A stretch of 64,000 nt of DNA from a virus, in the IMG/VR virus record IMGVR_UViG_3300042898_002309, positions 33,025 through 97,024 of that record, one strand, 5' to 3'. The translations under genes were made by a program, and so were the position numbers. A model generated the notes under the pieces. That model did no database searches and had not been told where the DNA came from. It saw nothing but the letters and a program-made list of their open reading frames with translations. Of this stretch, positions 1 to 64,000 are shown one piece after another (position 1 is the first letter of the stretch; each line of letters opens with the position of its first letter).

Positions 1-1454
1 TCTACCAAGTTTCTTTTAAAATAACTTAATCCAACTTTACCATATGTTGCTGGTTTTTTTAATGCTGCTAAAGATTGTTTAAATCCTTTTTCTGCAATTT
101 TAAAACCTGCTTTAGGATCTAGTATTAAATCAGCACCTTTTAATGACATAATTTTTTCAGAAGTACCTAATAATCTTCTTGCTGAACCTTGCATAATATT
201 AGGTACAGTAAGTTTATTACTATAATTAATAAGTACAGCATTTTTTAAAGTTACTTCATTACCAACTTGATTTGCTACTTTTCTATATTGTGCTTGTAAA
301 TCATCAGATGGAGCTTCACCATTTTCATTATAGTATTTTTCATACATTTCTCTGTATGTCTCATTTTCTTTCATTCCACCTTCTAGTCTACCTTCAGAAA
401 GTGCCATGTTAATATTTCTTACATCAAAATAAAATGCACCAAAACCTTTACTAACTTTAGCTAAATTACTTAAATTTTTAAATTCATCTGCACCTGTAAA
501 TGCTGCTTTACCATATGCCCAACTATTTTCTATAGGATTTATAAATTTAGCACCTGCATTTACTGTAGCATTAAAAAAAGTTCTTGCAGCTCCAACATCT
601 TTTAAACTATTAACTTTTTTTAATAATTTTGAACCTGTTTCAGCAATATTCCATAATGCTTTTGGAGCTTTTAATAATGAAGCAATACCTCCTCTAAGTC
701 CACCTCCAACAACTCCAACTGCTGTTCCTTCAGGTCCTGCTAATGTACCAATTGCACCACCAATAACGGCACCTTCAACCATTCCTTCTCCAAATATACC
801 AAGTGTATAAGAAAAACTATTAAATATATTATTAACAAAACCTCCTAATCCACCTACACTAGAATAACCAATAGCAGCTGCTTCTTCATAATCTAATGCT
901 TCATCAATGTCTCCACCAAAATTACCTTGAGCCATTTGAGCATAACTTTTAGGACCAGAGATTGCACCTTTTATAAATAATGGTACAGCAGAATGTTGGA
1001 ACATTCTTATAGCACGATCTATTCCAGTAGTTTGTGAGTTATACATTAACTCATTATTCATTTCAGGATTAAAACCTACTCTATCATAAGTCTTTTGACC
1101 AAATGCTTTATATTTTGCTTTATGTGCTCCTTGAGCAGAAGCATCATAACTATGTGGTCTTATAAAAGATTCATTGCTCTGTAATTTTTGAAGACTGTTA
1201 GTCATATAATTTGACCAATCTTGAGCAGTAGCAGGAGTACTTTTTTTATTTACTTGTCCTGGATAACCTACAACTCTTTCTTGTATTGGCAATTGATTAA
1301 CAATTAAACTTGGAACAACAGGTTTATAAAGAAACATGTCTTTATGCATGTTAATTTTTTCACCATTAAATGGAAGAAAGTCCTGAAGGTCTGCTTTACC
1401 TTGTTTAAATAAATCAGGATTAAGATTTTCTGAATTTGTTGGAGTATCTGCCAT
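1..1454 (-). CDS. 5' part of a large virion/cargo protein, truncated by the window edge (position typical of crAss-like giant ejected proteins)
   Basis: ATG at 1454 (MADTPTNSENLNPDLFKQ...) lies 4 nt after the stop of the upstream gene. The parts of the frame I translated are open and it appears to run off the edge, which would explain its absence from the ORF track. It contains a Gly/Ala-rich hydrophobic segment and ALSEGRLEGG. Confidence 0.7.
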   Translation of the reverse strand, partial: MADTPTNSENLNPDLFKQGKADLQDFLPFNGEKINMHKDMFLYKPVVPSLIVNQLPIQERVVGYPGQVNKKSTPATAQDWSNYMTNSLQKLQSNESFIRPHSYDASAQGAHKAKYKAFGQKTYDRVGFNPEMNNELMYNSQTTGIDRAIRMFQHSAVPLFIKGAISGPKSYAQMAQGNFGGDIDEALDYEEAAAIGYSSVGGLGGFVNNIFNSFSYTLGIFGEGMVEGAVIGGAIGTLAGPEGTAVGVVGGGLRGGIASLLKAPKALWNIAETGSKLLKKVNSLKDVGAARTFFNATVNAGAKFINPIENSWAYGKAAFTGADEFKNLSNLAKVSKGFGAFYFDVRNINMALSEGRLEGGMKENETYREMYEKYYNENGEAPSDDLQAQYRKVANQVGNEVTLKNAVLINYSNKLTVPNIMQGSARRLLGTSEKIMSLKGADLILDPKAGFKIAEKGFKQSLAALKKPATYGKVGLSYFKRNLV

Positions 1455-1458
1455 TGAC

Positions 1459-4400
1459 TTATTTTTTTGATTGGTTTATTTGATTTAATGTTATATTATT
1501 TGCACTTTCTAAATCTATAATTTGATTATTTAATACAGCTGGTACTAATTCAATGTTTCCACCATAATTTTGAGATGGTGTATAATCTGTTCTTACATCC
1601 CATGTTCCATCAGATAAAAGAACTCTTATTTTATGTTGTACACTATAACCACCTGGCATATTTGCATTTGCTGTTATTACATAACTATTATTTGGATCTA
1701 TTGGACTTACATATTTAAAACCTTTTTCACCTTGTGCATTAATTACACCTTCAACTGGACCCATTCTTGATTTTTTTGCTAATGTATTTGACCAATGATT
1801 ATTTGGTGCTACAAATGAAATACCATATGTCATTGCTGAATTTGCTTCATCTTCTGTTATTAATCCTGTTGGATTAGTTTTAGTAATAATTAAATCTTTA
1901 TATGTTTCAGGACTAAATTTAAATATCATTGCAGATTTATTACTGTCTTCACCTGCAATAATTGCATGTTGTACATAAGATCTTCCAGGAGTTTCTCTTT
2001 GAGATAATACTTGTATTAAATTTATAATTTTTTGAGTGTGGGCATTTCCCATTGCTTTAGAAGCATCTAATGTTCCTTTACTAATACCACTAAATGTAGC
2101 AGTATAATTTTTTGAATCAGATTGATTAAAATTTTGTATATCTCTTATTGTTTCATTAAAAATAGCATTTCCAACAGCACCAGGTACTTTTGGAAGAACT
2201 TCAACTGCTTGTAAATCCATTGAATATTTAGCTGTTTTACCACCTGCTGATGTTCTACCAACTACATCATATCTTTTAATTTCATTACTTTTTACAATAT
2301 TAGTATATGCAGTATTTAATGAATTATATACCGATTCAATATCAGATGCACTATTTAACTCATTAATGTAATCATTTACTATTTTAGCACCTGTATCATT
2401 TGGTTTATACCATGCAGATTCTTTTGGTTGTGCTTTACCTGCAGCAATTCTTTTTTTCAATTCATTTTGTTGTGCAGTTGTTAAATTATTTGGTTTATTA
2501 GTAATATCACTAATACTATATACATTATCCATATTATTAAGCATAAGATATTTATCTTCACCTTTTTTAGGTAAATTTTTTGCTAATGCTGCTGTATTTT
2601 TTAAAAATTTAGTTTTATCAATTAAATCTAAACCAGATACTGATGAATTTGCAATTTTTTCTGCAGTTATATCATCAATTCCTTGTGATTTTAATACTCC
2701 TTTTAATGAAGTTACTATTGTTTTACGATTTGCAATATCAGTTTGGTATATACCTTTTAATGCTGAAGTATATGTAGACATTTTTAATCCAGCACTTAAT
2801 TCTCCATCAGGTGAATAATTCATATTATTAATATAAGTTGCTACAGATTCTCTTGCATTTTGACTTTTTGCATATGCATCAATTGCTTGTTTTAATTTTA
2901 TTAATTTTGCAGTACCATAAGTATTTAAAAAAGCTGTTGGATTTTTATTATACTCTTCTAAAAATTTAGCAGGAGTCATCATTTTCATTGTTCCTCCAAT
3001 TAATTCATCTCTTACAGTAGTACCTTTTAACATTGCTGATACTACTGGAAGTGCAACGTTTGTTGAACTTAATTCATTACTTAACATATTCATAGTAGTT
3101 GATAACCACGGTGTTACATTTTCTTTTGCCCAATCACCTTTTTGTTCTCTGTTTTCAAGTACACCTGAATTTGGATCAGCAGCACCAGCACCACTATTTG
3201 CTCCTGGTAATGTAAAAGTTTGAAAAACATTTTCATTATCAACTATTTGACCTTGTGCATTAATTACTTTGCTACCAGTATCTACACCTTTTAAAAGTAT
3301 ATCTCTTTGAAATTTAAGATCATCATCTTCTCTTTGTGCTTGTCTTGTTCTTTGTGCTTCATCTACTCTATACATATGAGCTTCTGCTTGTAATGCAAAT
3401 GGATTAGCTTGATAATCTACTTTAACATGGCTATCAGCAAAAATAAGTGCAGATTCTTGTATATCTTGACTTAATAATAAACTTGCAGTACCTACATCTA
3501 CTTTTTGTCTTAATGATGCAATATCTGAAAAAGGATTATTATCTCCTGTTGTAGTTGATAAAGTTCTTGAATTAGGGGTATTTACTATATTATTAACAGT
3601 TTCATCATTTGCTAATACAGCATCAGTTACTGCAATATTTTTTTTAAGTTGTTCAAGATATGCATTAGTATTAATATTTGCGTCACCACTTTCTATAGAT
3701 TTAGTTACTTCTTGTTCTCTATTACTATTTACAGTTTGTTCATTTTTTGAATTTTCATATCTTTGTTTAGAATATTGACTTATATTATTATACTGTTTTG
3801 TCAAATACTCTCTTTCAGCAAGATTAACATCCCCTCCATGAACAGCAGCATTTTGATACATGTAATCTTTTCTATTTAAATAAGCCTGAGTTTTATAAAC
3901 ATCTGCAACAGCAGGATCTGAACTAAATTGAGCTTGAAGTAATTTCATTAATGGTTCAACAATAGCTTCTCTTCCTCCAGTAGTCTTAACAATAAATTTA
4001 CCATCAAATTCAATTGGTGCTTCAATTTTATCAAACCCATTATCTTTAGCAATTTTTTGAGCTTTTTCAATTATATTAAGATAAGGAGTGTAAGATACAT
4101 TACCAAGATTCATTGTTTCCTCAAGAGTAGAATTTTTAAATTCTTCAGTTCTATAATCAATTTCTCTTAACCCATCATCCCAATATTTTGCTGCTTGCTT
4201 TTCATCTTTATTATTTTTTAAACCAAGACCATATTCTCTCTCACTATTTTTATTTTTAGTCCAAGCCATATCTTTCATAAGATGTTTATCTTGATAGAAA
4301 GGTTTAAATACTTGAGTAGCTTGATCAACATTTTGTTGTAATGATAAATCTAAACCAGAAACACGTTTTAAATTAAAGTCAATTGCTTTAAGTAATTCAT

Positions 4401-4593
4401 CTTTCTTTTTAAGATTATCTCCATGAGTTAAATCTGCATAGAAATATTGACCATAAACATTATTTAATGCTTTATAGTTTGTATCATACTGATTTTGCTT
4501 TGTCTGTAATGTTTTTGCATAAAAATTTAAATCAGGTTGAAAGGGTTGAAATTGAGGTATAAAATCAGTAACTCCTTGAAGATATGTTGCCAT
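1459..4593 (-). CDS. Putative internal virion (cargo/ejection) protein, 1044 aa
   Basis: Long ORF with helical/coiled-coil character and N-terminus MATYLQGVTDFIPQFQPFQPDLNFY. Lies downstream of the tail stabilisation gene, as crAss-like cargo genes do. Confidence 0.55.
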   Translation of the reverse strand: MATYLQGVTDFIPQFQPFQPDLNFYAKTLQTKQNQYDTNYKALNNVYGQYFYADLTHGDNLKKKDELLKAIDFNLKRVSGLDLSLQQNVDQATQVFKPFYQDKHLMKDMAWTKNKNSEREYGLGLKNNKDEKQAAKYWDDGLREIDYRTEEFKNSTLEETMNLGNVSYTPYLNIIEKAQKIAKDNGFDKIEAPIEFDGKFIVKTTGGREAIVEPLMKLLQAQFSSDPAVADVYKTQAYLNRKDYMYQNAAVHGGDVNLAEREYLTKQYNNISQYSKQRYENSKNEQTVNSNREQEVTKSIESGDANINTNAYLEQLKKNIAVTDAVLANDETVNNIVNTPNSRTLSTTTGDNNPFSDIASLRQKVDVGTASLLLSQDIQESALIFADSHVKVDYQANPFALQAEAHMYRVDEAQRTRQAQREDDDLKFQRDILLKGVDTGSKVINAQGQIVDNENVFQTFTLPGANSGAGAADPNSGVLENREQKGDWAKENVTPWLSTTMNMLSNELSSTNVALPVVSAMLKGTTVRDELIGGTMKMMTPAKFLEEYNKNPTAFLNTYGTAKLIKLKQAIDAYAKSQNARESVATYINNMNYSPDGELSAGLKMSTYTSALKGIYQTDIANRKTIVTSLKGVLKSQGIDDITAEKIANSSVSGLDLIDKTKFLKNTAALAKNLPKKGEDKYLMLNNMDNVYSISDITNKPNNLTTAQQNELKKRIAAGKAQPKESAWYKPNDTGAKIVNDYINELNSASDIESVYNSLNTAYTNIVKSNEIKRYDVVGRTSAGGKTAKYSMDLQAVEVLPKVPGAVGNAIFNETIRDIQNFNQSDSKNYTATFSGISKGTLDASKAMGNAHTQKIINLIQVLSQRETPGRSYVQHAIIAGEDSNKSAMIFKFSPETYKDLIITKTNPTGLITEDEANSAMTYGISFVAPNNHWSNTLAKKSRMGPVEGVINAQGEKGFKYVSPIDPNNSYVITANANMPGGYSVQHKIRVLLSDGTWDVRTDYTPSQNYGGNIELVPAVLNNQIIDLESANNITLNQINQSKK

Positions 4594-4644
4594 AATATTA
4601 TTATTAATCTATATTGTAAATATATTAAAATTTTATAAGTTTAC

Positions 4645-4661
4645 TAAACCTATAAAGTTTA
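4645..4661. promoter_or_regulatory. Palindromic operator-like site TAAAC-N7-GTTTA
   Basis: taaacctataaagttta; same spacing at 10708 and 63062, one mismatch at 39941 and 48182. Confidence 0.55.
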
Positions 4662-7600
4662 TGTAAACATAAAAGGAAAAACATTAGATCCCATTACATA
4701 TGCCATTTGAACAGAACCACCTTTTTTACCTTGTGACATATTATTATACATATCAGGTATTTCATTACTTATACCTTGTTGATTCATATAATTATTTAAC
4801 AATAGTCCTTGTGATTTTTCTGGTAATCCTGCAGCATTTATTTTATTAGCATATGCAAAATAATCTTTTTGTTGCTCAGGAGAAAAACCTCTATTAGTAT
4901 CACGGTAATACATTCTACCACCTGATCTAGGATCAACTGCATAATTTGGATACATTTGATTCATTGCATCAGTTTGCCACATATTAGTAAGTAATGTATT
5001 TTCTGAGTCAACTAAGTTATGTCTTAGTGCACGTTTAGTATTATCAAATTGTTGATTAGCAATTACATTTTGATCATATAACTGTTTATTTTGTGCTTGA
5101 TTATATCTTTGAGCTTCATTTCTTATTTGTGCATTACTACCAGCAAATTGATTAGCTAAACCAACATTAAGATTATTATATCTTCCTAATGTATCTGCTG
5201 CTTGTTTAGCTCCTTGTCCTTGAATAGATGCTGCTCTTGCAGATAAATCTTGTGCCCCCATAAATTGCCCTAATGCTTGATTAGTTATATTTGCTTGTTC
5301 AGATTGTGCTGCTAACTCTCTAGTAGGATCATAGAAAGTAGGATCTAACATTTCAGGATGATAACTAGCTGCCCATGGTAAATATTTTTCAGCACTAAAA
5401 TAATCTAATCCAGCATTAAGTCTATTTAATTTATCTTGTGCCCATGGTGCTGGAGGAATTTCAACATTTGGTTCTTGTTGGTATTCATCTTGAACAATTT
5501 CTTCTTCAGTTGGTATACCTTCTACATCAGTTTCATATAATTCTTTTTTTGTTGGAACATATGCTCCTTTTTGTTCTCCAGTAGTATCAGTATATACCCA
5601 ATCAATAGGAGAAATTCTAGGATTTTTTTGTCCTTTTTCATCAGCCGCACCACTTTCATATGCTCCCCAATTTTCTAATGCTTTTTTTTCTTCTGGTGTT
5701 TTTACTTTATTATTTATTGCATCAGTAAATCCTTGAAAAGTAGCTTGTTCTAATGCTGTATCCCCTAATTTAATTCCAACTCTATCAAATGCTTTTCCTA
5801 AATCAGTAATGTCTTTATCCTTATATATTTTATATTGATTTTGTGCTTCAGTAAGAGTTATTGGTTTTCCAGCATCTGTTATAATTTTTTTAGCAACCAT
5901 TTGTTGAGGTGTCAATAATTTACCAGTGGATGCATTTTCAAAATATCTTGCTTGAATACCATGTGCTTGTAATGCAGTATTTCTTTTTTGATGTTTAAGA
6001 AAAGCATCTCTTATTTCTTCATTACTAAACTGTTTATCTTTATATGCTGTATATGCTTTACTAGTTTTACCAGTACTACTTCTATATTTAGTTTCATCTT
6101 TAAGTGCTGCACGTGTATAATCTGCAAGAACTTTTGTAAATTCAGGAGTATTAATGGATTTTTCCATTTCTCTAAATGTTGCAGCATATTCTTTTGCATT
6201 ATTCCAAGTAGTTCCTAAATCTTGACCAGTGTATGGATCTGATCCTACTGTTCTTTGAGATACTTTTTTATATTTACCATCTGGCATAAGTATATAAACT
6301 GGTTTAGTACCTGCTTTAGCAAATTCTAAATCTCTTGCTTTAGCATATTCTTCATCAGTTTTATATTCACCTCTATTAATTACAACAGCCCCTTCAGGAA
6401 TATTATATTTAACTTCACCTTTACTTTGGTATCTAGTTAATGAACCACCATTTCTATATCCTGAAGGAGGAGTATAACCATCAGTTCCAATACTACCTTG
6501 TGAAAATCTTGGAGTTTCACCTTTAAAACTAGGTGTAAAAGGAGCACTTTGATTAGTTTTTAAACTTGCATTTACAAAATTATTTTCACCTTGATTAGTT
6601 GGCACTTCAGGTGTTGAAGATACTTCAGGTACTTCAGGTGTTGAAGGTGTTGAAGATCCATAAGTATTATAATAATTATTTTGACTTTGTGGTCTTACTT
6701 GTGTGTTATCATTATTTTGATTAGATGCTGCACCAGATTGAGGATAACCATAATAATTATTAATTACATTTTTTTTATTTTTAATTCTACGTTTATTATT
6801 ACCACCAAATAAATTACTAAAGAATCCACCACCACTTGTAGATTGATTATTTTCTGAATTATTTTCTGAACCAAATTGTTCCATAGGATTAAAGCCACCC
6901 ATAGTAGTTCCATATTGAGCCATAGGTGTTTCCATCATTTCCTCTTGTGGATTCTGTCCTTGAGGACCTTCAGCCATTTCTTCTTGAGGATTTTGTTGTC
7001 CTTGTTGCATTACTTCTTGAATAGCAGCCTGTGCTTCTTCTTGAGGCATACCAACTTGTACAAGTATTTGCATTATTGCTTGAGGAGGAACTTGATTTTG
7101 TAGTAATTGCATTATTACATCTTCAGGTTGTGCACCTTGTTGTAACATTTGTTGAACTTGTTGAACCATTTGTGCAAGAGGATCAGCACCACCTTGTTGT
7201 TGTGGTGCACCTTGTTGTTGCTGTTGTTGCATCATTGCCATTTCTTCAGGAGAAGGTTGACCTTGTTCCATTCCTTGTTGAGCTACTCTTAATCTTCTAC
7301 CCATTTGAAAGCCATATCTTCCCATTGGAGATTCCATAGACTCTTCTTGAGGATTTTGCATACCTTGAACTTGCTCTACAGATTCTTCTTCAGGAGATTG
7401 TACACCCATACCTTGATTCTCATATGGATTTTGCATTGCTTGACTATTAACCTGTGCTTCTGGTTTAGCTTTTTGTGGTATCAAGTCTTCATCTTTAATG
7501 CCCATTTGTTCCATATATGGTCTAGCTACTTCAGGTATACCTTGTGGGAATCCTTTTTTACTTTCTTGTGCAATTGCTAATGCACCAAGTTTCATATTAA

Positions 7601-8093
7601 TATTTTTAATCATTAACTCAGCAGACTTTTTATCTACTTTATCTGAGTTAGGATCTTCTAATATTTTTCTATACTTATTAATATCATATGGTTTAGCTAG
7701 TTCAGCAGGAGTAAATGACCCAGTTTTTTTACCAAATTTAGCAAGTATTTTTGGATCTTTAATTTTCATAGATGCAGTATCACTGAATATAAATGTACCA
7801 TCAGGCAAATTTAAAGGAGTTCCTCCATTACTATGTCTTTTTCCACCAATAAGCATGTGTTCAGGAAACCCATCTCCATTGATATCACCAAATGCAGACT
7901 CACCTTTTTCAGCTTCTAGATTAGCTTCATCTCTTGGTACTTGTTTTAGATACCTAGTATTTTCAAGATGTCTTGATGCAGCATTCATATCAGCTCCACC
8001 AAAACTAATTACTTGCTTATTTAAATTGTTACCTGTAAAACCTCCTGATTTTGCTTGTGGTAATCCTTTAGTTATTTTTACTTTAAAGTACAT
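4659..8093 (-). CDS. Putative internal virion/cargo protein with Gln/Met-rich low-complexity region, 1144 aa
   Basis: N-terminal ANLEAEKGE...GKRHSNGG...FIFSD block, which I recognise from crAss-like virion proteins. Q/M-rich middle, Q/N-rich helical C-terminus, several xxGG motifs. Confidence 0.6.
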   Translation of the reverse strand: MYFKVKITKGLPQAKSGGFTGNNLNKQVISFGGADMNAASRHLENTRYLKQVPRDEANLEAEKGESAFGDINGDGFPEHMLIGGKRHSNGGTPLNLPDGTFIFSDTASMKIKDPKILAKFGKKTGSFTPAELAKPYDINKYRKILEDPNSDKVDKKSAELMIKNINMKLGALAIAQESKKGFPQGIPEVARPYMEQMGIKDEDLIPQKAKPEAQVNSQAMQNPYENQGMGVQSPEEESVEQVQGMQNPQEESMESPMGRYGFQMGRRLRVAQQGMEQGQPSPEEMAMMQQQQQQGAPQQQGGADPLAQMVQQVQQMLQQGAQPEDVIMQLLQNQVPPQAIMQILVQVGMPQEEAQAAIQEVMQQGQQNPQEEMAEGPQGQNPQEEMMETPMAQYGTTMGGFNPMEQFGSENNSENNQSTSGGGFFSNLFGGNNKRRIKNKKNVINNYYGYPQSGAASNQNNDNTQVRPQSQNNYYNTYGSSTPSTPEVPEVSSTPEVPTNQGENNFVNASLKTNQSAPFTPSFKGETPRFSQGSIGTDGYTPPSGYRNGGSLTRYQSKGEVKYNIPEGAVVINRGEYKTDEEYAKARDLEFAKAGTKPVYILMPDGKYKKVSQRTVGSDPYTGQDLGTTWNNAKEYAATFREMEKSINTPEFTKVLADYTRAALKDETKYRSSTGKTSKAYTAYKDKQFSNEEIRDAFLKHQKRNTALQAHGIQARYFENASTGKLLTPQQMVAKKIITDAGKPITLTEAQNQYKIYKDKDITDLGKAFDRVGIKLGDTALEQATFQGFTDAINNKVKTPEEKKALENWGAYESGAADEKGQKNPRISPIDWVYTDTTGEQKGAYVPTKKELYETDVEGIPTEEEIVQDEYQQEPNVEIPPAPWAQDKLNRLNAGLDYFSAEKYLPWAASYHPEMLDPTFYDPTRELAAQSEQANITNQALGQFMGAQDLSARAASIQGQGAKQAADTLGRYNNLNVGLANQFAGSNAQIRNEAQRYNQAQNKQLYDQNVIANQQFDNTKRALRHNLVDSENTLLTNMWQTDAMNQMYPNYAVDPRSGGRMYYRDTNRGFSPEQQKDYFAYANKINAAGLPEKSQGLLLNNYMNQQGISNEIPDMYNNMSQGKKGGSVQMAYVMGSNVFPFMFT

Positions 8094-8102
8094 AATATAA
8101 AA

Positions 8103-10661
8103 TTATAAGTATTCTAATTCACCTCCATTAGCAATGAAGTCATCTATTTCTTCTTGAGTCATGTATTGAGTATCCTCATCATCATCTTCAATATTTCCAC
8201 CAGTAGCATAAACTCCTCCACCATATTTTGAAACACCATTGAATCCCATTTTATTTGGTCTAAATAATCCTGAGTTAGGATCATAGTCTCCTTGATCATA
8301 AGCATTATTTATACCATAATTACTTTCAGCAGATGTTGCATTTGCTAACATTTGATTTTCTTGTTTATTAGCTCTAACTTGATCAGTAATATTTGCAAAA
8401 GCATTACCTGCTAATAAACTTAAATCTCCAAGTCCTGCTTTATCAATATCCCAAGCTTGTTTATTTCTAAATTTTTGAGAAACACCTTCTTGATCTTCAT
8501 ATTTAATACCTTCATTAACATAGTTACCATCTGAACCCATTCTTACTGCTGGAGTTTCACCTGTTAATGGATTTTTTTTAGGTTGTGAAAATGGATTTTC
8601 TAATAAATCTCCAGGTTCAGACATTTTAAAATTTGTATTTCTTTTTTTAGTTATATTACCTTCAAAGTCAACACAATCACCTTTATAATCTTTTGTTGAA
8701 CCCATTGGACAATCATTTATACCAGTTTCAAAACCTTCTGCAGCTTTATACAATTCTGGTATAGATACATCTCCTCCATAAGCATATTGAGTATAATCAA
8801 TTGGCCCACCATATGCTTTATATGCAGGTCCTTGATGTCTAATTAAAAAATCTTGATATGAATTTTGATCATCTGATAAATTAGAATTTGTACTACCAGC
8901 TGCTAATGCTTCAATTTTTTTTGCTTGATCAATTTGTTTTTGATTTTCTGGTGTATTAATAAATTCAGATTCAGGATTTGAATTTGTAAAATTATTATTA
9001 CCAAGAAATCTATTTAACTGTCTATCATCTCTATTTTCTTTTCTTTGAGCTCTTGGACTTATAGGTGGATAATAAGGTTCATTACTAGTAACTAATGGAC
9101 TATTTTCTGAAGATTCAACAAGGTTATTAGGTCCTTCATATCCAACTCCCCATGGTATTAGTTTAGCTCCAAGTTGTTGTATTCCTGGTATTTTTGTATT
9201 TACCATTCCTCTACCTAATCTTTCACCAAAAGTTTTACCTCTATATTGTTCATCACTTGGATCACCCATTGATGCATTATTTACATTACCTTGACCTGGA
9301 TTATAAGTAGGTACTTTAAATGAAGCAATTTTTGGTGTAGCTCCATAGTTATATGTCATCTTTTTAGGTCTACCAAATATTCCATATTTATCTACATTAA
9401 CACTTGATGGTAATCTACCTGCAAGATCTGGTCCTGTATATCTTTCACCTGATTGAGTATAGTATGGAGAACCAACAGCTTTATTATATTGTTCACCTCT
9501 ACTAATAATAGGAGATCTAAATATACCTTGTCCATATCCACCTTGATTACCTCTTTGTTGCATGTACTGTTGCATCATATATTGTTGCATCATTTGTTGC
9601 TGTTTTTGGGCAGTAGTAGTATTTTGAGTAACTAACTCATCATATTTCTTTTTATAGTCTTCAGTATCTGCAACTTTTTGATCTTCAGGTCTTTCAACAA
9701 AATCTGATATACCATTTTTATTTACATCTACAATACTATTACCAGTACCTTGATATTTATATAATGATCCACCACGTTTAGCATATCTTTGATAATCTAA
9801 ATCAGAATCTTGATACTGTTCATCCATTGATTCATTATCACCTCCTCCTATAAATTTATATAAACCTTGACCTGTATTACCTCCATATTGTTCTAATGCT
9901 GCAATATCATTTTGAGTATACATGTTATCAGAAAAGATATGTCTTCTAGCTGCAGTATTTTTAGCTAAATGATCATATGGACTTTCAGTATCTATTTGTT
10001 CTTGATTTATACCACCATCTTGTGCATATGCACCAACTTGTGGATTACCATATATAGCATTATATTGTTCTTCAGCTGCTTGTTTTTGTTGTGCTGAATT
10101 AACTGATTCACTAATACCTTTAAAGAAATTACTTACATGTTGTTCTCTACCACCAAGTACATCATCTGCTCCTGGAGAAGGTGTATTTCCACCTTGAGCC
10201 ATTTTTGCAAACTTAGTATATTGATTTATAAAACTTCTTTTACTTGGTTTAGAACCACCATATCTTGCAACTTCTTCTTCTTCTTCTGCTCCTGCTGTTC
10301 CATCATCAACTACACTATTGATTATATCTTGATTACCAGTAACATACATTTGTCTTCTTGATTCTTCTTCTGCAGCATTTTGTTCATCAAGTATTTTTTG
10401 TTGTTCTAATACTTGTGCTTCTGCTAAAGCAATTTTTTGTTTTTTTGAAATATCACTTTCACCATATAAATCATCAGCTTCTTCAATATATTTATCTGCA
10501 GTAGTTTCATCAATACCAGCTTGTATTAACTCTTCTTTAATTGCATCAATATCATAATCATCTACATTCATTTTTTCAGCAATAAAATTTCTTATTAATT
10601 GCTCTTGAGTAGGTTCATTTGACTGACCACCTGCTTTATATATTCTTACTCTCTTTTTCAT
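8103..10661 (-). CDS. Putative internal virion protein, low complexity, dense in xxGG motifs, 852 aa
   Basis: Long ORF in the cargo cluster with about 10 motifs such as YKAGG, ARYGG, MAQGG, AQDGG, AKRGG, AYGG, plus an acidic C-terminal motif. Confidence 0.55.
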   Translation of the reverse strand: MKKRVRIYKAGGQSNEPTQEQLIRNFIAEKMNVDDYDIDAIKEELIQAGIDETTADKYIEEADDLYGESDISKKQKIALAEAQVLEQQKILDEQNAAEEESRRQMYVTGNQDIINSVVDDGTAGAEEEEEVARYGGSKPSKRSFINQYTKFAKMAQGGNTPSPGADDVLGGREQHVSNFFKGISESVNSAQQKQAAEEQYNAIYGNPQVGAYAQDGGINQEQIDTESPYDHLAKNTAARRHIFSDNMYTQNDIAALEQYGGNTGQGLYKFIGGGDNESMDEQYQDSDLDYQRYAKRGGSLYKYQGTGNSIVDVNKNGISDFVERPEDQKVADTEDYKKKYDELVTQNTTTAQKQQQMMQQYMMQQYMQQRGNQGGYGQGIFRSPIISRGEQYNKAVGSPYYTQSGERYTGPDLAGRLPSSVNVDKYGIFGRPKKMTYNYGATPKIASFKVPTYNPGQGNVNNASMGDPSDEQYRGKTFGERLGRGMVNTKIPGIQQLGAKLIPWGVGYEGPNNLVESSENSPLVTSNEPYYPPISPRAQRKENRDDRQLNRFLGNNNFTNSNPESEFINTPENQKQIDQAKKIEALAAGSTNSNLSDDQNSYQDFLIRHQGPAYKAYGGPIDYTQYAYGGDVSIPELYKAAEGFETGINDCPMGSTKDYKGDCVDFEGNITKKRNTNFKMSEPGDLLENPFSQPKKNPLTGETPAVRMGSDGNYVNEGIKYEDQEGVSQKFRNKQAWDIDKAGLGDLSLLAGNAFANITDQVRANKQENQMLANATSAESNYGINNAYDQGDYDPNSGLFRPNKMGFNGVSKYGGGVYATGGNIEDDDEDTQYMTQEEIDDFIANGGELEYL

Positions 10662-10707
10662 ATAACATGTAATATATATTAAATATAATAATTTTTAGTT
10701 TACTGGA

Positions 10708-10724
10708 TAAACATTAAAAGTTTA
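10708..10724. promoter_or_regulatory. Palindromic operator-like site TAAAC-N7-GTTTA
   Basis: taaacattaaaagttta, upstream of the 852-aa gene. Confidence 0.55.
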
Positions 10725-13700
10725 TTTGATTCTTTCTATGATATATCCTGCTTTTTCTAGTGCTTTAATTTCATCATCATCTAAGTCATCTTCCCATGAT
10801 TCAATATCACCACCATTTTTTTCTTGTTGTAATGCACCTACACCTAATGTTCCTGCAATTGGAGCAACTGCCCAAACTTTATTAAATAACTTAGCAGCTG
10901 ATTTTCCATTATCTTTTTTTATTATTTTAACAAACTGAGTATCTACTGGAGTATTTCCTAAAGCAACTTCTTTAAACATTTTATCTGCTTGTTCAGGAGT
11001 TATTATATCATCAGGAGATAAATCAAAATATTTTCTAAGTTCCATTATTCTTGCCTGTACTTCTGTTGGGTCTGATAAATAATCTATAAGTTTATCAACT
11101 TCTTTACTATTATTTATTTTTTTTCTTTCTTTAAGATAAGGATAATCAATTGCATCTTCAATAATTTTTTTTTGATCAGTTAATTCTAAAGATTGTGCTT
11201 TTGTCCAATCATGTGTTAATTCATGTATTCCTGTACTTAATCTATTTTTAGGATCTAACCATCTTGAAACCCAATTACCATGTCTTATAAATTGTGGTTT
11301 AGTATCTAAAGCATTAGGCTTAGTTTTAATTAATTTATCAACTTTAGGAATTTCAGATTCTAATTTATTTTTTGAAAGTGGAATATAAGTATTTTCAGGC
11401 ATATTTAAAATTTCTCCTGGAATATCTTCATGAGTATAATTAATTCCTGCATTATCTTTATGAATATTAGGAAATTCAGTTAATTGCTCTATTATAGGAT
11501 ATTCTTGCAATCTTCCTGCAGGTTTATATCCACTAGTAAATTTAATTACTTCTTCTAAATTATGTTTTGCAATTGGTGAATTTTCAACTGTACCAAATAC
11601 TGAATGATAGTTAGGTGATTTTAAACTTTCTTTATAACTATTAATAATTTTTTCTTGAGTTGCAGGATGACTCACCCATCCTTGCATCCAATTTTCAGCT
11701 TCTCTTAATGTTTTAAGTCTCTCTGGTGTTTTAGTTATAACATCATAAAATCTACCAGGTAATTTACCAATTCCTTTAATCATGTTAACAGCATTAGGAG
11801 AACCTGGTAATGTTTTACCAATTGCTTTAGTACCTTGATTTAAATATTTAGCACCTTGATTTATATCTTGAGCAAGAGATTTAACACCTTGTATAGCAGT
11901 TCTACCAGATCCTGGTACACCTGCAAATGCTAAACCTGTTTCTAAAAGACCTGTTGCATAATTACCTTTATGTAATTCATTACCAGCATGACCACCCCAA
12001 TATCCTGGATTAACTATATTAGCAAGATCAGAAATTTCAAATTGGCCTTTAGTTTGTCCTGTAGCTTTTAAATATTTATCATACTCAGGACTTTCAGTAT
12101 TCATTAAACCTCTTCCCATTCCAGGTATATATGCTTGATTACCTGTTAATGCATTACCTGCCATAAGAATTGGGTGAGCAATAGCAGCTTGAGTTACATC
12201 TAAAGCTTTTTCAGCAAAAGACATTTTATTATATTTATTCCACTGTTCTTTTTCAAATGCTGCCTGTTCTTTTTTTCTTGCTTCACGTTTTGCAGTTTCT
12301 TGTGGAGAATTATAAAATGCTGCATTATTAATATCACTTACAACTTGTTTAGGTATTACTGTACGTGTATTATCACTTACAGGTCCTCTAGGAATTGCAT
12401 CATTTATTGCTTTTTGTTTTGCAAGTTTTTCTTTTGCAAGTTTTATAGCTTTTTCTTTATTAAGTTCTTGTTGATATTTTTTTACAAGATCTTGCTTATT
12501 TAATTCTGGTGAGTCTGAATTTTTCTTTATATATTGTTGCTTATGATCTTGCATAAGTAAATTAAACTGAGGTGCAGGTTGCTCTAATGGTTTTTTATAT
12601 ACTGTTTTACCACCTTGTGCTTTATCTAATATACCTCCATTTTTAAATCCTCCTTCAATAGTTGCTGGTTGTAAATGCCATTGATCTAATGCTGCACCAG
12701 TACCTATTGTTAAAGGTATAGCAGCTTTATATATATTAGGATTAGTCATGTCAAATTTACCATTATTTCTTAACAAAGATTTAATATTTTTTGGATTAAT
12801 TATAGAATAGTTATTTTTATTAATTGGTGCACGCAAACCTCTTAGTACATCTCCATTAAATCCAGCATACATACCAGCATCTTTGATATTTTTAAAATTA
12901 ACTGCATCATATCCTAATTTTTTAGCAATATCCGTAACTTCAGCTGTATCATATTTTTTCTTTGGCTTTATTCCCAAAACATTAAAATTTTCCTGACCAA
13001 TTCTATTAATTAACTCATCATGATCAAGTTTTGTCCATAGTTTATTTTTAGCATCAAAAATTAATGGGTTTTTTGTTTTAGCAGCTAACTCATATCTTTT
13101 AGAAAAAGGATTTAATTTTAGTCTGTATGAATCAGCATCTTTAGGAGAATTAGCTAAATAAACCCCATCTTCTAAATCACCTACTTTACCTTTTCTAAAT
13201 TCTTGAATATTACCTTTATTAGAACCATGATATCCTGTAACATAGTTATCTCCAAAAGCATTTTTAAAGTTTTCACTATTCTGTTGTACAAATTGTTCAG
13301 GAGTTCCTTTATAAGCAGAACCATCTGAATTTTTCATCCAAGTTCCATTAGTTTTAGTAGCTTCTTCTATTTTAGAATACTCTTTTAATAAAGGTTCATC
13401 TGCAAGTATTTCTTTATTCCAATTACCCCAATTAATTTCAGACTGAAAAGGAGTTCTATAATCGTCTACTTTAGATAATAAACCTGTTTCTGTTCCTAAT
13501 GCTTTACCTAAATATTTAACACCTGGTTTTACACCTAATCTTACTGCATCATCAAGTAATCCTGAACCTGGTATAAATCTTAATCCTTCTAAAAAAGCAG
13601 AACCATAATTACCCTTTCCTATATTTCTTACAACTTTATCTCCCGCATCAAAAAGATTTAATGTACTATTTAATGTATTACCTACAAGATTTCTTCCTTC

Positions 13701-16700
13701 TACTACACCAGGATCAATACCTGCCATACGCATTTCATTAATATTATGTGGCATATTTTCTGCACCTCCTCCTGATATAGCATATTCTGCAGCAGTAAAT
13801 GGATTAGTAATATATTCCCATGCTCTATTTGAATTACTTTGTGTTGGTGCTGCTTGTACTGCATCAGGTTCACCTATTTGACCTACACCTGCACTTTTCC
13901 AATGCATGTTCTCAATATCATCTAAATCTTTTTGAGTAATTGCATATCCATTTTTTTTACCACTTGCAATATAATCTTTTTGAGAAGTTGCAATTTTATC
14001 TTTAACTTTTGTATATGCATCTTTACCTGTTACTTTAAACTTTTCATCAAATAATTTTTGTGCAGTTTTTTGTTGTACAGTGGGTTGAACTGGTTTCTTT
14101 TTACTTGGTGTAACATTTTTTTCATTACTCCATCCAGCATTAGATTTACTATTTTGATCATTATTATATCTATCAAGTGCTTGTTTTTTTTGTATTGCTA
14201 AACCTTGTCCAACTATTTGTCCTAATGGAGAAGTATAAAAATTATAAGGTTTTTCTTTAACAGCAACTTTAGGTTGTACTTCACCTTTTTTTTGATAAGA
14301 ATCTAATGCTCCACCTTGTCTAAATCCTCCTTCAATAGTTGCTGGTTGTAAATGCCATTTAGTTCTAGGTACTTTTTTATATCCCTGCAACCAATGTTGT
14401 TTATAAACATTAACATTTGGATGATTAAATGAAAGAGGTGCATTACCTGGTGTTGTAATTTCATAACCAAAATTTTCAAATGGAGATACACCATTTGTAT
14501 TAAAATTTGCTATATCATGAGAATTAGTTACTTCAACCATATGAGGACCTTCAAATTTATTCCAATTCCACACTCTATTATTTTTTCCACCAGCAAATGA
14601 TGTTTTATCAATTACTTCTTGAGGAAACTTATATTTTTTAGCATCAAATGGAACACCTTGACTATAATATGTTTCTTCAAATGCTTTATTACTAAAACTT
14701 GGATCATATACATCTACTTGATTACTTCTAAATACACCAGATTGTTGTGCATCTTCTAATCCTTCTTTACCTAACATTCTATATGCTGATGTAGGTTCAG
14801 GTTTCCATGCCCAGGGATTTACATCACTTACTTTAGATAATAAACCTGTTTCTGTTCCTAATGCTTTACCAACAGTTTTAGCACCTTGTGCAACATCATC
14901 AGCAACTGACTTAAATCCTGCTTTTGATCCTATTAATCCTGCTGCAATTTCTGCAGTTCCTGCTGCTGCTTCTTTCCAATCTTTAGTACCTTGTGATACA
15001 TCATACCAATCTCTAACATTTTTAGGAGTTTGATAAAAACTATTAGCCATACCTGCGGCCATTGCAGCATTACCTACAGTAGCACCTGGTACAGCAGCCA
15101 TTCCTGGAAGTGACATTGCTCCTATAGCACCTGCGGCTTCTAATGCAGCTGGAGCAGCAAAAGGTAAAGTCCAAAACCAATCAGCAGAACCTGCACTTTG
15201 TGGACCAAAATTAGGACCATGTAGTTTACGTGCCAATTCTTTTGACTGTTCTTGCCATTGCCAGTTTCTATATTTTTCTGCATATTCTTTAGGAGAAAGT
15301 TGTATTCCTTTTGGTCTATTATTATTAGCAGGTGTAACAGTTACTTCATCTAGATATCCAGTACTAGATATTATGCCTTTAGCTTTGTCACTTTCATATT
15401 TAGCTTTTTGTTGTTGATAATTTTTATACCATTCCTCATCAGGTAATGTTCCATCTGGTTCTCCCCCTTCTTTAAAATTTTCAGTAAGAACTGCTGGTTT
15501 TAAATGTTTTTTATTATCTTGAATTACATTAGTATTAGAAGTACCAGTATTAATATTATAATTTTGACTACCAGCAGCCTCATCTGTCCATGGAACTTCT
15601 TTGTATGTAGTAACTGGTCTTTGTCTTTTTATATTTCCTAATACAGGATCTTTAATCCAATAATCTTCTACACCTTGAACTGGTACACGGAGTGTTCTTT
15701 GTACAGCTTTTTGTACAGGTATAGTCATTTGTTCTCTAACAGGTTTAGATAAAATGGATTGCTCAGGTCTTTTAAATTCTTGATATGGTATATTATTAAG
15801 TGGTGTAACTTCTTCAATAGATTGTACAGGTTGTACAGGTTTTTTATATACATTATGTATTACTGGTTTTTTATATTGTCCAACTCTATGTAATCCATTA
15901 TTATATGTAACAAAACCTACTGGTTTATTTAATTTTTTAGTTTTATCTGAAAAAGAACCAATATTTAAATAATCCATATAATCTTTGTCACTGAGTTTTA
16001 TACCAAATTGTTTATCTTGATCTTTTAAATTTTTTAATGAAGTATTATATGACTCATATTTTTTTGTAGCAGAATTTATAGTTTGATTTTTTGGTGTTTT
16101 TTTAGTTTTATCTGCTTTAATAACATTATTTATTCCACTATTATAAAAAGATAAACTATCAGATTCAGCTGCAAAGGCTTTATTATAGTCATCTCTATTA
16201 GTATGTGTTACTGTTCTACCTGTTTGAGCTTTATGAAGTATACCACCATATTTACGTGTAACTACAGGTTGAGCACCTCTTTGTTGTTGCTGATATTCAA
16301 GATTTTTTTGTTGGAAAGTATCACTATCTCTTTTTCTTCTAGCTGCCTCTCTTTGTTCTTGAGTATATCCTTCAGGTAAATCTAAATTCTCATCACCAGC
16401 TAATACACCATATCTTGGACCGGCATAATGAACAGGTTTTTTATATGGTTTAGCTAGAATAATTTGTTGTTCAGGTCTTGTAAATTCTTGATATGATATA
16501 GGTTTAAGAGGAGTAACTTCCTCAACAGGTTTTACTGGGTATTTTTTTAAATAATCTGCAGTAGGTGTATTACCATTTTTATCTAGTATTTTTTTATTAA
16601 CAGGTTTTTTATCTATTGGTTTTACTGATTGTATTGAAGAAGATAATCCTAATGTTTTTAATTTTGATTGAGGTATTCCAGATGCACCATATTTTTTAAA

Positions 16701-18245
16701 TCTTATTTTTATTTCATCATCTGAAAGCATGTTTGCAGGTTTTATAGCAAGAGGATCATAATAAGGCAGCGTTGTAATATATCCAGGTAATTTTTTATCT
16801 ATTTCTTCATCTTTTTTAGTTCTATAAATCCATTCATTTATAGATTTTTCTGGATCTTTTAATTTAATTGCTGCACCAATATTGATTAATTTTTTTTTAT
16901 AATTTGCTTTTTTTATAGGATCATTTTCTAATTTATAACGTATTATATTGGTTGTCCAACTATTTGAATATGATGGAGCATTAGATGTAGTCATTTTTTG
17001 TATTTTAGCTATATCTGGTGATACATTCTCTGCAAATGTATATTTTTTAGGTTGATAAGTAATTTGTCCTTGTGGTTTTATTCTAGTATCATATTTTAAC
17101 AATGGAGCTTTTGGATCTATAGCTCCTGTAATTACGTCAGACATATAAATAGCATTAGCATTTTTATTATTTTTAATAATAGTTTTATTTGAACTAGAAA
17201 CACTAGGGTGCGCTAAGGTTTCTTTTTGAATGTTTTTTAAATCCCAAGAACCATCATACCAAAGACCAATTTCTGGATTATTATAATATGGTTTTAAATT
17301 ATCATAAAAACCTTTTAACTTAATAGCATTATTATATAATGATAAACTATCAGAAGCTGTAGCAAGTCCTGTTTGTGCTTTAACTAGTTCATGTTGTACA
17401 AAACCACCCGCTTTAAATCCTTTCATCATTGGTGCCACTTCTTTATAGTGTTCCGCAAAATATTGTGCTTCTTCAGGAGTTCTGAAGTTTATATCTTCTT
17501 TACTTGGGGGAGGGTTTTCATTATACTCTAATTCATTACCACCTTTATCTTGTAACAATGGTACTGCTTGATTTCCCATAGAAGCCATAAAATGTGTACC
17601 TAAATCTCCATTTCCAAACTCATAAGTTTTAGGATTAGGTGAAACCATCCTTTGAGCTGCTGGATTTTTAAATTCGTTTTCAGTAGCCATTCTAGCTTTC
17701 ATCATAGCATTCATAGCATTTTTGTCAACAGGTATTTCTTCTGCTCTAGGACCCGCTGTATTTTGTGGACCACCATCTTGTGCTTCAGGTAATTCTTCTA
17801 CTACATAACCACCATCTCTATATGCTTGTATTTCTTCATCAGTAAGATCAAGATCTTCATAATCAGCTTCTCCACCATTTTCTTTAGTAGGTAGATTAAA
17901 ACCATAATTTAATTCATAGTGACTTAATGGATTAGGATTAAGATTAATAGTACCAAGTTTAGAACCACCCTTCTTAGCCATAGGTGTTTCATCTACATAA
18001 GATGCACCAGGAAAGTTATAATCTTGATTAGGTTGCATCATTGATCCAGGACCAACATTAGGTTGAGCCCATACAGGATAAGGTACACCTTGCATAGTAA
18101 TATCATTACCAGGGATTCTAGTTTTTTGACCTGGATATTTCCATTGACCTGCTGGATCAGTTATTATATCTTTTGGTTTACCTGGTGCTTTTGCTTTACC
18201 TAATTCTGATACAGCTTTAGATAATACTTTTTTATTGAATCCCAT
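10722..18245 (-). CDS. Modular polyvalent virion protein, 2507 aa: two ADP-ribosyltransferase-like modules and a C-terminal zincin metallopeptidase-like module
   Basis: HELTH (nt 11211-11225) with a downstream PTEVQARI fits a zincin HExxH...E site. YHGS...F...GVYLA (nt ~13150-13232) fits an ART-like signature; a second module has AYRMLG...YYSQG. Internal repeats are present. Confidence 0.6.
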   Translation of the reverse strand: MGFNKKVLSKAVSELGKAKAPGKPKDIITDPAGQWKYPGQKTRIPGNDITMQGVPYPVWAQPNVGPGSMMQPNQDYNFPGASYVDETPMAKKGGSKLGTINLNPNPLSHYELNYGFNLPTKENGGEADYEDLDLTDEEIQAYRDGGYVVEELPEAQDGGPQNTAGPRAEEIPVDKNAMNAMMKARMATENEFKNPAAQRMVSPNPKTYEFGNGDLGTHFMASMGNQAVPLLQDKGGNELEYNENPPPSKEDINFRTPEEAQYFAEHYKEVAPMMKGFKAGGFVQHELVKAQTGLATASDSLSLYNNAIKLKGFYDNLKPYYNNPEIGLWYDGSWDLKNIQKETLAHPSVSSSNKTIIKNNKNANAIYMSDVITGAIDPKAPLLKYDTRIKPQGQITYQPKKYTFAENVSPDIAKIQKMTTSNAPSYSNSWTTNIIRYKLENDPIKKANYKKKLINIGAAIKLKDPEKSINEWIYRTKKDEEIDKKLPGYITTLPYYDPLAIKPANMLSDDEIKIRFKKYGASGIPQSKLKTLGLSSSIQSVKPIDKKPVNKKILDKNGNTPTADYLKKYPVKPVEEVTPLKPISYQEFTRPEQQIILAKPYKKPVHYAGPRYGVLAGDENLDLPEGYTQEQREAARRKRDSDTFQQKNLEYQQQQRGAQPVVTRKYGGILHKAQTGRTVTHTNRDDYNKAFAAESDSLSFYNSGINNVIKADKTKKTPKNQTINSATKKYESYNTSLKNLKDQDKQFGIKLSDKDYMDYLNIGSFSDKTKKLNKPVGFVTYNNGLHRVGQYKKPVIHNVYKKPVQPVQSIEEVTPLNNIPYQEFKRPEQSILSKPVREQMTIPVQKAVQRTLRVPVQGVEDYWIKDPVLGNIKRQRPVTTYKEVPWTDEAAGSQNYNINTGTSNTNVIQDNKKHLKPAVLTENFKEGGEPDGTLPDEEWYKNYQQQKAKYESDKAKGIISSTGYLDEVTVTPANNNRPKGIQLSPKEYAEKYRNWQWQEQSKELARKLHGPNFGPQSAGSADWFWTLPFAAPAALEAAGAIGAMSLPGMAAVPGATVGNAAMAAGMANSFYQTPKNVRDWYDVSQGTKDWKEAAAGTAEIAAGLIGSKAGFKSVADDVAQGAKTVGKALGTETGLLSKVSDVNPWAWKPEPTSAYRMLGKEGLEDAQQSGVFRSNQVDVYDPSFSNKAFEETYYSQGVPFDAKKYKFPQEVIDKTSFAGGKNNRVWNWNKFEGPHMVEVTNSHDIANFNTNGVSPFENFGYEITTPGNAPLSFNHPNVNVYKQHWLQGYKKVPRTKWHLQPATIEGGFRQGGALDSYQKKGEVQPKVAVKEKPYNFYTSPLGQIVGQGLAIQKKQALDRYNNDQNSKSNAGWSNEKNVTPSKKKPVQPTVQQKTAQKLFDEKFKVTGKDAYTKVKDKIATSQKDYIASGKKNGYAITQKDLDDIENMHWKSAGVGQIGEPDAVQAAPTQSNSNRAWEYITNPFTAAEYAISGGGAENMPHNINEMRMAGIDPGVVEGRNLVGNTLNSTLNLFDAGDKVVRNIGKGNYGSAFLEGLRFIPGSGLLDDAVRLGVKPGVKYLGKALGTETGLLSKVDDYRTPFQSEINWGNWNKEILADEPLLKEYSKIEEATKTNGTWMKNSDGSAYKGTPEQFVQQNSENFKNAFGDNYVTGYHGSNKGNIQEFRKGKVGDLEDGVYLANSPKDADSYRLKLNPFSKRYELAAKTKNPLIFDAKNKLWTKLDHDELINRIGQENFNVLGIKPKKKYDTAEVTDIAKKLGYDAVNFKNIKDAGMYAGFNGDVLRGLRAPINKNNYSIINPKNIKSLLRNNGKFDMTNPNIYKAAIPLTIGTGAALDQWHLQPATIEGGFKNGGILDKAQGGKTVYKKPLEQPAPQFNLLMQDHKQQYIKKNSDSPELNKQDLVKKYQQELNKEKAIKLAKEKLAKQKAINDAIPRGPVSDNTRTVIPKQVVSDINNAAFYNSPQETAKREARKKEQAAFEKEQWNKYNKMSFAEKALDVTQAAIAHPILMAGNALTGNQAYIPGMGRGLMNTESPEYDKYLKATGQTKGQFEISDLANIVNPGYWGGHAGNELHKGNYATGLLETGLAFAGVPGSGRTAIQGVKSLAQDINQGAKYLNQGTKAIGKTLPGSPNAVNMIKGIGKLPGRFYDVITKTPERLKTLREAENWMQGWVSHPATQEKIINSYKESLKSPNYHSVFGTVENSPIAKHNLEEVIKFTSGYKPAGRLQEYPIIEQLTEFPNIHKDNAGINYTHEDIPGEILNMPENTYIPLSKNKLESEIPKVDKLIKTKPNALDTKPQFIRHGNWVSRWLDPKNRLSTGIHELTHDWTKAQSLELTDQKKIIEDAIDYPYLKERKKINNSKEVDKLIDYLSDPTEVQARIMELRKYFDLSPDDIITPEQADKMFKEVALGNTPVDTQFVKIIKKDNGKSAAKLFNKVWAVAPIAGTLGVGALQQEKNGGDIESWEDDLDDDEIKALEKAGYIIERIK
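12644..12682. repeat. 39-bp direct repeat B (encodes WHLQPATIEGGF), copy identical to 14321-14359
   Basis: taaatcctccttcaatagttgctggttgtaaatgccatt read at both positions. Confidence 0.95.
13467..13508. repeat. 42-bp direct repeat A (encodes GKALGTETGLLSKV), copy identical to 14829-14870
   Basis: tactttagataataaacctgtttctgttcctaatgctttacc read at both positions. Confidence 0.95.
14321..14359. repeat. 39-bp direct repeat B, other copy
   Basis: Identical to 12644-12682. Confidence 0.95.
14829..14870. repeat. 42-bp direct repeat A, other copy
   Basis: Identical to 13467-13508. Confidence 0.95.
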
Positions 18246-21200
18246 TATCTGAGTGATATTTGATTTTTACTATTGCTCAATTTAATAATCATATTAACAT
18301 CCTGTGAATCAGTTCTGCTCAAATATAAGAAATTTAAATAATTCCTGAATTTTTTTCTTTGCAGTTCTGTTTTATTATAATTTAAATTTGTTGGAGTTAA
18401 TGTTTTTATATATCCATTAGCTTGTGTTACCCATATTGATTCTTGATCATAACTTCCTGCTAATACTGTAGTACTAGGAACTAATGGTCCTGTTGGAGGA
18501 TAATTAGATCCAATTGGGAACTCACCTCTATTTCTTGTTATATCCCAGAATTGATTAAATCTATATTTGTTTTCTTCTTTAGAGAATAGTATATCTATAG
18601 ATGTAGGATTAATAAGAGGATATGTATTAGCAAGAGTAATATTATTTTTAGGAAAGATATTAAGATTTAAGTATCCTGATACTTGTTCTGAATTAAATAT
18701 TACTGCTTTATCAAAATTATAATCCAACACATGGAATTGATCTACACAGTTATTAGAATGATTTTTATAGCATTCAAGTATATACTCTATAGATTTTAAA
18801 GTGGTAACTGTCTGTCCCGTAATAAGGGGTATCTCAACTTCAAATGGATGTTGAACTCCATAAAATTTACAGTAACTATTACATACTGCATTATGTTTCC
18901 ATACTTTACCTCCTTTAGTTGTTGCAAAATATTGTCTTGCTGGTAATACAAAGTCTGGATGCCAGTCATGAAAAGATATCCAATGTTGACTTTTAGGGTC
19001 AAAACTTGTAGTCCATGAAGCACTTTCAAATATAAGTGGATTACCTAATTCAACTTTTGCTATACCATCTACTAAGAAATAATCACCATAAGAAAAATAT
19101 ACTACTCTATTTGCATATTGAGGTTTTAATTTATAATCTTTTTTACAGAAATATATAACACCATTATAATTATCATATACTGCTTGAGTACCAATACCTG
19201 CTACAGGATTATCTGTATGTGGATATTCTGGAAAATCTTCAGTAAGTTTATATGGTAAGAATAAACTAAACCACCATTTCATTCCTGCTTGAGATATTTC
19301 TGTTAAACCTTGAGCAAATGAAAATACTCTTCCTTGATTTTGAGACATATAATACATTCCTGCAGGAGTACCAATAACACCAAATTTATTTTGAGAAGAC
19401 CCATACTCATACTCTACATCTGATATAGTAATATTTTGAGGAGGATTAGAAAATAAGCCACCATCACCTATAGTAAGTTTAGTACCTAACTCAGTTGTAA
19501 GAGTATCTACACCTTGATACATTAATGGACTAGCATTTTGGAATGTAATAAACATACCAGTTTTAGCATAAGGTTTTATACTAGTAATTCTATTCTTAAA
19601 GTCATGAAAATTATTTACTAAATATACAAACCAAGAATCTTTTGTAGACCAGTTTTGTTGTGGTAGTGAATATACTACTCTATCAGGATAATAAGTATAA
19701 CATAATTGGGATACAACAGGATTATAATATCTTGATTGTAGATTACCTTGTGAAAAATATTGTGTAAATATTTTAGATATACTTAATGAATAGTCATATG
19801 CATAATAGTTACCCTGTGTTATTGTATTAGGGTCCATATTAAACATTTCTGGTAAATTAGTATATGAATTTACATCATAATTTTTTTGCCAAGTTTCTAA
19901 ACCAGGTTGTCTAAAATCTACTATTACATCTGACTCAACAAAGAAATCTCTTACTGAAGAATTAGCTAAATAAAAATATGAATTTTTAGCACCAAATACT
20001 CCAGGATATGTATCTGGAAAACCTGATGCTGTATCATTTGAATACTTATATTTACGTATACTATTTACATAGTAATCTAAGTTATAAAAACCTGTTGGTA
20101 AAAGCCCTGTTCCAGCAGGTGGATTAATTAAATCTGCAATTGAACTTGGTGTAAGATCACCTACATCATATTCTTCACTGTTAGCCCAAAATCTTGGTTC
20201 AGCTATCATATGTCTTAGAATATAATTATATTCATAACCATCAGGTTGTCCATATAACCAGTCATAGAAAAAGAACATGTTGTTTTTTTCAGTATATCTA
20301 TTTACATAAGTGTCTCCTCCAAATAATACAGGAGTTTGAGTTATTGTTTCTAAAGTAACTAACTTAGCTGCAGTACCATAAGGAGTACTAATAGTACACC
20401 AAAAACTACTAAATGTTACTGGTATATTTTGATTATTATAATTTAATTTTTGTTCTGAAGGTGTAATAGGTATTTCTTTAAGTGAATCAAGTTGACCATA
20501 TTGATTTCTTAATCTAACTTTGATACCAACATAATGACTTGCAATACTAAGATTAAATTCATTAGTCTTTTTTGATTTCATGTCAACTGGTAATCCAATA
20601 CCTGCTTGTATAGCAGTACCCAATGTTACAAGTGAAGTATCACCATATCCTGTAGCTGTAGAAGGATTAAGAATATAATCAGGTCCAAAATTTTGATTTA
20701 AATTATTAGTAGTTCTTAAAGTAACAGTTGTCTGTCTTTGAAGATTATTAATTATATAACTAATTCCACTGAAAGGCTTAAGACCTTGAATATTATTTTT
20801 TAAATATAAACTATCTTCAATATTAAATCTTTGTCTTTTACCTGTAACTGGTGCAGCAAAACTACTATAGAAACCTTCTGCAATAGCTTGTAATGCATAT
20901 TGTCTATATGGTATTAAAGCATATACTAATCTAATTGTTGTATTTGCTCCTTCTGAAAAATAAAAAAATGATTGTTGAACAAAATTAGCAATACCAAAAA
21001 TACCTGCATATTGATATTTAGGTACATCTTTAGTATATGATCTTCCGGTAACACCTGTACCACCTAGTCCTGCACTGGTAGTATTTGCTGTTATATATGC
21101 ACCATATATACCTGCAAAAAGCGGATTACCAAGAGGATTTAAGGCATCAGTTAAATATAAACCTGTACTTAAATAAGTACTTAATGCAGCTTGATAAGTT

Positions 21201-23542
21201 GTTTGCCCAACTTGCATAACTCCTGCTGCAACATGTGCTGCTGTTACTACTGCTCCTAATCCATCACTACCACCTGTTGCTGGAGTTGGAGCAGCTTCAT
21301 TAATTGTCCATTTACCTCCTTGTTGTAATGCAAGTTCAATAACACCGGCTAATATAGCTGCGGCTACTGTTATATCAGCTAATAGTTTAAATTTTGGATG
21401 ATTATTAGGTTCTTGAAAATACTGTACTGAAGTACCTCTTAAACTACCATATATTTTTAATTCAGTAACAGATAAATATGGATTTCTAAAATTAGTATCT
21501 GGTGAATGAAAAGTCATTAAATTAGTTGGTATTGTTTGATCTACAATTTGATCACTACTATTTGTTAATTTAATATATGGATCATTAACACCTGAAACAT
21601 TTCCACCTAATAAACTTGAAAGTGGTCTAATGGTATTAAAAGGATAATTAGGATATAAACCAATTCTGTTTCCAGTATTGTTACCTTTAATATTATAGGT
21701 ACGCATATTATTAACCATACCTTTAGCAATAATACTTCTGTTACCCTCTCTAGACCCTCTTAGTATTTCATAACCTACTATTCCTGGTATATCATTACCA
21801 TCATTATCTTTTGGTAAAAATATATTAGTAAAGTTTACACCCATTAATCTAATACTAGTACCTCCATTAGAATAATGATTTGTAAGTAAAGAACCTGCTG
21901 TAATATTATCAGGAAACTTATGATGTCTTATTGGTTCAGCACATAAATCAAATTGTGGATCAGTTGTACCTGACCAACACTGAGATGATGAATCCCATAT
22001 ATCATGTCTATTATCTGGATACTTTTCTGTTGATTCCCAGTATCCCATTCTACCTGTTGCAATAATTTTACCACCATCAGGTAATGTTGTTACAGGAGGT
22101 AAACCACCTAAAGTTGCTGTATTATATACTTCAAATACTCTATCATTTGTATCTAAAACATCTATACCTGTTGCAGGAGCTGTTTCTAATGACCCTTTGT
22201 ATTGCATTGGGGCACGTCCAGGAATATGATATGATGAAGATTTATCTCCAGTACTATATACCCATCTAATAAAGAAAGCATATACTTCATCTCTTAGATA
22301 ACTTGTATTGCTTCCTCCTTTTACATAATAATCTGCAGGATATTCAACTGATACCCATTGTGATCTTATTTGATTAGCTAAAGGTTGATAGTTAAAATCA
22401 AATTTAGATCTTGGTGCAATTTTTAATAAATATGTATTAACCTCAGTAATCTGATCTGATGTTTCATATACAGGAGATCTTAATGGAAGTACTTCAACAG
22501 GTATAGTAATAAGATCATCTTTAATTTGATCTAAATGTACTACAGATGTACTTGTAGAATATAATCCAATTCTTTTTGCTACCGCACCTTGGTTAATTAC
22601 TTGTATTACTACTAATTCAAATTCATCAAAATGTTTTGTATCAGCTGTAATTAATATATCAATACATCCTTGTACATCATTAATATTCCAAATTGGTTGA
22701 GTATTACTTGGTGAAAAATAATCTGTAACTCTTTGACCTTTAATAGTATATGCAAGAGTTGCAAAGTATGATCCATTTCTTAATACACCTCCACCAATAC
22801 CTGGTACAACTTGAATAGTTGGTGTATCCATTAATCTTGAAAGTCTTAATTCTTCACAATTTAATGTAGTTAAATCTTTACATATAATACATCCTACAGG
22901 AATATAACCACCTGGAGCTGGTACTATAATATTATTTTCATCTTTACATTCTTGATTCCATTGAATTCCTGGCCATTGAATATTTACACCTGATCCATTT
23001 GCATATGTATTACTACCAATCCATATATAATCAGGAGTTGGCCATAATGCATCATCTCCAACATTTAAATATCTATCAGGATTTCTACCATCAGCAAAAT
23101 ATACAGACCATGAACAGTCTTCTTTTTCTCTTGATGCACCTGTAATTAAAAATTGTTTATCAAAATTTAAACAAAGATCTTGCACCATAATTCTATATCT
23201 ACAACTATCTTCTTCAAATAATCCTATTTCACATCCAGTAGCTGCACCAACTCCTGATGTTGGATGTGCTACAGTAAAAAGGACCCATTTATCACTATAT
23301 AAATGTATTGCACCTATAATATATTTTTTACCAGAAAGTGTTGCTCCTGCTTCTGCACATAATATATTTGATGTTTCATTTGATAATGTACCAACATTAC
23401 CTTCTAAAGTATTGTTAACTGCATTACGTGCATGAGTCCACATGCCCTCACTTACAAATGTAGGATCTGAATCTTTATTTAATCCCTTTATAAAGGTGTT
23501 AGTTTTATTTTGACTTGTATCTTGTATATTTTTCTTTGCCAT
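18245..23542 (-). CDS. Tail stabilisation / muzzle protein (P22 gp10-like, crAss-type)
   Basis: N-terminal FIKGLNKD...ARNAVN motif, beta-propeller-like character, WISFHDW near the C-terminus, 1765 aa, directly after the tail ring genes. Confidence 0.75.
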   Translation of the reverse strand: MAKKNIQDTSQNKTNTFIKGLNKDSDPTFVSEGMWTHARNAVNNTLEGNVGTLSNETSNILCAEAGATLSGKKYIIGAIHLYSDKWVLFTVAHPTSGVGAATGCEIGLFEEDSCRYRIMVQDLCLNFDKQFLITGASREKEDCSWSVYFADGRNPDRYLNVGDDALWPTPDYIWIGSNTYANGSGVNIQWPGIQWNQECKDENNIIVPAPGGYIPVGCIICKDLTTLNCEELRLSRLMDTPTIQVVPGIGGGVLRNGSYFATLAYTIKGQRVTDYFSPSNTQPIWNINDVQGCIDILITADTKHFDEFELVVIQVINQGAVAKRIGLYSTSTSVVHLDQIKDDLITIPVEVLPLRSPVYETSDQITEVNTYLLKIAPRSKFDFNYQPLANQIRSQWVSVEYPADYYVKGGSNTSYLRDEVYAFFIRWVYSTGDKSSSYHIPGRAPMQYKGSLETAPATGIDVLDTNDRVFEVYNTATLGGLPPVTTLPDGGKIIATGRMGYWESTEKYPDNRHDIWDSSSQCWSGTTDPQFDLCAEPIRHHKFPDNITAGSLLTNHYSNGGTSIRLMGVNFTNIFLPKDNDGNDIPGIVGYEILRGSREGNRSIIAKGMVNNMRTYNIKGNNTGNRIGLYPNYPFNTIRPLSSLLGGNVSGVNDPYIKLTNSSDQIVDQTIPTNLMTFHSPDTNFRNPYLSVTELKIYGSLRGTSVQYFQEPNNHPKFKLLADITVAAAILAGVIELALQQGGKWTINEAAPTPATGGSDGLGAVVTAAHVAAGVMQVGQTTYQAALSTYLSTGLYLTDALNPLGNPLFAGIYGAYITANTTSAGLGGTGVTGRSYTKDVPKYQYAGIFGIANFVQQSFFYFSEGANTTIRLVYALIPYRQYALQAIAEGFYSSFAAPVTGKRQRFNIEDSLYLKNNIQGLKPFSGISYIINNLQRQTTVTLRTTNNLNQNFGPDYILNPSTATGYGDTSLVTLGTAIQAGIGLPVDMKSKKTNEFNLSIASHYVGIKVRLRNQYGQLDSLKEIPITPSEQKLNYNNQNIPVTFSSFWCTISTPYGTAAKLVTLETITQTPVLFGGDTYVNRYTEKNNMFFFYDWLYGQPDGYEYNYILRHMIAEPRFWANSEEYDVGDLTPSSIADLINPPAGTGLLPTGFYNLDYYVNSIRKYKYSNDTASGFPDTYPGVFGAKNSYFYLANSSVRDFFVESDVIVDFRQPGLETWQKNYDVNSYTNLPEMFNMDPNTITQGNYYAYDYSLSISKIFTQYFSQGNLQSRYYNPVVSQLCYTYYPDRVVYSLPQQNWSTKDSWFVYLVNNFHDFKNRITSIKPYAKTGMFITFQNASPLMYQGVDTLTTELGTKLTIGDGGLFSNPPQNITISDVEYEYGSSQNKFGVIGTPAGMYYMSQNQGRVFSFAQGLTEISQAGMKWWFSLFLPYKLTEDFPEYPHTDNPVAGIGTQAVYDNYNGVIYFCKKDYKLKPQYANRVVYFSYGDYFLVDGIAKVELGNPLIFESASWTTSFDPKSQHWISFHDWHPDFVLPARQYFATTKGGKVWKHNAVCNSYCKFYGVQHPFEVEIPLITGQTVTTLKSIEYILECYKNHSNNCVDQFHVLDYNFDKAVIFNSEQVSGYLNLNIFPKNNITLANTYPLINPTSIDILFSKEENKYRFNQFWDITRNRGEFPIGSNYPPTGPLVPSTTVLAGSYDQESIWVTQANGYIKTLTPTNLNYNKTELQRKKFRNYLNFLYLSRTDSQDVNMIIKLSNSKNQISLR

Positions 23543-23554
23543 AACATAATAATA

Positions 23555-24571
23555 TTATAATATCCGCATACTGTTATAGTTAAAACTTTTAAACATGTCA
23601 TAGTATTTAGAATACTGTGCTCTTCTGTTAGCCATCCATAACCCTTTCATCTCTGCAAAGTTAGGTGTATTAACAATTGATAAAGCATAATTTCTTGCAG
23701 CTTTTAATCTTTGTTCTATAAGTTGTAATTTTTGTACTACATCTTCACCATTAAGATATAAGTTTTCAAATATTCTTTGCTTTACAGCATATTCATAATA
23801 CTCATTAATTTCATCATGATCTGGAACTAATAAGTTACCATTATCATCTTCTAGTGCTCCTTGATAATTAATATATACTTTACCACAATCAAAAGTAGTA
23901 TGTAAGAAACCATCTTTAATCCATGCTTCATTAGCTGCATTAAGATAAAGATTAGGACAATCACATTCTATTTCTCTTGAAGATCTAAACCTTAAAGGAA
24001 TTAGTGATTCATATATTCTTGTTTCTCCAGTAGGTATTACTTGAATTAATTCAAATGCTTCACCTTTACAGTTAGAAAATACTCTTGGTCTTATACAAGT
24101 ATTACCAAATGGATTATTAGGATCATATTGTGGAACTAATATAGGAGTATTATTAAATGTAGTATCTGCACAAGCAATAGTATGATTACATGGGTTAGCA
24201 TTACAAGTACTACAATTAACTGTAGGGGGTGCACATATATCTACTGTACTTGGTACTTCAGTATAAGGTACTTCCATAGTAGTAGTACCTCCAGATTGAT
24301 ATCCTACCTCTTGTCTAAATGATCCACATATTGACCCAAAGTTCATTACATAAAAATCATCAGGTAATTTTACCTTATGATGTTCTACTTCTAATATGGC
24401 TTCTTTAGTCATATTAATTCTAAGACCTAAATCATATGTTACTCTTTTTGCAACTTTAATTAGTTGTTGAGGCTCAATTAAATTTTCAAGAGCATATGTA
24501 TTTAAGTCAATAGTAACATCTTCCAGTAATTGGTCAAATGTTCTAAACTTGAGTGTATAGTTAAAGTCCAT
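23555..24571 (-). CDS. Tail tubular / ring protein with a Cys-rich insertion
   Basis: KVKLPDDFY and GKVYINYQGALEDDNGNLLVPD motifs; synteny before the stabilisation protein. Confidence 0.65.
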   Translation of the reverse strand: MDFNYTLKFRTFDQLLEDVTIDLNTYALENLIEPQQLIKVAKRVTYDLGLRINMTKEAILEVEHHKVKLPDDFYVMNFGSICGSFRQEVGYQSGGTTTMEVPYTEVPSTVDICAPPTVNCSTCNANPCNHTIACADTTFNNTPILVPQYDPNNPFGNTCIRPRVFSNCKGEAFELIQVIPTGETRIYESLIPLRFRSSREIECDCPNLYLNAANEAWIKDGFLHTTFDCGKVYINYQGALEDDNGNLLVPDHDEINEYYEYAVKQRIFENLYLNGEDVVQKLQLIEQRLKAARNYALSIVNTPNFAEMKGLWMANRRAQYSKYYDMFKSFNYNSMRIL

Positions 24572-25242
24572 TATCTTAATGAGTTTTGACTATCATCAGG
24601 ACCATTTGTAGGTACATTAATAGACATAGTTAATTCTTTTAATACATATTGTTCAATTTCACCAAATAAGTAATCTGGAAACATTAATTGGTCATCATTT
24701 CTGAATCTACATTCTTGAGATGTATCACATGTAAAACCTGTAATAGTATCTTCAAACATACCTTCTACTTTAATTGCTTCCCATGGAACATTAGGCATAT
24801 ATAAATAACCATCTAAATACCAGAAATATTTTCTAGTATTATATCTGAAACTATTTACTTTAGTCATAGAAGAATATGTACCTGGATCAGTTCTAAATAA
24901 TTCTACTGATGTATCTAATGAAGATACAGTACGTATAAGTGGCCCATTAAGTCCATCAAAAAACTTAGGTAGTCTTTCTTTAGTTCTTTTAATATAACAA
25001 CCAGAGGTAATACCAAAGCATCCTGCCTCTACTTTATCTACATCTATTAATTCAACAAATGTTAAAGTAGAAAATATTGAACTTATCTTCATTAACCTGT
25101 TCTGATTATCTTCTCTCTTTAAAAGAGATTTCCCATATTTTGAAATTGCAAAATATATTGTTCTATCAGTTAAGAATGGATCCTCCTTTACAGCTTTAAG
25201 TGCATTCCTAACTCTTGATATTGCTTCACCAATTGTTGTCAT
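24571..25242 (-). CDS. Tail ring / structural protein
   Basis: KYFWYLDGYLY motif; lies between the HU-like and tail tubular genes, the crAss-like order; overlaps its neighbours' start/stop codons. Confidence 0.6.
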   Translation of the reverse strand: MTTIGEAISRVRNALKAVKEDPFLTDRTIYFAISKYGKSLLKREDNQNRLMKISSIFSTLTFVELIDVDKVEAGCFGITSGCYIKRTKERLPKFFDGLNGPLIRTVSSLDTSVELFRTDPGTYSSMTKVNSFRYNTRKYFWYLDGYLYMPNVPWEAIKVEGMFEDTITGFTCDTSQECRFRNDDQLMFPDYLFGEIEQYVLKELTMSINVPTNGPDDSQNSLR

Positions 25243-25829
25243 ATATCAAATTCATTATATGTTTTTAACTTTTCTTTTTCAACACTTTTAAAATATTCCT
25301 TTTGCCTAGACTTAGTAAACATCTTACGTATTTTTTTCATTGGATCAACCTGTATATACATAGGCCAATTTTCTGAATATGTTTTAGCTACACTTCTTTT
25401 AAAGTTTCTAGATCCTGCAAAGGCCCAACATTCTCTATTATTAAAAGTATACTTAGTAGCATTATTAGTATAAAAGATTTTAGCAAGTTTGCCATCTGTA
25501 TCCCAATTTGTATTTGTTACTATTACTCCATATTTTGTTGACTTGCCAAAATCAATGTTTCTTCTAAACTTACTTGTTTGACATGTACCAATAAATATGT
25601 TACCTAAATTCTCTGGCAACTTTACACCATCCCTGGTTTCAATTACTGTTTCAAAAAATAAGTTATGAAATGTTGTACATATTTTATATAAGTCCTTAGT
25701 GTCTACATCCTTATACTTAGGATACTTTTCTTTAAATGCTTTATAGAATTGTCTATTTAATACATGATATACATCTTGTCTAAATCTTTTACCTTTTACA
25801 TCTGGTCCCTTAAATATTTTACTTTCCAT
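25239..25829 (-). CDS. HU/IHF-like DNA-binding protein (crAss-type)
   Basis: Basic protein; helical N-terminal part followed by GVKLPENLGNIFIG; conserved position before the tail genes. Confidence 0.6.
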   Translation of the reverse strand: MESKIFKGPDVKGKRFRQDVYHVLNRQFYKAFKEKYPKYKDVDTKDLYKICTTFHNLFFETVIETRDGVKLPENLGNIFIGTCQTSKFRRNIDFGKSTKYGVIVTNTNWDTDGKLAKIFYTNNATKYTFNNRECWAFAGSRNFKRSVAKTYSENWPMYIQVDPMKKIRKMFTKSRQKEYFKSVEKEKLKTYNEFDI

Positions 25830-25883
25830 ACCTTATACATTAATATACTAAAATTTTCAGACTTATAAAAATTACAAGTTAAA

Positions 25884-25891
25884 CAAATATA
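25884..25891 (-). promoter_or_regulatory. Bacteroidota-type -7 promoter element TATATTTG
   Basis: Matches the TAnnTTTG consensus; lies just downstream of a terminator and upstream of the HU-like gene. Confidence 0.55.
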
Positions 25892-25910
25892 ATATATATA
25901 ACTCATATAT

Positions 25911-25946
25911 AAAAAATAACCCCGGTAATAAAATACATACCGGGGT
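25911..25946 (-). terminator. Intrinsic terminator
   Basis: ACCCCGGTA...TACCGGGGT stem followed by TATTTTTT on the minus strand. Confidence 0.8.
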
Positions 25947-25993
25947 CTCGTTGTTAGCCACAGAAACCAACAAACTGCGACAATATTTTTAAA

Positions 25994-27289
25994 TTAACCA
26001 ATCATTTTACCATTTGCTAATTCTATATTCCAAGCATATCCTGTTCCTAAATCTTGTACACAAGTTAATGTTAAAGATTGATTTTTAAATAACACATTAG
26101 TTCCTATTGATGCAGTATCATCAAAAGTTAATAATGGTGACGTGCTTAGAACACCTGTATATTCAAGAATAACTGCTGGATCATAAAAAGAATAAAATAT
26201 AACATCAAATACTCTACCTTCTAAAATTTGCCATGTTGATAAACTACCTCCACCACCTTCTGTAGTAGCACTGATTTTTATAATATCTCCTACAACTACT
26301 CCTGATGAAGGAAGTGTTAAAGATGTAAATGCCCCTGTAGTATCTCTAATAACATATCCATTATTAGCTGCAAGTGTTACTACAGGACTAGGTCCTGTTA
26401 TGGTACTCCAAGTTAAACCACCACCACTACTAGGTGTTTGCCATTGAGCTTCTCCATTTCCAGTTATACATGTTAAAACTTTACCTACTCCTTCAGTACC
26501 ATCCTGTAATCGTAAAGCATATTTACTTAATGAAGTACCTCCTACTATAAATGTACCACCAACACCAACTGCAGGAGCATTTGCTGTAACTACAGCCAAA
26601 AGTCCAGTATTTGTTAAACTTGAATTATTAACACTTATTTCTAAACCTCTGTTTTCTTGAGTATTAGTACCAGTATTAGTAATATAAGCTCCATTTGTTA
26701 TACTAGTTGCATTTAATAATTGGTCTATTCTAACAGTTGTATTTTTTGAGGCATTGCTAACATACAAAAGTGCATTAGCAGAAGGGGCTGCTCCAATTCC
26801 AACTGATACACCATCATCTCTAGTAACACCTATTCCAAGTGTAGTTCCATTTGGAGTCCAACGTGCAAGATAATTAAGTGTTCCAGAACCTGTAACTCCA
26901 CCACTTGATATAACAGATAAAGGATTTGCAAAAGTACCATCACCTGAAAGTGTACCATCTACAAATATTCCTGTAAAACTAATTATTGGATTAAGTGGAT
27001 CTGCATTATTTACATATACACCACCTGCACCATTATCAGTAACTGATTGTATACAGTTTAAAGAATTTGTACAAAAAAATAATACAATACTTTCTAATGC
27101 CTCAGCAATTGAAGAATCTTGTGCAACAACAATATTTGATCCACAAGTAATATTTTTTAGTGTATACATTACACATTGTGCATCAAAAAATTCTGCACAC
27201 GGTTGTGGATTAGGACAATCTACTGGAGTTGGGCAAGGAGGTAAAGAAGGGTAAGCATCATCACATCCGCATTTTATACATGTATTCAT
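25994..27289 (-). CDS. Fibre-like virion protein with Cys-rich N-terminus
   Basis: GDGT..NPL, SGTLNYLARW and DGTEGVGKVLT...GEAQW fibre motifs; Gly/Thr/Ser rich. Confidence 0.55.
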   Translation of the reverse strand: MNTCIKCGCDDAYPSLPPCPTPVDCPNPQPCAEFFDAQCVMYTLKNITCGSNIVVAQDSSIAEALESIVLFFCTNSLNCIQSVTDNGAGGVYVNNADPLNPIISFTGIFVDGTLSGDGTFANPLSVISSGGVTGSGTLNYLARWTPNGTTLGIGVTRDDGVSVGIGAAPSANALLYVSNASKNTTVRIDQLLNATSITNGAYITNTGTNTQENRGLEISVNNSSLTNTGLLAVVTANAPAVGVGGTFIVGGTSLSKYALRLQDGTEGVGKVLTCITGNGEAQWQTPSSGGGLTWSTITGPSPVVTLAANNGYVIRDTTGAFTSLTLPSSGVVVGDIIKISATTEGGGGSLSTWQILEGRVFDVIFYSFYDPAVILEYTGVLSTSPLLTFDDTASIGTNVLFKNQSLTLTCVQDLGTGYAWNIELANGKMIG

Positions 27290-27300
27290 AATATTTTTAT

Positions 27301-28734
27301 TTATTTAACTTTTTGTATTGACATTCTTGCAACATCACCGGGAGTTGATGCATATACTGCATTTGAATTATTAAGTACTCTAAGACATAATTGATCACCT
27401 GCTGTTATAGGTCTTCCTAATACAGTTCCAGTTACATCAACATATTGTAATGCATTTGTTATTCCACAAGTAGCAGCTATATAATAACTTGTTCCTGAAG
27501 TAATAGTAATACCAGCACTAATACTTCCAGAAGTATAATTATCTTTTAAATGTACCCAAAAACATAAATTATATATTCCTGTTGAAGGACAAGTCCAAAA
27601 ACCTGTTAAAGGATTATATGCAGCAACATCATCATATTCTATATTAGTAAGTTTTACTAATACACCATTAGATAAATCTACTAAATTTGATGGTGCTACT
27701 ATTGGTAAAGCTGGAGGAGTTACCCATGCAGACATTGCAGGTGGTACTATTACATCTGCTGTTAATGTATATGTTGGTCCAACACCTACTGATAAATTTA
27801 CTGTTGCTGTATCTGCAATTGATTGAGCTTGAGGAATTACATCTGCACTAACTATATAAGCTGGTCCTCCTGTTACATTCATAGTAATTGTAGGAGTATT
27901 TAAACCAGTAAGAGTTGTATGTCCATTTCTTAAATCTTCAATACATGCCCAAATATTATTAATGGTATCACATATTTGTACTGCCGGTGTTACCCATAAT
28001 CCTGCATATTGTGCAGACATTTGTGCAAGAGGATTTGCTATAGAAAGATCAGTAGATGCAACAGTTTGATTTGTAATTGCAGTTGCTAAGCATCCAGCAT
28101 CTCCTGTTGTACTAACATAAGTACACCATACATCATTTATAAATGATTGTAGTATAAGATCAATTGCTTGTGTACTACCACTAAGTAATGTAGATATATC
28201 ACAACCTAATGTAAACTCAGGTGTAGTATATGATGGAGGTACTGTATTTTCTAAAGTAGTTACTCTTATATCTAAATCACCAATTGCTACATCTTGTAAT
28301 GCATTAACATCAATAATTGCACATATTTTTTCACCAATAGCAAGTACGTACTCAGTTAGATTCATTGTAGTTATAGTACCATTTATAAAACATGGTGCTA
28401 CTGTTACAATACAATCTGTTGGACATCCATTTGAAGGAGGTACATCAGGTACTAATGGAATGTTTTCAAGTTCACATATTTTAACTATTAAGAAATTAAT
28501 CAAATCAGTAAAAGTACTTGGTGCACAATTTACTAAATTAAAGCAATCAAGATCATAAGAATTAATATCTAATATATCTAGAATTGCACATAACTCAGTT
28601 GCAAGTTTCTCAACTACATCTGTAATAGAATCTCCTCTACATAAGTTTATACACTTTAAATCCGGACCTGCCCAAATTACACAATTTGAAGAAGTTGGAC
28701 TACACGGTGAATTGTCAAAATTTAATGGTTTCAT
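27301..28734 (-). CDS. Cys-rich virion protein with coiled-coil and C1q-like C-terminal domain
   Basis: YNPLTGFWTCPSTGIYNL resembles the C1q/TNF-like strand motif; LDIRVTTLE heptad. Confidence 0.55.
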   Translation of the reverse strand: MKPLNFDNSPCSPTSSNCVIWAGPDLKCINLCRGDSITDVVEKLATELCAILDILDINSYDLDCFNLVNCAPSTFTDLINFLIVKICELENIPLVPDVPPSNGCPTDCIVTVAPCFINGTITTMNLTEYVLAIGEKICAIIDVNALQDVAIGDLDIRVTTLENTVPPSYTTPEFTLGCDISTLLSGSTQAIDLILQSFINDVWCTYVSTTGDAGCLATAITNQTVASTDLSIANPLAQMSAQYAGLWVTPAVQICDTINNIWACIEDLRNGHTTLTGLNTPTITMNVTGGPAYIVSADVIPQAQSIADTATVNLSVGVGPTYTLTADVIVPPAMSAWVTPPALPIVAPSNLVDLSNGVLVKLTNIEYDDVAAYNPLTGFWTCPSTGIYNLCFWVHLKDNYTSGSISAGITITSGTSYYIAATCGITNALQYVDVTGTVLGRPITAGDQLCLRVLNNSNAVYASTPGDVARMSIQKVK

Positions 28735-28769
28735 ATCTTTAGTATCTATTTATAATATAACAATTTTAA

Positions 28770-30335
28770 TTAAGAATTGCAACCACAACCACAATTTATA
28801 GTTTGTTGACAACTGTGAGTAATAGGAGTATTGCAACCACATCCACAACCTGTATCATGTGAACAACAATCTTGAAAAGGAGTACATACATAATCAGGAT
28901 TCATAATTGCTTGTAACTCTAATAATTGAAATTTAATATCAAGTCTATACAAGTCATCTTCTGGACAACATGGAGCAATACCATATCTTTGTGCTATAAC
29001 GTCTTTATATAGGACCTGAGAGTATGAGCAAGCTATTCTTTCATAATATTCAGTTGAACATGCTGGAGAATTATATCCTGGTCTTATACTTTTAAAAGGA
29101 ACATCTGATGGACATGCATTATCTACACATGGACCATTATCAGTATATATTTCAGGAAGATCCCATTCTTGAGGATAAATCCATCTTAATACACAAAACT
29201 TTACACTAGTTGCTCCTGCTGCTAATGTAATTGATTTAATTGCATTATCACAATCTTCAAATGAGAAAACTGCAGTAGCAGTACTGTTATTAGTTATTGT
29301 ACTACAGAAACATACTGTATTAGTTAAACATACTTCACATGATTCATATACTGCCTCTACTATAACTAAATCATCTGATGTATCTATATCAGTTTCTTCA
29401 ACATAGTAACATGACTCAGGACAAAATTTAAGTTTAATAATAGATGTTAAGTATGCAGATAAATCAGTAGTAGTATATACTGTTGGAGCTATACCTGCAC
29501 AATCTATTACTGCATATCTTGTTGCTGCACATTCTTGACATGTATCATAAGCATTTGTAACTACTACTATTACTGGAGAAGGTACTTCACCATTATATAT
29601 ACTTACATAAAAGCATCCTTCATATTCATCAAGAGTTACTATTCTATTTAAATATGCAGATAAATCTTCTGATGTATATAATACAAAACTATCTGCTGGG
29701 TCACATGATTCTAATTTATAATTAATTACAGGAAGACATTCAGTACAATCTGTAAATGTAATAAGTACTGTTACAGGAATAGGAGATATACATAATCGTG
29801 CAATTGTTATTTCCCAACATCCTGGAAATTCAGCAAGTGTAACAATTTGACCAAGTGAATATGGAAATGCTAATTCTTGTGAATTAGATTGTATAACTTC
29901 ATCTGTTTCACAATTAGTTAATTCATAACATACATCTTGACATTCATATATTTTACTATTAGGAAGAAGCACACATGGTAAACCCATAGTAATATTAATA
30001 TCAGTGCCTACAGCATCTGGATATGAACGTGAACATATTCTTGTTGGAGTTGTTTCATTTATAAGATTATTAATAGAATCTATATAAGTTACATTACCTA
30101 TACCAGTAATTGTATAACATTTAGTTACACAAGGTACACATTGTTCTTCACTATATACTACAGGAATTAATGGTAATACTATACTAGTTACTATTGTTAC
30201 ATACCAACAATTAATTGGATCTAAAGCAGTAGGCATTAATTTATTAACATATGCACTACACAAAGGACAATTAGCAGTATCTGTATATATTACTTCATCA
30301 TTAAAACAATTATATAACTTATAATATGTTTGCAT
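28770..30335 (-). CDS. Cys-rich repeat protein (putative virion decoration)
   Basis: Repeated ~70-aa units Y-x-L-x-x-C...DLS-x-Y...C-(W/F/Y)...C-x-x-C; CGCGC twice at the C-terminus. Confidence 0.55.
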   Translation of the reverse strand: MQTYYKLYNCFNDEVIYTDTANCPLCSAYVNKLMPTALDPINCWYVTIVTSIVLPLIPVVYSEEQCVPCVTKCYTITGIGNVTYIDSINNLINETTPTRICSRSYPDAVGTDINITMGLPCVLLPNSKIYECQDVCYELTNCETDEVIQSNSQELAFPYSLGQIVTLAEFPGCWEITIARLCISPIPVTVLITFTDCTECLPVINYKLESCDPADSFVLYTSEDLSAYLNRIVTLDEYEGCFYVSIYNGEVPSPVIVVVTNAYDTCQECAATRYAVIDCAGIAPTVYTTTDLSAYLTSIIKLKFCPESCYYVEETDIDTSDDLVIVEAVYESCEVCLTNTVCFCSTITNNSTATAVFSFEDCDNAIKSITLAAGATSVKFCVLRWIYPQEWDLPEIYTDNGPCVDNACPSDVPFKSIRPGYNSPACSTEYYERIACSYSQVLYKDVIAQRYGIAPCCPEDDLYRLDIKFQLLELQAIMNPDYVCTPFQDCCSHDTGCGCGCNTPITHSCQQTINCGCGCNS

Positions 30336-30340
30336 CTTAA

Positions 30341-30478
30341 TTATTTTTTTGGTTGTGATTGTTTAAGTTTTATTTCATAAGCTGAAATACAATGTGTACA
30401 TACCTGTGCTTTATTTGATGCAACTCTTTTTTGACATCCACATGATAAATTTTTACTGCAGTTTGAGCATCTAGCCAT
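30341..30478 (-). CDS. Small Cys-rich (Zn-finger-like) protein, 45 aa, below the ORF-track cutoff
   Basis: MARCSNCSKNLSCGCQKRVASNKAQVCTHCISAYEIKLKQSQPKK; fills the intergenic gap and has an A-rich leader. Confidence 0.7.
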   Translation of the reverse strand: MARCSNCSKNLSCGCQKRVASNKAQVCTHCISAYEIKLKQSQPKK

Positions 30479-30499
30479 AATCTTTGGTTTTTTAATGGT

Positions 30500-31045
30500 T
30501 TAACAATTTTTACACTCTATTTTACGCATTATCTTTAATGCATAATTATATAAAGTCATTCCGTGAGTTGGTTCATGACAGAATTCTACTTTTGCTTTTG
30601 CAGCATCCAAGTACATCTTAGCCATCTTCAATATCTCTAATTTCTTTTGAATACTTGCAGGTGGTTCACACGCAGCAAGATCTAATTTACATAAAATATT
30701 ATTATAAATATTTAATGCTCTTGTAATTCTTAAATGATTATATATTACAAATACTGTATCATTAGGTGACACGCTATATTTAATAACATATATACCATCT
30801 GGTAAATCACTAAATACTGTACCACCACATCCTTGAGTTTGTAATTGTAAATCACATGCTGTAAGAATTGTGTTTGCACCTTGCACTGTTGTAAGTTGAG
30901 TTGAATAATTAAATCCAGGTACAGTTACATTTAATGTAGGACATGATACGGGCATCAATGGTGAATAAATACTTGTATCTAATATTGATATAATACAAGT
31001 ATTCATTACAGTTGGTACTTCTAAACTTAATAAATGATGTGCCAT
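30500..31045 (-). CDS. Putative virion structural protein
   Basis: Ig-like N-terminal half (LPDGIYVIKYSV) and helical C-terminal half; structural gene context. Confidence 0.5.
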   Translation of the reverse strand: MAHHLLSLEVPTVMNTCIISILDTSIYSPLMPVSCPTLNVTVPGFNYSTQLTTVQGANTILTACDLQLQTQGCGGTVFSDLPDGIYVIKYSVSPNDTVFVIYNHLRITRALNIYNNILCKLDLAACEPPASIQKKLEILKMAKMYLDAAKAKVEFCHEPTHGMTLYNYALKIMRKIECKNC

Positions 31046-31055
31046 AATAATTTAT

Positions 31056-31090
31056 AAAAAAAGGGAGGGAAAATAAATTCACCTCCCTTT
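31056..31090 (-). terminator. Intrinsic terminator
   Basis: AAAGGGAGG...CCTCCCTTTTTTT after the 31116-32417 gene. Confidence 0.85.
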
Positions 31091-31115
31091 GTTAGTAATA
31101 TAATTTGAATTCTAC

Positions 31116-32417
31116 TTATGAAAGTGGAATAAGTGGAGTACAAGCTGTAATTGCACTAATCACTTCAAGTTCAACACAGTTACCACATGCAGCAATCCAG
31201 TTTGTAACAAAAGATTCAAATACAGCAAGAGGAGCATCAGTAATAATCTCTAATAAATATTGATCATTATCAAATGTACCAGTTGGGTTATTGAAACGTG
31301 GAACTGAATGTTGCAAGTAATATCTTGTATAGAATGAAGTTCTGTTAATAGTATTCAAGATTTGATCACCTTGAGTAATCTCTCTTATTCTAAGATCAGT
31401 AGCAAAGAAGTTTTGTCTGTATCTTTCTGATAAGATTACATCTCTAGCAACTGATTCACCAAGACCCATTGCTTGTAAACCTGTACACTCAGTAACAACA
31501 CATAATCCTTCAAACTCACATGGATTACCTGCGTAATCTACTAAAGAAGCATATAACTTAACTGGTTCTTTTTCAAAGAAATCAGAAGTTTGGAATGTAC
31601 AGTCACTAAAAGTAGTTCCAACATAAGCACCATATAAAGTAATACCTGCATATTCACCTGGAGTGTGTCCTGGAGATACATAGTTATCCCAAGTACCACC
31701 AATTGTATAACCAACTGGAGGAACAATAAGAGATGTATCAGTTCCTGGAGCATACCATAAAGAGTTATTTTCAGCAGTAACTACTGGTAAAACAAATGGA
31801 GAGATCACAGTTAAAGCTGAAGTACCAATTGTGTTAGGTAAAATTTCACCAACAATTGCTTGAGCCCATTGGATCATAACTAAAGTACCATCAACTGGAG
31901 TTGGAGCAAGTGCTCCTACAGGACAACATCCTGTGTAAGCTTCAACAGTTAAGTATGCATTGTGATTTAAGAATCTTAATGCAGGAGAACCTTTAACATC
32001 AATACGTAAAGAATAAGTTTCATCACATAAAAATTCTTTTTCACAAGAACCACCAGTTGCATCAGTAAAAGGTGTAAAACCAATATTGATAACATTTTGT
32101 TGAGCTGGATTTGGATCTACTCTGTAAAATCTATTGATGTACTTAGGGTTGATGATTTTAGATTTATTAGATTCTAAATATCCACCGTGAGAACCAATCT
32201 TGTCTTGAGAATACAAAGATCCTGAAGCAAGAATTAATGGGCAACACCCTGTTGGAGGTGTAGTAACATCAACAAGATCCCAAGTTTTTGGATCAACAAA
32301 TGCAAATAAACCTGTAGGAAGAATGTTACCAGGTGTTCCTAATTGTCCTAGACTAAGGTCAGTAAAACCTTGTGTTCCAACAAAAGCCTTTTGAAAGGCA
32401 TGATTAAAATAAGCCAT
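31116..32417 (-). CDS. Putative auxiliary capsid / decoration protein
   Basis: Has its own putative promoter and terminator, suggesting high expression; position matches crAss-like auxiliary capsid genes. Confidence 0.55.
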   Translation of the reverse strand: MAYFNHAFQKAFVGTQGFTDLSLGQLGTPGNILPTGLFAFVDPKTWDLVDVTTPPTGCCPLILASGSLYSQDKIGSHGGYLESNKSKIINPKYINRFYRVDPNPAQQNVINIGFTPFTDATGGSCEKEFLCDETYSLRIDVKGSPALRFLNHNAYLTVEAYTGCCPVGALAPTPVDGTLVMIQWAQAIVGEILPNTIGTSALTVISPFVLPVVTAENNSLWYAPGTDTSLIVPPVGYTIGGTWDNYVSPGHTPGEYAGITLYGAYVGTTFSDCTFQTSDFFEKEPVKLYASLVDYAGNPCEFEGLCVVTECTGLQAMGLGESVARDVILSERYRQNFFATDLRIREITQGDQILNTINRTSFYTRYYLQHSVPRFNNPTGTFDNDQYLLEIITDAPLAVFESFVTNWIAACGNCVELEVISAITACTPLIPLS

Positions 32418-32480
32418 AACTTTTTAATTTTAATTAATAAATATATATATAATATAATAAAATAATTTCTATTTACAAAA

Positions 32481-32933
32481 TTATTTCAAGAATAATAATT
32501 TATACTTGCCTGAGTTAAGAGTATCTTTAACTGTATCAAGTGAATTAACAATTTCAGAGTAAGGCATTTTAGCTTGTAATCCTGTTACCATAGATGTAAT
32601 ATCTCTGATATATGCTAAAGCATCTGCAACTGTAGCTAATTTTCTTGGTGCTGCTTCTGAACATTCTAAAATCTTTTCTGCTGCTCCTTGATATCCTTCT
32701 GCAAGTGAATCAGCATGATCTGGTAAAGCATCATATAATTCATTTAAAGCTTTGTGTGCAGCATACGCTCCTGAACCTTGAACTTTTAAATGTAGTTTAT
32801 GAAATGATGTTGCTGCATTCATTAATTCTGTAACACATGCAGCCGTAGCTGAATCAATTGATCCTGATGCTGGAGCTGAATAACTTGCATATAAAGTTGA
32901 GGACTCTCTCTTTAGTAATTTGGGTTTTTCCAT
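32481..32933 (-). CDS. Ferritin/Dps-like four-helix-bundle protein (DUF5856-like)
   Basis: HKLHLKVQG..AYAAHKALNELYD.L...ADSLAE..QG is a Dps-like pattern. Confidence 0.75.
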   Translation of the reverse strand: MEKPKLLKRESSTLYASYSAPASGSIDSATAACVTELMNAATSFHKLHLKVQGSGAYAAHKALNELYDALPDHADSLAEGYQGAAEKILECSEAAPRKLATVADALAYIRDITSMVTGLQAKMPYSEIVNSLDTVKDTLNSGKYKLLFLK

Positions 32934-32944
32934 TATTATAAATA

Positions 32945-33643
32945 TTAATTGTTTCTTTCTGCTGTTTCTGTTCCTCTAGAGAATTGATTACCTGATTCAA
33001 TATCACCAGCAAGTATACTAACTGCTTCATCAATTAGTAATTCAACTATATCATCTTTAAATTCACATTCTGTATTTGTAGTACTTTCTACACTAGTATA
33101 AGGATCTACACATCCATTTATCTCAATTTTTATTGGTTGTCTATAATATGTAAGACTACCAGAACTAATATCAAAATCATTATTTGTATACACATTGACT
33201 CTATTATTTTTTAAAGTTGCAAATGTTTCAGCCCACTCAAAACTAGGTCTCTTAGCATTATCAAATAATAATTGATTTAAGTTACCTTCTTCTGCAAGAT
33301 ACACTGACATTCTTCTGTCATCACAACATCCTTTTTTAGCTTGAATATCTACACGTTTCCATTGTAAATAATCAGGAGGTAAATCAGAATAAGAAGATAT
33401 ATCAGATTTAACAAATGGTACATTAATAGTATCTAGTAGTATTTGTAAATCATCTATTCTTCTAGTAGACTGCTCATCACCTTCTTTCACAATATTGATA
33501 CCATGAAGTTGTCTTCTGATCCATTCAACCTGGGCCTTATTAAAAGACTCAACTACTTGCCAACATTCAATGTTGTCATAGTCCTGGCTGTCCAATTTGT
33601 TAAGACGTTGTTTTACTTTTATAACTATAGTACTATTAAGCAT
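32945..33643 (-). CDS. Head-tail adaptor / ring protein (crAss-type)
   Basis: FNKAQ, LPPDYL, LTYYRQP and IVELLIDEAV motifs; downstream of the major capsid gene. Confidence 0.6.
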   Translation of the reverse strand: MLNSTIVIKVKQRLNKLDSQDYDNIECWQVVESFNKAQVEWIRRQLHGINIVKEGDEQSTRRIDDLQILLDTINVPFVKSDISSYSDLPPDYLQWKRVDIQAKKGCCDDRRMSVYLAEEGNLNQLLFDNAKRPSFEWAETFATLKNNRVNVYTNNDFDISSGSLTYYRQPIKIEINGCVDPYTSVESTTNTECEFKDDIVELLIDEAVSILAGDIESGNQFSRGTETAERNN

Positions 33644-33646
33644 CTG

Positions 33647-33751
33647 TTATTTCTTTTTAGGTAAAGATTTTACAACCATAGCATTTCTAGCTTCATTAGC
33701 TTTTCTAAATGTAGTTAAGGGATGTTCTTTAGTTATTGTTTTCTTAGCCAT
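33647..33751 (-). CDS. Small basic protein, 34 aa, below the ORF-track cutoff
   Basis: MAKKTITKEHPLTTFRKANEARNAMVVKSLPKKK; tiles between its neighbours. Confidence 0.6.
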   Translation of the reverse strand: MAKKTITKEHPLTTFRKANEARNAMVVKSLPKKK

Positions 33752-33755
33752 AATA

Positions 33756-33983
33756 TTATTTTTTAGTATATGTACTTAATACATTCATTTGTTCTTGAGC
33801 AAGTTTTTTAACATCTGCCATCATCTTTGTATTCTTTCTAATCTCATCTGCTCTCTTTAATGTACTTAGAGCAGATTCAACTTCCCATTTTCTCATTTCT
33901 GCTTTTGGTGCAGCAGATATAGAAATACCTACTGAAGCTTTCTTCACAGGTGTTTTTGTAGTTGTTGGTTTTTTAATTGCCAT
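33756..33983 (-). CDS. Small basic protein
   Basis: Lys-rich; KWEVESALSTLKRADEI helix. Confidence 0.6.
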   Translation of the reverse strand: MAIKKPTTTKTPVKKASVGISISAAPKAEMRKWEVESALSTLKRADEIRKNTKMMADVKKLAQEQMNVLSTYTKK

Positions 33984-33993
33984 AATATTTAAT

Positions 33994-34554
33994 TTAACAG
34001 TTCCATTTTCTCAAAGCAAGAGTTTTTCTTGTTGGTTCTCCATTTGGTTTTTTAGCAGGACCTGGCATCCCTGACATTCTAGCACAAAAACTTTTTCTTC
34101 TTTTAGCATCTTTGCTATCAGGATCAAGTTTAGAAGGTTTAGTAGTAACAGCCATCTTAAGTTTGCTTCCAGGATTAGCAGCTCTATAACTTGCTACTCC
34201 TTTAGCATTTAAACCACCTGTTTTATTTTTACCTTCAGATCTTGTCCATGCAGCTGTAGTTCCTCCAGTTTTCATTTTATGTGCACTATCTTTCATAATA
34301 GTACCATCAGGCATTTTATGATAACCTTTTTTTATTTTATCATTATTTTTATGCCAATCTTTTTCAGCTTTAACACCTTGAGCAACAGTTTTAGCATTAG
34401 ATGTTCTAGTTAAGCTAATAGTATCATATGAACCTTTATTTTTATTTGTATGTTTCACCATGATATCACCAATTTTACCTTCACCTCTTTTAGTAGTCTT
34501 TTTATAAACTACATGTTTTTCAGTACCTGTAGTAAGTTTAACTTTAGCTGCCAT
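33994..34554 (-). CDS. Basic protein with C-terminal DUF6321-like domain
   Basis: AWTRSEGKNKTGGLNAKG...RRKSFCARMSG...LRKWNC module follows a KMKTGG linker. Confidence 0.6.
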   Translation of the reverse strand: MAAKVKLTTGTEKHVVYKKTTKRGEGKIGDIMVKHTNKNKGSYDTISLTRTSNAKTVAQGVKAEKDWHKNNDKIKKGYHKMPDGTIMKDSAHKMKTGGTTAAWTRSEGKNKTGGLNAKGVASYRAANPGSKLKMAVTTKPSKLDPDSKDAKRRKSFCARMSGMPGPAKKPNGEPTRKTLALRKWNC

Positions 34555-34556
34555 AA

Positions 34557-34709
34557 CTATTTCTTTTTAGTTGTTGCTTTAATCTTTTTTTCTTGTTTAA
34601 GCATTTGTGCAGTAGGTTTTTTACCAGAACCTTTTGCAGCCCTAATATTATCCCAAAGACCTTTTTGAGATACACTACCATCTTTACGCTTTAACATTTC
34701 CTTTGCCAT
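34557..34709 (-). CDS. Small basic protein, 50 aa, below the ORF-track cutoff
   Basis: MAKEMLKRKDGSVSQKGLWDNIRAAKGSGKKPTAQMLKQEKKIKATTKKK; tiles exactly between its neighbours. Confidence 0.7.
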   Translation of the reverse strand: MAKEMLKRKDGSVSQKGLWDNIRAAKGSGKKPTAQMLKQEKKIKATTKKK

Positions 34710-34710
34710 C

Positions 34711-35088
34711 TTATTTTACTTTTTTAAGTCTAGGATTTTTTGCTTTAGCTTTAGCACTAGCTTTTCTAGCTGATGAAGCTAATATAGCTCCAGCAACTTC
34801 TTTACTAATTCCTTGTTTAGCAGCAATACTAGATTGTACAGCTTTAAAACCTGGATGAGCAGTACCTCCTTTGGCCATTTTTTTATTTTTCATTTTTGCA
34901 CCAGAAATTCTATCAGCAGCAGTTGGTTTAGGATTATTATCTATACCAGCTATAATAGATAAAATACCAAATGGACTAGTTCCACCAGATTTCATCATAG
35001 GTTTTCTTTCAGGAGCACATGCACCAGAAGCTGTTCTTACTTTAGTATTTTTGCAAGATGTTTTAACTGCTCTATTAGTAGTTGCCAT
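34711..35088 (-). CDS. Small basic protein with MKSGG/MAKGG motifs
   Basis: Lys/Ala-rich ORF within the operon. Confidence 0.65.
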   Translation of the reverse strand: MATTNRAVKTSCKNTKVRTASGACAPERKPMMKSGGTSPFGILSIIAGIDNNPKPTAADRISGAKMKNKKMAKGGTAHPGFKAVQSSIAAKQGISKEVAGAILASSARKASAKAKAKNPRLKKVK

Positions 35089-35090
35089 GA

Positions 35091-35642
35091 CTATTTCTTT
35101 TTAGATTTAACTACTCCACCTTTTTTCTTTGTTGGTACAGATTTTATTTTACTAGTTGAACTATTTACAGTATCTTTAAAATGTTGATCTGATGCTGATT
35201 TAAGATCTTTAGATGTTTTTTCCCGTGCTATTTTATATTGTGTATCCATTAATTTCTTTTCATCATAATACTTCATTACTGATGAATCTCTTGGTTGACC
35301 AGTTGATGTCCCAAGTTGAGCTTTAGGTAAAGATTTTGCTGCACCACCAACTTTTTTATAACCCATTTTATTTCTTACTACAGTTGGAAGTTTAGATAAA
35401 CCAACTTTAGTAACTGGCACTGTTTTTAAACTTCCACCTTTTTTCATAGTAGCAATACCAGAATCATTTGGACCTGTTGGACCAGTTTGTGCAATACCGT
35501 AAATACCCATCTTTTGATTAGTATCACCTTTAGTTTCTTTTACAACTCCAGCTCCTGGTTTACTGATACTAACACTTTTAGTTGTTCCGCCTTTTGCCAT
35601 TTTTTTAGTGCCTCCACATTTAGCACATCCCATCTTTGCCAT
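35091..35642 (-). CDS. Basic protein with four xxGG motifs
   Basis: MAKGG, MKKGG, KKVGG..LPKAQLG, KKKGG. Confidence 0.65.
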   Translation of the reverse strand: MAKMGCAKCGGTKKMAKGGTTKSVSISKPGAGVVKETKGDTNQKMGIYGIAQTGPTGPNDSGIATMKKGGSLKTVPVTKVGLSKLPTVVRNKMGYKKVGGAAKSLPKAQLGTSTGQPRDSSVMKYYDEKKLMDTQYKIAREKTSKDLKSASDQHFKDTVNSSTSKIKSVPTKKKGGVVKSKKK

Positions 35643-35662
35643 AATAATTTATTTTAATATTA

Positions 35663-35863
35663 TTAACACTTTTTACCTTTAGTACCTCCCATTTTCATTT
35701 TAGGAGATGGCTGTGGTTTATTTACTTTACCTGGAGTTTTTCCACCTGGAGTTTTTAATGCATACACTGGAGAATTGGTTCCACCTACTCTACCTGTTGC
35801 TCTTTGTTGTACATTTACTTTTGCGTTAGCCATGATATATAGTTTAAAAAAGCATACCAGCAT
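35663..35863 (-). CDS. Small basic protein (true start probably MANAKV at 35833)
   Basis: Lys/Gly/Pro-rich, ends KMKMGGTKGKKC; the annotated 5' extension overlaps a hairpin. Confidence 0.6.
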   Translation of the reverse strand: MLVCFFKLYIMANAKVNVQQRATGRVGGTNSPVYALKTPGGKTPGKVNKPQPSPKMKMGGTKGKKC

Positions 35864-35885
35864 TACTGGTATACTCTAGAGTTAT

Positions 35886-36896
35886 TTACATATTCCACAG
35901 TTTTTCAACTTGTGCATTTAAATCCTTTAGTACATCCTCATTTAAAGGATTTTTTAAGAACTCAGTTACATCTGAAACATTTCTACCAAGTAAGCTATTT
36001 GACTTAGTATGATATATATGTCCATCTGACTTATTAATAATATACTTAAAAAATATGGAATCTTTAACAATTGCTTTAATTTTTAATGTTTCCATATCTA
36101 AAGCAGCAGCTTCTAAGAACCCTTTTGCAGCTCTTTCTTTGTTTCCTTCTGTACCTTCACCATTAATATGTCTATCCATGTTGTCATAGATTACATCATT
36201 AGGTGTATGTTTTTTATACTGTATACTTGCAGTATCAACAGATTTAGCAATGTAGAATAATTTAGTACTATTTTTATCAAATAGTTTTTGTAATTCAGCA
36301 AGTGCTTTATTTTTAAGTTTTTTGTATTCAGTTTTAATTCCACTTGTTTCTGTAACTTTATCTAAATAAAATTTTGGTGGAACTGCTTTTGATCTAGCAT
36401 CATCATAACTTCTTGATATAAGAGAGAATCCTCCAGCTTCAACAGCATATAGTTTAATTCTATCATATGGATTAGCAGGATCTAGGTATACTGGATCATT
36501 ACCACATGACATATTTATTTTATTCCAGAAATCTTTATTACTTGGATTAAGTAACTTGATATCATTCCAGAATGTTGGGCTATCAATATCTACTACATTA
36601 GCTGCTAATTCTTTTTCTAATTCAGCTACTGCAATTCTGATCTCTCTAACTTTTGCAATTCTTTCATCTGCTGGTAATAATTTAATCTCAGGAGCAAATT
36701 CATTTAATCCTGTTACATATCTTACTACTCCATTTTGTTCTAAGCAAGCTAGTTGCTCATAATGTTTAACACCATCAAATAATGATTGGCCATAATGTTC
36801 TAATCCCATGTTTGACATTGAGTTGTCAAAATAAGGTTTAACAGAGATCTTATTACTCTTGTTAACGTTTAATACTTCTACGTGTGTAAAATCCAT
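35886..36896 (-). CDS. Conserved head-module protein downstream of the major capsid gene (crAss gene75-like)
   Basis: YLDPANPYD motif and synteny. Confidence 0.55.
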   Translation of the reverse strand: MDFTHVEVLNVNKSNKISVKPYFDNSMSNMGLEHYGQSLFDGVKHYEQLACLEQNGVVRYVTGLNEFAPEIKLLPADERIAKVREIRIAVAELEKELAANVVDIDSPTFWNDIKLLNPSNKDFWNKINMSCGNDPVYLDPANPYDRIKLYAVEAGGFSLISRSYDDARSKAVPPKFYLDKVTETSGIKTEYKKLKNKALAELQKLFDKNSTKLFYIAKSVDTASIQYKKHTPNDVIYDNMDRHINGEGTEGNKERAAKGFLEAAALDMETLKIKAIVKDSIFFKYIINKSDGHIYHTKSNSLLGRNVSDVTEFLKNPLNEDVLKDLNAQVEKLWNM

Positions 36897-36934
36897 TTTG
36901 TGTTGGTTTTAAAATGTTTATAATTGTAAATATA

Positions 36935-36970
36935 ATAAAAAAGGAGGAGTTAAATCCCCTCCCTTTTTAT
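36935..36970 (-). terminator. Intrinsic terminator after the major capsid gene (possibly bidirectional)
   Basis: Plus-strand aaaaaaggagg...cctcccttttt inverted repeat. Confidence 0.85.
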
Positions 36971-36986
36971 TTTCTAGTTTGACATA

Positions 36987-38603
36987 TTAGAATGATCCAC
37001 CTGTGATTGGATTTCTCATAACAATTTTCAATACTTTAGTTGGATCTTTAACCCAAATAGCTGGCATTGTTTGAGACATCATTACACGGTATCCGTTGAA
37101 TTGTCCAGAAGACTGGAATCCTTGTGATCTACCCATATAATCCATTGTACCATTTTGATACCACCATTTCAATTGATTATCCCAAGATAATTTCAACATG
37201 TAAATGTTGTCATTAGTGTTATCTGTGATATCAAAAATAATGAATGAATAAGAAGATAATGGGAAACCATCAATAATAGGATTCTCAATATCATTAGTGT
37301 GAACATTATCAAATGCAGGATTAAGTACAAATTTCACATTAGCCAAGAATGGTATAACGTAAGAAGTGTAAGCAAATCCAAAGTTTAAGTCCATACCTTT
37401 ACCAGTGATAGCACCAATATCAGCAGCTTGAATCAATAAACCTGAAGAAATAGCTTCTTGTTTAATTGCTTCATTAACCATACGCATACCACCCATACCT
37501 GTTTGAACAACAAGTTGACGTTTAGGATCTGGTCCTTGGAATTCAACTTTACCATTAAAGAAGTTATATAACTCACCTCTGAATAAATCCAAGTTAAAGT
37601 TATTTTTGTTATAAATTCTTTTAAAAGAGTTGTCTAATTGTTTCCACAAACCTACAGATAATCTTACATCATCAGGTCCATCTTGACGTACTCTACCCCC
37701 GTGTCCCCACATAAGGTAAGTCTCAATATCAGAAGCAATTTTAGTTAAGTGAGCAGCTTCCATGTTTGTCAAGAAAGTTCTTGATAAATCACCATTGTCA
37801 AATGCTTTTTTAACTGAGTCTTTACCCATTACTTTAACCATGTCATCCAAAGATGAAATAGATGGATCTAAACCTTTTAAGTGAGATCTCCAGATTTCAG
37901 TTACAGGAACTGTACCATCTGCATTCATTCCACCTTTGATCATTAAATCTGCTCTAGAAGAGATAGAGTAATGAACGTGAGCTTCAGCACCACCAACAAA
38001 GTTATAGTACTCACGGAATCCTGTGTTAGTTTGGATGTCTGAGAATCTCTCACCATACTCACCTCTAGCAGAACCTTTACGGAATACTTTAGTACCATTA
38101 GCTAAATAAGCATTATCAAGATACTTGTAGTTATCATTGTTAACTAACTGTACAGTGTAGATAAAACCATCACCAATTGGTAAAATGTCATCAGCAGTAA
38201 TGTACATCTCACAACCATTGTATTTGTCATAAGTGATGATATCACCATGTCCAAATTCACGCTTGTTTAACTTGATTTTGAAAGTAGTACCTTCAATACC
38301 TTTTGCTGCATTTGCTGGCTCAATATCTTCAACTATGTAAGGAAGATCAATTGATAGTGGAGTTTGCCATTTATACTCACCACGTGCGTTATCTACATTG
38401 ATAACATTTTTTCCACCAAAAGAAGACAACTGGTATAAAGGCATTTCAACTTTTTGAGCCATAGCCCATAAGTCTACTGGACCTAAATCCATTGGTTCTG
38501 CATCTTTTAGCATGTTCTGTAAATGGTAAGAATCTACATGTGAACTAGCATTGTATGCCGTATCACGCAAGAAAATCCCATTATTTAATACTGGAGTTGC
38601 CAT
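36987..38603 (-). CDS. Major capsid protein (crAss-like)
   Basis: 538 aa; position after the portal and scaffold-like genes; SVGLWKQL and VQTGMGG motifs; strong terminator downstream. Confidence 0.85.
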   Translation of the reverse strand: MATPVLNNGIFLRDTAYNASSHVDSYHLQNMLKDAEPMDLGPVDLWAMAQKVEMPLYQLSSFGGKNVINVDNARGEYKWQTPLSIDLPYIVEDIEPANAAKGIEGTTFKIKLNKREFGHGDIITYDKYNGCEMYITADDILPIGDGFIYTVQLVNNDNYKYLDNAYLANGTKVFRKGSARGEYGERFSDIQTNTGFREYYNFVGGAEAHVHYSISSRADLMIKGGMNADGTVPVTEIWRSHLKGLDPSISSLDDMVKVMGKDSVKKAFDNGDLSRTFLTNMEAAHLTKIASDIETYLMWGHGGRVRQDGPDDVRLSVGLWKQLDNSFKRIYNKNNFNLDLFRGELYNFFNGKVEFQGPDPKRQLVVQTGMGGMRMVNEAIKQEAISSGLLIQAADIGAITGKGMDLNFGFAYTSYVIPFLANVKFVLNPAFDNVHTNDIENPIIDGFPLSSYSFIIFDITDNTNDNIYMLKLSWDNQLKWWYQNGTMDYMGRSQGFQSSGQFNGYRVMMSQTMPAIWVKDPTKVLKIVMRNPITGGSF

Positions 38604-38638
38604 TTGTATTTATTTATTTGTTTATTTATAATACTTTT

Positions 38639-39892
38639 TTAAAATCTTTTAAACATATTGTTGCCACCTGTTCTTGAGACTGTACTGTTTGATCCTGTTT
38701 TTCTAGTCTGTGCTCTTTCCTCATGTGGAATAGATGAAGCAATTTTTTTACCTTCTTCAGTCTTTAACATTCTTACAGTTTTTTCAGTAGCAATTTTAGT
38801 ACCTTGATCTTTAATCTTATTTTTATACCCTTCTGGATCTGCTAATAGCCAAAGAGCTTCAGCAATAAGATCATGTCTTGGTTCTACAAACTGATACTTC
38901 TCTAATAAGTGCCCAAGTAAGTTAGTAGGTTTACCTGATATAGAAGGATAAGCTGGTTGAACTAATCCACTGTATAACATGTTTTGTACTTTCTTATCTA
39001 GTTTAACACCATCTAATTCACCTACTGATAATACATTATATACATTATCTGTATATTGTTTAGCAGCTTGTACTTGTTGTTCCTTTTTATTTTCCTGTTC
39101 TGCAAGTTTTCTAGATACTATCTCTTCTTGCATTCTGTCTAACTTAGGTTTAAACTGTCTAGCTTTTTGTCCTAACTTATCTACATCTGCCCAGTCTTCA
39201 ATTTCTGACTCTATTTCTTCTGGTGTACCAAAATTAGTAGCCCAAAGATATTGTCTTGCAATTTCTGCTTGATGATTCTCATCATCTGGATTAAGTTCAA
39301 ATACTTCTTCTACTTGAGCAAGAGTTCTGAATAAACCCTTAAGATCTTGTCCACCATCTGCTACATACTTAGCTGCAGTTTTCAATTCATCAGGTAATGC
39401 ATTAAAGAAATCTTTAGGAGCTGCCTCTTTAATCTTTCTTTCTTTCTCTTGAAAGTTGGCTTCAAATAACTCTCTAAAGTCTTTAGTAGTATATTCTTCT
39501 AAATCTTTATCATCATCAAATCCAAATAGAGTACCCTCTTCTATCATCTTAGCTGCTAACTCATGAAGACCTGACTTATCTATCTTTGGTCTTCCTTTGT
39601 TACCTGCATCTTCTTCCTGAGCAATAAGTCCATCTAACTCATCAATAGTTTCTTGGACTTCTTCCTTAGTAATAGTCTGTTCTGCCGTATCTGGTTTACT
39701 TGTTACACCAGTTTTGCTGTCAAGGAACTCATAATCAGTTTTTTTATCCTTAGTAAAAAGAGATTTCTTTTCCTCTTCTTCTTCTGGTAGCATCACGTTT
39801 TCTGCCCCAGGCATTCCAAATAATTCATCCAAGTTTACATCTACTTGTGATACAGTAGTGTTTTCTTGAGTTGTTTGTTCTTCAGTATTCAT
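38639..39892 (-). CDS. Putative scaffolding protein (crAss gene77-like)
   Basis: Very acidic N-terminal half and helical character; lies between the portal and major capsid genes. Confidence 0.65.
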   Translation of the reverse strand: MNTEEQTTQENTTVSQVDVNLDELFGMPGAENVMLPEEEEEKKSLFTKDKKTDYEFLDSKTGVTSKPDTAEQTITKEEVQETIDELDGLIAQEEDAGNKGRPKIDKSGLHELAAKMIEEGTLFGFDDDKDLEEYTTKDFRELFEANFQEKERKIKEAAPKDFFNALPDELKTAAKYVADGGQDLKGLFRTLAQVEEVFELNPDDENHQAEIARQYLWATNFGTPEEIESEIEDWADVDKLGQKARQFKPKLDRMQEEIVSRKLAEQENKKEQQVQAAKQYTDNVYNVLSVGELDGVKLDKKVQNMLYSGLVQPAYPSISGKPTNLLGHLLEKYQFVEPRHDLIAEALWLLADPEGYKNKIKDQGTKIATEKTVRMLKTEEGKKIASSIPHEERAQTRKTGSNSTVSRTGGNNMFKRF

Positions 39893-39940
39893 ATGTTGGT
39901 CTTTATGTTACTATAAATAATATAACTATTTTAATGCAAA

Positions 39941-39957
39941 TAAACTTCTAAAATTTA
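39941..39957. promoter_or_regulatory. Operator-like site TAAAC-N7-ATTTA
   Basis: taaacttctaaaattta, upstream of the scaffold/major capsid operon. Confidence 0.5.
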
Positions 39958-40005
39958 GATTTGTTTAATTTTATTTTTTCATTTTTGGCATTATATGGCT
40001 AAGTG

Positions 40006-42756
40006 TTATTTCTTGTTATCAGATTTTCCTTTAACATCATATTTATTTTTGTTTTCTCTGGCCACTTGTAATTGTTTATCAGCAATATTTTGTTGAACCA
40101 TAAGTTTTTCTCTCTCTAATTCTGCTTTCTGATTATTACTAGAAGTCCTATTAGCTTCTTTTTGTCTTTCAAGACTCATTTGACTAGTGAACTGTTCTGA
40201 GTTTTGTATATCTCTTAGAGTATCATTGTAATCAGATTGTTGATTTTGATTAATATCTTGTGTAGCACCAAATCCAGCAGACCTAATTTCAGCAACAAGA
40301 ATATCTCTCTGTCTATCTTTTTCTCCTCTAATGTCTTCTGAATCTCTTTTAAGTTTTTCATCTTCCGCTCTTGCTTTTAATGCTTGATCTTGCATATCTT
40401 GTTGATGTTTCATTTCTGCATCTTTCTGTGCTTTAATTTTTTGCTCAGAATCTTTAAGTACACTATTCAATTCAGATATACTTTCTGACTGCATTAATTT
40501 TCCTAAGTCATATATTGAAGCTCCTGTAGTGTTATTAGATATTGCCATGTTTTTCAATTGGTCTAATACTGCTCTATAGTTAGCTTTAGTAGTTGCAAAT
40601 ATATTAAGATCTCTCATTAATAAATCTGTACCATTAATCTGAAAGTTTACTTTTTCATCTGCAGAAGTCATATATGATAACCTAGCAGAAGGTTTAGTAG
40701 ATTGATAAAACTGTGCAAGATCTGTTCTCATCTGATGTACTCTTGGCATTAAGTAATCTGAGTGTTGTATGAAGTACATTTCTGTTTGAGCATAAGATGA
40801 TCCAACTGCTTGTTCTACACCTGTTGCAGTTTGTTGAGATAATTGCTGACCCATTCTTTGTGGATTAATACCTATAACTTCATATGCTTGTTGTTTCATA
40901 TATGTAGCTAATTGTATTCTTGACATTAACCTATTAGTTTGTTCTAGGTCTAATTTCTGAAAGTGTTGAAAGTTAAGAGCATTCTCTGTATTAGTAATAC
41001 TGGTATCTAAAGGAAGCATCTGAAAATTCTTCATTGCTACATAAGCTTTAGCTAAATTGTTTTTACCCCAGTCTTCACCCATAGAATGTCTTGGTAATGC
41101 ATTCTGATCTAATAAGATAACTGTACCTAACTCATCTACTAAAATATCTGCTATTTGGTTATTAACAATATTATATCCTATCTGGAAAGGTTTCATTAAA
41201 TCTATTAATGCAGTTGACTTAGTATTTCTATCTGAGAATACTGCACCTTCTACTGGTAGTTTACATCCATATAAACTATTATCACCTTTAAATTGAAATC
41301 TAAGTGGTCCTATGTTTTGTTTATCAACACCAATATATATAGGAGTAAATCCACCAGGGTTATTCATACCCCAGAAAGAAGGAATGTTTGGTCCAACTTT
41401 AATACCACCCCATACCTCATTAATCCAAATCCAGTCTATATGCTCACCATATACAATATTGTCTTTAGTTTTATTTTTAAAGAGTCTTGTATCATATATA
41501 GGCATATCTGTTACTTTATAGTCTTCAGTAATAATTTCTGTAATTACTTCACCTGAGTCAGTAACTTTAGTTAAGTGACCTACTTTTCTTTGAGATTTCC
41601 AATATGCTGTAGTACAACGTAATAGATATGCAGTACCTTGATCATAATAATCTTCTCCTTCTCTAAGTATGTAATTAACAATATCTCCTCCGTTGAATAT
41701 ACTATTAGCTGCTGCAGTAGAGTATTGTCTGAATCCTAATGAAGGCATGTTAGTATTCCACTCATGTGATTTAGTTGCATCATAAAATGATCCGTCATTC
41801 TGAGTACCACCAATGTTATATCCTGCAGATCTGATAGGATAGATAGCTTCTAGTGATGCCATCTGATCTTCATTCATCATATATCCATACTTGTCAATAA
41901 CATCTGCTACAGTTAACATGTCAGTTTTACCAACCCAGTTAGATTGTGATATATATCTTGCATCAGGAGACTTGTGATAGAATGTTAGTACAGGATTCCA
42001 TAATTCTACATCATAATCATCTTCCATCATTCTCATATGCCAGAACTCTCTGTCTGTAATAAGCATATCTCTGAATCCTCTTTCTTCTAACTCATCCATT
42101 CTGAATCTTTCAGTATCAACTTCATGTTGATGAGAAGCCCATTGCTCTACTATAGATCTGTAATCTTTTTTAAAGAATTGTTCTATTTCAGGTAATGTTT
42201 TAAGTTTTTCTGGATTTAATTGTTCTTGTGCTTCTGGAGATTCTGGATTAAGACCTTGTTCTACTAATGCAGATGTTATCTTCATCTGTGCATCTTGCAT
42301 TAATGTGTCTTCTACCATTTGTCTTTTTTGCTCCATCATATCATTATATGATCCTTCATCAACAGCACGGTATGTTAATTTACTTGATCTTTTAGCAAAC
42401 TCAGCTACAAGAACATTAATTACATTGGGTATAATTGGGTAAAATTTAAGTTCAAGTGCAGAAGAATCTTCTTTAGTAAGAGTTTCAATTATATCTCTAT
42501 AATCATTATCTTCCTCTACAATATAATCAGACTTATCAATAACACCTTTAGCTAACTTATAATTTTTCATTAACCTACGGGCATTTCTCTTAATCTGTTT
42601 AAGACCATTCCACTCTAACCAGTCAAGATTCCAAGCTGCCCACTTATCATCTTTTTCTGCTTTAGGAATAAACTGTAAAGGTTGAGTTATACTACCTAAC
42701 CTGTTGTGTTCTGTCTTTGCTCCTTTTTTTAACTGTAGTGCATTATATACTTGCAT
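40006..42756 (-). CDS. Portal protein
   Basis: FYPIIPNVINVLVAE and IGINPQRMGQ...TATGVEQAV motifs; C-terminal coiled coil; follows the terminase gene. Confidence 0.88.
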   Translation of the reverse strand: MQVYNALQLKKGAKTEHNRLGSITQPLQFIPKAEKDDKWAAWNLDWLEWNGLKQIKRNARRLMKNYKLAKGVIDKSDYIVEEDNDYRDIIETLTKEDSSALELKFYPIIPNVINVLVAEFAKRSSKLTYRAVDEGSYNDMMEQKRQMVEDTLMQDAQMKITSALVEQGLNPESPEAQEQLNPEKLKTLPEIEQFFKKDYRSIVEQWASHQHEVDTERFRMDELEERGFRDMLITDREFWHMRMMEDDYDVELWNPVLTFYHKSPDARYISQSNWVGKTDMLTVADVIDKYGYMMNEDQMASLEAIYPIRSAGYNIGGTQNDGSFYDATKSHEWNTNMPSLGFRQYSTAAANSIFNGGDIVNYILREGEDYYDQGTAYLLRCTTAYWKSQRKVGHLTKVTDSGEVITEIITEDYKVTDMPIYDTRLFKNKTKDNIVYGEHIDWIWINEVWGGIKVGPNIPSFWGMNNPGGFTPIYIGVDKQNIGPLRFQFKGDNSLYGCKLPVEGAVFSDRNTKSTALIDLMKPFQIGYNIVNNQIADILVDELGTVILLDQNALPRHSMGEDWGKNNLAKAYVAMKNFQMLPLDTSITNTENALNFQHFQKLDLEQTNRLMSRIQLATYMKQQAYEVIGINPQRMGQQLSQQTATGVEQAVGSSYAQTEMYFIQHSDYLMPRVHQMRTDLAQFYQSTKPSARLSYMTSADEKVNFQINGTDLLMRDLNIFATTKANYRAVLDQLKNMAISNNTTGASIYDLGKLMQSESISELNSVLKDSEQKIKAQKDAEMKHQQDMQDQALKARAEDEKLKRDSEDIRGEKDRQRDILVAEIRSAGFGATQDINQNQQSDYNDTLRDIQNSEQFTSQMSLERQKEANRTSSNNQKAELEREKLMVQQNIADKQLQVARENKNKYDVKGKSDNKK

Positions 42757-42762
42757 ATTCTT

Positions 42763-44967
42763 TTATTTTAAATTTTTAAATGGTGATCTGTTAAATTTTT
42801 GATTTTCACCTAATCCACTTCTACCCATATGTCTAAAAGGACTACTCTTTAAGGTATACAAATTTTTTGAATTTTCCAATTTTTTACTTGCTTCATCTCT
42901 CACAATTCTTTTTGTGTAACCCATATTAGCTTGTTGGATTTTAAGAAATGAAACTAATGCAGAAAAAGCTACTAATCTATCCACGTTGAGTCCATCTTGA
43001 TAAGCCTGCATTTCTTTCATTAACATTATATCCGGTATTCTTTCTACACCATAATGTATTTTTACAGTAGTACCATCATCTTTCTGTATATGATCTATCT
43101 CTTCAGTTAAGAAATCTTGAGTATAACTGATCATATGGTTTTTAAATAATACCCCTGTATTTCTCCATCCGTATTCTTGGAATACATTTGCATTAGAACC
43201 TAAATCTTTTAAGAATACTATTTTGTTTCTTGGTACAAGATATCTTTGTTTCTTTCTTGATATCATGTGATTTATAAATTGAGATATGTTATTCTCTACT
43301 ATAGTCCATGCATTATACCATTCTATTATTAATTCTAGTCTCTCATGTGTTTTATTAATATCATCAAATCTTCCGCACCATGCTGCTACAATTTTATCTC
43401 TTTCTATAAATGTCTCAGCCTCACCATTAGTAACCTTAGTTACTTCAACTGGAGCTTTCATTATATATATGGAACATAGTGAGTCTGAGGTAGTTGTCTT
43501 TCCTTCTGCAACAGGGTCAATACTACCATAGTACATACCAAATGTAGGATCTGGTACTGGTCTTTCCCATACTACTAATGTACCTGTTTTATCTTCTGTC
43601 TTCTTAGATATAGGAAACTCAGCTATTGGTAATTTATTAGTAGCTTTTACTTTTACTTTACCGGTTTCATCTCTAGATATATCAAGAAACTCTGAAGAGT
43701 ATTCTTTTTCTTCTATTCTTTTTATCTGAGCATTTACAAGATGTGGTGGAAACTTAGCCTCTTTTCTAAATGCAAATGCCTCTTCTATATTTCTTGGATG
43801 CTGAGATACCTCAAGTTGATAATCTTTAGGTTCTTTATTTTTCTTAATTTCCTCAAAGTATTCATCTAAAGCAATTAATGCTTCTTGGACAAGTGAATTA
43901 CCATAGTCATCTATATATGGTGGCATAGACCATTGTTCCGGTATAAACAATCCTGATTCTCCCCATGTATTATCTTTATCAATTAGATTAGTTTTAACTG
44001 GGTATATATCATTACTAATTGGATCAAGTATCATTTTCTTTAAAGGACCACATTGATCAAGATCCCCTACTGATCCTGCAGCAATAAATAATCCTGTAGT
44101 AATCATACCAGACTTAAGTGCTGGCTTGATATATCCAAAGGTTGTATCCATCTTGGGAGCAATTCCTGCTTCCTCATGAAAGAAGAACTTAACTGGACCC
44201 CCTACACCATTTGTTGGATCTTTCTCAAAAGACATACCTTGCATAGTACCTTTAAGTCCTATTTCAGCTTTTCTATCACCTTTTCTTATTTCAATTTTTT
44301 GTTGCCACATCATTATTTTGTCTGGAGACATAGGTCTATACCATGCAGTATGTTCATTTAAGAATGCTGCATACTCAGATAAAAATTTCCATGTACCTTT
44401 CTCATTGATATAATCTTTAAGTGAGGCACCCATTTTTAATGTAACCCCTGCTTCAAACCATAACTGATTAATGAGTTTACCTGCATGAAAGTATGAACTA
44501 GCTATCTGTCTTTTTTTAAGAATAGCTACGTGCATATAGTTTATCTCTGCAAGTATCTCATATAAGGCCATATGATATTGTGCATCTCTTATCTTAGCAA
44601 ATCCAAACTTTTGCTCCTCCTTATCAAAGATTGGTAAGAAGTTTAACCACATATAATAATCTCTTGTAAGGAACCAGATTTTAGTTCCTGATTTAATTAT
44701 TACACCTAATCTGCATTTAGCTTTTTGGTCTTCCCAATAGTTAATAAAATCTTTAGATTTAAATGGAGCTACACAATATACTTTATCTATATTGAATTTT
44801 GTTGATTCAGATATAAATACTTTATTACTAACATCATCAAACTCATATTCACCTGGCTCTTTAAATAATGCAAACACAAACTCACCAAATTCTTTTCTTG
44901 TACTAAAAGATGTAGTAGTCCATGTTCCATTATCCCAAGTGGGAATATCCGTGTACATATTTTCCAT
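42763..44967 (-). CDS. terL: Terminase large subunit
   Basis: Walker A-like LKKRQIASSY, Walker B FFHEEAG, nuclease GSIDPV ... VENN ... NVDRLVA. Confidence 0.93.
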   Translation of the reverse strand: MENMYTDIPTWDNGTWTTTSFSTRKEFGEFVFALFKEPGEYEFDDVSNKVFISESTKFNIDKVYCVAPFKSKDFINYWEDQKAKCRLGVIIKSGTKIWFLTRDYYMWLNFLPIFDKEEQKFGFAKIRDAQYHMALYEILAEINYMHVAILKKRQIASSYFHAGKLINQLWFEAGVTLKMGASLKDYINEKGTWKFLSEYAAFLNEHTAWYRPMSPDKIMMWQQKIEIRKGDRKAEIGLKGTMQGMSFEKDPTNGVGGPVKFFFHEEAGIAPKMDTTFGYIKPALKSGMITTGLFIAAGSVGDLDQCGPLKKMILDPISNDIYPVKTNLIDKDNTWGESGLFIPEQWSMPPYIDDYGNSLVQEALIALDEYFEEIKKNKEPKDYQLEVSQHPRNIEEAFAFRKEAKFPPHLVNAQIKRIEEKEYSSEFLDISRDETGKVKVKATNKLPIAEFPISKKTEDKTGTLVVWERPVPDPTFGMYYGSIDPVAEGKTTTSDSLCSIYIMKAPVEVTKVTNGEAETFIERDKIVAAWCGRFDDINKTHERLELIIEWYNAWTIVENNISQFINHMISRKKQRYLVPRNKIVFLKDLGSNANVFQEYGWRNTGVLFKNHMISYTQDFLTEEIDHIQKDDGTTVKIHYGVERIPDIMLMKEMQAYQDGLNVDRLVAFSALVSFLKIQQANMGYTKRIVRDEASKKLENSKNLYTLKSSPFRHMGRSGLGENQKFNRSPFKNLK

Positions 44968-44979
44968 AACTACTTGATT

Positions 44980-45495
44980 TTAAGAATCATAAGATAAACC
45001 AATTCCTCCGCGTACTTTACTAGATTGTTCTTCCTGTAAATCTTTATATACTCCTTTAAAAGAAGCTCTAATAAGATCAAAGTTCTTTGCTGCAGCAACT
45101 AATGAATTTATATTACCATCTCTTCCTGCAGTAATTGGAGTAGTCTCCATATATCTAGCTAATCTATCTAACATAGATGCCATACCTTTATATGCTCTAT
45201 ATGTAGGAGTCTCATATAATCTTTGGCAAAATACTAATGCTTGATATATTGTTTTATCCTCAATAGAAAATTCAGCTTTTATCTCAGTTAGAATTAAATC
45301 TTCTTTATCTATCTCTGGTGTGTGAAAGAATGGATTCATATCAGGATTAGGACATGTCATATAAAACAAGTACTGATATATCTTAATGTAGTTTTCTGGA
45401 TATTCATCCATAACATCCTTAAGTGCATGTAAAGTATAACAATGTTCAGTTGGTATTACTACATTATTCTGTACATCAAATAGTTTTATTAACAT
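44980..45495 (-). CDS. Conserved helical protein upstream of TerL (candidate terminase small subunit)
   Basis: Position; helical sequence ending SKVRGG. Confidence 0.45.
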   Translation of the reverse strand: MLIKLFDVQNNVVIPTEHCYTLHALKDVMDEYPENYIKIYQYLFYMTCPNPDMNPFFHTPEIDKEDLILTEIKAEFSIEDKTIYQALVFCQRLYETPTYRAYKGMASMLDRLARYMETTPITAGRDGNINSLVAAAKNFDLIRASFKGVYKDLQEEQSSKVRGGIGLSYDS

Positions 45496-45497
45496 CT

Positions 45498-46304
45498 TTA
45501 TAATGATTTAATTATAGCAATTACTTCTTCTTTTAAATATGGTATCTCCATTGGTATTACTTGTTTAATTTCCGGATCTCCTTGATCAGTATATTTAGTA
45601 ATAGGATATCCCCATTCATCTACTCCATCTAAGTCAAATGTAACATGATGTATAAACAATTTACCCGGTTTTAATTTTGGGTTATGCTTCAACATAATAT
45701 ACATATATATACTTAATTGTAGTGCATAGTGGTTAAAATTACAATCATCCAAATGTGATACAGGTTCCTGTAATTTGTCACTAATCCCATCCCAATCCTT
45801 ATATGATTCAACATCAATCTTCTTATTTGTCTTGTAATCAATGATATTTATCCTATCATTTACTACTTCTACTAAATCTGATTGACCACATATACCTGCA
45901 GACTTTAAATAAACCATATGTTCAGGATATACACCTTGTTCTAATTTCTGAGAAGGAGCATACTTTAAATTGTTTACTTCAGGTACTGGAGTTATTATTG
46001 GTATTATCACACCATCTACTTCCAATGAAGATAGACTGCATAGATCTGATTCTCTTTGATTATGATAAAAGGTTCCTAATGATGTAGCTCTTAGTGCTTC
46101 ACTATCCCAGATTTCAATTATCTTTTCTGGTGCTATACCAAACCATTTTGATTTTTTTTGTTTAGAGCATTTAGCAGCTACTTTAACTTTATCAAATGGC
46201 TTTTTTAATTTTGATATAAGACTTGTTACACTAGTCCATTTGATAGATTCTTCACCTTCTATACTAGTATAACTATGATCATCTGCTTTAAATACTATAC
46301 TCAT
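45498..46304 (-). CDS. PD-(D/E)xK family exonuclease
   Basis: GTFYH, E...CGQSDLV...IIDYKTNK and HYALQLSIY motifs. Confidence 0.85.
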   Translation of the reverse strand: MSIVFKADDHSYTSIEGEESIKWTSVTSLISKLKKPFDKVKVAAKCSKQKKSKWFGIAPEKIIEIWDSEALRATSLGTFYHNQRESDLCSLSSLEVDGVIIPIITPVPEVNNLKYAPSQKLEQGVYPEHMVYLKSAGICGQSDLVEVVNDRINIIDYKTNKKIDVESYKDWDGISDKLQEPVSHLDDCNFNHYALQLSIYMYIMLKHNPKLKPGKLFIHHVTFDLDGVDEWGYPITKYTDQGDPEIKQVIPMEIPYLKEEVIAIIKSL

Positions 46305-46615
46305 AATTGTGCATTTTCTATAATTGTATCAGCTAAAATAATTGATGCTTCATCATTTGATGTCAACATACTTTTAATATTATTAACTTCTTCTTGAGTA
46401 AATTTATCTTCTAATCTAAGTATACTCAATGATAAAAACTTATTTTGAAGTTCTAATTTTTCTATTCTATTTAATAATACCTCTGTTGGAGTATAAACAT
46501 TTTTATTATTACTTGTTATTTGATCCCATATACCACCAGCAGTTACAGTACCAACACTACCAATATGATTAAGTCCATATAAACCTTGTGCTGTTAAATC
46601 TTCTCCAATTGTCAT
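46301..46615 (-). CDS. Hypothetical protein
   Basis: ORF in the operon with a 4-nt overlap; short coiled coil. Confidence 0.55.
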   Translation of the reverse strand: MTIGEDLTAQGLYGLNHIGSVGTVTAGGIWDQITSNNKNVYTPTEVLLNRIEKLELQNKFLSLSILRLEDKFTQEEVNNIKSMLTSNDEASIILADTIIENAQL

Positions 46616-46617
46616 AA

Positions 46618-46917
46618 TTATAATTTTTCTAGTTTATCTTCATCTTCTTCTGTGATAACCGCCTTCCATCTTAAGTCTGGACAGTCTGATGATAATGATC
46701 TTGTTTTAAATGTAAGTGAACATCCACATAAATTACAACATGGTTGCGTCCCTGGCATTACACATGATGAACCTTTAGTATCTTTTCTTACACACACATT
46801 ACATAACTCCATTCTGTCTGCTGCAATCTTTTCTACAAAGGCATCTCTTATTACAGAGTTCTTAATACCCTCCATAATCTGTTTTCTATTGTTCCAAATT
46901 TCCTTTAGCTTTACCAT
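46618..46917 (-). CDS. Small Cys-rich metal-binding protein
   Basis: RMELCNVC...CCNLCGC...K...CP...W pattern. Confidence 0.6.
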   Translation of the reverse strand: MVKLKEIWNNRKQIMEGIKNSVIRDAFVEKIAADRMELCNVCVRKDTKGSSCVMPGTQPCCNLCGCSLTFKTRSLSSDCPDLRWKAVITEEDEDKLEKL

Positions 46918-47275
46918 CTGCTTTATCCTTTAAAAATTTATCTTTAATTTCTTTATCTGCTTTTAGCATTTTATCTGCTTTCTCTAATAATATAACTTTA
47001 GCCTCTATTCTTTTCTTATAGTTATAATTGGCCATAGTATCAGTATTTAGTGTTTCAATACTATTATGATACTTGTCCAAGAGTGCAGTAACTAATCTAG
47101 GTTTAATTGACATGATTCCTAAACCATCTAAGTTTATTCTGATATGATTTAACTCAGTTAAGTTTTTTCTTATCTCTTTATAGTAGAAAGTCATGAAATT
47201 ATCTACAAGTGTTTCTGAGACATTTAAATCTTCAGCAACTTGTTTATATAATATATTAGGTTTTTTTGGAATCAT
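46886..47275 (-). CDS. HU/IHF-like DNA-binding protein
   Basis: QVAEDLNVSETLVDNFM helices followed by INLDGLGIMSIK. Confidence 0.6.
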   Translation of the reverse strand: MIPKKPNILYKQVAEDLNVSETLVDNFMTFYYKEIRKNLTELNHIRINLDGLGIMSIKPRLVTALLDKYHNSIETLNTDTMANYNYKKRIEAKVILLEKADKMLKADKEIKDKFLKDKADGKAKGNLEQ

Positions 47276-47634
47276 CTTCCTAGAAATTTATAATCTAATA
47301 ATATATCTCCTTCTGTTTGTACTTGCAAGGTAGGATTTAATCTGATAAGTTTTTTATCTACATCATCTTTAATTACTAACATTGTCTTCATTGCTTTATT
47401 AACCGCATTTCTAACTGTTTGTGGAGACTTAAATATCATCTGTTCATCAGAAGAAGCATCATAACAAAAATGAGTTAATTCAATAGGTCCTGACATGCTC
47501 AATAATGTTAAACAGTTTAAGTCAGAATCACTCACCACTATATGATTAATATAGCAGTGAGATAATATCTGAAATTTAACAATTTCCCATTTAGGCATTA
47601 CAGCACGTTTCTGTACTTGATTTACTAATGCCAT
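47272..47634 (-). CDS. Winged helix-turn-helix protein, putative regulator
   Basis: SPQTVRNAVNKAMKTMLVIK recognition-helix-like segment followed by a wing (KLIRLNP). Confidence 0.55.
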   Translation of the reverse strand: MALVNQVQKRAVMPKWEIVKFQILSHCYINHIVVSDSDLNCLTLLSMSGPIELTHFCYDASSDEQMIFKSPQTVRNAVNKAMKTMLVIKDDVDKKLIRLNPTLQVQTEGDILLDYKFLGR

Positions 47635-47640
47635 AAGTTC

Positions 47641-47916
47641 TTATTGAGTTTTAAGTTTTCTTTCTTGTTCTGGTGATGGTGCATCAATTTCTTCTTCACC
47701 TTCAGTAGGTGGGTTCATCATCATTGCAAGTTGATAGTTAATACTTGTTCTTTTGAATCTAGCCTCATCAATTTCACATAGTACTTTTTCATACTCTAGT
47801 TGTGCTGTTAAATAAGGAATTGATTCTGTGTAAAATTTAAGCATATCAGCCTTTCTTTCTGCTAATTCTTCTGCTGTTAACTCTACTTCTTGCTCTTGTT
47901 GGTTTACATTTTCCAT
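47641..47916 (-). CDS. Hypothetical acidic coiled-coil protein
   Basis: ORF with an A-rich leader. Confidence 0.55.
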   Translation of the reverse strand: MENVNQQEQEVELTAEELAERKADMLKFYTESIPYLTAQLEYEKVLCEIDEARFKRTSINYQLAMMMNPPTEGEEEIDAPSPEQERKLKTQ

Positions 47917-47944
47917 TGTACTTGTTTTTAAATTAAACTTTTAT

Positions 47945-48139
47945 TTATGCATTTTTATATAAAACATTATTAAATAAGTCATGCTCATCTTTACTTATTT
48001 CTTTCCAGTTAAGTAATGAACGTACTGGAGCAGTATTTCTCATTTGTGACATTACAATAAAAGGATGAATTGTATTTACACTTTCTATTGTTTCATCAGC
48101 AAGTTCACAGACCATCCAGTAAAATTTTTCATTTTCCAT
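47945..48139 (-). CDS. Hypothetical protein
   Basis: First ORF after the promoter at 48163-48170. Confidence 0.55.
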   Translation of the reverse strand: MENEKFYWMVCELADETIESVNTIHPFIVMSQMRNTAPVRSLLNWKEISKDEHDLFNNVLYKNA

Positions 48140-48162
48140 TATATATATTTTTAAAGTTTATA

Positions 48163-48198
48163 CAAATATACAAAATAAGTTTAAACTTCTAGTATTTA
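48163..48198 (-). promoter_or_regulatory. TATATTTG promoter element plus a TAAAC-N7-RTTTA operator-like site
   Basis: caaatata at 48163-48170; taaacttctagtattta at 48182-48198; perfect palindrome aagtttaaactt at 48177-48188. Confidence 0.6.
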
Positions 48199-48202
48199 AA
48201 AT

Positions 48203-48233
48203 AAAAAACTCAGGTACGTTAATTACCTGAGTT
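48203..48233 (-). terminator. Intrinsic terminator ending the lysis cassette
   Basis: AACTCAGGTA...TACCTGAGTTTTT. Confidence 0.85.
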
Positions 48234-48255
48234 CTAAATTATAGATGCGTAGTTA

Positions 48256-48414
48256 TTATCTATTTTTAATTGTAAAGTTTAATATAGTCAACATGTAAAA
48301 GCTTCTATCAATATCAAATTCAATGGTAAATAAGTCTAAAGCTCCAAGACGGATTCTTACACAGGCTTTATCCCATTGTTTATTCTTTATTTTCCAGGCA
48401 TTTCTTAATTTCAT
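48256..48414 (-). CDS. Small hypothetical protein, 52 aa, below the ORF-track cutoff
   Basis: MKLRNAWKIKNKQWDKACVRIRLGALDLFTIEFDIDRSFYMLTILNFTIKNR; ATGA overlap with the upstream stop. Confidence 0.6.
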   Translation of the reverse strand: MKLRNAWKIKNKQWDKACVRIRLGALDLFTIEFDIDRSFYMLTILNFTIKNR

Positions 48415-49013
48415 ACTGCTACTATATCTTTAGATTCAATTAATGTGTAAGAGAATTTGTTACCATGTATTTTTGCTGCTATTCTACAGATCTTCATGAA
48501 CTCATCAAAGTCTTTTACTCTTTTAAATACTTGACATCCTTCTGACCAGTTCTCTACCCATGTAGAATCTTGACCTGCTTTGTGGATATTAATACCAAAC
48601 ATGCCATTATCTCTTATTACTTCATCAAAGGTCATGTCTTTATTATTATCTCTAAAGATTGCTACAGTACCATTTCTTTGACATAGGGCTTCATATTTAC
48701 CTTGATGCTTATCAATAGACCATACACCTCTGTATTGTCCAGGAATAAGTCTTGCTACACCTTTAGGATTATGATACTGCATTACACCTTTTTTACCTGG
48801 TTCAGTTGTATTCATCCATTCATGGTATTGCCATATACCTTTATCATCTTTATATGATATTGTGATAATATCATCAAATACATTAGTAACTTTTCTACCA
48901 GTAGCACTATTACGTACTCCTACTATATTAACATCATAACTTTTGTTTGCTGCATCCTCAAACCACTTGTAGCCTTTAGAGTTAACTGCATTTCTTATTT
49001 GACTTAATATCAT
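48411..49013 (-). CDS. L,D-transpeptidase (YkuD)-like peptidoglycan enzyme
   Basis: GINIHKAG...NWSEGCQV matches the H...S-x-G-C catalytic motif; located in the lysis cluster. Confidence 0.65.
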   Translation of the reverse strand: MILSQIRNAVNSKGYKWFEDAANKSYDVNIVGVRNSATGRKVTNVFDDIITISYKDDKGIWQYHEWMNTTEPGKKGVMQYHNPKGVARLIPGQYRGVWSIDKHQGKYEALCQRNGTVAIFRDNNKDMTFDEVIRDNGMFGINIHKAGQDSTWVENWSEGCQVFKRVKDFDEFMKICRIAAKIHGNKFSYTLIESKDIVAV

Positions 49014-49056
49014 AACTTATTATTTATTGGTTAAACCTGATTATAAAAATACAAAT

Positions 49057-49542
49057 TTAAATTACAATTTCATAAAAGAAATTCTTTTTACACCAATCAT
49101 GTAAATCTTGTGGTGTAAAGTTATATACTTTCTCTATACAATATATCCATGCAATATACTCTGAACAGTATAAACTTTCATATTTTTTCTTTCTCCACCT
49201 GCCTGTAAGTAATTGAAAAGGTTTCTTCATAATAATTTCTTCAAAACTATATGCTGAACAACCTACTCTGGAGAGTGCTCTTTGAGCAAATGTTTTCTCA
49301 TTAGTAACTGTACTTGATCTATGTATTATAATATCATATTCATATTCAAGTAACCAGTCTGCCCATGCTCTTAAATTTACACCATCTTTTTGTGCATCTA
49401 AGACATAGGGTTCTCCCCATACTTCTATGAACACTGCAGAATGTGTAAATTTTGATTTAGTAAATTTCTTAACTAATTTACTATTTAAATTTTTTCCACT
49501 ACAATGTAATATATCTCCCGTTTTTAAAAATGTGGGATTCAT
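49057..49542 (-). CDS. Permuted papain-like (YiiX/YebB, NlpC/P60) cysteine hydrolase
   Basis: LKTGDIL...FTHSAVFI...LYCSEYIAW...TPQDL, with His before Cys. Confidence 0.8.
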   Translation of the reverse strand: MNPTFLKTGDILHCSGKNLNSKLVKKFTKSKFTHSAVFIEVWGEPYVLDAQKDGVNLRAWADWLLEYEYDIIIHRSSTVTNEKTFAQRALSRVGCSAYSFEEIIMKKPFQLLTGRWRKKKYESLYCSEYIAWIYCIEKVYNFTPQDLHDWCKKNFFYEIVI

Positions 49543-49850
49543 TTTACATTTTTAAGTTGAATAGTAATTAGTTTACCAACTGTATCAGATAATTCACCAA
49601 TTTTAGCAGCCATATTCTTAATCTCTTGTTGAGTTGTTTCTGTGATCAACTGATATTTAAGTCTATGTTCTTGTTCAAGTAATTCTATTTTACCTTTTAA
49701 TCTACCCTCCTCTTCTGTGTGAGATTGATCATTAGTTTTAAGAACTGCTACATCTGCTATTATTGATGTGTGTGTTGTCTTTAAAAAGTATCCTATAAGT
49801 GTAATAATAAAACCTATACAGAATAAACCTATTGTAAGTATTTGATCCAT
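49539..49850 (-). CDS. Membrane-anchored coiled-coil protein (holin/spanin-like)
   Basis: N-terminal TM helix followed by heptads; lysis cluster. Confidence 0.5.
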   Translation of the reverse strand: MDQILTIGLFCIGFIITLIGYFLKTTHTSIIADVAVLKTNDQSHTEEEGRLKGKIELLEQEHRLKYQLITETTQQEIKNMAAKIGELSDTVGKLITIQLKNVK

Positions 49851-49923
49851 AATAATAAAAATAAAAAATAATATATATTCTAATATAGTTATATTTTACT
49901 AGATACAGCGCACTTTTTTAAAA

Positions 49924-50136
49924 TTATTTTGCTGGTTCTATGGTTAACTGTGATAATGTGGCAGTTACAGTTCCAGCTAATATTAAGTATCCACTAGCTG
50001 ATACCAATATTGCAGGTAATGCTACTGGAGAAGCAATAATTATTCCTCCTATTGTTCCTGCTATAATACCAATTTTTTGCATTTTTTTCCAAAATGTTGG
50101 AGTTTTAGCATTCCATCTTTTTTTTAAATTTTTCAT
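49924..50136 (-). CDS. Putative holin
   Basis: Basic N-terminus (AKTPTFWKK) and two hydrophobic helices; adjacent to the lysozyme gene. Confidence 0.65.
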   Translation of the reverse strand: MKNLKKRWNAKTPTFWKKMQKIGIIAGTIGGIIIASPVALPAILVSASGYLILAGTVTATLSQLTIEPAK

Positions 50137-50140
50137 AATC

Positions 50141-50587
50141 TTATTTTTTAATGTATAAATCTGCTTCTTTTTTTCTTCTTTTTAATAATCCAGGAAGTAT
50201 TTTATTTCCACTAGATACATAATGGTTTATCCACCAATCATGTATAACTGCATCTGTAGCTTTTTTATTTATTAAACCAAATAAATCTTTTGAGCTACCA
50301 CAATTCCAGCAAAATGATACTAGTGCATCAAATTGATTTTGGTTTAAAGTAACCTTTATATTCCTATCTACAGTAGCTTCATACTTAGGAAGTAACTCTA
50401 TAAATAATTCATTAGCTCTTTCTTGAGTAATTTTATCACCCAATTTAAACTTGCTACCATCCTTTCTAGATGTATTTCCATACCCAATAGTTATTGGTAA
50501 TCCACCAGTTCCAGGATCAACATAAGCTTTTAACTTACATCCTTCAAATCCCTTAATTAGGTCTATGCCTTGTTGTGAAGTTTTCAT
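50141..50587 (-). CDS. Endolysin, GH24 lysozyme
   Basis: LIKGFEGCKLKAYVD...TIGYG, LNQNQFDALVSF and GLLKRRKKEADL motifs. Confidence 0.93.
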   Translation of the reverse strand: MKTSQQGIDLIKGFEGCKLKAYVDPGTGGLPITIGYGNTSRKDGSKFKLGDKITQERANELFIELLPKYEATVDRNIKVTLNQNQFDALVSFCWNCGSSKDLFGLINKKATDAVIHDWWINHYVSSGNKILPGLLKRRKKEADLYIKK

Positions 50588-50601
50588 CTTTTAAATTGAT
50601 T

Positions 50602-51246
50602 TTATGAATATAATGTACATGCAAATCTAATTCCAGTAGCAGTTCCAGTTGGTGTTGCAGGCATTGTTGTTATATTTGATGTATTAGATATTCCAAATAT
50701 AGCATCAGAAATACCTACATCATATATAGTTCTCCAACTAATTCCATCTGCATAATATCCTACAACAAGATTTTCTCCAACTGCTAGCTTTAATGTTTGT
50801 CCTGCTTCTGCTGTAAGTAAGATTTCATTTGCACCTGTACTACAAGTTAAAGACCCTTGGCCTATTAAAGTCATTGTACCTGTCAAAGTTCCTCTGTAAA
50901 TACCAAATCTAACTAAATCTGAACCTGAAAAACCCCATAGTTTTACTTTGGATATAGTTCCTGTAACAGTACTTATTGTTTGATAATAGTACTGAGTAGA
51001 TGCCGCTGTTGGTGCAGTGTCTGCAGAAGATACATCTTGAGGTGAAAATGCAACAGCATCACTACTAAATATTTCTAATACCACACCTTCTGAATTTTTA
51101 TAATGATTCAACTTATCTGTTAAATCATAAAAATAAGTAGAGTTGGCTACAGATGCCCAGTCAGCTGAACTATTTGTTACTTTAGTATATTGTATTCCTG
51201 TTTGTTGGTTATTTATTATTAACCCACTTGGAGTATGTACAGCCAT
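50602..51246 (-). CDS. Putative fibre/decoration protein
   Basis: Thr/Ser-rich, beta-sandwich-like C-terminus; in the fibre cluster. Confidence 0.45.
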   Translation of the reverse strand: MAVHTPSGLIINNQQTGIQYTKVTNSSADWASVANSTYFYDLTDKLNHYKNSEGVVLEIFSSDAVAFSPQDVSSADTAPTAASTQYYYQTISTVTGTISKVKLWGFSGSDLVRFGIYRGTLTGTMTLIGQGSLTCSTGANEILLTAEAGQTLKLAVGENLVVGYYADGISWRTIYDVGISDAIFGISNTSNITTMPATPTGTATGIRFACTLYS

Positions 51247-51257
51247 TTTTTTAAATA

Positions 51258-51605
51258 TTAGTCAATTAATATTTCTATTTCACTTACTTCTATACCAAAT
51301 GTTATAGCCATTTTTACTCTGAATCCTAAATAATAAAGATATGTAGTAGCATCAGTATAACTTAAACCTGTTGGTACTTCATCTTTAACTAGGTCATACA
51401 AAGCATTTGTTTCTTCTTCTGTAACAGGATATAAGTTAGATGAAATAACTTGACCTTCTTCAGATACATATTGAAACATATACATTGAATCAAATGTACT
51501 TGCTAATTGTTGATTGCAAGAAGTTAAAATACCTTCTACTATTCCTGTTTCTTGTCCTGCTATTCCACTATTATAAGTTACAGGTACTAATGTTTTTAAT
51601 TTCAT
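51258..51605 (-). CDS. Hypothetical protein (possible fibre chaperone)
   Basis: Small acidic ORF immediately after a fibre gene. Confidence 0.45.
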   Translation of the reverse strand: MKLKTLVPVTYNSGIAGQETGIVEGILTSCNQQLASTFDSMYMFQYVSEEGQVISSNLYPVTEEETNALYDLVKDEVPTGLSYTDATTYLYYLGFRVKMAITFGIEVSEIEILID

Positions 51606-51618
51606 ATTTTTTTATTTT

Positions 51619-53028
51619 TTATGCATAAATATTTTCTACGGTATCTATAGTAGCAAACCATTGTATATTAGTTGCTATCACCCCTGTAATTGTTATTAAT
51701 AAACCACCAACATTTACACTTGTGTTTGCAGCTAAAGTAGGAGTTACCCAAGCAGGTATATTAGTAACAACATTTACATTGCCAACAGTTAACACAGTAC
51801 TAGCTGCATTTGCTCCACGTACAATTACTCCATCAATATCCCATACAGCAATATCAGTTGTTCCACTTTGCTTAGCTGTAATAGAACCTTTAAATCTCAT
51901 TACTTGTTGATTTTGTAAAGCTAATTGTGAACTGGCATTATCACCAAATGTAGTGGCATTATTTGTTGTTAATATTGTAGGAGTTGCGTTTGTAGTTCTT
52001 TGTCTATATGATATAATTCCTTTTTGATTATCACCTGCATTACCTAATGAACTACCACTTAAAGCTATTCTACCTAAAGTTGAAAATGTATTGGCACTAT
52101 CTCCTATTGCTGATGAAGATCCAGCCGCAGTGGTTCCAAATCCCAAACACATTGACCTAGATCCACTTGCAGTTCCATAACCTACAACTATTGAATTATC
52201 ACCACTTGCAGTAGAATTGGCAAAGAAATAACTAGCTAAACATATAGAAGAATCGCCAGTTGCTTTAGCTCTATTACCCATTGCAATAGTATTAGCATTA
52301 GATGCTGTACAACTAGTTCCCATTGCAACTGTACCTGTATTACTTGCTGTATTACCACTTCCCATTGCAACTGAAGCTCCTCCACTTGCTGTATTACTAC
52401 TTCCTAAAGCAACTGAAGAACTTCCACTTGCTACATTTCCATAACCACTTGTAAGACTTTGTTGACCTGAAGAATTATTTGAAAAACCAAAAGCTGTTGC
52501 ATAACTTCCTGTTGCATAAGTTTGTAAACCTATAGCAACTGAATAAAATGCATTTGCAACACAACCTTTACCTATTGCTACTGAATCATCTGCTGATGCT
52601 GTATTATATGAACCTGCTGTAAATGACCTTGCTCCTCCTGCAACTTGTGAATTTACATTTCTTATTGTTTGTAAATCTATAGCATTAGGTCCTCTTTTAG
52701 TACCACCTGCAACTAAATTATCAGCAACTGCTAAAGTAAATGCTCCTATACCTTTAGGAACTATTGCAATATCTCCATTAGTTGTTGCGGTTACTGCTGT
52801 TAAACTATCTACAGGAACAGTAGCATTAGGTGCTGTTGTGTTTTGTGCTTCTGTAAAGTAAGTTAAACCACCACTTAATGGCATTAAATTCCATATTGTA
52901 GTATATTGATACGTATTACCATTTGCTGTATCTGTATATCTATCTCCTGCAACTGCTGTATGTACAGGTGCTCCTGTTCCTGTTGCAACTGTTAATCCTT
53001 GGTCAGTTTTTGTATATACTATTGCCAT
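51619..53028 (-). CDS. Tail fibre with YadA-head-like 14-aa repeats
   Basis: Tandem (N/T)xASGxxSVA(I/M/L)G repeats. Confidence 0.7.
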   Translation of the reverse strand: MAIVYTKTDQGLTVATGTGAPVHTAVAGDRYTDTANGNTYQYTTIWNLMPLSGGLTYFTEAQNTTAPNATVPVDSLTAVTATTNGDIAIVPKGIGAFTLAVADNLVAGGTKRGPNAIDLQTIRNVNSQVAGGARSFTAGSYNTASADDSVAIGKGCVANAFYSVAIGLQTYATGSYATAFGFSNNSSGQQSLTSGYGNVASGSSSVALGSSNTASGGASVAMGSGNTASNTGTVAMGTSCTASNANTIAMGNRAKATGDSSICLASYFFANSTASGDNSIVVGYGTASGSRSMCLGFGTTAAGSSSAIGDSANTFSTLGRIALSGSSLGNAGDNQKGIISYRQRTTNATPTILTTNNATTFGDNASSQLALQNQQVMRFKGSITAKQSGTTDIAVWDIDGVIVRGANAASTVLTVGNVNVVTNIPAWVTPTLAANTSVNVGGLLITITGVIATNIQWFATIDTVENIYA

Positions 53029-53031
53029 TTT

Positions 53032-53355
53032 CTAACTATTTAATAATTCTGTACATATAACTCCTACCTTATCTACTATTGCTTTATCTTCAGGATTCAT
53101 TTCAGAAACAATTAAGCATACTACCTCATTATCTTCTCCTTGTACATCTAATCTATTTACATCAGTTGTATAAACTATATATACTAATGGGTCTTTTTGT
53201 GTTAAACAAAATGCTTCAAGTTCATTAAATGATGCTTGTTGTTCTGCTGTTAATTCATTTACAAATCTTGGTACTACTTGAAGTTCCTCATTTTGTGGTA
53301 TAATCATCAGAGCTTTATCTGATTGTCTATATACTATTTGTTTAAAATTTTCCAT
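53032..53355 (-). CDS. Hypothetical protein (possible fibre chaperone)
   Basis: Small acidic ORF with an internal duplication (VNELTAEQQA / VSEMNPEDKA) after the spike gene. Confidence 0.45.
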   Translation of the reverse strand: MENFKQIVYRQSDKALMIIPQNEELQVVPRFVNELTAEQQASFNELEAFCLTQKDPLVYIVYTTDVNRLDVQGEDNEVVCLIVSEMNPEDKAIVDKVGVICTELLNS

Positions 53356-53357
53356 AA

Positions 53358-56300
53358 TTAGAATGAATATGTTGTGTCTTCATAATTAATACCACCTCCT
53401 AATATGTTAGGAGCATAAGCTGTTCCGTAAGTTGTGTCAGTAAATGTATTTGCTAATCTAAAACCTACTGCACAATTATCAACCAAACCAAAATTAAGTA
53501 CATCTTGTGCTGTCCCCGTATTGGATAATATTTGTAAAGGTGCTAAACCATTTGCTACTTTAAAGTAAGGTTGTCCTAATATTACAACTTTTCCTCCACT
53601 TGCAGTTTTTCTTATAAGTCCTGACTTACTATCTGCAAGTTGACATTCTAATTGACTTCCTGCATTTAAAATTAATGTACCTGTTGAAACTGCTATTGTT
53701 GGTGTATTAGCAGCTGATTCACCAGCACCTCTTGCTAAGTTTATATAAGCAAAGTTTTTAAAAGTTCCTGTTATTGTAGATATATCCTGAATAGTCATAT
53801 TACCTTCATTAATGAGTGTTCCAGCTACTGTACCTATATAACCTCTAAAATAACCTTTATTATATAATGTACATCCTACTCCAATTGTATAAGTACTTAC
53901 ACCATTAATCATATATCTAGTATCTAATACAATTAATTCAGCTGTTCCTGATAATGTTGCTGAAAACGTATTCCCAACATCTGAAGCACCTCTAATTGTA
54001 CCTTTTGATGAACTACTTCCTGTATATATACCCATCATTTCATTTACAACAATATTTCCTAATGCAGCATTATTTACAACATTTCCTCTCATTTGACCAT
54101 TTATAATTACATGACCTGAATTAGTGAAAGTAGTAACTTGAATATTACCATTATAAATAGAAGGAACAGCACCTGTACCACCACCACTATTAGTTAATGT
54201 AGTACCAAATATATTTCCATTAAAAACACCATATGCTAATGCCATTGAACCTACTATAACTGCATTACTAATAATTGTAGCACCTTGAGTATTATTGATA
54301 ATATTAACTGATGATGGAGATTGAATTTTACCAAAAACATTAAATGTGCAATATCTTATTAAAAATCCTTGCAATAAACTATAAAAATATCCACTTACAG
54401 TTATAGTTCCAATGCTTTCAAAATTTGCAATTGAACCAAAAGCACAAATATAATTTGGACACTCCAATGCAAAGTTATTAAATTTATATACTCCATTTTG
54501 CTGTAATTCTATTGAATACCCTGTACCTATTGAGTAAAAATAAAAAGGTTTAAAAATAAAATCAGCGGAACTACCTGAATAACTACTATTAAATAAAAAT
54601 CTTGAAGATGCACTTGTCCCATTCCAATTTCCTCCAATTACACTAAATGGTACTAACTGTGAAGTACTTAAAGTAAACAAATTAAATGCTCCCCAACTTA
54701 TTGTTGAATTAAGACAATTAAATGTAAATCCTTGTTTTTGCCAATTTCCTGTTGCAACAAAATCTCCATTTAACATAATTAAATAAGGTGTCCACCAAGT
54801 TGCAGTTATTGTAGCACCTGCTGTACACACTTGACTTAATACAATTGTATTAGACGTTTTACTTACAACTATTGTGTTATAAGGTATTCCTGTTCCTGTA
54901 ATAAATTGTCCTATAACTATATTAGCTGTTGAACTTACTGCTGTTAATGTAGCACTTGCATTTGTTGTAGTTGCCGTTACTGTTCCTGTGTTAGTTATAT
55001 CAGATAATGCGTATTCAGGTGTTAAGTAAGGATTATTAATATTACCTCTACCTGTTGAATTAACTCCATTAAGTGAATCTACGTAAATTTTATTAGCTTG
55101 CGGAATACTTGTTGATAGTGTAGCCCATTGTGCCTTACCATCTGCTGTCATTGAAGTAAGAACTTTACCTACTCCTTCAGTACCATCTTGTAATTGTACT
55201 GAATAGTTTGAAGTAGCTAATATTGCACTAAATTTACCACCTACATTTTCAACACTTGTACCAGTTGCTTGTCCATAAACTCCAATATTTTGAGTTGTTG
55301 AACTTTGTGCTGTACCTCCTACACCATAATTAGTAGATGCACCTACTCCTTGATTTACTCCTGCAACACCAACTGCCCCATTAACTGTAGTATTACCATA
55401 AATGTTATAGTTCTCTCCAGGAGTTGTACTATATACAGCAAATTTATATGCTGATAATATTGAACCATTAACTGCTATATTAGCACCATCATCTTGAGTT
55501 TGACTATTACCTATAGTTCCAGTTCCAGTAAATTTAGATAAATAATTAGTAGTACCACTTCCTCCTACTTTAGCATTAAATACTGCAAAGTCTGAAGATG
55601 ATAAATATCCATCTGCTATTGCTGATGATTGTGCCATACTAATAGCTGGTGTTATACCTCCTGAAGATACTACTGGAGCTGTTCCTGTTACAGATGTAAC
55701 TGCTGATGGATTATATGTTGGATTTAAAGTAGTTGTTGCTACTGAGTAATGCTGAGATCCTTCTGTCCTAAATGTAACGGTTTGAGATACACCAGTAGTA
55801 TTTTCCATTGAAATCCTTACTACTAATCTATCTGTTGTAAGTAAAGTAGTTGCAGGAAATACACCATCAGAAAGATACATTGTAGTTACTGTAGCCATAT
55901 TAGTTACTACAATAGGATCTGAAGTAAATAGTAATGTTTCAATACCACCTAAATCTCTTTTCCAAACAGTAGGTCTAATTATCCAATTTTGTCCTGCAAT
56001 AGCAGCATTAAAATGTAAATAAAGAGACCATAGTCCAGCTGCTATTTGAGTAGACCCTGGTACTCCTACTGGAGTTTGATATTCTGCAATAACTGATGTT
56101 ACTCCTCCTGCTACTGTTAGTGGAACTAATTGTTCTGCTGCTGTAGTTACTATAGAAGAAAATTCTTTATAAGGAGCTTGTGTAACTGTTTGATTTAAAT
56201 AATAAGTTATAGCACCTACACCACCACCTATTGTAACAGTAACATCATCTCCTATTGTAGATGCAACTACACCTGCTCCTACAAAATCAATACTATTAAC

Positions 56301-56369
56301 ATCTTTAGTTAATATTGCAGATTCCTCTAGTATTGTAATTCTTTTCTTTATGTTTATATCTGTACTCAT
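53358..56369 (-). CDS. Tail fibre/spike with putative beta-helix C-terminal region
   Basis: VTSVTGTAPVVSSGG, SGTTNYLSKFTG, IYVDSLNG...NPYLT motifs; Gly/Asn/Thr-rich. Confidence 0.7.
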   Translation of the reverse strand: MSTDINIKKRITILEESAILTKDVNSIDFVGAGVVASTIGDDVTVTIGGGVGAITYYLNQTVTQAPYKEFSSIVTTAAEQLVPLTVAGGVTSVIAEYQTPVGVPGSTQIAAGLWSLYLHFNAAIAGQNWIIRPTVWKRDLGGIETLLFTSDPIVVTNMATVTTMYLSDGVFPATTLLTTDRLVVRISMENTTGVSQTVTFRTEGSQHYSVATTTLNPTYNPSAVTSVTGTAPVVSSGGITPAISMAQSSAIADGYLSSSDFAVFNAKVGGSGTTNYLSKFTGTGTIGNSQTQDDGANIAVNGSILSAYKFAVYSTTPGENYNIYGNTTVNGAVGVAGVNQGVGASTNYGVGGTAQSSTTQNIGVYGQATGTSVENVGGKFSAILATSNYSVQLQDGTEGVGKVLTSMTADGKAQWATLSTSIPQANKIYVDSLNGVNSTGRGNINNPYLTPEYALSDITNTGTVTATTTNASATLTAVSSTANIVIGQFITGTGIPYNTIVVSKTSNTIVLSQVCTAGATITATWWTPYLIMLNGDFVATGNWQKQGFTFNCLNSTISWGAFNLFTLSTSQLVPFSVIGGNWNGTSASSRFLFNSSYSGSSADFIFKPFYFYSIGTGYSIELQQNGVYKFNNFALECPNYICAFGSIANFESIGTITVSGYFYSLLQGFLIRYCTFNVFGKIQSPSSVNIINNTQGATIISNAVIVGSMALAYGVFNGNIFGTTLTNSGGGTGAVPSIYNGNIQVTTFTNSGHVIINGQMRGNVVNNAALGNIVVNEMMGIYTGSSSSKGTIRGASDVGNTFSATLSGTAELIVLDTRYMINGVSTYTIGVGCTLYNKGYFRGYIGTVAGTLINEGNMTIQDISTITGTFKNFAYINLARGAGESAANTPTIAVSTGTLILNAGSQLECQLADSKSGLIRKTASGGKVVILGQPYFKVANGLAPLQILSNTGTAQDVLNFGLVDNCAVGFRLANTFTDTTYGTAYAPNILGGGINYEDTTYSF

Positions 56370-57031
56370 TAGTATACTTTTTGTAATGTAAAGTTATATG
56401 ATCGAATAGTATTGCCTGCATTACCTGTATTAAATTGAGCAGTAATAACTAATTCATTATTCACTGTTGTATCAAATGTAGTAGCATTAATAGTACTTAA
56501 TACAAATCCTTCAAATTGAGTTCCTCCATTTCTAATATATGAAAATAAACCACCTGATGAAATTGATGCAACACCTGCTCCTCCTAATGTTCTAACTGTA
56601 AAGTATAAATTTAATATCCAAGATTTATTAGTTGCTGCAGCTAGTGACACTATACCTGTATCAGCAAGAATTGCACCTGCTACTGTTTTTACATGAATAT
56701 GTATTGTTGCTGAACTTACACATGAAATTATTCCATCTAATGCTGCAGTAAAAGAATCACCAATTGAAAAAGCATTTGCAGGAACTGATAAAGTGCCTAC
56801 TCCTGCACCTATTATACTTTGTTCTGCAATACCTGTTACATTTGGTCCAGTTACTGTTTGAGCATATAAACCATAACTTGTAGATGGAATATTTCCAGGA
56901 ATATCTACTGTAGCTGCACCTCCTACATTACTTACAGTAACACCAGATCCGGTAAAATTTATAATGTCATTAGAAAGTACAGTTGTACCTTCATCTTGTA
57001 CAATTGTTTTTGTAGAGATTTGAGTACTCAT
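56369..57031 (-). CDS. Short fibre-like protein sharing its N-terminus with 53358-56369
   Basis: INFTGSGVTVSNVG vs IDFVGAGVVASTIG. Confidence 0.55.
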   Translation of the reverse strand: MSTQISTKTIVQDEGTTVLSNDIINFTGSGVTVSNVGGAATVDIPGNIPSTSYGLYAQTVTGPNVTGIAEQSIIGAGVGTLSVPANAFSIGDSFTAALDGIISCVSSATIHIHVKTVAGAILADTGIVSLAAATNKSWILNLYFTVRTLGGAGVASISSGGLFSYIRNGGTQFEGFVLSTINATTFDTTVNNELVITAQFNTGNAGNTIRSYNFTLQKVY

Positions 57032-57036
57032 ATGTA

Positions 57037-57717
57037 TTATGAATTATATGTAATAAGTAATTCAGTACCTGTTCCATCAAATGTAAATGTAGAAGCAGCA
57101 TAAGAATTATTAATACCATCAGCTCCAAAATTTACTGATTCACCTGGTTTAATTGTATCACCTAAGAAAGTTCCATTACCTGTTCCTACATTTGCTATAG
57201 AAAAGCTATATGTTACTGCAGCTATTGTACCTGATGTAGTTGTTCTAAAATAAACTGGAGTTCTAGTAACAGCTGTTGTATTACTTACTAACTGAGATAC
57301 ATTTGAATCAATATTATTTAATGTAGTTTCTGTAGCTAGTCCTGTTGTATTAGTTACTATTTGAGCTAAGTAAGAATTAGGATTGATATAGGTAAGCGGT
57401 GCAACTGGTGTACCTGGAGTATTTGTTCCTGCTAAATAATAAACTGGTGGATCAAATGTTCCCGTACCTGTATTATAAATTCTTATTTCTAACCAAGTAA
57501 CATCATTAGCATCAATAACTAAGGCTGCTTCATATTCAGTTCCTGCTTGTATAGCTGCAAGTATTTGAGTTAAAATTATATTAGTAGCTGGGCCACCGCC
57601 ACCACCTGGTATTCCTGCTATTGCATTAACAACTGATTCTTGTCCTATTAGCATTTTTAATTGCCAGGGCATATTGGTACCTTTACCACCGTATGTTTTT
57701 AAATTTCCTACAGACAT
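57037..57717 (-). CDS. Putative virion structural protein
   Basis: Thr/Gly-rich, LATETTL motif; first gene of the fibre operon. Confidence 0.5.
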   Translation of the reverse strand: MSVGNLKTYGGKGTNMPWQLKMLIGQESVVNAIAGIPGGGGGPATNIILTQILAAIQAGTEYEAALVIDANDVTWLEIRIYNTGTGTFDPPVYYLAGTNTPGTPVAPLTYINPNSYLAQIVTNTTGLATETTLNNIDSNVSQLVSNTTAVTRTPVYFRTTTSGTIAAVTYSFSIANVGTGNGTFLGDTIKPGESVNFGADGINNSYAASTFTFDGTGTELLITYNS

Positions 57718-57766
57718 AATAATTTGATTTTATATATAATAATATACGTAAAAGATTCTAGATATA

Positions 57767-57774
57767 CAAATATA
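57767..57774 (-). promoter_or_regulatory. TATATTTG promoter element
   Basis: TAnnTTTG consensus directly after a terminator. Confidence 0.55.
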
Positions 57775-57801
57775 AAAAAGAAAAGCCACATTACTGTGAC
57801 T
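57775..57801 (-). terminator. Intrinsic terminator
   Basis: AGTCACA-GTAA-TGTGGCT-TTTCTTTTT. Confidence 0.7.
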
Positions 57802-57808
57802 CTTGCTT

Positions 57809-57955
57809 TTAATTTTCTTGAACTAGTTGAGGTTCTGCAAATAAAACTCCTAATGCTTGTGTTATCATAGCTGCATCTTGTAAACTAAATGCTCCTTTAA
57901 GGAATGCTTGATTTAAAGCTTGTTCAATTACTTGTTTAGCTTCTTCTGATTTCAT
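57809..57955 (-). CDS. Small helical protein, 48 aa, below the ORF-track cutoff
   Basis: MKSEEAKQVIEQALNQAFLKGAFSLQDAAMITQALGVLFAEPQLVQEN; ATGA overlap with the upstream stop. Confidence 0.65.
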   Translation of the reverse strand: MKSEEAKQVIEQALNQAFLKGAFSLQDAAMITQALGVLFAEPQLVQEN

Positions 57956-58170
57956 ATTTTTTGTAATTCAGTTACTTGTTTTTTAGTAAGTCCTCCAACA
58001 AACCATTCTTTAGCCATCATAATACGGATGTGTCCCTCATTACGTGTTATTGTTGCAGCTTCTTCTTCAGTTAAAGTTTCTTTAGCTTTTAATTCTGCTA
58101 ATAATGCAACACTATCATATGCTGCTGATACTGATTGTGCAATTTGTTCTGCTGTTAATTCTAATTCCAT
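57952..58170 (-). CDS. Small protein following the repeat fibre (possible assembly factor)
   Basis: AAYDSVAL...RNEGHIRIM; position. Confidence 0.55.
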   Translation of the reverse strand: MELELTAEQIAQSVSAAYDSVALLAELKAKETLTEEEAATITRNEGHIRIMMAKEWFVGGLTKKQVTELQKI

Positions 58171-58207
58171 GATTTTATTTTTTATAAAGTTAATATATTT
58201 ATTTTTA

Positions 58208-60229
58208 TTACGCTAATAATATTTTTCTTGCTACTCCATTAATAACTACATTCCATACTTGAGAAGATGCGTTTACTTCTACTGTTACTGCTCCTGCATT
58301 TACTGCTGGAGTACCAACTACAAATTGATTATTTGCAGTTGCTGCAGCAGAACTTCCTAATATAACTGAACCACTAAAATTTCCACTTTGCGTATTATAT
58401 CCTAAAGCTGAATTGCTATCTCCTGTTGTATTATTTCTTAATGATTGAAAACCTATAGAAGTATTATTACCACCTGTTGTATTGCTGTATAATGCATCAT
58501 TACCAGTAGCTGTATTTTGAAAACCTGTAGTATTTGTATTTAAAGCATATGTACCAGTTGCAACATTATTAATACCTGTTGTATTATATAATAAACTTCC
58601 TACTCCTATAGCAGTATTTTGATAACCCGTTGTATTTTCTTGTAAAGCACCAACACCTATTGCAGTGTTTTCACTAGCTGTTGTATTATGATATAATGCA
58701 TAAGTTCCAAAAGCTACATTATTATTACCAGTAGTATTTAATCTCAATGATCCTACTCCAACTGCAGTTACTTGAATTCCAACCGTATTACTTTGTAAAG
58801 CATTAGAACCTACAGCTGTATTATTATCTGTTGTATTAGCATATAAAGCATTATATCCCAATGCTGTATTTCCATTACCTATAGTATTAGTATATAATGC
58901 AAAAGAACCCGTTGCAATATTATTACTTCCAGTTGTATTAGCAAATAATGAATTATAACCTACAGTTACATTATCAATACCTATAGTGTTATTATACAAT
59001 GCTTGTGAACCAATTCCAACATTTTGTTGACCTGTAGTATTAAAATATAATGTTTTATAACCAACTGCAGTATTATTAATTCCAGTTAAATTAAGTAGCA
59101 TTGAATCTCTACCTACTGAAGTATTTGCATTACCAGTTGTATTTCCTTGCAATGATCTGTATCCAACCGCTGTATTATCATTACCTGTTGTATTTAGTGC
59201 TAATGCTTGAGAACCTAAAGCTGAATTTTGTGTACCTATACTATTTAATCTTAATGCACTTACACCAATACCAGTATTATGATTACCTGTAGTATTACTT
59301 AGTAATGCTTGAAAACCAAGTGCAGAATTATAAAGACCTGATGTATTAGCTTTCAATGCTGCTGAACCTACGGCAACTAAACTATTACCTGTAGTATTAT
59401 CTTGTAAAGCCGAATAACCTACTGCTACATTATTATATCCAGTAGTATTATTAAGTAATGCAATACTTCCAACTGCAACATTAGTACCTCCAGTTGTATT
59501 AGCAAATAATGTTTGACGTCCTATTGCTGTATTATCTGAACCTATTGTATTATTTCTTAATGAATTGTGACCAAAAGCAGCATTATTAGACCCAGTTGTA
59601 TTATTTCTTAATGCTGTTATTCCTATTGCAGTATTATAATTTGCAGTAGTATTAAATACTAATGCACTATCTCCTATTGCTATATTTTCTATACCAGTTA
59701 TGTTATAATATAAAGCATTATAACCAATACCTACATTAGATATACCACCATCATTAGTATATAAAGCATTGTTACCAAGTGCAACATTTTTAGTACCCGT
59801 TGTATTGTTTAATAAAGTCTGATATCCAATAGCAGTATTTGAACTACCTGTTGTATTAATACTTAAAGCACCATCACCATAAGAAGTATTTGTAGCAATA
59901 TTACCTTGACCATTATTCCATAATGTTAAGTCAGTAGCATTAGTTTCTACCCATGGTGGCAATGTACTACCAGCATAATTAGGAATATTTAATACTGTAC
60001 CAATTAATGTTGATACTCCTGATGTACCTGTTGTAGTTAAAGTAAAAGGAAATGGTAATAAAGGAGCAATACTATTAGCTAAATTAGTTGCAGTAATTAA
60101 TGCTGGCTCATAATGTCCATCAAAGTTTGGATTTCTAACACCAATGGTAAATAAATCACTTGCTTCTAAAAGTGTTTTTATTTTCCCTGCTTTAATCAGT
60201 GGAGAAAAATTAGTTAAATTATTTAACAT
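58208..60229 (-). CDS. Fibre with ~30 tandem NTTGxxNxAxGxxAL beta-solenoid repeats (start revised to 60229)
   Basis: Regular 17-aa repeats. The ORF-track extension to 60265 overlaps a terminator hairpin, and MLNNLTNF at 60229 has an A-rich leader. Confidence 0.75.
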   Translation of the reverse strand: MLNNLTNFSPLIKAGKIKTLLEASDLFTIGVRNPNFDGHYEPALITATNLANSIAPLLPFPFTLTTTGTSGVSTLIGTVLNIPNYAGSTLPPWVETNATDLTLWNNGQGNIATNTSYGDGALSINTTGSSNTAIGYQTLLNNTTGTKNVALGNNALYTNDGGISNVGIGYNALYYNITGIENIAIGDSALVFNTTANYNTAIGITALRNNTTGSNNAAFGHNSLRNNTIGSDNTAIGRQTLFANTTGGTNVAVGSIALLNNTTGYNNVAVGYSALQDNTTGNSLVAVGSAALKANTSGLYNSALGFQALLSNTTGNHNTGIGVSALRLNSIGTQNSALGSQALALNTTGNDNTAVGYRSLQGNTTGNANTSVGRDSMLLNLTGINNTAVGYKTLYFNTTGQQNVGIGSQALYNNTIGIDNVTVGYNSLFANTTGSNNIATGSFALYTNTIGNGNTALGYNALYANTTDNNTAVGSNALQSNTVGIQVTAVGVGSLRLNTTGNNNVAFGTYALYHNTTASENTAIGVGALQENTTGYQNTAIGVGSLLYNTTGINNVATGTYALNTNTTGFQNTATGNDALYSNTTGGNNTSIGFQSLRNNTTGDSNSALGYNTQSGNFSGSVILGSSAAATANNQFVVGTPAVNAGAVTVEVNASSQVWNVVINGVARKILLA

Positions 60230-60252
60230 GATATTTATTTTTAGTTTAATGT

Positions 60253-60287
60253 AAAAATACCACAAACATATTATATCTGTGGTATTT
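60253..60287 (-). terminator. Intrinsic terminator / attenuator hairpin
   Basis: AAATACCACA...TGTGGTATTTTT. Confidence 0.7.
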
Positions 60288-60309
60288 ATATTTTTTTATT
60301 TTTTTTTAA

Positions 60310-60546
60310 TTACGGTACTATTGGTGCAGGTACTTTTGTAGTTTTAATATCACCTGATATACTATCACGGAAATATACTCCTAATCCATATTCATTATAT
60401 ACATCAGTATTATTATATGGATTAACAAAAAAATCATATATTGCAGTTAATGCTACTGCTTTTTCATCTAATGATACTGAGTTATTCATCAATACTGATG
60501 CGTATACTTTAATATCTGCTTCTCTTAATGCTATTGGTGCTGCCAT
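60310..60546 (-). CDS. Hypothetical protein
   Basis: ORF with an A-rich leader. Confidence 0.55.
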   Translation of the reverse strand: MAAPIALREADIKVYASVLMNNSVSLDEKAVALTAIYDFFVNPYNNTDVYNEYGLGVYFRDSISGDIKTTKVPAPIVP

Positions 60547-60577
60547 TTTATTTATTTTTTATAGTTAATTAATTTAT

Positions 60578-60700
60578 TTATGCTTTATCTTTTTTAATAT
60601 ATTCACTTTGTTTTTTTTTAAAATTTTCCATAGTTTTTTTTGTCACATCTGTTCCATACTTTTTTATTAAAAAAGCGGTTACTCTATTTTCTTTTTCCAT
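60578..60700 (-). CDS. Small basic protein, 40 aa, below the ORF-track cutoff
   Basis: MEKENRVTAFLIKKYGTDVTKKTMENFKKKQSEYIKKDKA. Confidence 0.5.
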   Translation of the reverse strand: MEKENRVTAFLIKKYGTDVTKKTMENFKKKQSEYIKKDKA

Positions 60701-60715
60701 AATTTTTAAGTTTTA

Positions 60716-61345
60716 TTAATTAATAAATTCTACTGTTTCATCTTCAGGTATTGCTATTGTAAAGTCAATATTTACTTGAGCTTTAAATGGAGCAGCTGCT
60801 GCCATTACTAAAGTATACCAATGATCTTGTATAGTACTAATTGTATTATCATCTGCTATAAGAGCATTTGTTGTTGAAATTAAATTACCTGCATTATTAG
60901 CTACTAAAACATTAACGTTCATTGCAGAAGCAACAGTGTCATATATATTAGTATTTTCTGCTAAGATTACTGTATCTTCTCTTACTCTAAATGAAGTATT
61001 AGAACCTGAAACAACTCCAATAAGAAGAGCATATGAACTTGAACCTGCAAGGTCAGCAATACCTTGTATTCTATATCTTTTAAGTACAGTACCATTTTGT
61101 TTAGTTATTGTACCACCTATTGCAGTCATAGTAGCTTGAACGTTTGGTTCAATTGAACCTTGTACAAAGGTTACTGAAGGATCTGAAACTACAGCAGCAA
61201 AGTCAGCAACTGAAATAGTACCAGCTAAGTAGTCATCATCTCTACGTCCATCTTTAAGACCTAATGGTATTACTGTTTTAGTAGTATCAACAGTACTTAC
61301 TATTCTCTTACCTTTAATCCAACTTATAAAATTTAATATATCCAT
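60716..61345 (-). CDS. Putative virion decoration protein, paralog 1
   Basis: N-terminus MDILNFISWIK..R...RRDDDYL shared with 61371-61910. Confidence 0.55.
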   Translation of the reverse strand: MDILNFISWIKGKRIVSTVDTTKTVIPLGLKDGRRDDDYLAGTISVADFAAVVSDPSVTFVQGSIEPNVQATMTAIGGTITKQNGTVLKRYRIQGIADLAGSSSYALLIGVVSGSNTSFRVREDTVILAENTNIYDTVASAMNVNVLVANNAGNLISTTNALIADDNTISTIQDHWYTLVMAAAAPFKAQVNIDFTIAIPEDETVEFIN

Positions 61346-61370
61346 GTTATTTATTTTTTATTTTTATTTA

Positions 61371-61910
61371 TCAATTAATTGTGTATAGTTCATAATATAC
61401 ATACAATGCACCATTCCAGTTATTAACTCCAGCTATTGCAGGATTTGCATTATAAAAATTAAAATCTAATCCAGTTGTAGCTCCTGTAGCAATTAAGTGT
61501 GGAATAGCATTGTCAGTTATAGTGTTTTTGTAATATACAGAATACTGTACATATATATTATCTCTATTGGCTAAAGTAAGATCTAAATCTAAATTATCAA
61601 TTGTAAAAGATACTGAAGTAGCATAAGCTGGATTAGGAGTTAAAGGAGCAGATGATCCCATATTAAGAATATCAATAATACCACGAGGAGTATCTACTGT
61701 TACAGTACCAGTAATTGCCATGTCTAACTCATAATGTTTAGTATTACCAATATTACCTGCTGTTACTGCATCATTTAATGTCATTGCTACTGTAAGATAT
61801 TTGTCATCTCTTTTTGTTGACGGTGTACCTACAGCAATTAAAGATCCATCTGGAGGTGTAGTAGTTACACGCTTTGCTTTGATCCAGGAAATAAAATTTA
61901 AAATGTCCAT
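61371..61910 (-). CDS. Putative virion decoration protein, paralog 2
   Basis: N-terminus MDILNFISWIK.KR...KRDDKYL. Confidence 0.55.
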   Translation of the reverse strand: MDILNFISWIKAKRVTTTPPDGSLIAVGTPSTKRDDKYLTVAMTLNDAVTAGNIGNTKHYELDMAITGTVTVDTPRGIIDILNMGSSAPLTPNPAYATSVSFTIDNLDLDLTLANRDNIYVQYSVYYKNTITDNAIPHLIATGATTGLDFNFYNANPAIAGVNNWNGALYVYYELYTIN

Positions 61911-61958
61911 GATTATTTTTTTTATATATATATACTATAATATACAAAATAATTATAT

Positions 61959-62045
61959 AAAAAACAAAATCCCAGAAAATTAATCTGGGATTTCCTTACC
62001 TAGCTAGTCGAATAAATAGTCTAATACTGAGAATAATAGTTTAGC
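61959..62045 (-). ncRNA. Candidate small RNA unit A
   Basis: TATATTGC at 62050-62057, ~50 nt body, TAGGTAAGG, then terminator AAATCCCAGA...TCTGGGATTTTGTTTTTT; no ORF. Confidence 0.5.
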
Positions 62046-62072
62046 TAGTGCAATATATAAATAATATTTTAA

Positions 62073-62294
62073 TCAGATATACTTTTTTAATTTTTTATTT
62101 CTAATTTTTTTTGCCTTATGTATACTTTTTCTAGCAGAGCTTCTTGTACTAACCATTTTATTTTTAACTCTCAGGTCTTCCTTGAATACAATCTTACTAC
62201 GCATTGCCATATCATCATTGTGACTCCCTCCTTGATTATAGTTAGGACCAACTGATGCACATGAATACAATAATAATATCAAAAGCCATTTCAT
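62073..62294 (-). CDS. Small lipoprotein
   Basis: MKWLLILLLYSC signal peptide II / lipobox; very basic C-terminus. Confidence 0.65.
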   Translation of the reverse strand: MKWLLILLLYSCASVGPNYNQGGSHNDDMAMRSKIVFKEDLRVKNKMVSTRSSARKSIHKAKKIRNKKLKKYI

Positions 62295-62758
62295 TTCTTT
62301 AACTCAGCTATTCTTCTTTTTAAATATACTTCAGCTTTTTCCAGATCCTCTAACTCTTTAGCAGCATCTTTCTTTCCAGCACGTGCCAGATACTTAATTA
62401 CATTACCTAAGTAAAAATCTTTATCAAGTCCCCAAGCTTCAAGCACGTTGAATACTTCATATACATTTCCATCACAACCATAGTGAGCTGGTCTTAATGG
62501 AGAAGCTTTAGCAGTACAATCTGGTACTGTAACTGCTGTAGGTTTTGTTCCTGCAAAAGGATCTCTTCCTACATAAGGACTTGCTTCAGTTTTTCTGATA
62601 TAATCTTTATACATTTCTTGGTTTTTATTATACATTTCAGCCATAATCTTTAAACTTTTTTTATATGTATTAGATGTTTCAGGTTTTCCTACCATCCTTT
62701 TATAATCATCACAAATTAAAGAACTCATCTTACCAAACAATTGCAATATCATATTCAC
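62291..62758 (-). CDS. DUF3310 (SaV-like) protein
   Basis: PAHYG...FYLGNVIKYLARAGKK...EDLEKAEVYL. Confidence 0.8.
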   Translation of the reverse strand: MNMILQLFGKMSSLICDDYKRMVGKPETSNTYKKSLKIMAEMYNKNQEMYKDYIRKTEASPYVGRDPFAGTKPTAVTVPDCTAKASPLRPAHYGCDGNVYEVFNVLEAWGLDKDFYLGNVIKYLARAGKKDAAKELEDLEKAEVYLKRRIAELKK

Positions 62759-63020
62759 TTACCATCAACTTAATACCTCCATCAACTTCAAGAGCCTCTG
62801 CATTCTTGATAGCATTAACACCAATGTAAACTACATCACCTGCTTCTAAAGTTTTAACTTCTTCACCAACTGCATACACTGTTAACTTGGTCCATTTCTT
62901 CATGTCCTCAGCATCCATGTGTGCTTTGTCAGCTTCACTTAATTCAATCACAGATTCTTTTCTTTCTGGCTGACTGATTAATACTCTACGTCCCTTAAGA
63001 CTTTTAATTGCTTTACTCAT
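62730..63020 (-). CDS. groES: GroES-like co-chaperonin
   Basis: KSLKGRRVLI...SVIEL...VYAVGEEV...AGDVVY...MVSEYDIAIV matches the Cpn10 pattern. Confidence 0.75.
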   Translation of the reverse strand: MSKAIKSLKGRRVLISQPERKESVIELSEADKAHMDAEDMKKWTKLTVYAVGEEVKTLEAGDVVYIGVNAIKNAEALEVDGGIKLMVSEYDIAIVW

Positions 63021-63061
63021 AATACTATGTTTTAATTATCCAGTAAAGATAATAAATTTAT

Positions 63062-63078
63062 TAAACAATTAAAGTTTA
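63062..63078. promoter_or_regulatory. Palindromic operator-like site TAAAC-N7-GTTTA
   Basis: taaacaattaaagttta, upstream of the groES-like gene. Confidence 0.55.
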
Positions 63079-63081
63079 AAC

Positions 63082-63168
63082 AAAAAAATAAGTCTAGAAT
63101 TTTACATCTAGACTTACCCTGATAACCAATCAAAACAATAACCATTATAAATCGCAAAACAATAATGA
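63082..63168 (-). ncRNA. Candidate small RNA unit B
   Basis: TATATTTG at 63174-63181; terminator TAAGTCTAGA...TCTAGACTTATTTTTTT at 63082-63116; no ORF between them. Confidence 0.55.
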
Positions 63169-63185
63169 TATCACAAATATAAGTA

Positions 63186-63449
63186 TTATTCAAATACCTT
63201 ATACATTCTATTAAATTTTTTTTCTGGCATGAGTGAATATGTACCGGCCCAATCCTGTATCACATAGTCCCCCGGTACTAATCTAATTTCACCATTATCA
63301 GTAGTGAGAAAAAAGCTATCAAATTTATGATTGATATAATTAATATGTCCCTCAAAATTCTCATATCCGGAAATCTTAATAGCACATTCCTCTGTACCAT
63401 CATACTGTATAGCCTCAATACTCTTAGGCCTTTCTCTATATAACTGCAT
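63186..63449 (-). CDS. Conserved phage protein (PGDY-motif type)
   Basis: YRERPKSIEAIQYDG...PGDYVIQD...F...Y; TATATTTG promoter element at 63465-63472. Confidence 0.65.
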   Translation of the reverse strand: MQLYRERPKSIEAIQYDGTEECAIKISGYENFEGHINYINHKFDSFFLTTDNGEIRLVPGDYVIQDWAGTYSLMPEKKFNRMYKVFE

Positions 63450-63477
63450 AACAAATAATTTTTACAAATATAATAAT

Positions 63478-63543
63478 AAAAACAAAACCTCCAGATTACT
63501 CCAGAGGTTTCCTTACCTAACAAATTATGAAATGTTTTTTTAC
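63478..63543 (-). ncRNA. Candidate small RNA unit C
   Basis: TATATTTG at 63549-63556, then TAGGTAAGG and terminator AAACCTCTGGA-GTAA-TCTGGAGGTTTTGTTTTT. Confidence 0.55.
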
Positions 63544-63560
63544 CAATACAAATATATAAT

Positions 63561-63690
63561 AAAAACCCCAGGTAGTAATTCTTGATCAGAGAAACTTTCC
63601 TGGGGGTAGTAAAGTTATAGACATTGTCCTTTCCCTTACTAAGAAGTCCAAACCTGGGACGCTGATCTTACGGGAAGCGTGTCTGGCACC
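63561..63690 (-). ncRNA. Candidate structured small RNA unit D
   Basis: TATATTTG at 63696-63703; GC-richer hairpins; terminal CCCCAGG...CCTGGGGTTTTT. Confidence 0.5.
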
Positions 63691-64000
63691 TAATACAAAT
63701 ATAAAACAATTCCCCCGGAATACACCTTACCTATAATAAATAAATACGGAGATGGATTTATTATGTGTAGGAGGATGTAGTGGACCCTAGCTCTGAAGCC
63801 CCCGGCCTCCGTCCAAAACCATGGGTCCCCCATACCTTTGTACAAAGACCTAAGGAGCTCTGCACAGAACTGCGCAAACTTTTACCTCTGGCAAAAAGTT
63901 ACTCAGCTCTGCTTGCTCTCCTTGAGCTTTGCATCCTGCATCCTGCTGCTAGCAGTCAACAGTCTGTCTACTAACCCTGAGGACAACTTGAATTTAAAAA

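Follow-up and report, generated by a model that had tools for sequence, protein, structure and literature searches.

A short motif ending in Gly-Gly marks the C-terminal ends of modules in the internal or ejected proteins of a crAss-like phage lineage. In its strict form, [MFY][AKR]xGG (Phi-basic/Ala-any-Gly-Gly), a pattern fixed post hoc after the data had been seen, the motif occurs 16 times in three large cargo proteins (2507, 852 and 1144 aa) and a set of small basic proteins, where ∼0.8 matches are expected. The rest of the 97-kb genome encodes ∼26,000 aa, 8,715 of them in four further giant proteins and 17,193 in everything else, and has no strict match. This 16-to-0 contrast survives despite the post hoc definition of the pattern.

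The phage itself is uncultured and is known from a metagenome alone. The genes carrying the motif are listed below; coordinates refer to the window, i.e. the whole 64,000-nt stretch of DNA that was analysed.

4659..8093, minus strand: 1144-aa cargo protein, with YRNGG (6444-6458) and the composite GGSLTRYQSKG (6417-6449)
8103..10661, minus strand: 852-aa cargo protein with 14 GG sites, including YKAGG (10626-10640), MAQGG (10188-10202), YAYGG (8772-8786) and YATGG (8196-8210), and the composite GGSLYKYQGTG (9741-9773)
10722..18245, minus strand: 2507-aa polyvalent cargo protein, directly downstream of the muzzle gene, with YRDGG (17808-17822), FKAGG (17403-17417), FKEGG (15462-15476), FRQGG (14310-14324) and FKNGG (12633-12647), and the composite GG..LxKAQxG at 17367-17408, 16218-16247, 14283-14315 and 12609-12638
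33994..34554, minus strand: 186-aa basic protein, with a variable N-terminal extension, MKTGG (34261-34275) and a DUF6321 domain (33997-34254)
34711..35088, minus strand: 125-aa basic protein, with MKSGG (34981-34995) and MAKGG (34864-34878) and with orthologs in related contigs
35091..35642, minus strand: 183-aa basic protein, with MAKGG (35586-35600), MKKGG (35433-35447) and KKVGG followed by SLPKAQLG (35310-35348)
35663..35863, minus strand: 56-66-aa basic protein, ending KMKMGGTKGKKC, with MKMGG (35684-35698)

Distribution and sequence preferences of the motif

Shuffling gave a mean of 0.68 strict matches for the three cargo proteins and 0.15 for the small basic proteins (33756-35863), compared with 10 and 6 observed, respectively, which bears out the recurrence noted in the initial annotation. 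All peptides listed there were found in the genes to which they had been assigned. Its figure of more than 25 recurrences holds for a loose form of the motif (33 of 54 GG sites have M/F/Y/W at P6-P3) but not for the strict form; furthermore, several of its instances (KENGG, AQDGG, EKNGG, GKKGG, LPQAKSGG and MAQYG) fall outside the pattern it gave, and KNKTGG is part of the DUF6321 domain itself. It had called the motif largely absent from the portal, terminase, tail and fibre proteins; the portal, terminase and tail proteins indeed lack it (0 strict matches), and the proteome count adds the MCP to these. The complete relative G001 repeats this confinement (7 strict matches versus 0.33 expected and 3 versus 0.2, the rest having 4 versus 2.7).

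At the GG sites, M/F/Y/W occupy P5 with a frequency of 0.33 (background 0.11) and K/R occupy P4 with a frequency of 0.44 (background 0.14), the frequency of M/F/Y/W at P4 being only 0.06. Neither the P5 nor the P4 preference was seen at GG sites of other proteins. A second element, L-x-[K/R]-[A/Y]-Q-x-G, often follows 1-8 residues after Gly-Gly, so that the composite motif is 15-20 residues long. This element, likewise proposed initially, does recur: GG..[AY]Q..G was observed 8 times (0.4 expected) and L.[KRSQ][AY][QK]..G 9 times (0.9 expected), the latter confined to the motif-bearing proteins.

Modules and joints

The 2507-aa protein has a cassette structure with repeated borders and contains several unrelated effector domains, one of them of PolyVal type: a profile search identified ART-PolyVal at aa 1672-1831 (1.2e-10, above cut-off). 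Its relatives are extensively mosaic, and the joints at which modules were gained, lost or swapped lie exactly after GG. Two of the cassettes are flanked by repeats at the DNA level, which match exactly over ∼39 and 42 nt. GG precedes an acidic tail in three unrelated contexts. The 2507-aa protein has such tails at 17790-17876 and 10725-10814, each beginning directly after GG, and the 852-aa protein ends in a tail of the same type:

8106..8201, minus strand: acidic C-terminal tail of the 852-aa protein, GG-N-IEDDDED..MTQEEIDDFIANGGELEYL

Orthologs of the 183-aa protein differ in how many tandem KKMxxGG units they carry. Such tandem gain and loss, the exact repeats around cassettes and the mosaicism of the 2507-aa relatives are what would be expected if the motif had no dedicated reader and were a flexible, recombination-tolerant Gly-Gly joint copied in cassette shuffling, its enrichment reflecting shared linker ancestry. 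We nevertheless consider this improbable. GG and the P5/P4 preferences are kept among homologs down to ∼25-30% identity, GG codons show synonymous variation with the residues unchanged, and one motif is common to proteins otherwise without similarity; moreover, a plain flexible linker needs neither an aromatic residue or Met at P5 nor a basic residue at P4.

Reciprocal use of GG and LxE at the DUF6321 junction

DUF6321 (PF19846) matches aa 108-184 of the 186-aa protein (1.6e-21; 77.1 bits versus a cut-off of 28.5). In all 15 distinct fused orthologs of this phage group the junction reads [MLY][KA]xGG[ST][ST][PA]AW, with the motif 3 residues before the domain, and the modules upstream of it have no relation to each other. 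Standalone orthologs (n = 7) begin MAK[TS][PA]AW at the junction spot. The 66-aa protein behaves similarly: two relatives have it as the downstream part of a fusion, joined to another module via ..KTGG followed by MVNANAK, and its standalone forms are without the junction motif, other GG sites being kept.

Different lineages use GG or LxE reciprocally at the DUF6321 junction. Among the 150 best representatives of 3,055 DUF6321 relatives, 127 have [LIVMF]xE 0-2 residues before the domain, a number that overstates the independent cases because the LxE-type fusions are related to each other. The LxE form is present in the named T4-like cyanophages P-SSM2, P-HM1, S-B43 and ACG-2014f. In the LxE-type extensions, [LIV]xE[TSAG] is found 421 times (147 expected) and PhiKxGG once (3.5 expected); GG-type extensions show the opposite trend, with [LIV]xE at background (1 versus 0.7).

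The prohead proteases of T4 (gp21) and phiKZ cleave after Glu, and the prohead codes of T4 gp21, phiKZ gp175 and SPN3US gp245 are [L/I]xE, S/A-x-E and AxE (PMC9026906, PMC5694885). Since distant DUF6321 fusions carry the T4 prohead-protease consensus at the same junction, we favour the reading that the motif represents protease processing sites, a variant of the T4/phiKZ/adenovirus maturation codes, and give it roughly an even chance of being correct. An endopeptidase would cut after Gly-Gly, either while the head matures or shortly after ejection. The 2507-aa polyvalent protein and the small basic proteins would then be polyprotein-like precursors, whose modules, such as the acidic tail, the ART cassettes or the basic DUF6321 peptide, would be freed by cleavage; short N-terminal leaders, e.g. 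MKKRVRIYKAGG and MYFKVKITKGLPQAKSGG, would be stripped as well, as in removal of the T4 capsid-targeting sequence.

The motif shares with the T4, phiKZ and SPN3US codes its length class (3-5 residues), its occurrence in internal head or ejected proteins, frequently in multiple copies and close to N-terminal leaders, and its absence from proteins that stay whole; in addition, LxE in T4-type lineages falls exactly at the DUF6321 junction where this phage has GG. In contrast to the T4 and phiKZ codes it ends in Gly-Gly instead of Glu, no assemblin-like S77/S78 protease was detected, and the cut itself, its timing and its enzyme are inferred. Of the four motif-free giants, one has as its relative crAss001 gp47, by annotation a putative RNA-polymerase subunit; this giant would be expected to stay whole.

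Conserved islands and the crAss001 cargo protein

The family of the 852-aa protein comprises 109 homologs found here. Across 70 aligned homologs the GG islands are nearly invariant and constitute the best-conserved columns of the family; each spans 10-12 conserved residues that flank GG on both sides, with less conserved segments of free length between islands. Indel ends are not enriched at GG in this family, and together with the two-sided conservation this is more what one would expect of a binding motif than of a bare cut site. Placement at module boundaries, as originally suggested, stands for the 2507-aa and small proteins but does not extend to the 852-aa family. In the AF2 model, 13 of the 14 GG sites are in segments with pLDDT < 50 and hence in accessible linkers predicted to be disordered; the only confident element that contains GG is a helix (836-844) plus a strand (848-851) in the acidic C-terminal tail.

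The motif could alternatively be an uncleaved short linear motif, in which Phi-x-x-GG plus L-x-K-A-Q-x-G docks disordered cargo to a shared partner (portal, ring proteins, capsid inner face or DNA) or forms a hinge beside docking segments, the proteins remaining whole like beads on a string. We regard this as less likely than cleavage but as a serious rival to it. It would account for the island conservation and for the length of the composite motif, and the features of the crAss001 cargo protein C1 described below are also in its favour. In the 1144-aa protein, the N-terminal islands LPQAKSGG and PMAQYG..MGG and the C-terminal KKGGS are kept in relatives, with low-complexity inserts adjoining them in this phage. 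The protein also has a folded domain:

7467..7961, minus strand: folded N-terminal domain of the 1144-aa protein, aa 45-209

AF2 gave pLDDT values of 84-93 (block-of-10 means) over residues 46-209. The best of 48,161 PDB representatives was 7qog_M, residues 425-552 (Z 5.0, rmsd 5.2, 97 aligned, 24% identity), with a Z within the chance range; Foldseek gave no match. The predicted fold may resemble the portal-bound domain of the crAss001 cargo protein C1 (gp45), a likeness that would favour docking.

In the crAss001 virion, C1 segment 425-552 sits on the portal and begins AFGGW, helix 214-245 is in the tail barrel after AYGG209-210, and the chain is modelled as continuous, a single uncut polypeptide that passes through the portal (PMC10172136). 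Two ordered segments hence begin at or just after Phi-GG sites, and the Phi-GG at the start of 425-552 is intact in the virion model. Phi-GG is enriched in C1 (10 versus 3.9 expected, P = 0.007). C1 is like the cargo described here in this enrichment, in its similar size and in its gene neighbourhood downstream of the muzzle gene, although its domain order differs and the likeness of the portal-bound fold has a Z in the chance range. No sequence homology between C1 and this phage was detected by BLAST or PDB-sequence search, and crAss_CARG1 (PF25725) had no match at E < 10 in six frames of the genome.

What speaks against docking or a hinge is that standalone DUF6321 and 66-aa orthologs are conserved though without the junction motif, and that the motif always closes the upstream module at its C terminus, where T4-type relatives have a protease consensus. 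Furthermore, the four other giants, presumably packaged too, are without it. A general packaging code, the second option of the initial annotation, is weakened by this absence; docking by a subset of proteins is possible. Its first option, polyprotein cleavage, is the one that we prefer. Disordered linkers, exact module joints, standalone forms starting at the GG end and the T4-type junction consensus all fit cleavage. The two-sided conservation of islands, Pro at P1' in two GG sites, the intact crAss001 FGG and the negative protease search count against it, the last of these also being in line with docking.

Candidate proteases and other head genes

No assemblin-like (S77/S78/S80) or ClpP/S49 protease was found in 50 proteins by Pfam/NCBIfam, and no maturation protease in 10 head-module and neighbouring proteins (PHROGs) or in the giants and cargo proteins (Pfam). 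The missing part of the genome corresponds to the early region of the complete relative and not to its late region. A divergent or novel protease fold is possible. Inspection of the 2507-aa sequence revealed that its last cassette contains an HExxH motif:

11211..11225, minus strand: HELTH motif, aa 2341-2345

This cassette is a possible zincin peptidase candidate, with no support from Pfam, PDB or Atlas. As the general protease it was ruled out because relatives that retain GG motifs are missing the cassette. The 2507-aa protein, a multi-cassette virion protein with ART-PolyVal, is like the polyvalent proteins of phages and conjugative elements, which are predicted by Iyer et al. 2017 to be processed by embedded peptidases (PMC5512222). 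It differs in that MPTase-PolyVal (PF18818) had no match in it at E < 10, and that paper names no linker or cleavage motif (PMC5512222).

Pfam scans revealed no clan CE cysteine protease (C5, C48 or C57). The only cysteine-peptidase fold found was that of a YaeF/YiiX-like protein:

49057..49542, minus strand: 161-aa YaeF/YiiX-type permuted papain-like enzyme (PF05708 at 3.1e-7; NCBIfam YaeF/YiiX)

Its His (in FTHSAV) and Cys (in LYCSEY), not aligned to the profile, are what we take to be a putative catalytic dyad. The gene adjoins a lysozyme-like gene, so that a role in lysis is no less likely, and fused forms of the enzyme were not found.

Adenain cuts (M/I/L)xGG-x in core and cement precursors, and ASFV pS273R cuts GG-x polyprotein sites; the substrates include larger internal proteins as well as small core proteins that are very basic and associated with DNA. 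The adenovirus parallel drawn in the initial annotation stands as far as Gly-Gly with a hydrophobic residue upstream, in small basic and larger internal proteins, is concerned. However, the hydrophobic residue is here at P5 with a basic P4, instead of M/I/L at P4, no GG-specific cysteine protease was found, and the virus is a tailed phage. A crassvirus-related lineage might mature its internal proteins in adenovirus style, an unrecognised phage or host protease cutting after Phi-K-x-Gly-Gly to free histone-like basic peptides (DUF6321 and others) and to separate effector modules, with the motif plus L-x-K-A-Q-x-G doubling as a prohead-entry tag; we put this forward tentatively, as a less than probable scenario. 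Encapsulin cargo-loading peptides are also short, Gly-rich peptides with a conserved Leu (GG-[S/I/A]-L here) common to unrelated cargo inside an HK97-fold shell, a mere resemblance, since they are terminal tags, one per protein, and not internal joints.

The head region includes one further protein of interest:

38639..39892, minus strand: 417-aa acidic, charged (Glu/Lys-rich) protein between portal and MCP, ending ..SRTGGNNMFKRF

It had no match in Pfam or PHROG. By position and composition it is probably the scaffold, and weak Atlas leads point to scaffolding families.

Distribution of the di-glycine motif

The di-glycine motif is real and lineage-specific, and the selection on it acts at the level of the protein. 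In internal and ejected proteins it is associated with the ends of modules, within disordered linkers. The window covers 64 kb of the viral contig that carries it (97,024 bp, 30% GC, estimated 82% complete), which belongs to a distant crAss-like phage; crass-like phages rank with the most abundant viruses known. Viral metagenome contigs include numerous close relatives (MCP identity 90-100%), some of which are complete at 118-122 kb. The late genes all lie on the minus strand (w, window positions):

w42763-44967, minus strand: terminase
w40006-42756, minus strand: portal
w38639-39892, minus strand: scaffold-like 417-aa acidic protein
w36987-38603, minus strand: MCP
late-gene block, minus strand: 336-aa protein
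w33756-35863, minus strand: six small basic proteins (K+R 22-24% in the three largest)
late-gene block, minus strand: IHF/HU-like protein and ring proteins
w18245-23542, minus strand: crassvirus muzzle homolog (PF25731, 2.2e-31)
late-gene block within the window, minus strand: proteins of 2507, 852, 1144 and 1044 aa
left of the window, minus strand: proteins of 2116, 3469 and 2086 aa, the first related to crAss001 gp47 (1.9e-16), which is annotated as a putative RNA-polymerase subunit

The motif reads Phi-[K/R/A]-x-G-G (Phi = M/F/Y), with GG at P2-P1, the hydrophobic residue at P5 and the basic one at P4. Every peptide listed for it in the initial annotation is present in the sequence, and enrichment over composition-preserving shuffles was found. 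The strict form, [MFY][AKR].GG, occurs 10 times in the 2507-, 852- and 1144-aa cargo proteins (0.68 expected). The small basic proteins contain a further 6 (0.15 expected); the four other giants (1044, 2116, 3469 and 2086 aa) and the remaining 17,193 residues have none. The corresponding counts in G001, a complete relative, are 7 versus 0.33 (cargo proteins), 3 versus 0.2 (small basic proteins) and 4 versus 2.7 (rest). Within the motif-bearing set, P5 is M/F/Y/W at 33% of GG sites (background 11%) and P4 is K/R at 44% (background 14%); GG sites outside this set show neither preference. A second element, L-x-[KRSQ]-[AY]-[QK]-x(1,2)-G, is found 1-8 residues after GG at seven sites; it is confined to the motif-bearing proteins (9 occurrences versus 0.9 expected), and in G001 it is also present without GG (e.g. 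SLPKAQTGNTVGP). Also shared is a third element, GG-x-[ED]n-..EEI......G[YG]x[ILV]E, an acidic tail that ends both the 852- and the 2507-aa protein; the latter has one further copy in its interior.

A similar basic strand opens three otherwise unrelated motif-bearing proteins (minus strand: w8093 to ~8040, MYFKVKITK; w10661 to ~10626, MKKRVRIYK; w34554 to ~34525, MAAKVKLTT). It is followed 12-18 residues later by GG in the first two, an arrangement that recalls the capsid-targeting leaders of T4. The MCP (C-terminus ..NPITGGSF) and the scaffold-like protein (..SRTGGNNMFKRF) each have a GG a few residues from the end.

Conservation in the 852-aa family

For the 852-aa protein, 109 homologs were found, and each of the 69 close ones contains 9-17 GG sites. 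Ten GG islands are kept nearly unchanged in at least 63 of 70 sequences; conservation spans about 10-12 residues in each, and the spacers between them are variable, gap-rich and the location of the length variation in the family. Homologs with 25-30% identity and lengths of 1100-1480 aa retain ARYGGSK..KKQMGG as well as the C-terminal ..SKxYGGxIYQxGG..EGDE.DMTEEEI..FIANGGELEYL. The AlphaFold2 model of the 852-aa protein (96-sequence alignment) has a mean pLDDT of 54, and segments with pLDDT <50 make up 56% of the chain. Since such segments hold 13 of the 14 GG sites, the islands are conserved linear motifs that lie in predicted disordered linkers and do not belong to a repeat fold. No enrichment of indel ends near GG was found among 474 distinct indels of this family, which speaks against module joints at GG as a general rule.

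Fusion junctions of DUF6321

DUF6321 (PF19846; w33997-34254, minus strand) is the C-terminal domain of the 186-aa small basic protein and also lies in the head modules of cyanophages, both T4-like and T7-like. Among the phage's relatives, all 15 distinct fused orthologs read [MLY][KA]xGG[ST][ST][PA]AW, after N-terminal extensions of 16 to 172 residues that include several unrelated sequences; seven standalone orthologs start with MAK[TS][PA]AW at the position of the fused junction. The 66-aa protein starts with MANAKV when standalone and reads ..KTGG/MVNANAK when fused (slashes mark junctions). Because synonymous changes occur in the GG codons of the DUF6321 junction, it is the peptide that is under selection, and a DNA-level recombination signal is ruled out as the whole explanation. 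An internal translation start at the Met of MKxGG was likewise ruled out, given Y or L at other fused junctions and F or Y at cargo sites.

A search of 1.8 billion representative proteins returned 3,055 relatives of DUF6321 (E up to 0.001). The phage proteins concerned are very diverse, and the domain nearly always forms their extreme C-terminus. Among the best 150 of these 3,055 (P0230-P0379), 127 have [LIVMF]xE 0-2 residues ahead of the domain (typically ..LYE/TAAWRRKEGK), although these E-type fusions are interrelated and do not represent 127 independent events, at least 10 unrelated upstream contexts being visible; the rest comprise six with Phi-K-x-GG, one standalone and 16 others. At this junction T4-like cyanophages have VNE/G (P-SSM2), VSE/E (P-HM1), VSE/G (S-B43) and LPE/G (ACG-2014f). 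The maturation proteases of T4 (gp21), phiKZ and SPN3US recognise [L/I]xE or S/A-x-E and cut behind the Glu, cleaving internal head proteins many times and removing N-terminal capsid-targeting sequences (PMC9026906, PMC5694885).

The extensions themselves show reversed enrichments: E-type extensions contain [LIV]xE[TSAG] 421 times versus 147 expected and Phi-K-x-GG once versus 3.5 expected, whereas GG-type extensions contain Phi-K-x-GG 3 times versus 0.1 expected and the LxE-type motif once versus 0.7 expected. The same kind of protein is thus punctuated in each lineage by its own motif, in one of them a known protease site. DUF6321, a domain widespread in aquatic phages, is probably a basic internal head peptide freed by maturation cleavage, and the comparison suggests release by each lineage's own maturation protease. 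A literature search on DUF6321 returned nothing relevant and no mention of such a role.

Modules of the cargo proteins

The 2507-aa protein, which contains an ART-PolyVal cassette, belongs to the polyvalent proteins; processing of polyvalent proteins by embedded peptidases has been proposed, the cleavage motif being left unnamed (PMC5512222). Its homologs are mosaics of 512 to ~1630 aa that have only the N-terminus, some cassettes and the acidic tail in common. Compared with it, the G001 mosaic carries a 42-residue insert (RKGG/TLQ...KFKSGG/SKLG), and the protein of the studied phage has a 121-residue insert of its own (AQDGG/PQN...FKAGG/FVQHELVKAQTG). In G002, another relative, ..MRKQGG/ is joined straight to the acidic tail, where the studied phage has ..RKYGG/ILHKAQTG.

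Two pairs of DNA repeats in the 2507-aa gene (w12624-12682 / 14301-14359 and w13467-13527 / 14829-14889; 88-90% identity, exact stretches of ~39 and ~42 nt) code for WHLQPATIEGGF and GKALGTETGLLSKV and lie on either side of two unrelated enzyme cassettes, consistent with recombinational exchange of the cassettes. The 1144-aa protein (w4659-8093, minus strand) has, compared with relatives, two long low-complexity inserts at aa 266-543, Q-rich and N/S/T-rich, the first bounded by a duplicated PM[AG][QR]YG...G motif.

Cleavage or docking

The best-supported reading, to which we give about an even chance, is that the motif would be a Gly-Gly maturation-cleavage code, proposed by analogy with the LxE of T4, the SxE of phiKZ and the MxGG of adenovirus. 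If true, such a code would allow the mature products of giant cargo genes that defy annotation to be predicted directly from sequence, and would point to a missing protease. The question bears on how crass-like phages handle megadaltons of cargo protein, from loading through storage to ejection. A literature search on Gly-Gly prohead-protease sites and on proteolysis of crass cargo returned nothing relevant.

The main rival, an uncleaved docking or hinge motif, is less likely but serious. Several observations weigh against the cleavage reading. Conservation extends to both sides of GG in the islands, and the composite motif is 15-20 residues long; both features resemble a binding epitope more than a cut site. 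The genome was searched for a maturation protease with Pfam and NCBIfam (50 proteins), with PHROGs (19 proteins, two scans) and with Pfam on the giants and cargo proteins (all seven), and none was found; in G001 the counterpart of the missing 18% consists of early genes. The crAss001 cargo protein C1 (gp45) is similar in flavour (AYGG209, AFGG332, AFGG427, AYGG562; Phi-GG 10 versus 3.9 expected). In the crAss001 virion, the model of its portal-bound domain starts at A425-F-G-G-W, its tail-barrel helix 214-245 starts four residues past AYGG, and the chain is treated as continuous by the authors (PMC10172136); the searched text of this structural atlas mentions neither proteolysis nor a protease. 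Homologs retrieved with gp45 were all near-identical sequences and therefore uninformative on whether its FGG sites are conserved. A dual role, cleavage together with docking, as in the capsid-targeting sequences of T4, would reconcile most of the evidence.

Sequence homology between the cargo proteins and crAss001 gp45, gp46 or any PDB chain was not found. The N-terminal domain of the 1144-aa protein (aa 45-209) is confident in AF2, and the top match of its model among 48,161 PDB representatives is 7qog_M 425-552, the C1 portal-bound domain (Z 5.0, weak by itself; 97 aligned, 24% identity). This match had been anticipated from a pattern common to both domains, GG-x-H-..-GG ... F[IV]FSD. Neither the PF25725 Pfam model nor Foldseek gave a match to the 1144-aa domain.

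Candidate proteases and terminal residues

The HELTH (HExxH) cassette of the 2507-aa protein was rejected as a general protease, as it is missing from relatives that keep the motif (G001 and G002 homologs; viral contigs), and its assignment as a peptidase found no support from Pfam, PDB sequences or Atlas. The only cysteine-peptidase fold found is that of a 161-aa YaeF/YiiX-like protein, a candidate protease encoded next to a lysozyme-like gene; fused forms of this enzyme were not found. In the early region (locus L081; positions 1568-3947 of the studied phage's genome), a DUF2201_N/PhageMetallopep and VWA-like protein is followed by a ~390-aa protein that is probably an AAA/MoxR-type ATPase, the AAA match coming from a pooled scan and being unmapped to that ORF. 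The pair would form a metallopeptidase-like system.

Terminal cysteines are frequent at genome positions 11451-34478 of the studied phage (left of the window, and w3-1454) and in the small proteins at w33994-35863. The 2116-aa protein ends in ..NNSPIC, the 3469-aa protein starts with MAC and ends in ..DPFKC, and the 2086-aa protein starts with MKC; the 66-aa protein ends in ..KGKKC and DUF6321 in ..RKWNC, a C-terminus kept in cyanophages.

Follow-up and report, generated by a model that had tools for sequence, protein, structure and literature searches.

To our knowledge, the non-coding RNAs of lytic phages, and those of Bacteroidota phages especially, are almost unexplored. Phage T4 possesses two stable RNAs, termed C and D, which are small structured molecules of unknown function that lie in the tRNA gene cluster and are co-transcribed with it. 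In the Bacteroidota, promoters recognised by the primary sigma factor carry a -7 element of the form TAnnTTTG. T4-type phages also contain promoter-early stem-loop (PeSL) cassettes, in which a terminator hairpin together with a strong host promoter flanks ORFans (PMC2839356, PMC4122927). In phi14:2, a crAss-like Cellulophaga phage, two intergenic regions whose function is unknown are transcribed above most genes throughout infection, and host-type promoters drive the genes of the middle and late phases and are found upstream of tRNA genes as well (bioRxiv 10.1101/2020.03.07.982082). Among the GibS/FopS small RNAs of Bacteroides thetaiotaomicron, the FopS RNAs bind the RRM protein RbpB and act on start regions (PMC11697453).

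The locus that we describe here belongs to an uncultured phage of 97 kb. The window that we analysed comprises the last 64 kb of one 97,024-base IMG/VR virus record, which is classed as linear and estimated to be 82% complete. All long genes of the window are on the minus strand, and this leftward block encodes the large terminase, the portal, the major head protein and giant virion proteins whose PHROG matches are of the crAss type. Since the genes of the record's first 33 kb, read at the record's start, run in the opposite direction, the array forms the head of the leftward, structural-gene block and adjoins the contig end. At this head we found five promoter-to-terminator units without genes, A, B, C, D and E, all on the minus strand, with A to D at 61959-63703 and E upstream of them at 63705-64000. 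From the sequence features set out below we put at about even the chances that the region is an island of non-coding RNA genes of three kinds, transcribed by the host RNA polymerase.

Layout of the array

As listed in Table 1, each of the units A to D consists of a promoter-like -7 box, a stretch of 65-130 nt without a conserved ORF, and a hairpin followed by a U-tract. This agrees with a preliminary description of the locus, which had placed four -7 boxes on the minus strand exactly where we find them, had seen hairpin and U-tract ends and no credible ORF in any unit, and had pointed out duplicated words in A and B, which are indeed present. The TAnnTTTG element is found in front of B, C, D and the 87-aa gene, and the box of A is one base off, having TTGC where TTTG is expected; in the distant relative L010 a canonical box occupies the promoter place of unit A. 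The 97-kb genome contains 23 copies of the octamer TATATTTG, of which 17 are on the array strand, and four copies fall within 532 nt of the array against about 0.09 expected. Because its promoter is non-canonical, A may be only a 3' UTR, and it is in this capacity, as the 3' UTR of the upstream three-gene operon, that unit A may double.

Table 1. Positions of the units, promoter boxes and gene of the array within the window
Feature	Coordinates	Strand	Basis
Unit E, GC-rich (45-49%) structured RNA ending in TAGGTAAGG (63725-63733), a small hairpin and a short U-run	63705-64000	minus	homologues, consensus fold
-7 box of unit D (TATATTTG)	63696-63703	minus	read in sequence, word count in genome
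Unit D, a short-form member of a structured phage RNA family	63562-63692	minus	model R1 (135.8 bits, E 4e-31); covariation
-7 box of unit C (TATATTTG)	63549-63556	minus	read in sequence, word count in genome
Unit C, A/U-rich variable 5' part of ~27 nt, TAGGTAAGG (63511-63519), terminator (63484-63511), U-tract	63476-63545	minus	terminator scan, folding, word search
-7 box of the 87-aa gene (TATATTTG)	63465-63472	minus	word count in genome
87-aa gene (63186-63449) with its own -7 box, between C and B	63186-63472	minus	PHROG 419/1810, function unknown
-7 box of unit B (TATATTTG)	63174-63181	minus	100% conserved in 5/5 close relatives compared
Unit B, RNA of ~88 nt, terminator 63085-63120	63080-63170	minus	terminator scan; fold z -4.0
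-7-like box of unit A, non-canonical (TATATTGC)	62050-62057	minus	directly 3' of the stop of a 73-aa lipoprotein-like gene
Unit A, interior of ~45 nt closed by a palindromic stem, TAGGTAAGG (61994-62002), terminator (61966-61994), U-tract	61959-62046	minus	terminator scan, folding, word search

A terminator scan recovered the hairpin and T-run of A, B and C, with 5 sites per 4 kb as against 1.2 in shuffled sequence. Unit D ends in a seven-pair stem with a long loop and a U-run, and was missed by the scanner because this loop exceeds its loop limit. Energies of -14 to -17 kcal/mol and long U-tracts mark the terminators as strong. The word that the preliminary description had seen to be common to A and C before the terminator, TAGGTAAGG, was found exactly three times in the whole genome when both strands were searched, on the minus strand each time and directly 5' of a hairpin and U-tract; it is absent from seven other clear terminators of the genome. 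The third copy ends unit E, which was not among the units listed in that description.

A tRNA and tmRNA scan of the window found neither, and searching the whole window with Rfam 15, including the GibS/FopS, 6S, SRP, tmRNA, RNase P and Flavo-1 families, gave no match at gathering score. When E-values up to 10 were admitted over 61800-64000, Rfam returned chance-level terminator look-alikes, on unit A only, and on ten related loci it returned tRNAs only.

Unit D belongs to a structured phage RNA family

Unit D represents a clearly structured RNA family that is widespread in phages and has no Rfam entry. It folds with an MFE of -40 kcal/mol (z -2.6) into a hairpin P1 with a conserved 12-nt loop, a helix P2 closing the variable P3, and a terminator hairpin P4 with a palindromic apical loop. 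Across the family, the 5' end can carry an optional hairpin P0, the 12-nt loop on the inner stem of P1 contains the word CCRUAAGA, P3 varies from a triloop to a 45-nt insert, and in P4 the apical stem covaries and the apical loop contains the palindrome UGAUCA. We found the family at no fewer than 67 distinct loci in IMG/VR phage contigs. Exact matches to the 26-nt loop word of P4 occur in 56 viral contigs, and a degenerate pattern for the P1 hairpin is present in more than 120 contigs among the matches listed. Model R1 gives one strong match per locus, and the copy in the window is the only strong match in its genome. Wherever sequence upstream of a family member is available, a TAnnTTTG box precedes the loop word by 102-575 nt, and in five loci a tRNA-Asn gene lies directly upstream of the D RNA with one promoter shared by the two.

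In an alignment of 45 sequences, which was fitted to model R1 and is hence biased towards the structure, 92.2% of cells were paired and compensatory, both-side changes were present in 28 of the 38 pairs. In control alignments that had been slid, 32-48% of cells were paired, and none of 500 shuffles was as good. An independent MAFFT alignment of 27 sequences had 91% of cells pairing and both-side changes in 12 pairs. Some of the 45 sequences were found by P1 alone, so that the search did not predetermine the P4 loop. The D family displays the compensatory changes expected of a structured non-coding RNA gene, and does so on one strand and in independent lineages.

The exact D loop word was found once in 185,000 prokaryote genomes, on a 5.6-kb contig that is probably phage. 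Blastn against the whole cultured-phage collection revealed no D-family RNA and no P1 hairpin, and model R1 found nothing in phi14:2 or in Chryseobacterium phage MA9V-3.

About half of the matches to the P1 pattern, among those listed, are lone hairpins and not D-family RNAs. These carry the P1 loop on an outer stem with compensating changes, a T-run follows the stem, and they sit a few bases past stop codons, just before start codons, or beside tRNA genes; in L010 one stands behind the B unit. Their places behind genes and beside tRNA genes in many phages suggest that D reuses a hairpin module which serves these phages as a 3'-end hairpin, and we read the P1 module as doubling as a putative gene terminator hairpin and the first domain of the D RNA.

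Units C and A combine a variable front with a fixed tail

Units C and A follow one plan, of which we collected at least 45 distinct alleles across loci: 20-50 A/U-rich nucleotides separate a -7 box from TAGGTAAG, after which come a purine-rich A-tract, a hairpin and a U-tract. The hairpin stems vary by compensating changes, including U-G pairs, which would be A-C on the opposite strand. The interior of unit C is 30-57% identical in four of five close relatives and 96% identical in L009, with 80-100% identity for motif and terminator; that of unit A is 51% identical in L007/L008, with 97% for motif and terminator, and these interiors adjoin flanks that are 97-100% identical in those relatives. 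In the relatives generally, the promoter and the motif-plus-terminator are 80-100% kept (mostly 92-100%) and the 25-45 nt between them are replaced. Promoter and motif-plus-terminator are better conserved than the flanking genes, which retain 83-91% identity in the more distant of these relatives. In some alleles the interior has changed in sequence and yet retains a small hairpin or a duplicated word, and the A-type unit of L010 has kept its place, its terminator and a canonical promoter and is missing the word.

In 1.5 Mb of related phage DNA, a -7 box lies at most 80 nt upstream in 35 of 38 distinct instances of TAGGTAAG plus terminator. The three instances without a box look like chance matches inside coding sequence, and in none of this DNA did we find TAGGTAAG plus terminator without a -7 box directly behind a gene. 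Thus, the word marks dedicated short transcription units and not terminators in general. A census made independently of the word found TAGGTAAG in 26 of 112 distinct gene-less promoter-terminator units, along with other classes of unit. C-type units and D are often adjacent (median distance 143 nt), and each is also found alone.

The preliminary description had regarded the units as a single RNA family, which is not how they sort: D falls into a large family of its own, a common 3' module links C with A, and B groups with neither. It had further proposed covariance-model searches in related phages, and a model with covariation, R1, could be built for the D family. The possibility raised there that the units are remnants of deleted gene cassettes was not borne out, since what the relatives contain are conserved units of promoter, short transcript and terminator, with a box in the 35 of 38 instances mentioned above.

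Units B and E and the 87-aa gene

The place of unit B behind the 87-aa gene and its terminator are kept out to L010, L074 and L080, with compensatory changes in the stems, and its interior is conserved among close relatives only. GGGTAAG, which had been noted in B at the position of the word shared by A and C, mostly forms the base of the terminator stem, and relatives do not retain it as a motif.

The 5' end of unit E lies at or past the end of the contig. Seven long homologues from other contigs, with 77-84% identity, give a consensus fold of -60.9 kcal/mol on the minus strand versus -30.2 on the plus strand; the covariation term is negative on the minus strand and positive on the plus, and many G-U pairs occur on the minus strand only. 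As the fold is far better on the minus strand, we conclude that E is a structured RNA of ~290 nt that reads in the same direction as the others and is the first unit of the array. Its terminator is weak and overlaps the promoter of D, and L001 and similar close relatives hold only the 3' domain of E. The G+C content, generally ~28-30%, climbs to 42-49% across 63600-64000; an assembly chimera at this GC-rich contig end was ruled out by the conservation of the stretch in the seven other contigs.

In 48 of the 67 distinct loci, the D-family RNA is followed at ~270 nt by a homologue of the 87-aa gene. The predicted model of the 87-aa protein is confident (pLDDT 91). As an RNA-binding partner we rejected it: no Foldseek match reached E <0.3, and the top match of VIA-align, at Z 4.1 to the Pelota N-domain, lies within noise.

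Units are exchanged at conserved joints

We compared the array with eleven related contigs, which were collected via the 87-aa protein, and found that whole units have been gained, lost and duplicated between relatives exactly at the promoter/terminator joints. L002-L006 lack unit D together with one promoter. In L009 two C-type units follow one another, and their terminator stems differ by compensating changes. Behind the A terminator, an additional cassette of promoter, gene and terminator is present in L002, L003 and L005, where this terminator is duplicated. In other contigs, namely L022, L023, L047, L055 and L066, the order is swapped, with C before D. The joints themselves, composed of a terminator and the following promoter (63476-63519 with 63465-63472, and 63705-63733 with 63696-63703), are 66-100% conserved, mostly 93-100%, to be set against the identity of the genes given above. 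As in PeSLs, a conserved stem-loop terminator with a strong host-type promoter is repeated in a region of small genes, and the cassettes are where close relatives differ by indels and replacements. PeSLs, however, flank protein-coding ORFans, and 35 of the 38 TAGGTAAGG cassettes enclose non-coding interiors, 20-75 nt in length.

These rearrangements bring us to the main rival of the RNA island, in which only D and E would be RNA genes, and C, A and B would be PeSL-like terminator-plus-promoter insulators or recombination joints, with transcripts that are by-products and interiors that are filler. The indels fall exactly where it would have them, at the joints, as illustrated by the loss of D, the tandem C units, the extra cassette and the swapped order. 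It is also in keeping with interiors for which we could detect neither constraint nor target; having no measurable constraint, the variable interiors could be neutral filler between two conserved signals. On the other hand, a generic cassette would be expected directly behind a protein gene, where the TAGGTAAGG terminator never occurs; it is preceded in every case by a promoter of its own at a distance of 20-80 nt. The word is located on the transcript side of the hairpin, other terminators of the genome do not contain it, and in some interior alleles a small hairpin or duplicated word has survived sequence change. Thus, shuffling and unconstrained interiors would be explained, but not a fixed word that is confined to gene-less units and lies on their transcript side, and we regard this rival as possible rather than probable.

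Search for targets

The preliminary description had suggested that the RNAs are antisense to host or early phage mRNAs. As far as phage mRNAs are concerned we obtained no support for this idea: against 75 phage start regions, neither the interiors of A, B and C nor the loop of D gave better duplex energies than shuffled RNAs did, and the complement of the D loop was met in the genome only as chance 10-11-mers. Likewise, 25 interior alleles gave only chance 10-14-mers when spacer-like or complementary matches were sought in the genome and in ~70 related loci, and the complement of TAGGTAAGG is present in no phage transcript.

Discussion

If the region is an island of non-coding RNA genes, the host RNA polymerase would read the units from their Bacteroidota-type TAnnTTTG promoters, and the intrinsic terminators would end them. 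The RNAs would then be of three kinds. The first comprises the structured RNAs D and, upstream, E, of which D may be a stable protein-binding or decoy RNA that does not act by base pairing. To the second kind would belong C and A, as modular small RNAs of 65-90 nt whose single-stranded 5' part differs between close relatives; their tail, made up of the fixed word UAGGUAAGG and a terminator hairpin that is kept only as structure, may be a protein handle, and their variable part would find its pairing partners outside the phage genome, with host transcripts as the likeliest. B would represent the third kind, a separate small RNA conserved in position, and all units would reside in cassettes that recombine at conserved joints.

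A bolder version of the second kind, which we consider improbable, takes C and A for programmable guide-like RNAs. Here a protein of the phage or the host would hold the 3' handle, UAGGUAAGG plus hairpin, the fast-changing 20-45-nt 5' part would direct it to nucleic acids of the host or of rival phages, and D would be a second, independent ribonucleoprotein component. Were this true, lytic Bacteroidota phages would carry small, swappable guide arrays.

Less likely than insulating cassettes are two further explanations. In one, the units would act in cis as a leader, in which stacked, strong promoters run into conditional terminators and a factor binding UAGGUAAGG allows late read-through into the leftward operon. 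The units do head a 64-kb block of co-directional genes, a hairpin behind a fixed linear word is reminiscent of nut-type sites, and E has a weak terminator overlapping the D promoter. Such an arrangement is nevertheless hard to reconcile with downstream genes that each have their own promoter, with the strength of the terminators and their long U-tracts, with units that occur at varied places and in varied order in relatives, and with the lack of any visible alternative anti-terminator pairing, and we doubt it strongly. That the units encode very small peptides, for which the ATG frames of 37 codons in B and 12 codons in D might speak, is highly improbable, given that L002 and L005 retain just 8 codons of the B frame, that most D-family members lack the start codon and change according to base pairing and not codons, and that C has no ATG at all.

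Returning to the RNA island, three of its components lend themselves to further work. The D family combines strong covariation and dozens of members with no database entry, and it can be deposited and probed. The C/A class consists of tiny transcription units conserved in their tail and not in a seed, and a conserved tail in place of a seed points to a dedicated binding protein. The third object for testing is the hairpin module that is reused as gene terminator and as the first domain of D. Moreover, the rearrangements suggest that cassette shuffling of the PeSL type acts on RNA genes outside the T4 group.

The array resembles the PeSLs in its composite of terminator hairpin and host-type promoter, repeated among small non-essential genes, and in both systems rearrangements occur at the joints. 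It differs from them in that several of its cassettes hold just 25-130 nt of non-coding sequence, one of them a covarying RNA, where PeSLs flank ORFans, in that it has a fixed word on the transcript side of the hairpin, and in that its promoter is the Bacteroidota TAnnTTTG type and not sigma-70. The GibS/FopS RNAs are, as the units would be, multi-copy Bacteroidota small RNAs that start from a canonical host promoter, are single-stranded over a 5' stretch and stop at an intrinsic terminator; however, FopS conserves its 5' seed, whereas the array varies the 5' part and fixes the word before the terminator, and Rfam matches the array neither to these RNAs nor to another family. In phi14:2, too, non-coding regions lie near one end of a crAss-like genome, but those regions are 1-2 kb long, one of them looks like a tmRNA gene, and the first 9 kb, which hold them, contain neither TAGGTAAG nor the P1 loop word; model R1 has no match in the genome. 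Its transcribed intergenic regions are a precedent for an island of RNA genes, though one without a relative of D. The stable RNAs C and D of phage T4 differ from the D family in host phylum and promoter type, and resemble it as small structured phage RNAs that lie beside phage tRNAs and, where a promoter is shared, would be co-transcribed with them.

Surroundings of the D-family RNA and its first hairpin

Of everything encoded next to the D-family RNA, the structured phage RNA represented in the window by unit D, an 87-aa protein recurs most constantly. Its confident fold prediction shows two helices and a small beta structure; a comparison of this predicted fold with solved structures yielded no clear relative. 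A conserved 80-nt leader, with its own hairpin and U-run, opens the joint transcript of tRNA-Asn and the D-family RNA in L016 and lies at the equivalent position in the related loci L021, L026, L030 and L061. In our census of gene-less promoter-terminator units across related loci, in which the TAGGTAAGG word was not used, this leader came up again as a class of its own.

P1, the D family's first hairpin, also stands alone, at L079, L085, L102, L075, L090 and L096 and at about 45 more places among the matches listed. In these lone hairpins the 12-nt loop of the D family is unchanged, the outer stem is a compensating one and a T-run is present; in many uncultured phages they are placed just 3' of stops, just 5' of starts or adjoining tRNA genes. 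No match to the lone P1 hairpin was found in Rfam.

Locations of the features described
Feature	Location	Strand	Remark
87-aa protein gene	window 63186-63449		PHROG 419/1810
Unit E, GC-rich structured RNA	window 63705-64000	minus	reaches contig end
Duplicated word in unit A	window 62003-62047		10 nt
DUF3310 gene, N-terminal half	window 62496-62731
Leader of tRNA-Asn/D-family transcript	L016:5366-5449
Lone P1 hairpin	L079:4426-4482
tmRNA-like stretch	phi14:2 (L169, NC_021806) ~4150-4560

Other gene-less units and variable segments

Unit E is conserved in seven further viral contigs and folds on the minus strand twice as well as on the other; it ends in the TAGGTAAGG word common to units C and A. 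Unit A contains a duplicated word; the L024 allele likewise has one, but of different sequence. The census revealed another recurrent class (L015, L039, L046, L056, L064, L070 and L114), unrelated to the TAGGTAAGG class, whose members have in common a G+C-rich terminator and a 5' word, GUGUUCAUAA.

In the DUF3310 protein gene, a shorter and unrelated sequence takes the place of the N-terminal half in L001, L002-L006 and L009, where both flanks of the swapped segment are more than 90% identical.

In the crAss-like Cellulophaga phage phi14:2, part of the long non-coding region that separates g004 from g006 resembles a tmRNA gene on both sides, as judged from sequence: its 5' end and its 3' T-arm plus acceptor would be typical of one. 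The region holding this stretch belongs to the abundant non-coding transcripts for which the authors who reported them gave no explanation (bioRxiv 10.1101/2020.03.07.982082).
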